A stretch of DNA of 32,000 bases from Candidatus Saccharimonadota bacterium (GTDB taxonomy: Bacteria; Patescibacteriota; Microgenomatia; UBA1406; GWC2-37-13): positions 1,110,001 through 1,142,000 of the forward strand of contig CP065004.1 of assembly GCA_016700135.1 (NCBI GenBank). Direction: 5' to 3'. The position numbers were made by a program, and so were the translations under genes. Positions 1-32,000 of the stretch are shown piece after piece (position 1 is the stretch's first letter; the number at the start of each line of letters is the position of its first letter). The notes under the pieces were generated by a model. It did not search any database and had not been told where the DNA came from. It saw nothing but the letters and a program-made list of their open reading frames with translations.

Positions 1-1239
1 CCAGGTATCGGTGTCGGACATGCGAATATAATCATGTCACCGAAAGAGATATCAAAAATCAAAAGCGGAGACATTCTGGTCGCGCCGCAAACAAATCCTG
101 ATTATGTTCCGGCAATGAAAAAAGCTGCGGCAATTGTCACCGAAAAGGGCGGCAGAACATCCCATGCCGCAATCGTTTCACGCGAATTAGGAATTCCGGC
201 TGTTGTTGGGGCGGAAGGAGCTACTAAAAAGATTAAGGATGATATGGTCATTTCTGTAAACGGGACGACGGGAGATATCTTCAAAGGAAGTATCGTGACC
301 AAATCACAGCTTGAGAAGCTCGAAGCAAAAAAGCATGCTGATGAAAAGAAAATAAAAACGATTACAAAAGTGTATACCAATCTTGCAGAGCCTGAGATTG
401 CAGATGAAACGGCGAAACTTGACGTGGATGGTGTGGGACTTTTGCGGGCAGAGTTTATGATTGCTGAGATCGGGACTCATCCGAGAGAATTTATCAAGCA
501 AAAACAGCAAAAGCTTTTTGTACGCAAACTGACCTCAGGACTTGAGAAATTTGCAAAAGCATTCAGTCCCCGACCGATTGTCTATCGTGCGACTGATTTC
601 AAAACAAACGAGTACCGTCATCTGAAAGGAGGATCGTTGTATGAACCGCATGAAGAAAATCCTATGATTGGATACCGCGGCGCTTCCAGATATATTGCCG
701 ATCCTGAAGTCTTCTCAATGGAACTTGATGCGCTCCAGGCAATTTGGGACAAAGGATATACCAATATTCACCTTATGATACCGTTTGTGCGTGTGCCGTG
801 GGAGATGGTTCGCATCCGTGAAATTATTCGTGATCACGGACTTTTGAATTATAAAGGATTCAAACTTTGGATGATGGTCGAGGTTCCTGCCGCGGCAATC
901 ATGCTTCAGGAATTTATTGATCTCGGGATAGACGGAGTATCGATCGGTACAAATGATCTGACAATGATGCTTCTTGGTGTAGATCGCGACAGTGCGGAAG
1001 TCTCAAACATTTATGATGAACGTCATCCGGCTGTCATTTCAATTCTTGAACACATTGTTGAGACCTGTGTTGATGCCGGGATTACCTGTTCAATCTGCGG
1101 GCAGGCCGCATCTGACTATCCTGAGATTGTTGAGTCTCTTGTAAGAAAAGGTATCACATCAGTCTCAGTTAATCCTGACGCTGTTCATCGTACGAGAGTA
1201 TTGATACATGACATCGAAAAGAAAATTCATGGTAAGTGA
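1..1239 (+). CDS. ppsA: Phosphoenolpyruvate synthase (pyruvate, water dikinase), C-terminal ~410 aa; the 5' end is outside the window
   Basis: The frame is open from base 1 (PGIGVGHANII precedes the first ATG at 34). It has the phosphohistidine swivel-domain motif GGRTSHAAIVSRELGIPAVVG, followed by PEP-utilising TIM-barrel motifs GVGLLRAEFMI, NPMIGYRG, MIPFV, GVSIGTNDLT and CGQA. Confidence 0.85.
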   Translation, partial: PGIGVGHANIIMSPKEISKIKSGDILVAPQTNPDYVPAMKKAAAIVTEKGGRTSHAAIVSRELGIPAVVGAEGATKKIKDDMVISVNGTTGDIFKGSIVTKSQLEKLEAKKHADEKKIKTITKVYTNLAEPEIADETAKLDVDGVGLLRAEFMIAEIGTHPREFIKQKQQKLFVRKLTSGLEKFAKAFSPRPIVYRATDFKTNEYRHLKGGSLYEPHEENPMIGYRGASRYIADPEVFSMELDALQAIWDKGYTNIHLMIPFVRVPWEMVRIREIIRDHGLLNYKGFKLWMMVEVPAAAIMLQEFIDLGIDGVSIGTNDLTMMLLGVDRDSAEVSNIYDERHPAVISILEHIVETCVDAGITCSICGQAASDYPEIVESLVRKGITSVSVNPDAVHRTRVLIHDIEKKIHGK

Positions 1240-1291
1240 TAGACATACTCTTAATCTTTAACAACCGCAGGGGTTGAGGTATACTTACATC

Positions 1292-1870
1292 ATGATCGGA
1301 AAGATAAAAGGTATCGTCTCTGAAATTGATGGTAATATTGCATTGGTAGAGACTGCTTCTGGACTTTTCTACAATGTATTTTTGACAAATGCTCTTCTTT
1401 CTGAATGCATGTCCGGTGATAAGATGGAAGTTTATACGTATCACCATATTCGTGAAGATGTCCAGTCTCTTTTTGGATTTCAAAATAAACAGGAATACAA
1501 GTTGTTTCTTCTTCTGATAAATGTCTCCGGAGTAGGCCCTAAATCAGCATATTCCATCATCTCAAACAGTAAAGTGGACGAGATAGTAGCAGCGGTCCGA
1601 TCAAATGATGCGAAGTACTTTACCCGCATTCCGGGACTTGGAAAAAAAACAGCCTTGAAAATCATGTTGGAACTATCGCAGAAATTTAAGTCTGAGTTTG
1701 TTTTGGAGAATAATTACGTTTCAAAAGAGGATCAGACGATTGTAGATGCTCTGACTTCTCTCGGTTTCGGTGCGACTGAAGCGAAAGAAATTCTTCCAAA
1801 ACTGTCTGATGAACTGTCTGTTGAAGAACAAATTAAAGAAGCAATACGATTACTTAGCAATCCGAACTAA
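1292..1870 (+). CDS. ruvA: Holliday junction branch-migration complex subunit RuvA
   Basis: The N-terminus MIGKIKGIV...ALVETASGLFYNV is typical of RuvA, and there are two helix-hairpin-helix motifs (INVSGVGPKSAYSII, FTRIPGLGKKTALKI). The ORF-track start at 1274 is a TTG. ATG 1292 matches the RuvA N-terminus and lies 6 nt after TATACT (1280-1285). Confidence 0.9.
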   Translation: MIGKIKGIVSEIDGNIALVETASGLFYNVFLTNALLSECMSGDKMEVYTYHHIREDVQSLFGFQNKQEYKLFLLLINVSGVGPKSAYSIISNSKVDEIVAAVRSNDAKYFTRIPGLGKKTALKIMLELSQKFKSEFVLENNYVSKEDQTIVDALTSLGFGATEAKEILPKLSDELSVEEQIKEAIRLLSNPN

Positions 1871-1918
1871 TCCTGGCGACCTTAAGCTAGTGGATACATC
1901 CTGTATAATGATACTACT

Positions 1919-2908
1919 ATGGCGAAATTGAATGATTTAGTGAGTTTGCGACCTGAAAGTCTAAGAGACTATGTTGGTCAGCAAAATGTTGTCAAAACAC
2001 TCCGATTATTTCTGGATGCGGTAAAAAACCGTGGTACCCCTGCAGAGCATATCCTTTTTTATGGGCCACCGGGTATCGGAAAAACAACACTCTCTCATAT
2101 TATTGCTCGTGAACTCAAAGGCACAATCCGTGTCACTTCAGGGGCTGCAATCACAAAAACCGGTGATTTGGCTGCAATTTTGACCAATCTGAAAGATAAT
2201 GATGTTTTGTTTGTAGATGAAATCCACAGACTTCCGAAACCTGTTGAGGAAATGCTGTATCCGGTGATTGAAGATTATTTTCTCGATATTGTGATCGGGA
2301 AAGGACCGTCTGCGCGAACGGTGCGTTTGCCTGTTCCGAAGATTACGGTGGTAGGGGCAACGACAAAACTTGCTCTCATCTCAGCCCCGATGCGTGACCG
2401 TTTCGGATTGTTGCTTCGCCTTGATTATTATACCGATCAGGATATGGTTGATATCATTATGAGATCGGCTGAACTTATGCATATCAAAATTACCAAAGGC
2501 GCAGCCTCTCAGATTGCCAAGCGTTCACGAAAAACCCCTCGTGTAGCTAATCGCATATTAAAACGTGCCCGAGATATTGTAGAAGTCGACGGACATGAGA
2601 TGATCGACGAAGATGTAGCTTTAAAGTTGTTTTCACTTTTGGAAATTGATGAAATGGGTTTGTCGGATATTGATATCCAGTATCTCCGCGTCATTGCAGA
2701 GCGTTTCCAAAACAGCCCGGTAGGGATTGAAACAATAGCCTCTTCCCTTGCGGAAGACAGAAGAACGATTGAAGAGTTTATTGAACCGTACTTATTGAGA
2801 ATCGGGTTTATTAAAAAAACTCCGCGCGGTCGGGTGGTGACACCGAAAGGATGTAAACATCTCAATATTGTGATTGATTCATCTGAGCAGCAAACAATAA
2901 TTGAATAA
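1919..2908 (+). CDS. ruvB: Holliday junction DNA helicase RuvB (AAA+ ATPase)
   Basis: Walker A GPPGIGKTT, Walker B VLFVDEIHRL, sensor region VGATT, RTPRVANRILKR and a C-terminal winged-helix region. The length (329 aa) is typical. TATAAT at 1904-1909 lies 9 nt before the ATG. Confidence 0.95.
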   Translation: MAKLNDLVSLRPESLRDYVGQQNVVKTLRLFLDAVKNRGTPAEHILFYGPPGIGKTTLSHIIARELKGTIRVTSGAAITKTGDLAAILTNLKDNDVLFVDEIHRLPKPVEEMLYPVIEDYFLDIVIGKGPSARTVRLPVPKITVVGATTKLALISAPMRDRFGLLLRLDYYTDQDMVDIIMRSAELMHIKITKGAASQIAKRSRKTPRVANRILKRARDIVEVDGHEMIDEDVALKLFSLLEIDEMGLSDIDIQYLRVIAERFQNSPVGIETIASSLAEDRRTIEEFIEPYLLRIGFIKKTPRGRVVTPKGCKHLNIVIDSSEQQTIIE

Positions 2909-4341
2909 TGTTATATTGGAGTATGGATGGAGAACCGCAATTCAAACCTGACTTAAAGAAGCCGCTTCTGAAAAGATCTGCGCTAGGACTTGCTGCTTTG
3001 GCGCTTTCAGCCACTGTCGGATTGACCGTCGATCATGTCACTGCACCATATAATCCTATTTTGGGAGGACCGAATAGATCAGAGTCAGCAATCGGTACAA
3101 AATTACTGGAAAAAACAGCTGAACTTCAACAAGATCATACGGAGAAAACCGGAAATCCAAAAGGCGGTATCTATGACCTTGTACACCTTGCCCCCCGCTT
3201 GTGGCACAGCGGGAACATTCCGCATTATTTAAAAGAGTTTTTGGGCGATAGATATACATCGGGTTTGCCTAGTTCAGCGGAGTTTTCTGAAGCGGTACAA
3301 GAATCAGAAAGCCCAGTGTTGCCTAAGTGGCTTGATACCGAAAGGTTTGATATCCAGTCATATGAAGCTGCAAACGGCGATCACATTGATACCCTAACAT
3401 TTAACTTAAAAGATGCTAAACCTCACCATTTGATACCCTGGCAGCGAACCGGCACGCTAACAGCACCGAATATCTACCTGGCCGATCCGAATCCCCTTTC
3501 TCGGAGTGACAATACATATACTCTAGGATCAAATCCGTACTTAGCACACTCTAACGGTGCTACTATTGAGCTTACATTTCCGAGTAATCAAACCGTCGTT
3601 TTTGGTGCAGGTTGGCATGAGGTCAGCCCACTCTATCGTTATGCAGACAAGGTTGAAGCAGAGAAAACCACGCAATATTACGGAAGAATTGATCCCAACA
3701 ATGATGCACAAGCTGCAACGGGTATTTATTCGATTCAAAATGGCTCTGTCACGATTCATCACGAATATGTCGGGCACCTTGATAGTGCGGATTATCCTCC
3801 ACAGTTTTTGTATATAGGAAATGGTACTGCCAGAATTTTGAAAGGAGCGCAACTTACGGATATACTAGAAAATCCCCCGTACGATGGCACTGTCACGCAG
3901 ATTGCTTATACCTTTGAATACTCAGATGAAGAACTGGAACTAATCAATGATGCAATGTACTCGTCCGAAGAAGAAAAAAAGCATGCATTAGATACTCTTC
4001 AAAAAAGTCTCGCTGATGATCTCACTCAACCGATCGATGTTACTTGGATGACTGTCGCAATAACAGAAGATGGAGATACGATTGTCAGCTTTGCTTTGAA
4101 CAGGGATACTGAAGCAGAGACAATAGAAGGTTCATATAAAGTTGTTGCATCAGTGAAAGACATCATTGAGAGTACAAAGAAACAGCCCGGATCTGTTCTT
4201 ACTCGCATGTTTACGGTACACCTTGGAGCACAAGGATCAACAGGTAATGTAATAATCACGAATGGTCAATCTTCAATCCCTGAAGGAGTAATAACCTATG
4301 AGACAATGCAGGAACTCATAAGCGATAAGCAGCGGGATTAG
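2908..4341 (+). CDS. Hypothetical membrane-anchored or exported protein (477 aa), no recognisable domain
   Basis: Long ORF with one N-terminal hydrophobic segment (SALGLAALALSATVGLTV) after a basic stretch. Its ATG overlaps the ruvB stop by 1 nt (TAATG at 2906-2910). No catalytic motif recognised. Confidence 0.65.
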   Translation: MLYWSMDGEPQFKPDLKKPLLKRSALGLAALALSATVGLTVDHVTAPYNPILGGPNRSESAIGTKLLEKTAELQQDHTEKTGNPKGGIYDLVHLAPRLWHSGNIPHYLKEFLGDRYTSGLPSSAEFSEAVQESESPVLPKWLDTERFDIQSYEAANGDHIDTLTFNLKDAKPHHLIPWQRTGTLTAPNIYLADPNPLSRSDNTYTLGSNPYLAHSNGATIELTFPSNQTVVFGAGWHEVSPLYRYADKVEAEKTTQYYGRIDPNNDAQAATGIYSIQNGSVTIHHEYVGHLDSADYPPQFLYIGNGTARILKGAQLTDILENPPYDGTVTQIAYTFEYSDEELELINDAMYSSEEEKKHALDTLQKSLADDLTQPIDVTWMTVAITEDGDTIVSFALNRDTEAETIEGSYKVVASVKDIIESTKKQPGSVLTRMFTVHLGAQGSTGNVIITNGQSSIPEGVITYETMQELISDKQRD

Positions 4342-4353
4342 TCTATCAACTTT

Positions 4354-4362
4354 TGTTATAAT
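4354..4362 (+). promoter_or_regulatory. Extended -10 promoter element TGtTATAAT upstream of tRNA-Leu(TAA)
   Basis: The sequence tTGtTATAATag runs from 4354 to 4362, and the tRNA starts at 4390. Confidence 0.5.
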
Positions 4363-4389
4363 AGAACCTGTTACTTTTGGAATATTTTT

Positions 4390-4473
4390 GCCGCGGTGGT
4401 GAAATGGCATACACGCTGGACTTAAAATCCAGTGCCTGAATAAGGCGTGAGAGTTCGACCCTCTCCCGCGGCA
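4390..4473 (+). tRNA. tRNA-Leu (anticodon TAA), type II with long variable arm, no encoded CCA
   Basis: Acceptor stem GCCGCGG/CCGCGGC with discriminator A. Anticodon stem-loop is ctgga-ctTAAaa-tccag, the long variable arm is tgcctgaataaggcgt, and the T arm is gagag-ttcgacc-ctctc. Confidence 0.9.
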
Positions 4474-4499
4474 CAGCAGTAGAATCTTCTTCACACAAT

Positions 4500-4508
4500 T
4501 GTTATAAT
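4500..4508 (+). promoter_or_regulatory. Extended -10 promoter element TGtTATAAT upstream of tRNA-Thr
   Basis: The same 9-mer TGTTATAAT as at 4354. It ends only 9 nt before the mature tRNA 5' end at 4518. Confidence 0.5.
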
Positions 4509-4517
4509 ACTTACTTA

Positions 4518-4590
4518 GCCGACTTAGCTCAGTGGTAGTAGCACCAATTTTGTAAATTGGGGGTCGTCGGTTCAAATCCGACAGTCGGCT
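4518..4590 (+). tRNA. tRNA-Thr (anticodon TGT), no encoded CCA
   Basis: Acceptor stem GCCGACT/AGTCGGC with discriminator T. Anticodon stem-loop is ccaat-ttTGTaa-attgg and the T arm is gtcgg-ttcaaat-ccgac. Confidence 0.85.
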
Positions 4591-4662
4591 CAAGAAAGCA
4601 TAAGGCTGTAGGCTGTAGATAGTAGAATAGAAATTTCAATATAGGTGAATATCTTTCTACAC

Positions 4663-4668
4663 TATAAT
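4663..4668 (+). promoter_or_regulatory. -10 hexamer TATAAT upstream of tRNA-Arg
   Basis: The sequence acacTATAATtac lies 34 nt upstream of the tRNA start at 4703. Confidence 0.4.
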
Positions 4669-4702
4669 TACAACCTACGACCTATCGCCTACGAGCAATT
4701 CA

Positions 4703-4776
4703 GACCCTGTAGCTCAATTGGATAGAGCAACTCCCTTCTAAGGAGTAGGTTGTGAGTTCGATTCTCGCCAGGGTCG
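4703..4776 (+). tRNA. tRNA-Arg (anticodon TCT), no encoded CCA
   Basis: Acceptor stem GACCCTG/CAGGGTC with discriminator G. Anticodon stem-loop is actcc-ctTCTaa-ggagt and the T arm is gtgag-ttcgatt-ctcgc. Confidence 0.9.
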
Positions 4777-4779
4777 CAT

Positions 4780-5187
4780 ATGCCACATACATTCCAACCG
4801 GTCATACTTGCTGTTATTGAACAGGACGGTAAATATCTCTTTACTAAACGAATTGATGATTTTCCTGATTACCACGGCAAATGGCAGCTTTCGGGCGGCG
4901 GCCTTGAATTCGGAGAAAATCCTGTTGAAGGTCTTCGTCGGGAACTCAGAGAAGAGCTTGGAGTTGAAGTTACTGATGTGAAGATAATTCCGTTTGTAGA
5001 TACCCGCGTCAGAAATGACTGGCAGGGAGTATTTATCTCATTTCACTGTCACCTTGAAAACCCGGACGCGGAGATTTATCTGAATGAAGAGGCTTCAGAG
5101 TATCGCTGGTTTGAGAAATCTGAGATTGACTACTCCCAATTCCCCATCTTCGAGGGATGTGTCGAGATAGTCCAAAAACTAGTGTAA
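4780..5187 (+). CDS. Nudix hydrolase (MutT-like, 135 aa)
   Basis: Complete Nudix box GGGLEFGENPVEGLRRELREELGV (GX5EX7REUXEEXGU). The ATG begins 3 nt after the tRNA-Arg discriminator base. Confidence 0.85.
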   Translation: MPHTFQPVILAVIEQDGKYLFTKRIDDFPDYHGKWQLSGGGLEFGENPVEGLRRELREELGVEVTDVKIIPFVDTRVRNDWQGVFISFHCHLENPDAEIYLNEEASEYRWFEKSEIDYSQFPIFEGCVEIVQKLV

Positions 5188-5242
5188 ACAACACAGATCT
5201 ATCATGATTGTTCCATAACTGTATCGCATGTACAATAACATA

Positions 5243-5957
5243 GGCTCTAGACTAGCACATTAACAATTTGTAATAGTTCATTGTAAAGGATCGATGGGGA
5301 TTTGCTCCATCTCCATTCACACTCTTTCAAGTGTAATGGAAAGTTTTTCTTTACACCATTGAACTTAACGAGACGTCTTTTACAAAAGGACCAGAATGAC
5401 TCTATGCCATTGATATGGACCCCTTTTGTATTTGAGAACTCATTTTTCTTGTGATTGATTCTCAAATGTTTGTCATACCCGACATCAACAAGTCCGTTGT
5501 ATCCGCTCCACGAATCTGAATATACAGTACTGTTCAAGTCAATCTTTCCCTTCATAACAGCATGTAGCGTTCTTCTTTTACAGTTTGGAATGATACGAGT
5601 AAATACACGTCCTTGACGCTCATATATCCCAAATACTACCTGCTTAAATGACGTCCCACGACCTCTTTTACTTGACTTGCCTCTCATCCTTCGAGGTCCA
5701 AAGTATGATTCATCAATTTCTATCTCACCACCAACATATCGTTGCATCTGGTGCACTTGGTGATGATATATGAGTTGACGAATATTATTGTAATATTTGT
5801 TGACTGTATTGCGGTTGAGACCCAAAATACCAGAGGTCTGTGTAGCACTCAGATCGTGTGCAAAACACCATAGTATCTTTTTTCTCTTGTATTTTGATAT
5901 CGGCCTATTGTTACAAACCATACCTCTAGTTTAGCACTACTCTGCTAGTCTAGAGCC
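5243..5957 (-). mobile_element. IS1595-family insertion sequence, copy A (715 bp)
   Basis: 15-bp perfect terminal inverted repeats GGCTCTAGACTAGCA (5243-5257) and TGCTAGTCTAGAGCC (5943-5957). It is flanked by the direct repeat TAACATA (5236-5242 and 5958-5964) and has a single transposase ORF. By eye it is identical to 15548-16262. Confidence 0.85.
5247..5921 (-). CDS. IS1595-family (ISXO2-like DDE) transposase, 224 aa
   Basis: Motifs EIDESYFG, RGRG...K..VFGIYER.G.V, SDSWSGY, HINGIESFW..KRRL and FPLHLKECEWR are typical of the DDE_Tnp_IS1595 domain. The N-terminal helix-turn-helix is SATQTSGILGLNRNTVNKY. Confidence 0.8.
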   Translation of the reverse strand: MVCNNRPISKYKRKKILWCFAHDLSATQTSGILGLNRNTVNKYYNNIRQLIYHHQVHQMQRYVGGEIEIDESYFGPRRMRGKSSKRGRGTSFKQVVFGIYERQGRVFTRIIPNCKRRTLHAVMKGKIDLNSTVYSDSWSGYNGLVDVGYDKHLRINHKKNEFSNTKGVHINGIESFWSFCKRRLVKFNGVKKNFPLHLKECEWRWSKSPSILYNELLQIVNVLV

Positions 5958-5983
5958 TAACATATACCAGTTAACTCACCAAT

Positions 5984-7972
5984 ATGGACCGAGAAGGAAT
6001 GTACGGCATAAAAAAACATACGCATCTTGTTCCTTCATCAGACGTAGGGCGATATCTAAATCCCGAACAATTAGCGGAAAATAATAAACCGCTCATCCTC
6101 GGTGATGTCGGGCCGCATTTCTACGCCGCTGCATCTCTCTATCCCACAACTCCGGAAGAGGGTTCATCCACAAATATTCTTGTATGGCCGAAAGAAATGG
6201 ATCCTGAAAATCCGATCGGACTTGAAGACGTATCACATGATGATATGTGGTCGCTGTCAGAGTATGCTTTAGGAATCCTTGATGTGTATCCGGACTCTGC
6301 CGTGACTTACGGCATAAGTGAAGATCCGAGAGGTATTACCGGGCAGACACGAAAAGCACTCGGTACAAGCATTCAGGCTTTCCATCTACATAACTACATT
6401 GACGTCAGAAAAGATCTGCAACTGCCTAAGTCCAAAGGAATATACCGATCAATCAGAGAACCTTTTCCGCAGTTTATAGCTTCAGCTTTCAAGCAATTTC
6501 TTGATCAAAATGGCGTAACTCTTGAGGGCTTCAGAACCGTTGAGTCTCGTGAGAAAAACAGTGTACTTGATCCATATGTAAACGTAGGCGGGATTGTATA
6601 CTCAAGTACCGATACTCAACCAGGGCCGTTGCGAACGGCTCATTTTGCTGATGCCATGTCATTGATACATACTACTTATTATGGCTTTCATGATGAGGTT
6701 ATGCGAATATTTTTCTCAAATTATGATGCGGTTCGTGACAGCAAATGGTCCCTCCCGTACGATCCCCGTGAACAGGCGGATATCGTCCGTGCAATAGAAA
6801 ACAGTCAATTTATCACAGACGGCAATCTGGCAAATTTTCTTATCAAAGCATCCGGAAGAGTTGTAAAATCGGATAGTGATGCTTTATCTTCTGATTTGAA
6901 AATCTTTCGTAGTCCGACATACTCCGTAGGTGCAGTTAAGAACGCAGACGGTGTTTTATGCCTTGCCGTAAATCCTCATTTTTACGCACAGCGGGCAGGG
7001 GGATTACAGACGCTTGGAATAGAAGTGGCTGAGCGCATACGACATGAAGATAAAGATCCTTATGAGGTAATCAGACAACGTACTGAGCGGGCCAAAAATG
7101 CTGATCTTCATATTCGGGAGTCACTGAAATCAGCTACTCTGGAAGCTGTAAGCTCTGAAGAAAGCAACTATGTTCTTCTTGAAGGGCATCCTATACAGAT
7201 TCTGAATAATATATCAGCTCAATTTGATGAAGAGACGGAGCAGCTCATATCTGAGGAAATGGAAAAGATTATCGCTGCAAAAAAAAGAAGCTTGCCTGAA
7301 GGCACCGCATTTTATAACGGACCTGCTTTTTTTCCGCATGTTATTCGAAAAGACGAGACAGGACAATTTCTTATTGAGGGATCGAATTACTCATCAGAAG
7401 GATATTTTCGGCATGTTGCTTTACGTGACTCGGAAGCAATTCACAGAGGGCTTACTGAGCGTGGTATAACAGCTCGGGCCGGACTGGCTGTATCAATCCT
7501 TGTTGAGGTGCAGTTTGACAACGGAGACAGAAAAATTGTCCTTACAAAAAGTGCACCGACTGAGTATGCGCCTCAGGGTGCAGCACAAATGCCGGGAGGT
7601 AGTTATCAGCAAAAATCTGACAGAATACATTTGCCGGATCCGGTTCTACTGGCACAGCAGGAGCTTGTCGAAGAAATGGGCTTATACACGGATGTGACTA
7701 GCATCGAACCGCTTGCTTACCTGACAGGTGCGGGAAAGACAAATCCCACTCTTATATACAAAACAGTTCTTGATGAAACTCAGTACCATGAAATGGCCAA
7801 CAATATCGCTGCCGGTATTGAACATGCTCATGTTGACAATGATAAAGCTCACGAGTTTGTCTTGATTGATATTGAGGAAGAAATACCTGAGAAAATAACC
7901 AACGGTGCCAGACGGGTACTTGAAGTTGTTGAAGATATTCGCAAAAAAGAAAGTGCCCGGGAGAGGACTTGA
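5984..7972 (+). CDS. Hypothetical 662-aa protein with an N-terminal HIT/GalT-like motif and a C-terminal Nudix-like box
   Basis: Residues ~64-138 resemble a HIT fold: NILVWPKE, then GITGQT...SIQAFHLHNY (H134-L-H136-N-Y at 6383-6397). The C-terminus has MPGGSYQQKSDRIHLPDPVLLAQQELVEEMGL (about 7589-7686), a Nudix-box-like ELxEExGL with an insertion and Q in place of R. The last 19 nt overlap the antisense tRNA-Leu. Confidence 0.6.
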   Translation: MDREGMYGIKKHTHLVPSSDVGRYLNPEQLAENNKPLILGDVGPHFYAAASLYPTTPEEGSSTNILVWPKEMDPENPIGLEDVSHDDMWSLSEYALGILDVYPDSAVTYGISEDPRGITGQTRKALGTSIQAFHLHNYIDVRKDLQLPKSKGIYRSIREPFPQFIASAFKQFLDQNGVTLEGFRTVESREKNSVLDPYVNVGGIVYSSTDTQPGPLRTAHFADAMSLIHTTYYGFHDEVMRIFFSNYDAVRDSKWSLPYDPREQADIVRAIENSQFITDGNLANFLIKASGRVVKSDSDALSSDLKIFRSPTYSVGAVKNADGVLCLAVNPHFYAQRAGGLQTLGIEVAERIRHEDKDPYEVIRQRTERAKNADLHIRESLKSATLEAVSSEESNYVLLEGHPIQILNNISAQFDEETEQLISEEMEKIIAAKKRSLPEGTAFYNGPAFFPHVIRKDETGQFLIEGSNYSSEGYFRHVALRDSEAIHRGLTERGITARAGLAVSILVEVQFDNGDRKIVLTKSAPTEYAPQGAAQMPGGSYQQKSDRIHLPDPVLLAQQELVEEMGLYTDVTSIEPLAYLTGAGKTNPTLIYKTVLDETQYHEMANNIAAGIEHAHVDNDKAHEFVLIDIEEEIPEKITNGARRVLEVVEDIRKKESARERT

Positions 7973-8035
7973 ACCTCCACATCTTGCGATACAGCCCCCT
8001 CAAGACTGCGCGTCTGCCAGTTCCGCCACCCGGGC
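7954..8035 (-). tRNA. tRNA-Leu (anticodon GAG), type II, no encoded CCA
   Basis: The reverse complement reads GCCCGGG-tg-gcggaactggcagacgc-g-cagtc-ttGAGgg-ggctg-tatcgcaagatgt-ggagg-ttcaagt-cctct-CCCGGGC-a, a clean cloverleaf with a long variable arm. Confidence 0.9.
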
Positions 8036-8081
8036 TCGATTAAGAGTAAAGTGCACGAGGAAGCGCACCTTACTGACCTAG

Positions 8082-8090
8082 ATTATATCA
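8082..8090 (-). promoter_or_regulatory. Possible extended -10 (TGaTATAAT) upstream of tRNA-Leu(GAG)
   Basis: The minus strand reads TGATATAAT. An imperfect hairpin (about 8046-8073) lies between it and the tRNA, so the hairpin could instead be the terminator of the upstream SBP gene. Confidence 0.3.
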
Positions 8091-8107
8091 AATATTTCCC
8101 CTTTTCA

Positions 8108-9481
8108 CTACTTTCTTTTTATTGTATATGAATACGGATAATACAAAAAATGAGCAGGCATATCCTCGACCAGGATCCGTTGAAAATCCGAGTAAAATTC
8201 TTTTCGCTTTGCGATCGCATACGTATTTCGTCCGTCCTCAAGAAGTTTATCAATACGGACATTTTTATACGCTGTGATATTGCCGGATGTTTGTGTGGAA
8301 TGCCAGAAAAAGTACTGGTCAGGATCTTTTCCCAGAGTTAGTTGAGCCAGAAATATCTGATAATCACGCGGCAGACTGCCGGCGAGTACTTCAATTTTCG
8401 GATCATACCCCATTTCCCGCAAATCTTCCTTTATCTCGTCAACCACGGCAAGATGATCGTAATACGTACTTATTTTAAGTTGGGCAGCATCTGATGCCTC
8501 GACATATTTTTTAATTATCTTTGATGCGACGTTCGGATTGTACGGATATTGCTTAACATTACTTTCATACGCCCACGAGGTTGGAGGCAGCGGACTGAAT
8601 GCCGGTTCTCCGTATGGTGAAAATGCCGATTTATCAATTGCCTCTGCTACAGCATGCCTCAGATCCTTCTCTTCCTTGAGAAGCGGATCATTGAAGTTGA
8701 AAAACAGTGTCATAACTTTTGTATAATCTACACTCTTTTCAATTTCCGTATTTTTCCAGTCTTCAAATACTTCTGCGACGCTCGCTTTTGTGGTAGTCAT
8801 TTGGGTAATTTCTCCGAGTTTATATGCCTGGACAAGTTTGGAATCAGTGTCGTAAAACTTGTATATCAGTATAGGCAGACCTTCCTGATTCGGGGTCAGT
8901 TGAAGCATTTTGACATTTCCTGCTTCAAGCCTGATGCGGCCCACTTTGTACAATCCTGCAACGCCCACTACCGGATATTTGATGATCGGTTTGGTCAGGA
9001 AATTGGGAAAAATGGCCAAGGGTTTTTTCAGCTTAAACCTGAGCATGTAGTCACTCTCTGCTATGGTTTCGACATCTTTAAACTGATATTGGATGTCGCG
9101 CGCAGTAAAGGAGGATCCGTCGTTCCATGTAAGGTCTTTTTTGATATGAAAGCGGTATTCCCGGCCGCCGTCTACCGGTTCCCAACTGTCCGCAAGAAGC
9201 GGGATAAGTTCACCTTTATCATTTACATGAAGAAGTCCGTTTGAAAAATTCGAAACAATATCATCAGGGAGAGTATCTATGGTATACGTTCCCGAAATGC
9301 CGATTACCTGTTTTTCGGTTGTCATCATATCAATGACATATGGGGCAAAAGAGACCACGGTAATAACACCTAACAGACTGAGCAAAAAACTCAAGAGAAG
9401 AGACTGCATATTCTTTTTTACGAAGGCCATTGTTACCCAGTACGCATACCGGATACGCTTGGTATCAAAGCTGAAACGCAT
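8108..9481 (-). CDS. ABC-transporter substrate-binding protein, family 5 (peptide/nickel type), membrane-anchored
   Basis: The motif DLTWNDGSSFTARDIQYQF and the overall ~450-aa architecture are typical of SBP_bac_5. It has an N-terminal hydrophobic anchor (LLLSFLLSLLGVITVV). No permease or ATPase genes are adjacent. Confidence 0.65.
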   Translation of the reverse strand: MRFSFDTKRIRYAYWVTMAFVKKNMQSLLLSFLLSLLGVITVVSFAPYVIDMMTTEKQVIGISGTYTIDTLPDDIVSNFSNGLLHVNDKGELIPLLADSWEPVDGGREYRFHIKKDLTWNDGSSFTARDIQYQFKDVETIAESDYMLRFKLKKPLAIFPNFLTKPIIKYPVVGVAGLYKVGRIRLEAGNVKMLQLTPNQEGLPILIYKFYDTDSKLVQAYKLGEITQMTTTKASVAEVFEDWKNTEIEKSVDYTKVMTLFFNFNDPLLKEEKDLRHAVAEAIDKSAFSPYGEPAFSPLPPTSWAYESNVKQYPYNPNVASKIIKKYVEASDAAQLKISTYYDHLAVVDEIKEDLREMGYDPKIEVLAGSLPRDYQIFLAQLTLGKDPDQYFFWHSTQTSGNITAYKNVRIDKLLEDGRNTYAIAKRKEFYSDFQRILVEDMPAHFLYYPYSYTIKRK

Positions 9482-9484
9482 GTT

Positions 9485-9703
9485 TTAATGAACAAAAAAA
9501 TTCGCGACAGACAGTACGAAAAAGAGGAAAATACAGATGTATGTAAGGTTCATAGTAAATTTTTCGACACCTCGACGCGATTGGTACATCTCTCCTCCAC
9601 CGCCCCAGGCACTGCCCAGACCTGCGCCTTTTCCCTGAAGCAGAATCAACACGACAATTGCAATAGATAAAACGATGTTTACAATAAGCAAAATATCTTT
9701 CAT
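9485..9703 (-). CDS. secG: Preprotein translocase subunit SecG
   Basis: MKDILLIVNIVLSIAIVVLILLQGKGAGLGSAWGGGG...: two TM segments flank the glycine-rich loop typical of SecG. The ORF-track start at 9760 overlaps uvrC. ATG 9703 is preferred and is preceded by TATAAT (9718-9713). Confidence 0.8.
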   Translation of the reverse strand: MKDILLIVNIVLSIAIVVLILLQGKGAGLGSAWGGGGEMYQSRRGVEKFTMNLTYICIFLFFVLSVANFFVH

Positions 9704-9713
9704 AGTTGTTTTA

Positions 9714-10985
9714 TTATAGCATCTTTTTACTTCGAAGATGAACGTGATACTTTTTGGCAAAGCGGTGAGACTCGTCTCTCATTGACTGTACTAGTCTGAA
9801 ACCGGGATGATGACGAGGTGGCTTGATAGTGAGAAGGGTGTCATCTCCGATCACAATCCTGTCCGGCCGTTTTGCGATTCCGATAAGAGGAATTGTCACC
9901 TGCATCGCATCCAGAACTTCTTTCGCTGCACGGATCTGAGGCTTTCCTCCGTCTAAAATCACCAACTCAGGCTCAGGCCATTTATTTCTGAATCTCCTTG
10001 TCATAATCTCCTTAAACATGTCAAAATCGGACTGGACGTTCTCTCCTTTAATTTTGAATCGTTTGTATTCTTTTTTGTCACTCAATCCTTCAGTAAAAAC
10101 CACCATTGATGCGGTGCTGTTTTCAAACGACATAGTACTCATGTCGTAGCATTCGATCCTTTCAAGTTTCGGCAGATCATAATATGGTCGCAGAAGCTGC
10201 TGCAGAGACTTTACCCGTTTTTCTGATTTGTTGTACTCTTCAAGATTATTCGTATCAAACTTTCGTCGAAGAAGTACTCCTTCCAATCTGAACAATCGGT
10301 TACGATACGGTATTGCGTCTTCATACTTATCCTCTTTCGTCAGTACACTGATTTTTTTATACAGCTTCTCAATGACTATCTCCGTTTTCCCGTCTAGAAC
10401 CCGTACGGCATTGCGGATATTGTCTTTATATTGCTTTTGCAATTCTTTCTTCAATTCGGGAGAATCCGTTTTTTCTATTTCATTCGGACAGGGGTCACAG
10501 AGTTTTATCTTTGCATAAAAACACCTTCTGTTAGTAATACTTTTTTGTGTACAAAACGGAAAAACCTTTCTTATTTCTCGGAGAATATCGGCAGCAACAC
10601 GGACAGAAGAAAACGGTCCGAAATAGATTGCTCCCTTTTCGTCTTCTTTTCTCGTGATAAAAAATTTCGGATATTGGTCCTGTTTTGTGACTTTGATATA
10701 CAGATAGCTTTTGTCATCTCTCCATCTGACGTTGTATCTCGGTTTATGCTTTTGGATCAGTTTTGACTCAAGAAGAAGCGCTTTAAATTCCGAATCCGTG
10801 ACGATGTGCTCTATACTGTCGGCGCCTTCCACTATTGCCCGTTCTTTTGCATCATTTTTGGCATTTTCAATATGAGACTTAACTCGGGCTCTGATATTGA
10901 CTGACTTGCCGATATAGATCGGTTTGCCTTTAAGTTTGAAGATATAGATACCATTAGTAGTGGGGAGATCCTTGGTTTCGAACAT
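9714..10985 (-). CDS. uvrC: Excinuclease ABC subunit C, short form (423 aa) lacking the C-terminal (HhH)2 domain
   Basis: GIY-YIG motif (GIYIFK...PIYIGKS...R...H), a four-Cys cluster (FCTQ...RCFYAKIKLCDPCP), a UVR-like helix (KEDKYEDAIPYRNRLFRLE) and RNase-H-like endonuclease motifs (RIECYDMS, YKRFKIK, LVILDGGKPQ, IGIAKR, DESHRFA). The ORF ends right after HRFAKKYHVHLRSKK. Confidence 0.9.
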   Translation of the reverse strand: MFETKDLPTTNGIYIFKLKGKPIYIGKSVNIRARVKSHIENAKNDAKERAIVEGADSIEHIVTDSEFKALLLESKLIQKHKPRYNVRWRDDKSYLYIKVTKQDQYPKFFITRKEDEKGAIYFGPFSSVRVAADILREIRKVFPFCTQKSITNRRCFYAKIKLCDPCPNEIEKTDSPELKKELQKQYKDNIRNAVRVLDGKTEIVIEKLYKKISVLTKEDKYEDAIPYRNRLFRLEGVLLRRKFDTNNLEEYNKSEKRVKSLQQLLRPYYDLPKLERIECYDMSTMSFENSTASMVVFTEGLSDKKEYKRFKIKGENVQSDFDMFKEIMTRRFRNKWPEPELVILDGGKPQIRAAKEVLDAMQVTIPLIGIAKRPDRIVIGDDTLLTIKPPRHHPGFRLVQSMRDESHRFAKKYHVHLRSKKML

Positions 10986-10993
10986 ACCGTATA

Positions 10994-13867
10994 TTATAAA
11001 TACTTTTTCAAATACCGACCGGTATGGGAATTGTTGATGTCTAGAATCCCGCGAAGAGCACCTTGGTACACTATTTCACCGCCTTTGTCACCGCCTTCAG
11101 GGCCCAAATCAATGATCCACTGAGCGTTCTTTACTACATCAAGATTGTGTTCAATTACAACTACGGTATTTCCCTGTTCAACCAGTTCCTGAAGTGCTGC
11201 TAACAGTTTTTCCACATCAGCAAAGTGCAGACCTGTAGTCGGTTCATCGAGAATGTATAGAGTGTGACCGCGGCTCGCACGTGAAAGTTCATCAGCTAGT
11301 TTAATTCTCTGTGCTTCACCTCCTGAAAAGGTCGGTGCCGGCTGTCCGAGTGATATATATCCAAGTCCGACTTTCTGTAAAAACTGAAGTTTATTGAAGA
11401 TCTTTATGTGATTTCTGAAAAAATCAGCCGCTTCATCGACGGTCATATTCAAAACGTCGAAAATCGTTTTGTCTTTATATTTCACTTCAAGTGTTTCTCT
11501 GTTGTAACGCTGTCCTTCGCATACATCGCATTTGACATATACATCAGATAAAAACTGCATTTCTATTTTAATAACTCCGGCTCCCTGGCATTTTTCACAT
11601 CGTCCGCCTTTGACATTGAAAGAAAATCTCCCCCTTTTGTATCCTCGTGCTCTGGCCTCTACCGTTTCGGCAAAAATGTCACGGACTTCGTCAAACATGC
11701 CGACATATGTCGCGGGATTGGATCTCGGTGTCCGTCCGATAGGAGATTGATCGACAAGGTATACCCGTGTCAGATCCTGAAATCCCTCGAGCCGGCTGTA
11801 ATCACCGACAGACTCATTCCACTGATTGTTAATTTGCAGTTTGAGTGCGGGATACAGTGTTTCTGTTATTAGAGTGGACTTCCCTGATCCTGAGACGCCG
11901 GTGATGGCGATAAGATTCTGCAGCGGAAAACGGACCGTGACATCTTTCAGGTTGTATTGTGATGCGTTGTGAAGAATAATTTTTCCTTTCTTTTCCTCAA
12001 GTTCACGTTCTGAGATAGCGATTTGCTTACGTCCTGAAAGATATTTTCCCGTTACTGTCTGCTCGTCTTTTTTGATCTCATCAATTGTTCCCGTGAATGT
12101 GATTTTTCCGCCGTTTTTTCCGGCTTTGGGGCCGAGTTCGACCAGATAATCAGCCGATTCCATTGTTTCCTGGTCGTGCTCCACGACAACAAGCGTGTTG
12201 CCGAGATCTTTCAGGTTGTGCAGCGTTTGAATCAATGCTGAGACATCACGGGGATGGAGTCCTATAGACGGTTCATCAAGGACATATAAAACACCGGTTA
12301 ATCCTGTTCCGATTTGAGATGCCAGTCTGATTCTTTGCAATTCCCCTCCCGAAAGGGTTTTTGCTGCGCGTGAAATCGTCAGATAAGACAGTCCGACATT
12401 GTCCAAAAAAGTCAGTCTGGTAATTATTTCCCGTAAAATCGGAGTAGCTATCTGTATCTCGTACTCATTTAATATTTCTTTAATTCTGACATTGCTGAAT
12501 TCGATCATTTTCTTGATAGCCCAGTCCGTGACATCAGAGATATTGTGACCGTCGATTGTGATCGACAGGACTTCCTTTTTCAATCGTGCACCTTCACAGA
12601 CGGGACAGGTTTCTTCACGCATATATTTTTCAACTTCTCCGTTTCCGCCTTCGCTGTCAAAGTATCGTCGTTCCATGTCTTTGACCAGTCCGTGCCATGT
12701 CTCATGAATTGTTGTCGGTCTGCCGAATCGGTTCGTTCCTTCGACGAGGTATGTCGTGCCGGTACCTTTCAAAAGTATGTCCTTGGACTCCTGTGACAAT
12801 TTCTTTATCGGTATATTTAAATCAACTCCTTCATGTTCTGCTACCGTTTTTATAAGTCTCAGGTACCAGGTGCCCTGATAAAAGAATTTCGGATACGGCT
12901 GGATACCGCCTTCATTAATGCTTAAGTTCGGGTTGAGTAACAAGTCAGGATCGATGCGGTATACCGTGCCGATTCCCTTACATTCAGGACAGGCACCAAG
13001 CGGTGAGTTGAATGAAAACATGCGCGGTTCGATTTCGGGAAGCGACAAATTACAATTCGGACAGGAAAATTTTTCGGAAAAAAGATGTTCTTCGCTTCCC
13101 AATGCCAAGACGGCCAGACCGTCCGAGAGATTGGTGCTTTGCTCGACTGCCGTTGTCAGCCGTGAGCGCAGATTTGACATAAAAACATCATTACTCAAAT
13201 CTTTATACTGCAGTGATAAGGTATCAATATATGCTTCGATAGTGTGTTTGTTTGCTTTGATCAGATCAATATCACTGTCAAACGTAAAATCTTTTCCGTC
13301 AACTCTTGCCTGTCGGAATCCTTTACTCTGCAGATTTTCAAAAAGATCTTTGAATTCCCCTTTTCTGTTCCTGACAACCGGTGAAAGAATATGAATTATG
13401 TGCGGTTTTATTTTATCGGTTGAGAGCTCTTTTTTAATCATCTCAATCATCCGTGTCACAATCTCATCAACGGACAGTTTACGGATCTCGATATTACAAT
13501 TCGGACAGTGGGGATGTCCTACCCGTGCAAAAAGGACACGAAGATAATCATAAATTTCGGTAATTGTTCCGACCGTCGATCGCGGATTGTGTGATGCTGT
13601 TTTCTGATCAATAGAGATTGACGGTGAAAGGCCTTCGATCATATCAACATCAGGCTTATTCATGATGCCAAGAAACTGCCTGGCATATGCGGAAAGTGAT
13701 TCGACATATCGTCGCTGGCCTTCAGCATAAATGGTGTCAAAAGCCAAAGAAGATTTACCGGAACCTGATACTCCGGTAAAAACGACAAACTTATTTTTCG
13801 GAATTTCGACATCGACGTTCTTGAGATTGTGCTCACGAGCGCCTTTGACGACAATGGAATTTAGCAT
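10994..13867 (-). CDS. uvrA: Excinuclease ABC subunit A
   Basis: The canonical N-terminus MLNSIVVKGAREHNLKN is at the 25th codon of the ORF-track call. Two ABC ATPase modules (GVSGSGKSS twice, LSGGE.QRI twice, LDEP twice) and zinc-finger Cys pairs are present. Confidence 0.95.
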   Translation of the reverse strand: MLNSIVVKGAREHNLKNVDVEIPKNKFVVFTGVSGSGKSSLAFDTIYAEGQRRYVESLSAYARQFLGIMNKPDVDMIEGLSPSISIDQKTASHNPRSTVGTITEIYDYLRVLFARVGHPHCPNCNIEIRKLSVDEIVTRMIEMIKKELSTDKIKPHIIHILSPVVRNRKGEFKDLFENLQSKGFRQARVDGKDFTFDSDIDLIKANKHTIEAYIDTLSLQYKDLSNDVFMSNLRSRLTTAVEQSTNLSDGLAVLALGSEEHLFSEKFSCPNCNLSLPEIEPRMFSFNSPLGACPECKGIGTVYRIDPDLLLNPNLSINEGGIQPYPKFFYQGTWYLRLIKTVAEHEGVDLNIPIKKLSQESKDILLKGTGTTYLVEGTNRFGRPTTIHETWHGLVKDMERRYFDSEGGNGEVEKYMREETCPVCEGARLKKEVLSITIDGHNISDVTDWAIKKMIEFSNVRIKEILNEYEIQIATPILREIITRLTFLDNVGLSYLTISRAAKTLSGGELQRIRLASQIGTGLTGVLYVLDEPSIGLHPRDVSALIQTLHNLKDLGNTLVVVEHDQETMESADYLVELGPKAGKNGGKITFTGTIDEIKKDEQTVTGKYLSGRKQIAISERELEEKKGKIILHNASQYNLKDVTVRFPLQNLIAITGVSGSGKSTLITETLYPALKLQINNQWNESVGDYSRLEGFQDLTRVYLVDQSPIGRTPRSNPATYVGMFDEVRDIFAETVEARARGYKRGRFSFNVKGGRCEKCQGAGVIKIEMQFLSDVYVKCDVCEGQRYNRETLEVKYKDKTIFDVLNMTVDEAADFFRNHIKIFNKLQFLQKVGLGYISLGQPAPTFSGGEAQRIKLADELSRASRGHTLYILDEPTTGLHFADVEKLLAALQELVEQGNTVVVIEHNLDVVKNAQWIIDLGPEGGDKGGEIVYQGALRGILDINNSHTGRYLKKYL

Positions 13868-13905
13868 AGAAGAACCTATTAGTTTACACGGTTTTAGCAG
13901 AAAGA

Positions 13906-14988
13906 TCAAGTAAGTGTATGAGTTCCATACATATGGCACTCTTTAGGTAAAATAGATAATAGGTAATCCATAGGTGAAATATTGTTCAGGCTTTTGTGAA
14001 CTCGCTTTGTATTGTACCAGACGAGGTATTCAATAAGGTGACGATTGAATGATCCGATACCGGTCCACTTGGTATAGATGTAGGGGTTCATAAATTCTTC
14101 CTGGAGTGTTCTGTTTGCTCGCTCAATAAAGGCATTGATCTTGGGACATCTGGGGTAGATAAAGAGGTGTGGGATATTGTTTTCTTCCAGATAGTCATGG
14201 AAGTTTCCCAGATACTCGAGGCCGTTATCTGTTTGTATGGTTTTTATACCATCTTGTATTGGGTATACTAGTTCCAGTCTTCTCATAAAATCAGCACCGT
14301 TTCGGCTGTTGAGTTTTGAGTATCCGTAGGAGAACTGGAATTTGAGTTTGATGTCCACTGCATTGAAGACATACAGCTTGATTCCGTGTACAAACTTCGT
14401 GATGGTATCAATCTCAATGTATCCGGTATCTTCCACCTTGGGAGACCGCTTGACCTTCTGTCGGTACTTTACTTTCCGTTTTGCAAAGCCACTTGCTGGA
14501 TTGTGATAGATCCGGTAGGTCTTGCGCTGCAGGTTGTGTCTTTTGATCACTTTTCCAATGGTTGACTCAGATATAGTTGAAATTCCTTCCTGTAGGCAAT
14601 ACTCATCAAGTAAGGGCTTGATCTTCTCCTTTCCCAAACAAAAGTATTGTTCTCGAATCTCTTTGATAAAGGATATGACCTTCGGGTGAGTCTCCATACG
14701 TCGGGGTGTCTTTGGCTTGGTTGTCTCTGGTATCAGGCTATCCAACTGCCCTTCTGAATCTCGCCGTCTCTTCCTCCATCGAAACAATGTCCTTCGTGAT
14801 ATCCCATATGCATCAACTGCAGCTTGTATCCCGTACTTCTCTGCAAATGTCAGAACATCGTTTCTGATTTGTGCTACATCTGACTGATTGTAGTCTGATA
14901 GAGATCGTATCTTTTTCATAAGATCTCTATTGTACTGCCAGTCATAACTCCTAATTACTCGAAGCTGATCTCCTCCCCATTTACTCAT
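13906..14988 (-). CDS. Integrase-core (rve) DDE transposase, IS481-like, 360 aa
   Basis: N-terminal HTH (GISRRTLFRWRKRR), DDE core (YIEIDTI, IQTDNGLEY, RCPKINAFIERANRTLQEEF) and the C-terminal YNTKRVHKSLNNISPMDYL typical of IS3/IS481-type integrase cores. It is a single ORF with no frameshift. Confidence 0.8.
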   Translation of the reverse strand: MSKWGGDQLRVIRSYDWQYNRDLMKKIRSLSDYNQSDVAQIRNDVLTFAEKYGIQAAVDAYGISRRTLFRWRKRRRDSEGQLDSLIPETTKPKTPRRMETHPKVISFIKEIREQYFCLGKEKIKPLLDEYCLQEGISTISESTIGKVIKRHNLQRKTYRIYHNPASGFAKRKVKYRQKVKRSPKVEDTGYIEIDTITKFVHGIKLYVFNAVDIKLKFQFSYGYSKLNSRNGADFMRRLELVYPIQDGIKTIQTDNGLEYLGNFHDYLEENNIPHLFIYPRCPKINAFIERANRTLQEEFMNPYIYTKWTGIGSFNRHLIEYLVWYNTKRVHKSLNNISPMDYLLSILPKECHMYGTHTLT

Positions 14989-15032
14989 AGATGTTAGTTC
15001 CCTATGAGTGCCATATCTTTCGTAACTTATTC
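13917..15032 (-). mobile_element. IS481-like insertion sequence (rve-type DDE transposase); boundaries approximate
   Basis: An 11-bp perfect inverted-repeat core ATATGGCACTC (13931-13941) pairs with GAGTGCCATAT (15006-15016), with weaker similarity extending outward. The candidate 8-bp target duplication AGTAAGTG is at 13909-13916 and 15033-15040. Confidence 0.6.
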
Positions 15033-15069
15033 AGTAAGTGATTGTATAGTATACTATTACCCCGATACT

Positions 15070-15512
15070 ATGGAAAAATTACAACAAAGCCTACGATTTG
15101 AGCCGACTTTTTCTGATAGAATGACCTTCGAAAAGATATTACATCCCGATCACTGGCATATCTTGCACGCGGGGAGCAATATGCTGTGTGTCTTAATCAA
15201 GTAATTACGTTTGGAGGGGATATCGAACGGTTCAGACAATACCTTGCATACGGAAAAGAGTTCGGGATTTCACAAATATCAAATGAAGGTATTGCCAGCA
15301 TCGTGATCTACTGGACTGATTTTCCGCAATACGAAAAGGTTGAGAGGGATGACATCTGTATTGTCAAACCGTTCATTTTGCGTCCTGAGCTTGATGATTC
15401 ACAACTTATTTTGTATGAACAGGCGTTCAGATCAACTTCACCAAATAGATATCTTCGTTTTCGAAATAATCCCAGCGAATTAGCTCTTGAACTGTATTCT
15501 GAAATACAATAA
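15070..15512 (+). pseudogene. Possible frameshifted remnant of a hypothetical gene trapped between two IS elements
   Basis: Two overlapping ORFs in different frames (15070-15204, MEKLQQSLRFEP...HAGSNMLCVLIK, and 15186-15512, ...VITFGGDIERFRQYLAYGKEF...). The second frame is open from 15120. No family recognised. Confidence 0.3.
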
Positions 15513-15547
15513 TCATCTCCTTTGACTTCATTCACAGTAATTTGCAA

Positions 15548-16262
15548 GGCTCTAGACTAGCACATTAACAATTTGTAATAGTTCATTGTAAAGGATCGAT
15601 GGGGATTTGCTCCATCTCCATTCACACTCTTTCAAGTGTAATGGAAAGTTTTTCTTTACACCATTGAACTTAACGAGACGTCTTTTACAAAAGGACCAGA
15701 ATGACTCTATGCCATTGATATGGACCCCTTTTGTATTTGAGAACTCATTTTTCTTGTGATTGATTCTCAAATGTTTGTCATACCCGACATCAACAAGTCC
15801 GTTGTATCCGCTCCACGAATCTGAATATACAGTACTGTTCAAGTCAATCTTTCCCTTCATAACAGCATGTAGCGTTCTTCTTTTACAGTTTGGAATGATA
15901 CGAGTAAATACACGTCCTTGACGCTCATATATCCCAAATACTACCTGCTTAAATGACGTCCCACGACCTCTTTTACTTGACTTGCCTCTCATCCTTCGAG
16001 GTCCAAAGTATGATTCATCAATTTCTATCTCACCACCAACATATCGTTGCATCTGGTGCACTTGGTGATGATATATGAGTTGACGAATATTATTGTAATA
16101 TTTGTTGACTGTATTGCGGTTGAGACCCAAAATACCAGAGGTCTGTGTAGCACTCAGATCGTGTGCAAAACACCATAGTATCTTTTTTCTCTTGTATTTT
16201 GATATCGGCCTATTGTTACAAACCATACCTCTAGTTTAGCACTACTCTGCTAGTCTAGAGCC
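15548..16262 (-). mobile_element. IS1595-family insertion sequence, copy B (715 bp)
   Basis: Same 15-bp terminal inverted repeats as copy A, offset by exactly +10305. It is flanked by the direct repeat TTTGCAA (15541-15547 and 16263-16269). The right-hand duplication abuts the uvrB stop codon (16270-16272). Confidence 0.85.
15552..16226 (-). CDS. IS1595-family transposase, identical to 5247-5921
   Basis: The ORF-track translation is identical over all 224 aa. Confidence 0.8.
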   Translation of the reverse strand: MVCNNRPISKYKRKKILWCFAHDLSATQTSGILGLNRNTVNKYYNNIRQLIYHHQVHQMQRYVGGEIEIDESYFGPRRMRGKSSKRGRGTSFKQVVFGIYERQGRVFTRIIPNCKRRTLHAVMKGKIDLNSTVYSDSWSGYNGLVDVGYDKHLRINHKKNEFSNTKGVHINGIESFWSFCKRRLVKFNGVKKNFPLHLKECEWRWSKSPSILYNELLQIVNVLV

Positions 16263-16269
16263 TTTGCAA

Positions 16270-18327
16270 TTACTCCTTCAGTTCTCGGATCTTATCACGG
16301 AGCATTATAGCAGCTTCAAAATTCATCTCTTCCGCATATTTTTTCATTTCTCTTTCAAACTTCTTTATTGTCTTCTTCTTGTCCAGCGGAGTCATCGAAT
16401 CAATATCCAGTTCCTCGACTGCTTTCATTGTAAAGTCTTTCTGGAGTTTGTCGAATGACATATAATCTTCTTCAAGGTGTTCGACAATCTTCTCACGAAG
16501 CGGTTTATAAATAGTTTTCGGATTAATATTATGCTTTTTATTGTACGCAAGCTGCTGCTCACGGCGTCGTTTAATCTCTTCCGTCGATTTCTTGATAGAG
16601 TCAGTCATTTTATCTGCATACAATATGACTTTGCCTTGAACATTTCGGGCAGCGCGTCCCATTGTTTGAATCAGAGATGTTCTGGATCTTAAGAATCCTT
16701 CCTTATCGGCATCAAGTATCGCCACAAGTGTGACTTCGGGCAGATCGAGACCCTCTCTCAGTAAGTTCACTCCGATCAATACGTCAAACTCATTTTTGCG
16801 GAGATTGTCAAGCACGTCAGACCGTTCAAGAGTGTGAATGTCTGAGTGAAGATATGCAGCTCTGATTTTCTTCTCAGTCAAAAACTCGGTCAAATCTTCT
16901 GCTGTTTTCTTTGTGAGTGTTGTAACCAGCACTTTTTCGCCTTTTTTTGCCCGATCCTCTACTTCTTTGATAAGGTCAGGTATCTCCGTTGTTGCAGGAC
17001 GGATTTCAATCTCTGGATCCACAATACCGGTCGGTCTGATAAGCTGCTCGACAACTCCGTTGTGGGGTACTTCATTTTTCTCTCTTTCGAGAGCCTTTGT
17101 TTCTCCGTGAGCCTGATCCACTTCCCATTCGTCGGGAGTTGCGGAGACATATACGATTTTTGAGGGTATACGATAGAACTCTTCAAATTTCAGTGGCCTA
17201 TTGTCGTAGGCAGAGTTTAAACGGAAACCGAAATCTATCAGCGTTCTTTTTCTGGCATGATCGCCGTTGTACATCCCTCTGATTTGTGGCACGGTCATGT
17301 GAGACTCATCAATAAAAACGAGAAAGTCATTGCCGTAAGCCACTTTAAAATAATCAAGAAGACTGTAAGGAGCGTCACCCGGTTTTCTGCCGTCAAAATA
17401 CCGTGAATAATTTTCAATACCGTTCACATATCCGACTTCTTTGATCATCTCCAGATCGTAATTTACTTTCCTGAGCAGCCGCTCTGCTTCCAGGTTTTTC
17501 CCCTGCTTTTTCAGCATTTGATGTTCTTTTGCAAGATCCGCTCTGATTTGCGATTCCGCTTTTTCAAAAACAACGGGATCTGTGAGATACAATTTTGCAG
17601 GATAAATAGTTACACCGGTACTTTCCGATCTGATTTTCTGTCCTGATAGCGGTTCGATAAACTCAATTTCCTTCACTCTTCCGTATTCTTCGATAATTCT
17701 GATAGCATAGTCCTGATAAGGCAGATAAATATCCATATGGCTGCCGCGTACTCTAAACGTGCCGCGATTAAAATCAAATTCAGACCGTTCATACAAAAGT
17801 TCAGTCAGGCGTACCGAAAGCTGTTTCCAGTCGACAAAATCACCAATCTTAATATCGACCATATATTTCCCGTACTCAGTAGGAGAACCGATATTGTAAA
17901 TACACGATACAGAGGCGACGACAATGACATCTTTTCGGGTTAGGATGTTTGTCGTTGATTGGAGGCGGAGCTTGTCAATAAGTTCATTGATATCCGCTTC
18001 TTTCTCAATGTAAGTGTCAGTTGTCGGGATGTAAGCCTCAGGCTGATAGTAGTCGTAGTATGACACAAAGTAAGACACGGCATTTGTCGGAAAAAAATCC
18101 CTGAATTCCTGATATAGCTGTCCTGCCAAAGTTTTGTTGTGAGATATGATCAATGCAGGCATGTTCAGATCGCGGATCATATTGGCCATAGTAAAGGTTT
18201 TGCCGGACCCGGTCACGCCGAGAAGCACTTGATTTTTTATGCCGGATTTCACACCAGCTGTCAGTTTTGCGATTGCCTGAGGTTGATCGCCTGTCGGATT
18301 GTATTCAGAGGATAAATCAAAAGCCAT
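16270..18327 (-). CDS. uvrB: Excinuclease ABC subunit B
   Basis: N-terminus FDLSSEYNPTGDQPQAI, Walker A GVTGSGKT, the DESH box (FIDESHMT), helicase motifs VSATP and QTMGRAARN, and the C-terminal UVR domain (FEAAIMLRDKIRELK). Confidence 0.95.
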   Translation of the reverse strand: MAFDLSSEYNPTGDQPQAIAKLTAGVKSGIKNQVLLGVTGSGKTFTMANMIRDLNMPALIISHNKTLAGQLYQEFRDFFPTNAVSYFVSYYDYYQPEAYIPTTDTYIEKEADINELIDKLRLQSTTNILTRKDVIVVASVSCIYNIGSPTEYGKYMVDIKIGDFVDWKQLSVRLTELLYERSEFDFNRGTFRVRGSHMDIYLPYQDYAIRIIEEYGRVKEIEFIEPLSGQKIRSESTGVTIYPAKLYLTDPVVFEKAESQIRADLAKEHQMLKKQGKNLEAERLLRKVNYDLEMIKEVGYVNGIENYSRYFDGRKPGDAPYSLLDYFKVAYGNDFLVFIDESHMTVPQIRGMYNGDHARKRTLIDFGFRLNSAYDNRPLKFEEFYRIPSKIVYVSATPDEWEVDQAHGETKALEREKNEVPHNGVVEQLIRPTGIVDPEIEIRPATTEIPDLIKEVEDRAKKGEKVLVTTLTKKTAEDLTEFLTEKKIRAAYLHSDIHTLERSDVLDNLRKNEFDVLIGVNLLREGLDLPEVTLVAILDADKEGFLRSRTSLIQTMGRAARNVQGKVILYADKMTDSIKKSTEEIKRRREQQLAYNKKHNINPKTIYKPLREKIVEHLEEDYMSFDKLQKDFTMKAVEELDIDSMTPLDKKKTIKKFEREMKKYAEEMNFEAAIMLRDKIRELKE

Positions 18328-18484
18328 GGGTATATTATAGCTGATAGGTAAAAGATAGTAGCTTATGGCTTATAGAGGGAGATATCAGAATAGATGTCTC
18401 ATGCCGTAGCTATTATATTCTCTTATCAAGAACTTTATTAACTCCTGCCATCTATCTCTTCTTCCCATAAGCTATAATACAAAT
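18328..18484. promoter_or_regulatory. Divergent promoter region between uvrB and the methyltransferase gene
   Basis: AGCTATAATA occurs on each strand, with the TATAAT hexamers at 18339-18334 (minus) and 18473-18478 (plus). Each hexamer lies 6 nt before its ATG. A 10-bp inverted repeat TAGCTTATGG (18359-18368) / CCATAAGCTA (18465-18474) is also present. Confidence 0.55.
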
Positions 18485-19351
18485 ATGCAAGTACTGGTGC
18501 AGGAAGGCTTTCCTGATTACGAACTAATAGATTCCGGAGACGGCATGAGACTTGAACGCTTTGGTCCGTATCGTATTGCACGGCCTGATCCGCAGGTACT
18601 TTGGAAAAAGCACGCTCCTGAGCATATGTGGAAACGGGTAGATGCTCTTTTTGATAAATCCACAGAGCGGGGCCAATGGAAGGTCTTAAATAAACTTCCC
18701 GATCACTGGCAAATCCGGTACAATGACCTCCATTTCCACGCACGGCTTACTCCTTTTAAACATACAGGTATTTTCCCCGAACAGGCTATAATGTGGGACT
18801 GGACAACCAATTTGATTCGGAAATCTCATCGCAAAATTAAAGTATTAAATTTGTTCGGGTATACGGGGATAGCTTCTGTCGCGGCGGCAAAAGCCGGTGC
18901 ACAGGTCACTCATGTTGATGCTTCCAAACCCTCGATCACATGGGCCAATGAGAACATGAAGGCTTCGGGATTACCAAACGATGCTATTCGATGGATACTG
19001 GATGACGCTCTCAAATTTACGAAACGGGAAGTACACAGAGGGAATTTTTATGACGGGATTATTATGGATCCCCCGGTCTACGGTCACGGTCCGAAAAAAG
19101 AAGCATGGGATTTTTACAAGCATATGCCCGTTCTTCTTGAACATTGCGCAAAAATTCTTTCACCGCATCCTCTCTTTTTCCTGATCAATGCTTATGCAAT
19201 CTCTTCTTCTGCCATCATGCTCGGAAATATAATGCAGGATTTGATGATTCAGCACAAAGGGAAAACCGAATACGGAGAACTTGCACTCAGAGAGAGCTTC
19301 GGTAAGCGTCTTCTGTCTACAGGAATCTATTCGAGATGGCAATCTCACTGA
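18485..19351 (+). CDS. Class I SAM-dependent methyltransferase (RlmI/RlmK-like rRNA methyltransferase family)
   Basis: SAM-binding motif VLNLFGYTGIASVAAAKAGA..VTHVDAS and catalytic IIMDPPVYGHG (DPPxY/F type). The size and layout match the Methyltrans_SAM family. Confidence 0.7.
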   Translation: MQVLVQEGFPDYELIDSGDGMRLERFGPYRIARPDPQVLWKKHAPEHMWKRVDALFDKSTERGQWKVLNKLPDHWQIRYNDLHFHARLTPFKHTGIFPEQAIMWDWTTNLIRKSHRKIKVLNLFGYTGIASVAAAKAGAQVTHVDASKPSITWANENMKASGLPNDAIRWILDDALKFTKREVHRGNFYDGIIMDPPVYGHGPKKEAWDFYKHMPVLLEHCAKILSPHPLFFLINAYAISSSAIMLGNIMQDLMIQHKGKTEYGELALRESFGKRLLSTGIYSRWQSH

Positions 19352-19621
19352 TTATTTGTTCCTGACAAACACATTCAGTTCGTTAAATTTCTGGATTCCC
19401 AGAATATACATATATGCCGCAGCGGGAAGAAGTATCAGCCCGAAAATGTTCATATATGCTTCCTCAAACAGCTTGATAAGGGTAAGTGCTGCTATTAAAA
19501 AGGTACTTCCCGTTCGGAAATATGCAAGAGCGGTACGTTCAAATGCAAAAACCGTACGGTCGACTGCTAATTCCTGATTGCTCTCCTGAAGCAGTGATGT
19601 GTCAAAATGGGTTGTCTTCAT
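19352..19621 (-). CDS. DUF202 (YidH-like) small membrane protein
   Basis: LAVDRTVFAFERTALAYFRTGSTFLIAAL is the DUF202 signature (ERT.LA..RT), followed by further hydrophobic helices. Confidence 0.6.
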   Translation of the reverse strand: MKTTHFDTSLLQESNQELAVDRTVFAFERTALAYFRTGSTFLIAALTLIKLFEEAYMNIFGLILLPAAAYMYILGIQKFNELNVFVRNK

Positions 19622-19657
19622 AAGTAATACAAATTTATAATGAGTTATAATAGATAT

Positions 19658-20341
19658 ATGCTAACCGTAGTAGGAACCCCGATCGGCAATCTTGAGGATG
19701 TCTCATACAGACAAGCCAGGACACTTACTGATTCCGATATCATTCTAGCAGAGGATACGCGTTCGGCGCAAACACTCCTTCATGCGATCGAGCATCTGTT
19801 CGGCATGAAACCGAAAGAAGGACAGAAAATTATTTCCTATTACAAAGAGAAAGAATTTGAAAAACTTCCCGGTATTATTGATGATCTTGAGGCCGGAAAA
19901 ACGGTCAGTCTGATTTCAGAAGCGGGAATGCCGGTGATCTCCGATCCCGGATTTTTGCTTATTTCGACCGTGATTAAGAAAGGATTACCGTATGAAGTCA
20001 TACCCGGCCCGTCAGCAGTAACGACGGCACTGCTTCATTCAGGTATCAAATTCAGCAGATTTATGTTTCTGGGATTTTTGCCGAAAAAAGAACTGGAGTT
20101 TGAAAGACTGCTCATCAACATCAGAGATATCCGTCAGATTGCAAATCACACTGCATTTATTGCTTTTGAGTCTCCTCACAGGATCAATCAGACACTTGCA
20201 GTCATGGAAAAAGTTTTTCCTGATGCTGAAATTGTGATAGCGCGTGAGCTTACCAAGAAATTTGAGGAGATCTTTCGCGGGAAGGCGGCAGAATTAAAAG
20301 GCAAAGAATACCGCGGTGAAATAACGCTTATTTTTTCCTGA
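19658..20341 (+). CDS. rsmI: 16S rRNA (cytidine1402-2'-O)-methyltransferase RsmI
   Basis: MLTVVGTPIGNLEDVSYRQARTL...ILAEDTR...ISEAGMPVISDPG is the tetrapyrrole-methylase-fold RsmI signature. ATG 19658 is preferred over the track start at 19640 and is preceded by TATAAT at 19646-19651. Confidence 0.85.
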   Translation: MLTVVGTPIGNLEDVSYRQARTLTDSDIILAEDTRSAQTLLHAIEHLFGMKPKEGQKIISYYKEKEFEKLPGIIDDLEAGKTVSLISEAGMPVISDPGFLLISTVIKKGLPYEVIPGPSAVTTALLHSGIKFSRFMFLGFLPKKELEFERLLINIRDIRQIANHTAFIAFESPHRINQTLAVMEKVFPDAEIVIARELTKKFEEIFRGKAAELKGKEYRGEITLIFS

Positions 20342-20356
20342 CAGATCCCCGTCCGA

Positions 20357-20911
20357 TTACTGTTCGTATTCAGGAAAGTTTTCGTCTCCGTTAAATTTAG
20401 CTTCGGTATCTGCAGGTCTCGAATTATTGTTAAGCCATTCAATGTATGTACAACCTGTTGCTTTTCTTGTTTCACGATCCCAACCTGAAGTACTGCATTT
20501 CTTCATTCTTTTCCCGTTTGCTGTAGTCACAAGGACGAGATTCTCTCCGCATGTCGGACATTTTTCATCCAATTCTTCTTTTGTACCGTTGAACCATTCG
20601 ACGAAATCACAACCTGTCGCTTTCCTGGCTTCACGGTCCCATCCTCCTTTGCTGCATTTCTTCATTTTTTTGCCTGTTCTTGTGGTTGCCATGACAAGAG
20701 GTGCGCCGCATTTGGGACATTTTTCATCTAGTTCTTCAGGTTCAGGAGTAAACCACTTGACATAATCACAGCCTTCCACCTGTCTGGTTTCGGGATTCCA
20801 TGATCCGGTAGAACATCGTTGAAGTTTTTTACCGGTCGGTGTTTCTTCTACTGGAGACAAAGGTGATCCGCATTTCGGACAGTTGGTTAGTTTTGAATCT
20901 TTAGTTGCCAT
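20357..20911 (-). CDS. Stand-alone protein with three topoisomerase-IA-type C4 zinc-ribbon repeats (YrdD-like)
   Basis: Three ~53-aa repeats of CP.CG.(P)L....T..GK...CS..GW......TGC....W (for example ELDEKCPKCGAPLVMATTRTGKKMKKCSKGGWDREARKATGCDFVEWF). TACAAT at 20923-20918 lies 6 nt before the ATG. Confidence 0.7.
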   Translation of the reverse strand: MATKDSKLTNCPKCGSPLSPVEETPTGKKLQRCSTGSWNPETRQVEGCDYVKWFTPEPEELDEKCPKCGAPLVMATTRTGKKMKKCSKGGWDREARKATGCDFVEWFNGTKEELDEKCPTCGENLVLVTTANGKRMKKCSTSGWDRETRKATGCTYIEWLNNNSRPADTEAKFNGDENFPEYEQ

Positions 20912-20972
20912 CTGAACATTGTATACTCTGATCAGTAAGATTACAAGAGATATATGTAATTACTTATCTTTA

Positions 20973-21968
20973 TTATGCATTTTCTATAAGGAAGTCCACC
21001 AGTTGAGGAAAGCTCATTCCGATTGCTTTGGTCTCCTTGGGAAACAGTGAATTTTTGGTCATACCCGGAAGTGTATTAGTTTCCATATAGTAAAGTGTTC
21101 CGTCCTTATACAGAAAATCAGAACGTGAGTACGTTTTGCAGCCAAGTAATGTATGGATATTGGCGGCAAGCTCGGAGACAATGTCCGAGACACGTTTGTC
21201 CAGGTTTTTCGGAGGGGAAACTTCGATTGCTCCACCGTCTTCGTATTTGGAAGCATAATCAAAAAATGCTGATTTATTCGGGATAATTTCTACAGGGGGT
21301 ATGAAGGTCATATTCCCTTCACGGTCTTCCAGACATCCGCAGGTAATTTCCATTGCATCTCTGATATACTCCTGCAGAAGCACATGTCGATACAGTTTTT
21401 CATTTCGTGATTTTTGTACCTGTTTCTTCAATTCTTCCTCAGAATTAATGATATGAAGGCCGACACTTGAACCCATATTATTGGGTTTGAAAATAAGCGG
21501 ATACTGTAAATCTTCAACAGGAATGTTGCCGTAAAGATCAATAAGCGAAGTATTGGGAAGCGTGATTTCTTCAAGCGTATTGACTATAAGTGCAGTGCGG
21601 AATTTATCCATGCAGATTGCACTTGCAGTCGGTCCTGAACCCGTATATCTGATTTTGAAAAATTCAAGTATTGTTTGCAGTTTACCGTCTTCCACGAATT
21701 CACCGTGAATCCCGGCAAGGAATGCCAGATCAGTTTTGGTGAGATACTTCTCGACTCCCTCCATAAAAGGAAGATAAGTTGAAGTATCCTCAGGAATCTG
21801 CAATTCTTTTTCAGGCTTGAAATACGTGCATTTTAAGTCTTTCGTAATATAAAAAACAGATACATCATATTTTGTTTTATCGATCGCTTCAAAGAGAGAT
21901 TTTGTGCTGTTTATCGATACTTCATGTTCAGAAGATGGACCGCCGCACACTAAGGTTACTTTCATCAT
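20973..21968 (-). CDS. ddl: D-alanine--D-alanine ligase
   Basis: MMKVTLVCGGPSSEHEVSINS, IHGEFVEDGKLQ..LE, an ATP-grasp core, and the C-terminal METNTLPGMT..SLFP. The start is chosen at the MMKV methionines (21968 or 21965) rather than the track start at 22001. Confidence 0.85.
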   Translation of the reverse strand: MMKVTLVCGGPSSEHEVSINSTKSLFEAIDKTKYDVSVFYITKDLKCTYFKPEKELQIPEDTSTYLPFMEGVEKYLTKTDLAFLAGIHGEFVEDGKLQTILEFFKIRYTGSGPTASAICMDKFRTALIVNTLEEITLPNTSLIDLYGNIPVEDLQYPLIFKPNNMGSSVGLHIINSEEELKKQVQKSRNEKLYRHVLLQEYIRDAMEITCGCLEDREGNMTFIPPVEIIPNKSAFFDYASKYEDGGAIEVSPPKNLDKRVSDIVSELAANIHTLLGCKTYSRSDFLYKDGTLYYMETNTLPGMTKNSLFPKETKAIGMSFPQLVDFLIENA

Positions 21969-22023
21969 AGGTGTCCTTATACTATACGACCTGTTCGTCA
22001 TGAGGTCAAGAGAAGAAGATATC

Positions 22024-22824
22024 TCAAAGATTTTTCCAAATAAGAGCAGTCAAAAAGATAAGTCCGGAGACGACGGCTATCATTGGACCTGACGGAACGT
22101 TAAACAGATATGAACCCGTCAATCCGATTATGACGGAGATCGTCGAAAATATCGGTGCAAGAACAAACATGCTTTTCAAAGATCCGGCAAACAATCGTGA
22201 TGTTGCTGCAGGAATGATAAGAAGTGCATTTACCAAAACTATTCCGACCAGCTGAATACCGATTACGATTGAGATTGCGAGTGCTACATGATAGATCATG
22301 TCAATCATACCGACGCGGATTCCGAGAAGTTGTGAATATTCTGCATCAAAGGCAATATTCAGAAGTTTTTTGTGGTATACCCTGGCTACGAAAAAGAGTA
22401 CTATCGCTGTAACTCCTGTGAAAATAATATACTCCCAACTTATCCCGAGAATGCTTCCGAATAGAAAGCTCATGAGCTCCGGTTGGTAGCCTGGAGTTAC
22501 GGAAAGCAGGATCACTCCGATTGCCATAGATACAGGTAGGATAATACCGAGCAGACTGTCAGTATGGAGATCGGACTTTTTCCTCAAAACAGGGAGGATA
22601 AAGGCGACAAGAACGGCATACAGCAGAGAAAGAAGCAGCGGATTCACCCCGAACAGTATTCCCAAAGCCACGCCTGTTAGGGAAGAATGAGCTATGGCAT
22701 CACCGAAAAATGATGAGCGGCGAAGCATGGCAAAAATCCCGAAGTATGCAAGCAGCAAGGCAATAATTATGCCTCCGATAAATGCACGCTGCATGAAAGG
22801 TAGTGTAAGTATTGAAATGTCCAT
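22024..22824 (-). CDS. znuB: Metal (Zn/Mn-type) ABC transporter permease, ABC-3 family
   Basis: Polytopic membrane protein that begins MDISILTLPFMQRAFIGG, typical of ZnuB/MntB/TroC. Its ATG overlaps the upstream ATPase stop by 1 nt (TAATG at 22826-22822). Confidence 0.75.
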   Translation of the reverse strand: MDISILTLPFMQRAFIGGIIIALLLAYFGIFAMLRRSSFFGDAIAHSSLTGVALGILFGVNPLLLSLLYAVLVAFILPVLRKKSDLHTDSLLGIILPVSMAIGVILLSVTPGYQPELMSFLFGSILGISWEYIIFTGVTAIVLFFVARVYHKKLLNIAFDAEYSQLLGIRVGMIDMIYHVALAISIVIGIQLVGIVLVNALLIIPAATSRLFAGSLKSMFVLAPIFSTISVIIGLTGSYLFNVPSGPMIAVVSGLIFLTALIWKNL

Positions 22825-23543
22825 TAGGTTTTGTCGTGATGGTGACCGTAGAACTTCAAATGATGTCCGTACAAATTCTGAAACATTTCCTGGGTAAGTA
22901 CATTTTGCGTTCCGGTACAAACAAGTTTTTGATTGATGCAGAGAACATTGTCTGCAAATGTATGAACGATATCAAGTTCGTGCGTTGCAATAAGGACTGT
23001 CAAATGTTTTTCCGTAACAAGCTTCTGCAGGAGCGTGTAAAATGATTGTTCTCCTCCGACATCGACTCCGGCTTCCGGTTCATCTAGAATCAGAAGCTGA
23101 GGGTTTTGAAGGAGAGATCGTACTAAAAGAATTCGTTGAAGCTGGCCTCCGGAGAGTGCAGAAAGAAGTTTCCTATCTTTCCCTTTCATGTTCACTTCCT
23201 CCATGAGGGTGCTGATCTCATCATCAAAACTTTTCTGGGCGCAGGATAAATGCAAAAATTCATGCACGGTGATAGGAAAAGAAGTATCAAAACTGAAGCG
23301 CTGAGGAACATATCCGATTCGGTTCAGTTGTTCACGGACATCCCTATCGTTTAGACGAATCTTGCCTTTAAAGGGTACAAAACCGAGTATTGCCTTAAGA
23401 AGAGTTGATTTCCCTGAGCCGTTGGGACCGATTAATGCCGTGATGGACTCTGGCTTCAGTTCAAATGAAATATCCTCAATAGCGTTGTGAGATGCATGCG
23501 GATATCTGACCGTTACATTTTTTACTTCAAGTATTGGTGACAT
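22824..23543 (-). CDS. znuC: Metal ABC transporter ATP-binding protein
   Basis: Walker A GPNGSGKST, signature LSGGQLQR, Walker B LLILDEP and a His-rich C-terminal tail (GHHLKFYGHHHDKT). Confidence 0.8.
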   Translation of the reverse strand: MSPILEVKNVTVRYPHASHNAIEDISFELKPESITALIGPNGSGKSTLLKAILGFVPFKGKIRLNDRDVREQLNRIGYVPQRFSFDTSFPITVHEFLHLSCAQKSFDDEISTLMEEVNMKGKDRKLLSALSGGQLQRILLVRSLLQNPQLLILDEPEAGVDVGGEQSFYTLLQKLVTEKHLTVLIATHELDIVHTFADNVLCINQKLVCTGTQNVLTQEMFQNLYGHHLKFYGHHHDKT

Positions 23544-24479
23544 TTATTGTAGGGCTTGGGTAATCTGATTAACATTATAGCGCATAAGAGAAACAAATGA
23601 ATCTTTGTCAGGAACTCCTCCGATCGGATCAAGCTGTGATATTGAAATTTCAAGATCAGCTGCAATCGGCTCCAGAGAAGTTGTTGAGAATTGAGGCTCA
23701 GCAAATACTACACGAATATCATCCTCCTCGATATGATCGATAAATTCCTGCACATATTCCGGCGAAGGCTCTTCCCCGGGAAATTCTTCAAAAGTAGTCA
23801 CAACTTCAATATCATACTCTTCAGCAAGGTATCCGAACGCATTGTGAAATGTTGCAATACGTTTGTTCTCAATCGCTTGCAGCTTTGACCGATTGTCCTG
23901 ATCAAGTGCTGCCAATACAGCTTCATACTCATTGTAATTTTGTTCAAAGGATTCCTTGTGTTCAGGATACAACTTACTAAGTTCATCTCGTATCTGTGCG
24001 GCTATGGCTTTTCCGTTCTCAATACTGAGCCAGTAATGCGGGTCAGTTTGTTCTGAGTAATTGTTCTCTGCTACTTCTTCTCCTGTTTTCTCGTCATGTG
24101 AGTGGTTGGCTCCTGTATATGGTAATAATTTAATTTTTTCATCTACCACGACCTGATTCTTAACTCCAGCTGATTCTGCAACGGAAGTACTCCAGTTGTC
24201 TATCCCGTGTCCAATCATAAACAAAGTATCAGCGCCTTGGAGGGTTTTTACTGTTTCTGGTGAAGGTTCGTATGAATGAGGGCTTGCACCTGCCGGCAAT
24301 AATAGTACTATTTCAACATTGTTTCCGGCAATGTTCTTTGTAATATCGTATAAAGGAAAAATGGTAGTAGCAACCTTTTGACGGTCTAAGTCAGTCTCCT
24401 TCCCCTGTCTGTTATATCCCAAAACAATAACTAATGCCAAAATGATACCCAGAAAAAGAAGAAATAATATTTTTTTCAT
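23544..24479 (-). CDS. znuA: Metal ABC transporter substrate-binding protein (cluster A-I, ZnuA-like)
   Basis: N-terminal anchor, metal-ligand motifs GASPHSYEPSP and DPHYW, and an acidic/His-rich loop (GANHSHDEKTGEEVAENNYSEQTD) characteristic of Zn-specific members. Confidence 0.75.
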   Translation of the reverse strand: MKKILFLLFLGIILALVIVLGYNRQGKETDLDRQKVATTIFPLYDITKNIAGNNVEIVLLLPAGASPHSYEPSPETVKTLQGADTLFMIGHGIDNWSTSVAESAGVKNQVVVDEKIKLLPYTGANHSHDEKTGEEVAENNYSEQTDPHYWLSIENGKAIAAQIRDELSKLYPEHKESFEQNYNEYEAVLAALDQDNRSKLQAIENKRIATFHNAFGYLAEEYDIEVVTTFEEFPGEEPSPEYVQEFIDHIEEDDIRVVFAEPQFSTTSLEPIAADLEISISQLDPIGGVPDKDSFVSLMRYNVNQITQALQ

Positions 24480-24520
24480 AAATCTAGTATATGCAACTGA
24501 TTTGCATTTGTCAATATTGA
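24480..24520 (-). promoter_or_regulatory. znuA promoter (TTGACA-17 nt-TATACT) with a palindromic operator in the spacer
   Basis: The minus strand reads TTGACA(24514-24509)-aatgcaaatcagttgca-TATACT(24491-24486)-agattt-ATG(24479). The palindrome ATGCAA-n5-TTGCAT occupies 24491-24507. A second palindrome TCAATATTGA (24511-24520) overlaps the -35. Confidence 0.65.
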
Positions 24521-24568
24521 TATAATCGAACGCTCCGGGAAAATACCATAATCCAGTATAATTGTTCT

Positions 24569-25030
24569 ATGCCGAAACCGACGCCGATTCTTTTCACAAA
24601 GGAAGGATACGAAACACTGCAAAAGGAACTTACTACTCTCAAATCAAAGAGACCTGAATATGTGCAGGAACTTACAAAAGCTGCAGAGCTCGGAGACCGC
24701 AGCGAAAACGCAGCCTATAAATATGCCAAACAGAAACTAAGACAAACAGACAGCAGACTTCGTTATCTGGAAAAAACACTGGACCGGGCAAAAGTCGTCG
24801 AAGCGACTCAGCATGAATATATTGAAATCGGTTCATCAGTTATTATGCATAACGGTACAAAAGAGTGCGCATACCGTATTGTCGGAGGTAATGAATCGGA
24901 TCCCTCAAAAGGGCTTCTTTCCTATCAGTCCCCTCTTGGACAAGCATTGCTGAGGAAAAAGACAGGGGATAAGGTTTCGATAACAACACCTGTGGGTACG
25001 GTGATCTATACAATCCTCAAAATCAGTTAG
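24569..25030 (+). CDS. greA: Transcription elongation factor GreA
   Basis: Coiled-coil N-domain with GDRSENAAYKYAKQ and a C-terminal globular domain (SYQSPLGQALLRKKTGDKV). The length is 153 aa. TATAAT at 24557-24562 lies 6 nt before the ATG. Confidence 0.9.
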   Translation: MPKPTPILFTKEGYETLQKELTTLKSKRPEYVQELTKAAELGDRSENAAYKYAKQKLRQTDSRLRYLEKTLDRAKVVEATQHEYIEIGSSVIMHNGTKECAYRIVGGNESDPSKGLLSYQSPLGQALLRKKTGDKVSITTPVGTVIYTILKIS

Positions 25031-25262
25031 CTTCAGGGAACTCTACATCACAAGCCATTGCCGTACACATGACTTCTCCGTTCTGACACGAACAGGAATT
25101 ACACTCATCCTGAAAGCCTTCTCCGTCTTTGTAAGTAATGCCTTTGTAGGTACATGACAAAGGAATGATATTTTTTACCGGATTTGTATCCAGTTTTGCA
25201 ATCATCAGACCGAGCACTACCCCGATACCGATTAGCAGGATATACAGTAAATATTGTTTCAT
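25023..25262 (-). CDS. Small membrane-anchored or exported cysteine-rich protein (79 aa), VWC-like Cys pattern
   Basis: N-terminal hydrophobic segment (LLYILLIGIGVVLGLMIA), then CTYKGITYKDGEGFQDECNSCSCQNGEVMCTAMAC. TATAAT at 25276-25271 lies 8 nt before the ATG. The 3' end overlaps the greA 3' end by 8 nt. Confidence 0.6.
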   Translation of the reverse strand: MKQYLLYILLIGIGVVLGLMIAKLDTNPVKNIIPLSCTYKGITYKDGEGFQDECNSCSCQNGEVMCTAMACDVEFPEAN

Positions 25263-25271
25263 ATGAAATCA

Positions 25272-26060
25272 TTATATATCTTTTTGCTCGTTTAGCTCCT
25301 GAAATAATTGATGAGCAGTAAAAAGTTTTTCTTCAAAGATGTCTTCTTCTTCCTCTCCGTCGGGGACCAGACACTGCTGGTGTTCATTCAATTCATAGTT
25401 ACCGGCACAGTATTGCTCCCATTTCCAAGTATAGATATTCAGTGTTGCAAATATTCCCCCTACTATGTATTGACGGAGCGCGGGAATATATGGAATCTTT
25501 CCTGTCTGAATGGCATTGGGTACCGCAAGTGACGCAATCCACCTTCTGATATCGATTTCTTCCTGTTCCCGGGTTTTGACGGCCCAGTTCCCCAGCGAAA
25601 GATTCAGTGAAGGTCCACGGATCGCAGGGTCATACCTATGGCTATCGGATGCAGTGGTCTCTCTCAGTCTTTGAAGCTTAATATTTATACCGAGGACAGG
25701 ATCAGGCGCATCGTCAATTTGCCGGCCTACTACAAGGTCAATCCCGTGTCTCCCGGGTCTTCCATGTTCGAGTTGGGGTGATGCGAGACTTACCGTGTAT
25801 CCGGCACTTTCAAGCGGCGAGATTAGGCTGATGTATGAAGCCCATTCAGCCATAAAAGCATGAGAATCATTTCTTTCATCAGTTCCGTTTGATGCAATAT
25901 AATCTTCTAGTGCCGCGCGTCTTCGGTTGATAAAACCGTTTGTAGCATATGCGGTTTCAAGGATGTGCGGATCAAACGACTGATACGGAAGGCCAGCACT
26001 GTATGCTGCTTCAAAGTCTTCAATAAACTGCAGTGCTCGAGGCGATTCGAGTGTAAGCAT
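25272..26060 (-). CDS. Hypothetical protein (262 aa), no recognised domain
   Basis: Long ORF with a coding-like composition and an acidic C-terminus (DGEEEEDIFEE). TATAAT at 26076-26071 lies upstream. No signal peptide seen. Confidence 0.55.
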   Translation of the reverse strand: MLTLESPRALQFIEDFEAAYSAGLPYQSFDPHILETAYATNGFINRRRAALEDYIASNGTDERNDSHAFMAEWASYISLISPLESAGYTVSLASPQLEHGRPGRHGIDLVVGRQIDDAPDPVLGINIKLQRLRETTASDSHRYDPAIRGPSLNLSLGNWAVKTREQEEIDIRRWIASLAVPNAIQTGKIPYIPALRQYIVGGIFATLNIYTWKWEQYCAGNYELNEHQQCLVPDGEEEEDIFEEKLFTAHQLFQELNEQKDI

Positions 26061-26208
26061 CAATAATTTTATTATAGAGAGTTCATGGTATTCGTCCAGT
26101 AGGTTTTACAGTAATTTACATATCAGAGAGTATACTTTTAGCCTCAAAAGTAAGCATATTGTCGGAAGGCCATATTGAGATCAGCCATAAGTGTTTTATA
26201 ATAAACCC

Positions 26209-26928
26209 ATGCCGATATTTGAGCTTCCGAAACCGACTATTATTTCCGCGGATTCATCAACGGGATCAGGAATTGTGTTTCATCCCGACAGCGGATTTAT
26301 TTCACATACGGCCCAAAAGCACGAAAAACCAGACGGTGAAGCTGCTCGAATGGCTTCGTACCGGCTGGGAGTTCTTCCTTCAGGTGAGGTTCTTGCTTCG
26401 TATGACATTCATTTACCTGCGGGAACAGCGAGTGTATCAGTGTATGAAAACGGAGGAGACGAAATCGCAGCAGATTTTTCGATACAGGCACATGATTGGG
26501 AAAGAGAGCAGATATTAGCTGAGTCGGTATTTTCTCCGCGTTTATTATCAACCGTCGTTCGGGGTGCTCATATTTTTTTTGGCTGCACTGTCGAACGAGC
26601 AGCTTCAGGACAACATTGCGTTGAGGTCTATGATTTGAACGAAAATAAAAGTATCAAGTCACTTCAAACGGCATTGAAAGAAGATGAACAAGCGGTCATT
26701 GACGGTGTACGGGTATATTGCCGTGGAGGATACATTTCGCTGCGGATGGAGGCAATGGGTTATACTTCAGGTATTGTCCTTCCGTTCAGCCTGCCGTTTG
26801 AAAGATACAGAGAGATGCAGGACGTACTCAAACAGCCAAATCCTCTCGATTTCAATCCTCTGGACGTTCCGATCCCTCATCTGGGAACATCGGTTCGTTT
26901 TGCCCGTGATGATATTTATCGGCAGTAG
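26209..26928 (+). CDS. Hypothetical protein (239 aa), no recognised domain
   Basis: ATG 26209 (MPIFELPKP) is preceded by TATAAT at 26197-26202 with a 6-nt gap. The track start at 26191 is a GTG inside the promoter. Confidence 0.55.
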   Translation: MPIFELPKPTIISADSSTGSGIVFHPDSGFISHTAQKHEKPDGEAARMASYRLGVLPSGEVLASYDIHLPAGTASVSVYENGGDEIAADFSIQAHDWEREQILAESVFSPRLLSTVVRGAHIFFGCTVERAASGQHCVEVYDLNENKSIKSLQTALKEDEQAVIDGVRVYCRGGYISLRMEAMGYTSGIVLPFSLPFERYREMQDVLKQPNPLDFNPLDVPIPHLGTSVRFARDDIYRQ

Positions 26929-27283
26929 GTTCAGCGCAGTTCTGCTGTGCATTAAGATATCGGGCGATTGAATGACCTGCAAAACCCATCATTCGGAAGA
27001 TGCCGATTCCCGTACCGAAGGTCACTCCCGTCGTAATTTCCGCTTTTGCCGCGACATCACAATATGCTGGGACAAAATCTTTTCCTAACAGTGATTGGGT
27101 TGTCCGATCATATAGTTGCTGCGCTTCTTCAGGAGCCGTGTCATAAAGTTGTTGAGTTGCATCACATATATAGTTTGGTGTACCTTCATCCTGTGTCAGG
27201 CGTACTCCGTGAAAAATAAGTCCTGCTCCTACGACGGCCCGTACGGTTTTCCCTAAAAACGCTCTTCTGGATATGCGTTCCAT
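26852..27283 (-). CDS. Hypothetical exported protein with a twin-arginine (Tat)-like signal
   Basis: MERISRRAFLGKTVRAVVGAGLIF matches S/T-R-R-x-F-L-K followed by a hydrophobic region. The ATG lies 1 nt after the stop of the SGNH gene (TAAtATG). The 3' end overlaps the convergent ORF 26209-26928 by 77 nt. Confidence 0.5.
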   Translation of the reverse strand: MERISRRAFLGKTVRAVVGAGLIFHGVRLTQDEGTPNYICDATQQLYDTAPEEAQQLYDRTTQSLLGKDFVPAYCDVAAKAEITTGVTFGTGIGIFRMMGFAGHSIARYLNAQQNCAEPTADKYHHGQNEPMFPDEGSERPED

Positions 27284-27284
27284 A

Positions 27285-28307
27285 TTAGTGTAATCCGGCA
27301 ATGTCTAATAACTCATCAGTCGTAAGCGACTCAATCGGGGATGTAAGGTACGGATTTATGTGTTCTATAAGGTAATTTGCAAATAAACCGTTGAGAACGG
27401 TACCTGAGTGGATTCCGTCCGATAGAAACAAATTTTGAGGATTATTCTGCCCGATATACTGGTCAAGAATGATATCTCCGACTTTTACCTGATAATCAGT
27501 CTCACTTCCCCGCAAGCCCTGGAAAAAGTCATTTGTCTCAATAATATGTGCCCCATATTTTTCAGCTACATCTGCAATTTTAGCGTTAGTTTCATTGATG
27601 ACTTGCGTGACGAGATACCGTTTATAAGGAAGCGGGAAACCGATTTTAACCGCTGTGTGATTTCCCCAATCAGGGATTGTTACGATAAAAATTTCGGGGT
27701 CGCCTGCAGCCTGAAGCGTTTCAACTGCTGTTTGAATATCCGCGACTATGAGATTCTCCTTTTGAATAATGTCTTCCCGACTCATTTCTTCGTTATAAAT
27801 TGCACTATATGCATTGTCATACAGATACGGGGCAAAATCATTCGCTCCGATATAGATTACTACTACGTTTACTTCTCCGCTTTTAACATACTGGGCCAGT
27901 CCGGCATGCTGGTCAGATGAAATCATGGACGCAGCAGTGGCACCTGACCGGGCAAAATTGTATTCATACCCCTGTCTTCTGGGTTCTTCATAATAATTCC
28001 ATGTTCCGAAGTTGACATTTCTTTTATTTGCCAAAATCTCAACCCAATTATACGTAGAGGTCGGATAATTCGTCCCGCGTTTGTCATCAGCACGGTATTC
28101 GTCTGACTGGCTGTCTCCCAGTATACCGATCCCTTTCAAAGGAACTTGCTCGATGGGTGTAGGTTTGACCAAGTACTTCTGAATTTGATCGATGACAAAT
28201 TGAGGTTTCCATGTGAGCATCACAACACCCGAAATGAATGCCATAACGGCAATAAAAAGCATAAAATAAAATGCTGCTTTCAGAATATTGATGAGGGTGT
28301 TTTGCAT
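27285..28307 (-). CDS. SGNH/GDSL-family hydrolase (esterase/lipase-like), N-terminally membrane-anchored
   Basis: All four SGNH blocks are present: GILGDSQSDEY (I), FARSGATAA (II), IYIGANDF (III) and LSDGIHSG (V). The N-terminal TM segment is AAFYFMLFIAVMAFISGVVML. ATG 28307 is preceded by TGaTACAAT (28321-28313). Confidence 0.75.
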   Translation of the reverse strand: MQNTLINILKAAFYFMLFIAVMAFISGVVMLTWKPQFVIDQIQKYLVKPTPIEQVPLKGIGILGDSQSDEYRADDKRGTNYPTSTYNWVEILANKRNVNFGTWNYYEEPRRQGYEYNFARSGATAASMISSDQHAGLAQYVKSGEVNVVVIYIGANDFAPYLYDNAYSAIYNEEMSREDIIQKENLIVADIQTAVETLQAAGDPEIFIVTIPDWGNHTAVKIGFPLPYKRYLVTQVINETNAKIADVAEKYGAHIIETNDFFQGLRGSETDYQVKVGDIILDQYIGQNNPQNLFLSDGIHSGTVLNGLFANYLIEHINPYLTSPIESLTTDELLDIAGLH

Positions 28308-28333
28308 GTCGTATTGTATCAAATATGAGATTT

Positions 28334-28361
28334 GGCTCCCGGTGCATGCGCACCGGGAGCC
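28334..28361. terminator. Perfect 12-bp stem / 4-nt loop GC-rich hairpin downstream of the lipoprotein gene
   Basis: GGCTCCCGGTGC-atgc-GCACCGGGAGCC lies 20 nt after the stop of the minus-strand ORF 28381-28908. There is no clear U-tract on either strand. Confidence 0.5.
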
Positions 28362-28380
28362 TTGAACAAAGATGACCGGG

Positions 28381-28908
28381 CTATTGGCCGATAACGGGAG
28401 TGGTCAACCGACAGTAGTCGATTTCCCACGTTTCCAGTTTGTCGGCATTGAAGGTCTCGCTGTCACGCACGGCGGCGACAGCCTCAAACTGGTGACGGCA
28501 TTTGAACTCCACAGAGTCACCAGGGAGCAACACAGATGCCTTCGAATCCGTGACCTTGAGAATGACAATGCTGCCAACGGGAGCAAGTTCGGAATCCGAT
28601 GACTGGACATGCAAGCGGACGAATCCCTTGCCGCCGAATTCCGGTCCGAAATAGCTGCCGTATGCGCCGTAGGCACTCCCTGCCATTGACCCCCGTGCGG
28701 GTGCGGTTTGGCGAACAAGACTCTCGACATCTCCGATCACGACACCCGCGATGAGGTATACACCATCATCGACGGGCATGCCATCAGGATTCGCGAGGAA
28801 AGCTTGCGGGCTGTCACTGCTCGGCTGTGGCGCGCGGTCTGCCATACAGCCTGCAAGCAATGCTGCAAGCAGAACCAATACTACCAAACCACTGAAACGC
28901 GTTTTCAT
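28381..28908 (-). CDS. Putative lipoprotein (175 aa), high-GC gene
   Basis: Signal peptide with lipobox MKTRFSGLVVLVLLAALLAGC. Shine-Dalgarno AGAGGA lies 7 nt upstream of the ATG. GC-rich codon usage differs from neighbouring genes. Confidence 0.65.
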   Translation of the reverse strand: MKTRFSGLVVLVLLAALLAGCMADRAPQPSSDSPQAFLANPDGMPVDDGVYLIAGVVIGDVESLVRQTAPARGSMAGSAYGAYGSYFGPEFGGKGFVRLHVQSSDSELAPVGSIVILKVTDSKASVLLPGDSVEFKCRHQFEAVAAVRDSETFNADKLETWEIDYCRLTTPVIGQ

Positions 28909-29122
28909 TGTAAAATCCTCTCTTAAGTTATAGGTTGAACTGACCGTATTGACGAGAATTGCTTCTCACCAATAGTAGTCAGTTCAAATTAGCCCGATCT
29001 GTCAATGTGCATATCATTTATCCGCACCCTTTGTATGTTAGCTTTTATACATACTCAAAAGCAGATAATGATATATGTATATTATGCTATAGGTTATCAG
29101 AAGATTAAAGAGAAGTATTTTT

Positions 29123-29542
29123 TTACACTCCGTTTACTAAAGCAAAAAGACTGCGAATTGCCGATTCGGAAGAACCGTACCGGAACGCCCGCAACTGATT
29201 GATTTGAGAAAGATAATACAACTGCTCCTCTCTCGTGAGTATAATTCCCACATTCGGTACCTGGTTCAGTTCATAATAAATCGGTGAAAGTAATAATGGA
29301 TCAGTGCGCTCGTTGAGACCGTCAAATCCTCCCTGAAGACATACCGCTCCGATTCCCTGAAGGGTTAATTCCTTTGCAACATTGTAGCTTCTGCCGCTTC
29401 CGTGATTGCAGATGGTCACAACCTGCAGGCCGTTTGATACCATTCTGGCAAGTCTTCCGTTTAATATTTCTTCCGTGTTTATCCCGTAATCTTTTCTTGC
29501 GAGAGTTTCGGTGATTGGTGAAGGTTGAGGAAGCTCAGTCAT
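29123..29542 (-). CDS. Rhodanese-fold protein with a Cdc25/Acr2-type CX5R active-site loop
   Basis: VVTICNHGSGRSYNVAKELTLQGIGAVCLQGGFDGL fits the rhodanese pattern (hydrophobic strand, Cys loop, ...GG...), but the loop is C-NHGSG-R, one residue longer than in sulfurtransferases. The gene is low-GC. Confidence 0.5.
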   Translation of the reverse strand: MTELPQPSPITETLARKDYGINTEEILNGRLARMVSNGLQVVTICNHGSGRSYNVAKELTLQGIGAVCLQGGFDGLNERTDPLLLSPIYYELNQVPNVGIILTREEQLYYLSQINQLRAFRYGSSESAIRSLFALVNGV

Positions 29543-29921
29543 AGATGGTGTCAGTATTTCAAATCTGAATGAAATAATGAACTATTGTATCACAGGAACG
29601 GACATAATTCGGAGATATCATGTTTCCGGGACTCAGAATCGAAATCAGACACGCGGTTGACCGATAATAAGATTCTATAAATACCATAATGAATGATATA
29701 ATATTTCTTCTCTGTAAATACAAAAGCTGTATTCTACCGGGACTGTTCTTTAACAATACGATTTGTACTTACTTTATTAACTTTGGTATAGAGAGGTTTT
29801 ATTGACCTTTGTATGCCAAAATTAATCTGGTCACCTGAAGAAAGGAGAATGGGGCCTGAGGTGTAAAACCTTACTTTGGTAGATTGTATCGGACCGTTTA
29901 GTCTATAAAGGAGAAACACAC

Positions 29922-30593
29922 ATGTTCGGTAAGCTCGGAGTTGTGGTACTTGCAGCTTTGTTCGGATGGATGCTCATGGGAATGCGCGGGCTGCTGATCG
30001 GAGGAGCCGCTGCAGCAGTCGGTGTCTTTTTCTTTGCGCGGGCTGCCACGCCCGTGGTCGTTGAGGAACCTCCCCTTTCACGCTTTCTCTTTGAAAGTAC
30101 CGGTTCCGCCCCTCTTTGGCTCGCACTCCCCATTCTGGTGGGCTACGAATGGCTTGAAGCCGGTTTTCACAAGTTGGAAGACCCCGCCTGGCACAACGGT
30201 GAGGCGATCCTCGGTTTTTGGACACGTGCCGCGTCTATTCCGGCAGAAGGCCGTCCGCTCGTCTCGTTTGACTGGTGGCGGTCGTTCCTGCAGTTCATGA
30301 TCGATGCTGAATGGCACAGGTGGTTCGGGCCGTTGATCATGTACTCGGAAGTATTGGTCGGCATTGCGTTGATCATCGGCCTTTTCACGGGCATTGCCGC
30401 TTTCGGCGGTGGGTTCATGAACTGGTCGTTCATGATGTCTGGAAGTGCCAGCTCAAATCCGATGCTCTTTGCGTTCTCGGTGCTGCTGGTGCTTGCGTGG
30501 CGTGTGGCAGGGTGGTACGGCATTGACCGTTTCCTTCTCCCGATTCTCGGGACACCATGGCGGCCGGGCCGTGTGTTCCACGCGGAGACATAG
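29922..30593 (+). CDS. DoxX/DoxD-like integral membrane protein (223 aa), high-GC gene
   Basis: Multi-pass membrane protein with DoxX-like features (LVGYEWLEAGFHKL, EVLVGIALIIGLFTGIAAF, GWYGIDRFLLP). Shine-Dalgarno AAGGAG (29908-29913) lies 8 nt before the ATG. Confidence 0.5.
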   Translation: MFGKLGVVVLAALFGWMLMGMRGLLIGGAAAAVGVFFFARAATPVVVEEPPLSRFLFESTGSAPLWLALPILVGYEWLEAGFHKLEDPAWHNGEAILGFWTRAASIPAEGRPLVSFDWWRSFLQFMIDAEWHRWFGPLIMYSEVLVGIALIIGLFTGIAAFGGGFMNWSFMMSGSASSNPMLFAFSVLLVLAWRVAGWYGIDRFLLPILGTPWRPGRVFHAET

Positions 30594-30606
30594 TACAAGT
30601 CGTATA

Positions 30607-30634
30607 CTGCATCCTGCCTTCGGGCAGGGTGCAG
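30607..30634 (+). terminator. Intrinsic-terminator-like hairpin after the DoxX-like gene
   Basis: CTGCATCCTGCC-ttcg-GGCAGGGTGCAG forms a 12-bp stem with one G-U pair. It starts 14 nt after the stop and is followed by a T-rich tract (accttttaactgttttattt). Confidence 0.6.
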
Positions 30635-30670
30635 ATATACACCTTTTAACTGTTTTATTTATTCCAAAGA

Positions 30671-30716
30671 AAAACCGCCTGATGATCTGATGAAACTTCA
30701 TCATGCCATGAGGCGG
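30671..30716 (-). terminator. Candidate intrinsic terminator for minus-strand transcription
   Basis: The minus strand reads CCGCCT...(inner hairpin TGATGAA/TTCATCA)...AGGCGG followed by TTTTTCTTT. Confidence 0.4.
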
Positions 30717-30934
30717 CGTTTCTCTTGTACGTAAGCTTGTAGCTTACTCGTGCGGATTGTCCGCAGATGTCAGTGCAGATGGTTATCTGCATTGTGATAT
30801 TGCCCAACGATTTTATTCGTTAAGCAGGTGTATTCTGTTGTAACTTCTGCACAAGCAGGTATGCTTATTTGTGATCACGCTCGTCGATGAACGGATCGCG
30901 CTGGTACTGCTTCCAGTGAGCCGTTAGTTCTTCG

Positions 30935-31234
30935 TTAGCAAGAAGCTTCTGCAGCTTGTTCTCCGAAAAGTTGTCCCTGGATCTCGTGTCCCTTGACGCC
31001 GGCCCATTCCTGGGAGTCCCGGATCCGGGAGTAGACATCGCTCGCGACGCCGCCGATATACGGCTCGCCGCACGAGATGGAAGTCACATTCCCGTTTTGG
31101 TCGTAATAGGTCACACAGCCCTGCTGAGAAATTTCATCAGAATCCGCGGCATGCGCCTCAGCTGGCGCACTGACAAAACTGACCATCGTCATCATAATTG
31201 CTGCGATGACCAAGGTCATAAAGCGCTGAAGCAT
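30935..31234 (-). CDS. Small secreted protein (99 aa as called), high-GC gene; the 3' end may be frameshifted
   Basis: Signal peptide MLQRFMTLVIAAIMMTMVSFVSAPAEAHA. Shine-Dalgarno AGGAG lies 6 nt before the ATG. A coding-like reading frame continues to 30865 in another frame (see findings). Confidence 0.6.
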   Translation of the reverse strand: MLQRFMTLVIAAIMMTMVSFVSAPAEAHAADSDEISQQGCVTYYDQNGNVTSISCGEPYIGGVASDVYSRIRDSQEWAGVKGHEIQGQLFGEQAAEASC

Positions 31235-31464
31235 GATACTCTCCTCTTAGGGTACTTCTGAAATAAAAGGTGCGTGTAGAGCAAACCGCCTTCCACGTTT
31301 TGCTCTCCGTGTCAACTCGGATGACTGGACATCGGGAGCTGTTCCCTCTGCACGTTACACGCCAAGTTTTTGACGTTCAAATTATATCATAGTAGATCAT
31401 TAAAATCAAACTATAGGTCATATAGAGAAGATGTAAACTTTGGAATTCAGTCCATTGTATATTG

Positions 31465-32000
31465 TTATATCTGATTCAGAAGTTTATAGAGTATCAAGGC
31501 GAAAGCTTCCCGACGCGAATCGCGATTAGTGAAGGGTTTATTTTTGTCCTGGTCCCAGCAGACGCTTTCAACAGCAGGTGACAAAGAGTAGTCGTAATGC
31601 AGTTTTGAAGCAACCAGTTTTGCTCGGGCAATATGATACGGATCAGTCACTATAATGACTGAATCTAATTTTGCATCTGTAAGTATTTCCTTTGAGAATG
31701 CAAAATTTTCATAGGTCGATGTTGATTTGTTCTCAATAAGAATATCCTCAGTAGGTACGCCAGCTGCAATGGCAAATTTTTTCATATTCTCAGCTTCGTT
31801 TATGTTTGTACCTTCATCATTCCCTCCCGACATGAGAATTTTTGGTGCAAAACCTTCTTTATAAAGTTCAACTGCATGATCTACACGGGCAATAACACAC
31901 GGATTATAACGGGGCTTCTTTACAAATCCTTTTTGATTACAGATAGGTCCGTAGCATGAATTATCAGATTTGATAGTTCCGCCCAACACTATAATTACAT
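31465..32000 (-). CDS. DUF218 (YdcF/SanA-like) domain protein; the 5' end probably lies beyond the window
   Basis: RVDHAVELYKEGFAPKILMSGG...NEAENMKKFAIAAGVP.EDILIENKSTSTYENF...VIIVTDPYHIARA is the DUF218 signature. The frame stays open to base 32000 and the track start is a GTG. Confidence 0.7.
   Translation of the reverse strand, partial: VIIVLGGTIKSDNSCYGPICNQKGFVKKPRYNPCVIARVDHAVELYKEGFAPKILMSGGNDEGTNINEAENMKKFAIAAGVPTEDILIENKSTSTYENFAFSKEILTDAKLDSVIIVTDPYHIARAKLVASKLHYDYSLSPAVESVCWDQDKNKPFTNRDSRREAFALILYKLLNQI

Follow-up and report, generated by a model that had tools for sequence, protein, structure and literature searches.

In a 32-kb stretch of DNA (hereafter the window), hexamers resembling the bacterial -10 box TATAAT recur a few nucleotides before the ATG of many genes, which raises the question of whether these genes are transcribed into mRNAs that begin at their own start codon. 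Bacterial transcription usually starts about 7 nt after the -10, and the leaderless arrangement is well known in Actinobacteria and Deinococcus. On the basis of uvrB, the window is placed in Candidatus Roizmanbacteria (CPR/Patescibacteria, Microgenomates): its uvrB is 98, 94 and 91% identical to those of metagenome-assembled genomes (MAGs), and the named MAGs among them are Roizmanbacteria. The CPR bacteria form a huge, deep and uncultured radiation with reduced ribosomes, in which bS1 is short and uL30 and bL9 are missing. The window was analysed together with approximately 290 kb from 19 related loci, every one of them around uvrB, and orthologue loci with 90, 80 and 75% nucleotide identity to the window were used for footprints.

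Spacing between the hexamer and the ATG

The original prediction listed 15 hexamers with their ATGs, nine at a gap of exactly 6 nt and six at gaps of 5-10 nt, and on reading back all coordinates and gaps were found correct. Once a second, identical IS1595 copy (ATG 16226) is added, the arrangement is present in 16 of the 30 genes that start inside the window. These are:

1280..1294, + strand, ruvA: TATACT (1280-1285), 6 nt, ATG 1292; -35-like TTAACA at 16 bp
1904..1921, + strand, ruvB: TATAAT, 9 nt, ATG 1919
5919..5933, - strand, IS1595 transposase copy a (Pfam DDE_Tnp_IS1595): TGcTAAACT, 6 nt, ATG 5921
9701..9718, - strand, secG: TGcTATAAT, 9 nt, ATG 9703; uvrC TAA stop inside the hexamer
10983..10998, - strand, uvrC: TATAAT, 7 nt, ATG 10985; uvrA TAA stop inside the hexamer
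16224..16238, - strand, IS1595 transposase copy b, absent from the earlier list: TGcTAAACT, 6 nt, ATG 16226
18325..18339, - strand, uvrB: TATAAT, 6 nt, ATG 18327
18473..18487, + strand, SAM methyltransferase: TATAAT, 6 nt, ATG 18485
19646..19660, + strand, rsmI: TATAAT, 6 nt, ATG 19658; arrangement kept in relatives
20909..20923, - strand, Zn-ribbon protein: TACAAT, 6 nt, ATG 20911; -35-like TTGTAA at 17 bp
24477..24514, - strand, znuA: full sigma-70 promoter TTGACA-N17-TATACT-N6-ATG 24479; 11/12 matches
24557..24571, + strand, greA: TATAAT, 6 nt, ATG 24569; kept in orthologues
25260..25276, - strand, Cys-rich 79-aa ORF: TATAAT, 8 nt, ATG 25262; orf262 TAA stop inside the hexamer
26058..26076, - strand, orf262: TATAAT, 10 nt, ATG 26060; alternative TTG at 7 nt
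26197..26211, + strand, orf239: TATAAT, 6 nt, ATG 26209; -35-like TTGAGA at 16 bp; 11/12 matches
28305..28318, - strand, SGNH/GDSL hydrolase: TGaTACAAT, 5 nt, ATG 28307

The IS1595 hexamer TAAACT matches TATAAT in only 4 of 6 positions. Overlap of hexamers with the stop codon of the preceding gene, also predicted, was seen at uvrC, secG and the Cys-rich ORF, where the TAA of TATAAT is itself the stop. The ORF of a PEP-utilising enzyme with an ATG at 34 and TATAAT 1 nt before it was rejected, since its frame is open to the left edge of the window and its true start lies outside.

Under a mechanical gene rule (ORFs of 90 aa or more, opened at their first ATG; 27 genes) and a strict definition of the -10 (TAnnnT hexamer with at least 5/6 match to TATAAT), 11 of 27 genes had a -10 at a gap of 5-9 nt, 7 of these at gap 6, against approximately 0.6-1.1 genes expected by chance (binomial P = 3e-12 against the window-wide hexamer frequency). 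Dinucleotide shuffles (n = 5000) gave a mean of 1.13 and a maximum of 5, and none reached 11. At gaps of 11-29 nt no strict -10 was present before any of the 27 mechanically called genes, and only 2.3% of the other ATG trinucleotides in the window (n = 1097) were preceded by such a hexamer. In a test independent of start codons, 12 of the 35 perfect TATAAT on both strands had an ATG at a gap of 6-10, the expectation being about 0.55 per gap position; 11 of these 12 open real genes, and 4 more TATAAT precede tRNA genes. Binomial, shuffles and background ATGs agree with the earlier argument that TATAAT is too rare to fall at this spacing by chance. In the window and related loci the -10-to-ATG distance peaked at gap 6, with a secondary peak at gap 9. 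A relaxed -10 (A2, T6, at least 4/6) was dropped as uninformative, the relaxed-only hits amounting to 17% in GC-matched non-CPR loci versus 13% here.

Promoter signatures and tRNA genes

TATAAT was the commonest hexamer at positions -12 to -7 (21 of 131 genes; window and Roizmanbacteria loci). Position -1 was a pyrimidine in 73% of genes and +1 was an A. Alignment of 56 sites displayed the TGn positions (-15/-14) with T in 57% and G in 46%, about half of the sites carrying TG, and weak TTGaaa-like -35 bases 17 bp upstream. A generic scan for TTGACA-N16-18-TATAAT, in which znuA, orf239, orf262 and ddl were the top matches, found 45 sites versus 44.6 in shuffles; terminators were likewise not enriched. 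Because the two-hexamer scan is not enriched over shuffles, most sites consist of a -10 without a recognisable -35, and the signal resides in how far the -10 lies from the ATG rather than in two-hexamer promoters.

All four tRNA genes of the window have TATAAT 9-46 nt upstream, TGn-extended at three of them:

4354..4362, + strand, tRNA-Leu(taa) promoter: TGtTATAAT
4500..4508, + strand, tRNA-Thr(tgt) promoter: TGtTATAAT, 9 nt before the tRNA
4663..4668, + strand, tRNA-Arg(tct) promoter: TATAAT
8082..8090, - strand, tRNA-Leu(gag) promoter: TGaTATAAT

Since the motif is present before untranslated tRNA genes, and there at variable distance, it signals transcription, not translation. Known extended -10 sigma-70 promoters share with these sites the TG one base before a near-consensus -10, the weak or absent -35 and the use of the element by tRNA genes. 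They differ in that TG is found here at only about half of the sites, and promoters of that class do not as such abut a start codon.

Shine-Dalgarno use and genes without the hexamer

Shine-Dalgarno (SD) 4-mers at proper spacing were found in only 2-11% of genes, and none of the genes with a strict -10 had in addition an SD 4-mer at a spacing of 3-11. The statement that none of the listed genes has a GGAG-like element holds functionally but not literally: GAGG lies 12 nt upstream of ruvA and 1 nt upstream of the IS1595 transposase, both non-functional spacings.

The motif was present at divergent and spaced genes, as well as at 3 closely spaced co-directional genes, and was missing at znuB, znuC, SBP5 and NUDIX. 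The genes without it are mostly stop/start-coupled or tRNA-abutted, and a few are SD-led. Coupling is seen at three junctions:

2906..2910, + strand, ruvB stop/orf477 start overlap: TAATG, SD-less coupled start
22822..22826, - strand, znuC stop/znuB start overlap: TAATG
23541..23546, - strand, znuA stop directly followed by znuC start: TAAATG

No 16S rRNA was found in the window (Rfam) or in 80 related or compared loci (conserved 16S words). The few SD-led genes here (orf175, orf223) suggest that the anti-SD tail of the 16S rRNA is intact, and reduced anti-SD detection has been described as confined to a Parcubacteria subgroup (PMC9297842).

Conservation and lineage specificity

Related loci displayed the same peak at gap 6 (23/50, 37/82 and 26/117 genes), and in the Roizmanbacteria relatives the arrangement was present in 31-65% of genes. 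Non-CPR loci had it in 19 of 661 genes, and GC-matched non-CPR loci (0.41-0.44) in 0%. Across the 90, 80 and 75% identity loci, TATAAT-N6-ATG was kept at uvrB, the methyltransferase, rsmI, greA, znuA and the Zn-ribbon gene, and the arrangement likewise at the Cys-rich ORF, orf262 and orf239. Motif and spacing stay the same from locus to locus, whereas the bases upstream and within the 6-nt spacer vary. By locus, it is kept for the methyltransferase in L001, L003, L019 and L005 despite diverged flanks, for znuA and the Zn-ribbon gene in L001, L003 and L019, and for secG in L001 and L003. For uvrB, whose start codon is anchored by the conserved N-terminus of the protein, it is kept in at least 15 CPR orthologues, with TGn in distant ones; the group of approximately 58% identity retains TGnTAAAAT-N6-ATG/GTG.

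Probable leaderless mRNAs and alternative readings

We consider it probable (roughly 85%) that about half of the genes, and the majority of those heading a transcription unit, are leaderless behind sigma-70-type promoters abutting the ATG, a prediction made from sequence. The original wording, a largely leaderless transcriptome, is supported and fair for transcription units; counted by genes, it applies to only about half (16/30). The process may be depicted as follows: A housekeeping sigma-70-type promoter would lie directly before the gene. Its -10 is strong and in many cases extended (TGnTATAAT), its -35 weak or missing, and RNA polymerase would begin transcription on the first base of the ATG or no more than 1-3 nt away. 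The resulting mRNA would begin with 5'-AUG, devoid of a 5' UTR and of a Shine-Dalgarno, and would be translated by 5'-end-dependent (leaderless) initiation. The remaining genes would depend on SD-independent coupling (TAATG, TAAATG), on a position behind a tRNA or, in a minority, on a conventional SD. Only about 15-35 bp being needed, the promoter would often fit within the final codons of the gene before it. We infer the start sites from the usual 7-nt distance between -10 and +1 and from the Y(-1)/A(+1) preference, and the mode of ribosome recruitment is likewise deduced. Against this reading, the cases with gaps of 7-10 nt predict leaders of 1-3 nt if the polymerase has no freedom in choosing its start site. 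A co-directional gene may in addition lie on a transcript that comes from a promoter further upstream, and its ATG would then be internal on that transcript. A Pribnow box 6-8 nt before the start is a published in-silico criterion for leaderless genes (PMC6028130; Zheng et al. 2011, PMC3160421).

The TATAAT-like element could instead work in leadered mRNAs as a non-SD, A/U-rich site for ribosome binding or standby, either group B-like or an S1-dependent enhancer. It is A/U-rich and sits where a ribosome-binding site usually would, SD motifs are rare, and three sites lie at most 10 nt from an upstream co-directional gene, so that read-through is plausible. This is nevertheless very unlikely. 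The consensus is identical to the sigma-70 -10 box and comes with TGn and a -35-like signal at 17 bp; TGnTATAAT stands before three of four tRNA genes and TATAAT before the fourth; and the gaps cluster sharply at 6 nt, the very distance from -10 to +1. The tightly coupled internal genes znuB, znuC and SBP5 are without the motif, although group B motifs precede all genes (PMC6028130).

Equally improbable is that the promoters are real but the genes leadered, the true start codons lying further downstream and the adjacent ATG being unused. The start codons are predicted here from sequence, and orf262, orf239 and the Cys-rich ORF have no domain that anchors the N-terminus. Elsewhere, Pfam domains begin at residues 1-11 from the start codons; for RuvA, RsmI, SecG, GreA, UvrC, RuvB and UvrB a domain or motif begins 1-11 residues after the ATG, and the first residue of RuvA_N (ruvA) and TP_methylase (rsmI) is residue 1. 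ATG is moreover approximately three times commoner than any other trinucleotide directly after TATAAT-N6 (28/220), and orthologues keep it at the same spacing.

A product of chance or composition (AT-rich intergenic DNA, TAA stops, starts picked by eye) is effectively refuted already: in its favour are the visual choice of the starts in the original list, the TAA within TATAAT and the stop-codon overlap in three cases, but the mechanical first-ATG rule agrees, 0/5000 shuffles reach the result, offsets 11-29 are empty, non-CPR loci of the same GC (0.41-0.44) have 0%, and diverged orthologues keep the arrangement.

Comparison with known systems

The architecture is the established "TA-led" or GeneMarkS-2 group C type, at an unusually high frequency (16/30 genes). 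As in group C genomes (Mycobacterium, Streptomyces, Deinococcus-Thermus), a -10 lies 6-8 nt before the first genes of operons, without an SD, and a minority of the other genes keep a ribosome-binding site (PMC6028130, PMC3160421). The differences concern the lineage, which is CPR/Microgenomates with a reduced genome of approximately 42% GC and not a high-GC Actinobacterium or Deinococcus, and the consensus, which is the full TATAAT, often TGn-extended, versus TAnnnT in group C. SD use is also very low among the remaining genes here, and the frequency is about 44% of genes, whereas in-silico reports for Actinobacteria and Deinococcus-Thermus give >20-30%. Nearly all starts here are ATG, whereas GUG opens about 29% of the leaderless mRNAs of the actinobacterium P. 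acnes (PMC3848588).

Archaeal leaderless genes (group D) resemble those of the window in having a promoter element at a fixed distance and an mRNA that starts at the AUG. The archaeal TATA box, however, is about 22-26 nt upstream, whereas the element here is a bacterial -10 at 6 nt, with no enrichment at gaps 11-29. The non-SD ribosome-binding sites of Bacteroidetes (group B) share the A/T-rich motif near the start and the scarcity of SD in the genome; they are not promoters and precede all genes including internal ones, whereas the motif here is absent from coupled internal genes and present before tRNAs. In literature on leaderless and SD initiation in Patescibacteria, Saccharibacteria, Microgenomates and MAGs, no report of leaderless mRNAs in CPR was found, the matches being unrelated mentions or entries in reference lists.

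tRNA-abutted genes and wider implications

Some ORFs start 0-9 nt after tRNA genes, and among them NUDIX genes stand out. ORFs, NUDIX hydrolase genes repeatedly among them, are located 0-4 nt after three different tRNA genes. The case in the window is:

4703..4782, + strand, tRNA-Arg(tct) followed by the NUDIX ATG: 3 nt apart (discriminator G 4776, then CAT)

With only 3 nt between the two, neither a promoter nor a ribosome-binding site would fit. The layout suggests near-leaderless mRNAs that would arise from tRNA processing at these ORFs. In mitochondrial tRNA-punctuated mRNAs the AUG likewise follows the tRNA by 0-4 nt, and 3' processing would free a terminal or near-terminal AUG; here the setting is a bacterial chromosome, the loci are few and the tRNA processing is predicted.

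More tentatively, and with the odds rather against it, 5'-end-dependent initiation could be the default in Roizmanbacteria, and less so in other Microgenomates, SD having been nearly abandoned and the terminal AUG being supplied by ATG-abutting promoters together with tRNA excision. Leaderless initiation is the one mode that the three domains share, and it is frequently proposed to be ancestral. If the proposal were true, the tRNA excision route would parallel, in a bacterium, the tRNA punctuation of mitochondria, and the reduced CPR ribosome would be linked with a mode of initiation of ancestral type.

Leaderless initiation as such is textbook knowledge; what gives the observation its value is the lineage in which it is made and the size of the effect, rather than the principle. 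If true, the map of leaderless-rich bacteria would reach beyond Actinobacteria and Deinococcus-Thermus and supply a new datum for models of initiation evolution. Promoters inside upstream coding ends would add to genome compaction. Regulation through 5' UTRs (riboswitches, sRNA on ribosome-binding sites) would be rare and control would be concentrated on promoters; the spacer of the znuA promoter holds an operator-like palindrome, ATGCAA-N5-TTGCAT. Should half of CPR genes be leaderless, gene callers and start annotation for CPR MAGs should adopt a leaderless model. In the window, the first start called mechanically for ruvA, rsmI and SGNH is a codon further upstream that lies within the promoter.

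The hexamer-ATG arrangement in the window

The window has a GC content of ~42% and carries ruvA, ruvB, a three-tRNA cluster, a NUDIX gene, two identical IS1595 copies, secG, uvrC, uvrA, an rve-type IS, uvrB, a SAM methyltransferase gene, rsmI, ddl, znuCBA, greA, an SGNH hydrolase gene and several hypothetical ORFs. The first ORF, a PEP-utilising enzyme, has a reading frame open at the left edge and its start is therefore outside the window. The original prediction placed a -10-type hexamer shortly before the ATG of 15 genes, and reading the 45 nt upstream of each named ATG located all 15 at the positions given, of which 11 were perfect TATAAT. The gap between hexamer and ATG was 6 nt in nine genes, as claimed, and 5 (SGNH), 7 (uvrC), 8 (Cys-rich ORF), 9 (ruvB and secG) and 10 nt (orf262, ATG 26060) in the other six. 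The reported overlap with preceding stop codons was found at uvrC, secG and the Cys-rich ORF, where the TAA within TATAAT is the stop of the preceding gene. The statement that no GGAG-like element occurs is not literally correct, as GAGG is present upstream of ruvA (12 nt) and IS1595 (1 nt), in neither case at functional spacing. The second IS1595 copy (ATG 16226), which was not among the 15, has the same arrangement, and in total 16 of the 30 protein genes with starts inside the window display it.

Mobile elements of the window:
5247-5933 and 15552-16238 (-): two IS1595-family copies with identical promoter-ATG regions
13906-14988 (-): IS with rve integrase

The insertions 13917-15032 and 15548-16262, between uvrA and uvrB, are absent from the 90%-identical locus L001 of a close relative and are hence recent.

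Promoter signatures

If the hexamer belonged to a non-SD ribosome-binding site, the mRNAs would be leadered. This alternative is disfavoured, since several independent signatures in the sequence point to a promoter rather than a ribosome-binding site. TATAAT was the commonest hexamer at positions -12 to -7 (21 of 131 genes), followed by TACAAT and TATACT variants. The alignment of 56 sites on the hexamer revealed the TGn of an extended -10 (T 57%, G 46%) and a weak TTGaaa-like signal 17 bp upstream, and znuA has a perfect TTGACA-N17-TATACT. In 73% of genes a pyrimidine directly precedes the ATG, the usual Y(-1)R(+1) context of transcription start sites. All four tRNA genes of the window have TATAAT 9-46 nt upstream, extended to TGnTATAAT at three of them, which identifies the motif as the -10 element of the organism, independent of translation. 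The motif is absent from the tightly coupled internal genes znuB, znuC and SBP5. A -10 hexamer ending 6 nt from the ATG places the canonical +1 on the A of ATG.

Further elements were noticed at three sites, with conservation in L001, L003 and L019, the loci around uvrB from close relatives:
24491-24507 (-): znuA promoter; the inverted repeat ATGCAA-N5-TTGCAT occupies the spacer between -35 and -10, is kept in all three relatives and probably serves a Zur-type metal repressor as operator
18333-18355 / 18457-18479: divergent uvrB and methyltransferase promoters, mirror images in a 23-nt inverted repeat (83% complementary), with AT(A/C)AGC immediately 5′ of TATAAT at both genes and, in L003 and L019, at their orthologues; a common regulator may bind here, or the two may represent a promoter subclass
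23574-23579 (-): perfect TATAAT inside the znuA 3′ end, 30 nt before the znuC ATG, kept in all three relatives; candidate internal promoter that would give a short leader, although the match may just reflect conserved coding sequence

Genes outside the arrangement

Start contexts of the remaining 14 of the 30 window genes
orf477, znuB, znuC: stop/start overlap TAATG or TAAATG
SBP5: start 3 nt after secG
NUDIX (ATG 4780): start 3 nt after the discriminator of tRNA-Arg
orf175 (GAGAGGA), orf223 (AAGGAG): recognisable Shine-Dalgarno (SD) sequence, the clearest SD-led starts of the window
ddl, uvrA: short predicted leaders, -10 at 12-13 nt
DUF202, orf139: only a weak -10-like hexamer (4/6), gap 10
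orf662, rve IS, orf149: no signal

Across the window and the loci of the candidate phyla radiation (CPR), only 2-11% of genes carry an SD 4-mer at functional spacing. The start of uvrA is the ATG at 13867 and not the GTG at 13939. Upstream of it, at 13868-13890 (-), a conserved TGTAAACTAATAGGTTCTTCT includes a -10-like TAAACT 13 nt from the ATG; L001 and L003 retain the element, L019 and L002 part of it, and it would predict a 6-7-nt leader or a regulatory site. The right end of the window (28381-32000), which holds orf175 and orf223, has a higher GC content (0.45-0.48), and its ORFs gave no Pfam matches. The alignments of L001 and L003 to the window end at ~28.2-28.5 kb, which is where those locus sequences end. 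The Cys-rich ORF at 25023-25262 (-) encodes a secreted-looking protein of 79 aa with Pfam matches to Pacifastin inhibitor and VWC-type modules (E = 2e-9), unusual for a bacterium, and both the ORF and its predicted leaderless promoter are kept in L001, L003 and L019.

Conservation and start-codon anchoring

The strongest case for function comes from the footprints in orthologues. L001, L003 and L019, and in many cases L002, L004 and L005, retain TATAAT at an unchanged distance from the ATG for the methyltransferase gene, uvrB, rsmI, greA, znuA, the Zn-ribbon gene, the Cys-rich ORF, orf262 and orf239. In these orthologues the flank 5′ of the hexamer cannot be aligned, and the sequence of the 6-nt spacer varies. 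The uvrB genes of L011-L018 retain TGnTA(A/C)AAT-N6-ATG/GTG, and non-CPR orthologues have ordinary SD-type upstream regions.

Mis-assigned start codons, as a rival explanation, are disfavoured by seven genes in which the start is anchored: the Pfam domains RuvA_N and TP_methylase start at residue 1, those of SecG, GreA, RuvB and GIY-YIG start at residues 4-11, and the conserved F-x-L-x-S motif of UvrB begins at residue 3.

Chance is likewise disfavoured as the source of the arrangement. Perfect TATAAT occurs 35 times on both strands of the window, and in a start-independent test 12 of these were followed by an ATG at gaps 6-10, five at exactly 6, with ~0.55 expected per gap position. A gene-based test took ORFs of at least 90 aa by greedy non-overlap with the first ATG as start, a rule blind to the motif, and defined a strict -10 by T1, A2, T6 and at least 5/6 match to the consensus. 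By this mechanical rule 11 of 27 window genes had a strict -10 at gaps 5-9 (seven at gap 6), and none of the same 27 had one at gaps 11-29; the binomial P relative to the hexamer frequency across the window was 3e-12. The claim that such placement exceeds chance was upheld: over 5000 dinucleotide-preserving shuffles of the 40 nt before each start, the count averaged 1.13 and never exceeded 5. Only 2.3% of 1097 other ATG trinucleotides were preceded by such a hexamer.

Distribution among related lineages

The closest UvrB proteins, 98, 94 and 91% identical, are from MAGs. The named relatives are Candidatus Roizmanbacteria (UBA1450; the complete chromosome CP066689.1 at 67%), followed by Levybacteria and 'Patescibacteria group' (56-60%) and by unrelated phyla (~50%). 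L001, L003 and L019 share synteny with the window, with nucleotide identities of 90, 80 and 75%, respectively. The sharp peak at gap 6 recurred in related loci under the same test.

Genes with the arrangement in loci grouped by relatedness
Close relatives: 23/50
L002 and loci of ~70% identity: 37/82
~58%-identity group: 26/117
Non-CPR loci: 19/661 (3%)

The share per locus in Roizmanbacteria was 31%-65%, with the exception of the short, higher-GC L010 (1/5 genes). Base composition is excluded as the cause because GC-matched non-CPR loci (0.41-0.44, n = 8) showed 0%. The trait is strongest in Roizmanbacteria and is weaker yet present in neighbouring Microgenomates-like lineages. A secondary peak was seen at a gap of 9 nt (~15, against 37 at gap 6, 10 at 7 and 4 at 8), counted over L002, L004-L010, L019 and the window, with some counts from closely related loci; the leader predicted at this gap would be 3 nt long. 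Many of the closest MAG records (L001-L004, L006, L008, L011, L014, L015, L017 and L018) are titled 'uncultured Gammaproteobacteria'. By UvrB, synteny and promoter architecture they belong with Roizmanbacteria and other CPR, and the titles thus look like placeholders or mislabels.

Proposed mechanism

The best explanation, to which we assign a probability of roughly 0.85, is sigma-70 initiation at the A of ATG followed by leaderless translation. The housekeeping sigma-70 holoenzyme would bind a strong and frequently extended -10, to which a -35 adds little, transcription would begin at the A of ATG, and the resulting 5′-AUG mRNA would be translated by leaderless initiation. As established in E. 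coli and Actinobacteria, 70S or 30S-IF2-fMet-tRNA binds the 5′-terminal AUG directly, with no need for an SD and largely none for S1. For E. coli, a strict 5′-AUG requirement is known (PMC3848588), with which the near-exclusive ATG starts here fit. After TATAAT-N6, ATG was the trinucleotide in 28 of 220 cases and the next commonest in 10. CPR bacteria have reduced ribosomes and a short bS1 of 3-4 domains (PMC9297842), and we infer that these features may be tied to leaderless initiation. Promoter signatures, conservation and GC-matched controls support the originally predicted leaderless interpretation at the sequence level.

Comparison with known leaderless systems

Zheng et al. (2011) recognised leaderless genes by a TANNNT signal ~10 bp upstream of the start, with shares of >20% in Actinobacteria and >30% in Deinococcus-Thermus (PMC3160421). 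GeneMarkS-2 group C genomes, mostly in these same two groups, have as their defining feature a Pribnow box at a distance of 6-8 nt from the start, and leaderless mRNAs are predicted to make up 25-50% of their transcripts (PMC6028130); that paper cites dRNA-seq confirmation in M. tuberculosis and D. deserti. Predicting leaderless mRNAs from -10 spacing, as was done originally, is exactly the published approach (PMC3160421, PMC6028130). The window displays the sequence-level features of group C, but differs in lineage (CPR), GC content, full TATAAT/TGn consensus and near-exclusive ATG starts, as well as in frequency, at ~44% of genes under the strict rule and 16/30 curated, with SD scarce elsewhere. 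A search of the open-access literature, outside which a prior mention is possible, found no report joining leaderless mRNAs to CPR or Patescibacteria. The nearest report describes frequent absence of the anti-SD in a subgroup of Parcubacteria (PMC9297842). The kind of gene start is well known; here it occurs in a new lineage and at high frequency. GeneMarkS-2 is part of NCBI's pipeline, which may already treat these genomes as leaderless.

ORFs directly behind tRNA genes

An ORF of at least 60 aa with its ATG 0-9 nt behind a tRNA gene was found for 8 of 26 CPR tRNA genes against 0 of 24 non-CPR ones (Fisher P = 0.004, not corrected for orthology). NUDIX hydrolase genes follow three different tRNAs and share a mutual identity of only 26-31%.

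tRNA genes with an abutting ORF
window 4703-4782 (+), also in L019: tRNA-Arg(tct), followed by NUDIX
L009 20155-20242: tRNA-Leu(taa), followed by NUDIX
L015 4864-4945 (-) and L018 15339-15420 (-): tRNA-Gly(ccc), followed by NUDIX
L007 (CP066689.1) 20672-20747: tRNA-Arg, followed by a radical-SAM gene at +0

These cases start 0-4 nt after the tRNA, and looser cases at +7 and +9 enter the eight of 26. A space of 0-4 nt is too short for a promoter or RBS, and expression of these genes would, after tRNA 3′ processing, yield mRNAs with a leader of 0-3 nt. This suggests near-leaderless mRNAs made by tRNA 3′ processing and lends independent, circumstantial support to 5′-end-dependent initiation. The arrangement resembles mitochondrial tRNA punctuation.

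Follow-up and report, generated by a model that had tools for sequence, protein, structure and literature searches.

We found that a variable locus of a CPR bacterium, lying within a 32-kb stretch of genome (hereafter the window), very probably took up envelope genes from high-GC bacteria, notably Chloroflexota, in at least two events and has retained them since. The recipient is a member of Candidatus Roizmanbacteria (Patescibacteria/CPR, Microgenomates group), and the locus lies downstream of a conserved GDSL-esterase gene. On the evidence of composition, phylogeny and patchy distribution, two genes, encoding a lipoprotein and a DoxX-clan membrane protein, are supported as horizontally acquired envelope genes that keep their own Shine-Dalgarno (SD) sites. 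We regard the window as a clear-cut but ordinary instance of horizontal gene transfer.

Three high-GC genes in a low-GC window

Background GC, taken from 600-nt windows across the 32 kb examined, averages 0.424 (sd 0.022, maximum 0.485), and three gene-sized peaks at 52–57% GC rise more than 4 sd above it. The segments 28330–28930, 29900–30645 and 30816–31375 have GC contents of 0.557, 0.568 and 0.521; the stretches 28931–29899, 30646–30815 and 31376–32000 have 0.391, 0.418 and 0.368. The peaks contain the genes for a 175-aa lipoprotein (28381–28908, minus strand; lipobox LLAGC and two conserved Cys), a 223-aa integral membrane protein of the DoxX/DoxD clan (29922–30593, plus strand) and a 99-aa signal-peptide protein (30935–31234, minus strand), with overall GC of 0.56, 0.58 and 0.55, respectively. 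Their GC3 values are 0.60, 0.66 and 0.62, compared with 0.33–0.46 in the 28 other ORFs. A previous interpretation made without database searches (the sequence-only reading) had placed abrupt changes in composition near 28330, 28930, 29900 and 31375. Its hand counts of G+C (38/60, 40/60, 21/60 and 23/60) were all exact, its coordinates for the three genes are correct, and the compositional observation is confirmed by our sliding GC and GC3 scan of the 32-kb window, which found the three peaks and the atypical GC3. The high GC of its two islands is real, but the second falls to background between the DoxX and 99-aa genes, leaving three peaks instead of two.

The flanking genes are of the native low-GC type. 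The left anchor is a GDSL-family esterase/lipase gene (27285–28322, minus strand; Pfam Lipase_GDSL_2, 8.9e-12) with a GC3 of 0.41 and no SD; its true start is likely the ATG at 28307, with TGATACAAT 5 nt upstream. The right flank is a native DUF218 gene (31465–31989, minus strand; Pfam DUF218, 5.8e-29) with a GC3 of 0.33.

A composition that switches abruptly at gene boundaries, in MAGs prone to chimerism, could suggest that reads of a high-GC organism had been misjoined into a low-GC CPR contig. We compared the window with the contigs L001 (NCBI GCA_964504235.1), L002 (JGI), L003, L004, L009 (ENA), L010 (Logan) and L012. These seven independently assembled contigs, from different projects and assemblers, carry the same high-GC genes within the same low-GC neighbours and share the same junctions, which excludes an assembly chimera. 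Moreover, the divergence of the high-GC genes on the other contigs tracks that of the flanking genes, and the source contig spans 1.45 Mb; we assign practically no probability to a chimera.

The genes could instead be native and vertically inherited, their GC richness stemming from a Gly/Ala/Pro/Trp/Arg-rich composition or from selection on the mRNA. This would fit the raised values at the first and second codon positions (GC1 0.58–0.63, GC2 0.44–0.48) and the standing of the genes as old residents under purifying selection. However, the biggest shift is at third positions (0.60–0.66 versus 0.33–0.46), outside CPR the families belong to Chloroflexota and the CPR copies branch from within them, the distribution among close relatives is patchy, and native secreted or membrane proteins of the window (for example the GDSL protein and a solute-binding protein) are encoded with ordinary GC3 and no SD. 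A native origin is very improbable.

Translation-initiation signals

All three high-GC genes are preceded by SD motifs, read from the sequence, exactly as the sequence-only reading had given them: AGAGGA at 28916–28921 (minus strand), 7 nt from the ATG of the lipoprotein gene; AAGGAG at 29908–29913 (plus strand), 8 nt from that of DoxX; and AGGAG at 31241–31245 (minus strand), 6 nt from that of the 99-aa gene. Their anti-SD duplex energies of -8.3, -8.7 and -9.5 kcal/mol, respectively, calculated against an assumed anti-SD sequence, are the three strongest among 30 genes; the others average -1.7, the best being -7.3 (Mann-Whitney p = 0.003). The same partition is seen in L001, L002 and L009, where SD energies are at or below -7.6 for every gene with GC3 ≥0.52 and -5.9 or weaker for the remaining genes, rplS included. 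As for the low-GC genes, a TAYAMT -10 box ends 6–7 nt before the start codon in 8/27 native genes versus 0.1 expected by chance, bearing out the earlier claim of a -10 hexamer before the start; these eight genes have the layout expected for leaderless mRNAs.

The SD and spacer of the lipoprotein gene are kept in L001, L009 and L012, and a further relative, L005, has AAGGAGG. For DoxX, the window, L001, L002 and L003 agree in all 17 nt directly preceding the ATG but have diverged farther upstream, and the 99-aa gene shares 31/32 upstream nucleotides with L009. Because SD and spacer are conserved in diverged relatives in which nearby non-coding DNA has drifted, we infer that translation of the acquired genes still starts through SD pairing at the host ribosome.

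Homologues and probable origin of the lipoprotein and DoxX genes

The lipoprotein has 85 homologues, none of them matching a Pfam family; the named ones are Caldilineaceae. GTDB representatives carrying the gene are Caldilineaceae, Caldilineales or Chloroflexia MAGs, in which flank GC (51–62%) matches gene GC (56–66%), whereas the CPR copies sit in flanks at 40–44% GC. A neighbour-joining (NJ) tree places all CPR copies in a single clade (bootstrap 97.5) that nests among those of Chloroflexota. These data point to acquisition from a Caldilineae-like Chloroflexota donor. The predicted structure (pLDDT 67) gave only non-significant OB-fold matches, and the protein might have an OB-like beta-barrel core with a probable disulfide.

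The DoxX protein shares a 90% cluster with QQS44726.1, annotated as [quoted passage not shown]. It has 1768 homologues; among the best 120, 9/10 named ones are Chloroflexota, at 55–62% identity, and the source names of the homologues include Promineifilaceae. Across 47 metagenome loci that carry the closest homologues from outside CPR, the GC of the gene minus that of its flanks has a median of -0.006; the value for the window is +0.15. In the DoxX NJ tree the CPR sequences are monophyletic, and the data point to an Anaerolineae-like Chloroflexota donor. Thus, for the lipoprotein and DoxX genes, the suggested horizontal acquisition of envelope genes holds, based on atypical GC3, Chloroflexota homologues without a GC mismatch, nested CPR copies and patchy presence among relatives. 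The homology search proposed for tracing their origin led to Caldilineae and Chloroflexota, respectively, and not to Actinobacteria, which had been mentioned as an example of high-GC hosts. Both trees are of the plain NJ type and were built from short proteins. The donors are assigned to phylum or class only, since the best non-CPR identities are about 60%, and this placement depends on the taxonomic names given to MAGs, which are in part clearly unreliable: "uncultured Gammaproteobacteria" stands on two CPR-like contigs.

The donor might also have been the physical host, with the Roizmanbacteria living as episymbionts of filamentous Chloroflexota and taking host surface proteins for attachment or mimicry, which would be a special case of the acquisition proposed here. 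Two independent acquisitions lead to the same phylum, the products are all envelope proteins, and Promineifilaceae appear among the DoxX sources. Patescibacteria and filamentous Chloroflexota have been found together in activated sludge (PMC8012365), where gene transfer between CPR and other bacteria has also been reported (PMC10031880). Yet identities of about 60% and old transfers are poor guides to today's partners, the shared habitats are rich in Chloroflexota in any case, and the two genes lead to different classes, Caldilineae and Anaerolineae. We consider the donor-as-host reading conceivable but rather unlikely.

All 12/12 members of the DoxX clade match PF07681, the window protein scoring below the gathering threshold, and the N terminus of the latter is extended by about 45 aa that form two hydrophobic helices. 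In Mycobacterium tuberculosis, DoxX is reported to join SseA and SodA as a membrane oxidoreductase complex (PMC6930017). The window protein is likewise a multi-pass membrane protein of the DoxX clan (PF07681/PF04173), and the Cys-loop protein encoded beside it loosely recalls the DoxX-SseA pairing. The window's DoxX protein may help in handling thiol or oxidative stress. It differs from the M. tuberculosis protein in its sub-threshold Pfam score and two-helix extension, and no SodA or quinone-related partner was seen in the window. The CX5R-family neighbour, moreover, co-occurs with the lipoprotein rather than with DoxX in the presence/absence pattern of relatives and is not demonstrably a rhodanese.

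This neighbour is a 139-aa gene (29123–29542, minus strand) between the first two peaks, low in GC (GC3 0.44) and SD-less (SD energy +0.4). Its small, uncharacterised family comprises 45 cluster representatives with invariant C45, R51, G72 and E106 and an invariant CX5R motif. The gene had been described as a rhodanese-like gene in a low-GC spacer. The low GC holds, but the rhodanese affinity is local and weak: the family profile matches rhodanese-like PDB chains over the Cys loop only (3foj, E = 1.8e-4), and no rhodanese is among the top 50 Foldseek matches of the AF2 model (pLDDT 95). In another 43%-GC contig, a homologue has 36% GC and a -10 box at the position expected for leaderless initiation. 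By its sequence features, the 139-aa gene is a native-type CPR gene.

Hairpins follow two of the three high-GC genes. A hairpin with a perfect 12-bp GC-rich palindromic stem (28334–28361; -28.6 kcal/mol, z = -5.2) separates the stop codon of the lipoprotein gene from the GDSL start. Compensatory changes preserve it in L001, L002, L009 and L012, even though L002 is without the lipoprotein gene, and it could act as a terminator-like insulator. The GC-rich hairpin with a UUCG loop 3' of DoxX (30607–30634, plus strand; -30.3 kcal/mol, z = -6.6) is probably the DoxX terminator. Directly 3' of the 99-aa gene there is no such hairpin (z = -1.4), the next strong ones on the same strand lying at 30664–30765, so that the GC-rich stem-loops previously described after all three genes are present for the lipoprotein and DoxX genes only.

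A truncated gene and a pseudogene remnant

Among 5.8 billion proteins, the 99-aa protein has just two homologues: IPM65_06030 of Candidatus Roizmanbacteria bacterium, at 100% identity, and the 159-aa P0212 (68% identity). The gene is a 3'-truncated version of that for the 159-aa protein, which is intact in L009/L010, and its homology to L009 ends at 30948. A pseudogene remnant at 30820–30963 (minus strand) corresponds to the 3' part of an SD-led, intermediate-GC gene of 97 aa that is intact in L001, L002 and L009; the window copy is 5'-truncated, with a Tyr-to-stop change, and its DNA aligns to L001 10899–11042 and L002 3577–3702. These alignments identify the 99-aa ORF as a truncated 159-aa gene fused to the 97-aa gene remnant. 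Of the three envelope or secreted proteins originally listed, the lipoprotein and DoxX stand, and the secreted one is this fusion. Outside this CPR clade, no homologues were found for the 99-aa/159-aa protein or for the relatives' 97-aa and 76-aa genes, and a foreign origin of these genes is suggested by GC3 and SD sites alone.

Between DoxX and the remnant lies a conserved 102-bp element (30664–30765) that comprises three hairpins and carries a minus-strand U-tract. Its identity to L009/L010 is 93%, as against 70–78% for the flanks. The element folds stably on both strands (z = -5.5 plus, -7.1 minus) and matches no Rfam family at gathering score. It is a predicted bidirectional terminator belonging with the relatives' 97-aa gene.

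Gene content of the locus in relatives

The GDSL gene is syntenic in L001, L002, L009, L010 and L012, and the high-GC genes beside it are patchy, present in some relatives and absent in others. L002 lacks the lipoprotein gene. The segment missing there is bounded in the window by an 11-bp direct repeat, with the left copy TTGGCCGATAA at 28384–28394 and the right copy TTGACCGATAA at 29657–29667. As L002 has a single repeat copy and retains the very end of the lipoprotein gene (its final 4 codons plus the stop), a deletion in L002 is favoured over an insertion in the window; the data point to loss of the lipoprotein gene and its native neighbour between the repeats. In L009/L010, a different SD-led high-GC gene occupies the DoxX slot. 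The islands had been called a mosaic rather than a single insertion. They are indeed separated by a native-type gene, and separate acquisitions together with lineage-specific deletion and replacement would explain the pattern.

The locus could also be an attachment or cassette site for cargo of phages, plasmids or integron-like cassettes shuttling between Chloroflexota and CPR. Several features would suit such cargo: small, self-contained SD-led units with trailing hairpins, a slot filled by different genes in relatives, two IMG/VR contigs carrying lipoprotein homologues, and mobile elements elsewhere in the window (see the end of the text). However, integrases, recombinases, tRNAs and IS are all absent up to 12 kb from the islands, tRNAs even up to 20 kb, and the units share no attC-like core sites or repeats and are in mixed orientation. 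DoxX has no relative in viral contigs, the 99-aa/159-aa protein has no phage or plasmid match, and the two "viral" contigs, at 62–65% GC, may be host regions. The absence of an integrase, a tRNA site or a flanking repeat, as previously noted, is upheld for the first two, and no long flanking repeat occurs at the islands; the sole direct repeat, of 11 bp, is better read as the deletion substrate in L002. Cargo of a mobile element is accordingly an improbable source.

Like a classical genomic island, the locus is variable and contains a well-delimited block of foreign composition, but it is without integrase, tRNA, IS or target-site duplication and is a mosaic in which a native gene lies between insertions of single genes. 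It shares with integron cassettes and CALINs small promoter-poor ORFs, an imperfect palindrome after each, and slot contents that differ by strain; unlike them, it lacks attC core sites (RYYYAAC/GTTRRRY) and IntI, its genes are in mixed orientation, and its hairpins are unrelated in sequence.

Probable age, route and amelioration of the acquired genes

Our preferred reading remains uptake of small envelope-protein genes from high-GC bacteria in at least two separate events, the lipoprotein gene from a Caldilineae-like and DoxX from an Anaerolineae-like source. The two genes occur together in 0 of 95 donor-type and other loci; never being linked in donor-type contigs, they would have arrived separately. 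The route was probably natural DNA uptake followed by illegitimate recombination, in view of the lack of integrase, tRNA site, IS or target duplication at the insertions. Each foreign gene might have arrived as, or become, a self-contained monocistronic unit with a donor-type SD, the lipoprotein and DoxX units bringing their own GC-rich terminator hairpin.

Purifying selection appears to have maintained the genes from a time before the sampled lineages diverged. The dN/dS values of the island genes are 0.05–0.19 (lipoprotein 0.05–0.10, DoxX 0.05–0.06, 99-aa gene 0.19), and divergence at 4-fold sites between the window and L002, L009 or L012 is 0.47–0.55 for them and 0.53–0.69 for native genes. 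For the lipoprotein and DoxX, purifying selection and near-native silent-site divergence suggest old transfers, and the acquired genes are common to lineages whose flanking proteins are just 75–80% identical. The somewhat lower silent divergence of the island genes than of their flanks fits later exchange among related CPR lineages, silent-site constraint or a single ancestral acquisition alike. Later changes would include the deletion in L002, the replacement in the DoxX slot of L009/L010 and, in the window, the deletion that fused the truncated 159-aa gene to the 97-aa remnant. The products may add to the envelope of a monoderm, host-dependent cell.

The Lawrence-Ochman framework describes compositionally atypical, horizontally acquired genes undergoing amelioration. 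The window genes conform to it in their GC/GC3 mismatch, nesting in a foreign clade, patchiness and GC-to-AT excess: DoxX substitutions are 29:17 (GC-to-AT : AT-to-GC), against 46:77 in native genes, so the acquired GC3 would be drifting slowly to the host value, in partial amelioration. Host GC3 and the 4-fold divergence together allow a rough estimate, which agrees with a donor GC3 of about 0.8–0.9, the range seen in donor-type loci. They depart from the framework in being old, with silent sites nearly saturated between carriers, yet plainly atypical, and in having retained predicted SD-dependent initiation as a further donor trait although the native genes are SD-less.

Lateral transfer has shaped CPR metabolism (PMC7304191), and horizontal transfer has been reported in Saccharibacteria (PMC7427843). 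As in these reports and that on activated sludge (PMC10031880), the recipient here is a CPR bacterium that gained accessory genes from non-CPR bacteria sharing its habitat. Whereas those surveys concern recent transfers (>99% identity) or metabolic genes, the window holds ancient transfers of envelope-protein genes, from Chloroflexota donors and marked by translation-initiation signals. Elsewhere in the window, active IS copies and an rve transposase were observed.

Composition of the locus and its recurrence in independent contigs

The overall GC content of the window is 42.9%, and 600-nt background windows average 42.4% (s.d. 2.2%) with a maximum of 48.5%. Three segments rise abruptly above this level, namely 28330–28930 (55.7%), 29900–30645 (56.8%), and 30816–31375 (52.1%), holding a lipoprotein gene (28381–28908, minus strand, 175 aa), a DoxX-like gene (29922–30593, plus strand, 223 aa), and a gene for a 99-aa protein (30935–31234, minus strand), respectively. 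The sequence-only reading had placed these genes in two high-GC islands. The high-GC segments are real, and the four 60-nt lines counted by hand for that reading were exact on recount, but the second island consists of two peaks separated by a fall to 41.8% at 30646–30815, between the DoxX and 99-aa peaks. GC3 is 0.60 for the lipoprotein, 0.66 for DoxX, and 0.62 for the 99-aa gene, as against 0.33–0.46 for the remaining 28 ORFs. All three genes thus deviate in both GC3 and GC, the signal by which a composition test recognizes horizontal transfer. The 139-aa gene p139 (29123–29542, minus strand) has a background-like GC3 of 0.44, though it is located between the GC peaks.

A chimeric assembly had been considered as the trivial explanation for such a mosaic. 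We exclude it because the same genes lie between the same low-GC neighbors in contigs from several independent sources: an NCBI MAG (L001/L011, with 91% DNA identity to the window across 6.5 kb), a JGI metagenome (L002), two ENA assemblies (L003 and L004), a further ENA assembly (L009) together with a Logan assembly (L010), and a second NCBI MAG (L012). In every such contig, the gene has 52–59% GC and its flanks have 40–44%. Two of these contigs, L011 and L012, carry the TPA label "uncultured Gammaproteobacteria bacterium" yet are syntenic with the window, and L022, a low-GC MAG contig with a lipoprotein homologue, is labeled "uncultured Pseudomonadales bacterium". These labels seem untrustworthy and might misdirect screens for horizontal gene transfer that rely on taxonomy.

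Origin of the lipoprotein and DoxX-like genes

The N-terminus of the lipoprotein, MKTRFSGLVVLVLLAALLAGC, fits a signal peptide followed by a canonical lipobox, [LVI][ASTVI][GAS]C, of which the cysteine is nearly invariant among 23 aligned homologues, and by this criterion the product is predicted to be a bacterial lipoprotein. The protein also carries two invariant cysteines. Its family comprises 85 proteins with no Pfam domain, and the named members are from Caldilineaceae only. Among GTDB representatives (one genome per species), the gene was found in two CPR-like MAGs and in MAGs of Caldilineaceae, Caldilineales, and Chloroflexia. The copies in Chloroflexota genomes have a composition fitting their context, with 56–66% GC in the gene and 51–62% in the flanks. 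In a neighbor-joining tree, all copies with low-GC flanks, including one from a different CPR-type genomic context (L005), form one clade (bootstrap 97.5) nested among the high-GC copies from Caldilineae and Chloroflexia. The structural model has moderate confidence (pLDDT 67) and a core resembling small OB-like barrels; the best PDB matches were OB-like barrels (CusF, SSB, and the ComEC OB domain), none of them significant, and a functional assignment by fold was therefore dropped.

The DoxX-like protein falls into the same 90% cluster as QQS44726.1 of Candidatus Roizmanbacteria bacterium, which NCBI names a DoxX family membrane protein in a 179-aa version. Scored against PF07681, the window protein reaches 17.9 bits (gathering cut-off 23.6), and against DoxD 19.0 bits (cut-off 22.7); many of its 1768 homologues carry PF07681, and all 12 members of its clade match PF07681 (best E = 4.8e-7). 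We tentatively assign the predicted product to the DoxX/DoxD clan of membrane proteins. The NCBI start lies 44 codons downstream, which leaves out the region 29922–30056. The nearest relatives share an extra N-terminal two-helix segment, and the longer product of 223 aa, with two additional hydrophobic helices, is supported by its Shine-Dalgarno (SD) site, by six relatives in which the N-terminal 45 residues are conserved, and by two sister proteins that have them too. According to the summary in PMC6930017, mycobacterial DoxX proteins are connected with thiol and oxidative-stress defence; a similar role here would be speculation by analogy.

The closest DoxX relatives are a tight monophyletic clade of six CPR-type sequences with 65–100% identity. 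Among the best 120 of the 1768 homologues, nine of the ten named proteins are from Chloroflexota (Anaerolineae, Promineifilaceae, and others), with 55–62% identity. At 47 metagenome loci with the nearest homologues, the median difference in GC between gene and flank is -0.006 with a flank median of 61% GC, compared with +0.15 in the window. Both genes are therefore at home in the composition of Chloroflexota, where they fit their GC context, and outliers in CPR genomes; in both, the CPR sequences also form a clade, within Caldilineae/Chloroflexia for the lipoprotein and with Chloroflexota as the named neighbors for DoxX. The transfer was therefore directed from high-GC Chloroflexota to CPR. 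Transfer from a high-GC host had earlier been raised as an attractive idea, on the analogy of Saccharibacteria and their actinobacterial hosts; the analogy does not hold, and the homologues of both genes point to Chloroflexota instead.

Homologues were also noticed on two other low-GC contigs. The lipoprotein homologue of L022 (6001–6567) is 40% identical, with 48% GC in flanks of about 40%, and the DoxX homologue of L060 (4968–5528, SWCD01011790.1) has 53% GC. They may represent further independent transfers of both families into low-GC organisms (~40–41%).

Number and age of the transfers

Arrival of the lipoprotein and DoxX-like genes as a single block was considered and rejected, because no donor-type locus has the two side by side and the intervening p139 is native in type; the two genes arrived separately. 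The presence/absence comparison that had been proposed for related genomes revealed a patchy distribution at the syntenic locus, with DoxX absent from L009 and L010, the lipoprotein gene and p139 absent from L002, and a homologue of the 99-aa protein absent from L001 and L002.

The dN/dS values of the island genes range from 0.05 to 0.19, which places all of them under purifying selection. Between the window and relatives with 75–85%-identical flanking proteins, the divergence at four-fold sites is 0.47–0.55 for island genes and 0.53–0.69 for native genes. Since these values are close, the acquisitions are older than the split of the lineages or nearly coincide with it; a degree of later exchange between related CPR lineages is conceivable. 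Substitutions in DoxX run 29:17 for GC-to-AT over AT-to-GC changes and in the opposite direction in native genes (46:77), with small counts polarized by a distant, biasing outgroup. A rough amelioration estimate, with a four-fold divergence of 0.5 and a host GC3 of ~0.38, gives an ancestral GC3 of ~0.85. We rejected an anomalously arrested amelioration because this value lies inside the donor range of 0.54–0.99, and the persistent GC contrast would therefore require no special explanation.

A variable zone rather than a classical island

Compared with L002, the window has an additional segment, 28394–29656, comprising the lipoprotein gene and p139 and bounded by TTGGCCGATAA and TTGACCGATAA. 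L002 retains a single copy of the repeat together with the last four lipoprotein codons and the stop codon, and therefore lost the segment by deletion. In L009 and L010, the slot of DoxX (window 29542–30663) is occupied by an unrelated 76-aa gene, which is GC-rich and SD-led. The same zone of L009 (5558–6882) contains two very AT-rich genes, of 307 aa (GC3 0.19) and 128 aa (GC3 0.26), a low-GC deviation opposite to that of the islands. The search for mobility features at the islands returned no flanking integrase, tRNA, IS, or meaningful repeat, in agreement with what had been read from the sequence; the sole flanking repeat, 11 bp long with copies at 28384 and 29657, most plausibly served as the substrate of a deletion. 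The closest tRNAs lie at 4390–8035 and the closest transposases at 13906–16263; the IS1595-family copies and the rve transposase of the window are all more than 12 kb away. The arrangement argues for a variable zone and not for a classical island.

Two kinds of vector were rejected. An integron cassette array is contradicted by unrelated hairpins, mixed orientations, and the lack of GTTRRRY/attC cores and of an integrase. As for a phage or plasmid vector, two IMG/VR contigs do carry lipoprotein homologues, both high-GC; DoxX has no viral relatives, and the 99-aa protein and its 159-aa form have no phage or plasmid match.

GC-rich stem-loops had been proposed downstream of all three island genes. 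They were found after the lipoprotein gene (28334–28361, z = -5.2) and after DoxX (30607–30634, with a UUCG loop, z = -6.6), but no hairpin lies directly 3' of the 99-aa gene. The hairpin at 28334–28361 is a perfect 12-bp palindrome situated directly 5' of the -10 box of the GDSL gene (27285–28322, minus strand), and all relatives preserve it with compensatory substitutions, even L002, from which the lipoprotein gene has been deleted. Besides terminating the lipoprotein transcript, it may serve the GDSL gene by insulation or regulation. A 102-bp non-coding element of three hairpins (30664–30765; L009 9196–9297) is 93% identical between flanks of 70–78% identity, and looks like a bidirectional terminator of a 97-aa gene found intact in relatives; its conservation exceeds the usual need of a terminator. 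A comparison with Rfam matched neither the islands nor the 102-bp element to a known RNA family.

The 99-aa gene and p139

The 99-aa protein is 100% identical to IPM65_06030 of Candidatus Roizmanbacteria bacterium, and a search of 5.8 billion proteins gave just one further homologue. This record and QQS44726.1 are on a 1,448,136-bp contig, from a lineage in the Microgenomates group of the Patescibacteria (CPR). The reading frame of the 99-aa protein joins the initial 96 codons of the gene for a 159-aa protein to a remnant of the 97-aa gene, which in the window is 5'-truncated and carries a nonsense change (30820–30963). The fusion of the truncated 159-aa gene to this remnant would be the product of a deletion in the window. 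We infer a foreign origin of the 99-aa protein from GC3 and the SD site alone.

The p139 family occurs in another low-GC contig as well, at low GC and with a leaderless-type start. The gene had been called rhodanese-like, and its profile does match the rhodanese-like PDB chains 3foj (E = 1.8e-4), 3iwh, and 6mxv, covering only the Cys loop and the next helix. Against the rhodanese family PF00581, p139 scores 15.3 bits (cut-off 22.2), and weak matches were obtained for 5 of 34 family members. The invariant loop CX5R follows the first strand and is one residue longer than the six-residue CX4R/T loop of rhodaneses. The model shows a confident alpha/beta fold (pLDDT 95), and the top 50 Foldseek matches in the PDB included no rhodanese and none that was significant. 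The resemblance to rhodanese thus appears to be local only.

Translation signals

The SD sites described for the three island genes were recovered with the same motifs and spacers, and their anti-SD duplex energies (-8.3, -8.7, and -9.5 kcal/mol) are the strongest three among 30 window genes. The accompanying claim that native genes have a -10 box before the start codon and no SD also held up: in 8 of the 27 native window genes, a TAYAMT box ends 6–7 nt 5' of the start codon, against a chance expectation of 0.1. The same layout was found in L001, L002, and L009, including rplS. This geometry is that expected of leaderless mRNAs, and the native genes look leaderless.

Of the 56 genes called in L001, L002, and L009, those with a GC3 of at least 0.52 all pair with the anti-SD at -7.6 kcal/mol or stronger; the group comprises the genes for the lipoprotein, DoxX, and the 159-aa protein together with the 97-aa and 76-aa genes. 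The remaining genes, including that of ribosomal protein L19, have -5.9 or weaker, the majority above -3. Foreign composition and SD-led initiation coincide in 12 of 12 gene instances from four genomes, compared with none of ~70 native genes. In the window, L001, L002, and L003, the SD site and spacer of DoxX are identical over 17 nt while the sequence farther upstream has diverged, and the SD motif of the lipoprotein gene is shared by the window, L001, L009, and L012; for the 99-aa gene, conservation upstream extends to 31 of 32 nt. From this conservation against diverged upstream sequence, we infer that the host ribosome probably uses these sites.

Literature searches turned up no previous account of how CPR bacteria use SD sites or leaderless starts. 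The link between foreign composition and SD suggests a cheap marker of ancient horizontal transfer in leaderless-dominated genomes, and it leads one to ask how SD-led mRNAs are treated by a translation system adapted to leaderless genes. A broader scenario, which we regard as improbable, is that the lineage largely abandoned SD for its own genes while its ribosome still reads SD, that foreign genes survive only as SD-led, self-terminated single-gene units in one permissive locus, and that their repeated capture marks filamentous Chloroflexota as hosts. If this were true, SD would be a near-perfect and durable tag of the horizontally acquired envelope repertoire, and the recurrent capture of Chloroflexota surface proteins would point to filamentous Chloroflexota of activated sludge as the long-sought hosts of Microgenomates.

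Relation to known work

The hosts of CPR bacteria, whose genomes are small, are for the most part unknown, and envelope proteins are the likely interface with them. For this reason, two independent envelope genes derived from Chloroflexota offer a concrete and testable lead on the ecology of Roizmanbacteria. Compositional islands with amelioration are textbook knowledge. Horizontal transfer into CPR genomes has already been documented (PMC7304191; PMC10031880), and the present case is a new, well-resolved example of inter-phylum transfer rather than a new mechanism, leaving current concepts unchanged; the direction, donor phylum, and relative age of the gene flow into a CPR bacterium are resolved. 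Because Chloroflexota and Patescibacteria share activated-sludge habitats (PMC8012365), Chloroflexota are a testable host candidate; the donor may conceivably also have been the physical host. We consider the case to be of moderate interest for the link between SD and foreign composition in a leaderless-looking lineage and for the two independent acquisitions from Chloroflexota.

Other features of the window

Elsewhere, the window contains ordinary housekeeping genes, among them a PEP-utilising enzyme, UvrA/B/C, GreA, a ZnuA-type ABC transporter, tRNAs, and some transposases. The uvrC/uvrA/uvrB cluster (9714–18327) is broken by an rve-type integrase/transposase gene (13906–14988), which overlaps the region of the uvrA start, as well as by one IS1595 copy. 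The latter is a 717-bp IS with two copies, 5242–5958 and 15547–16263, each encoding a 224-aa IS1595-family (ISXO2-like DDE) transposase between perfect 16-bp terminal inverted repeats (AGGCTCTAGACTAGCA), with apparent 5-bp duplications, AACAT and TTGCA. The copies are 100% identical, which suggests recent transposition. ORF 20357–20911 (minus strand) contains a tandem duplication of ~150 nt (20429–20737) with 73% identity. Beside greA, 25023–25262 (minus strand) encodes a membrane-anchored protein of 79–81 aa with a Cys-rich domain, conserved at L001 5102–5341 and L009 13889–14134; precomputed annotation gives it matches to Pfam Pacifastin_I and VWC-type domains, which are mostly animal.
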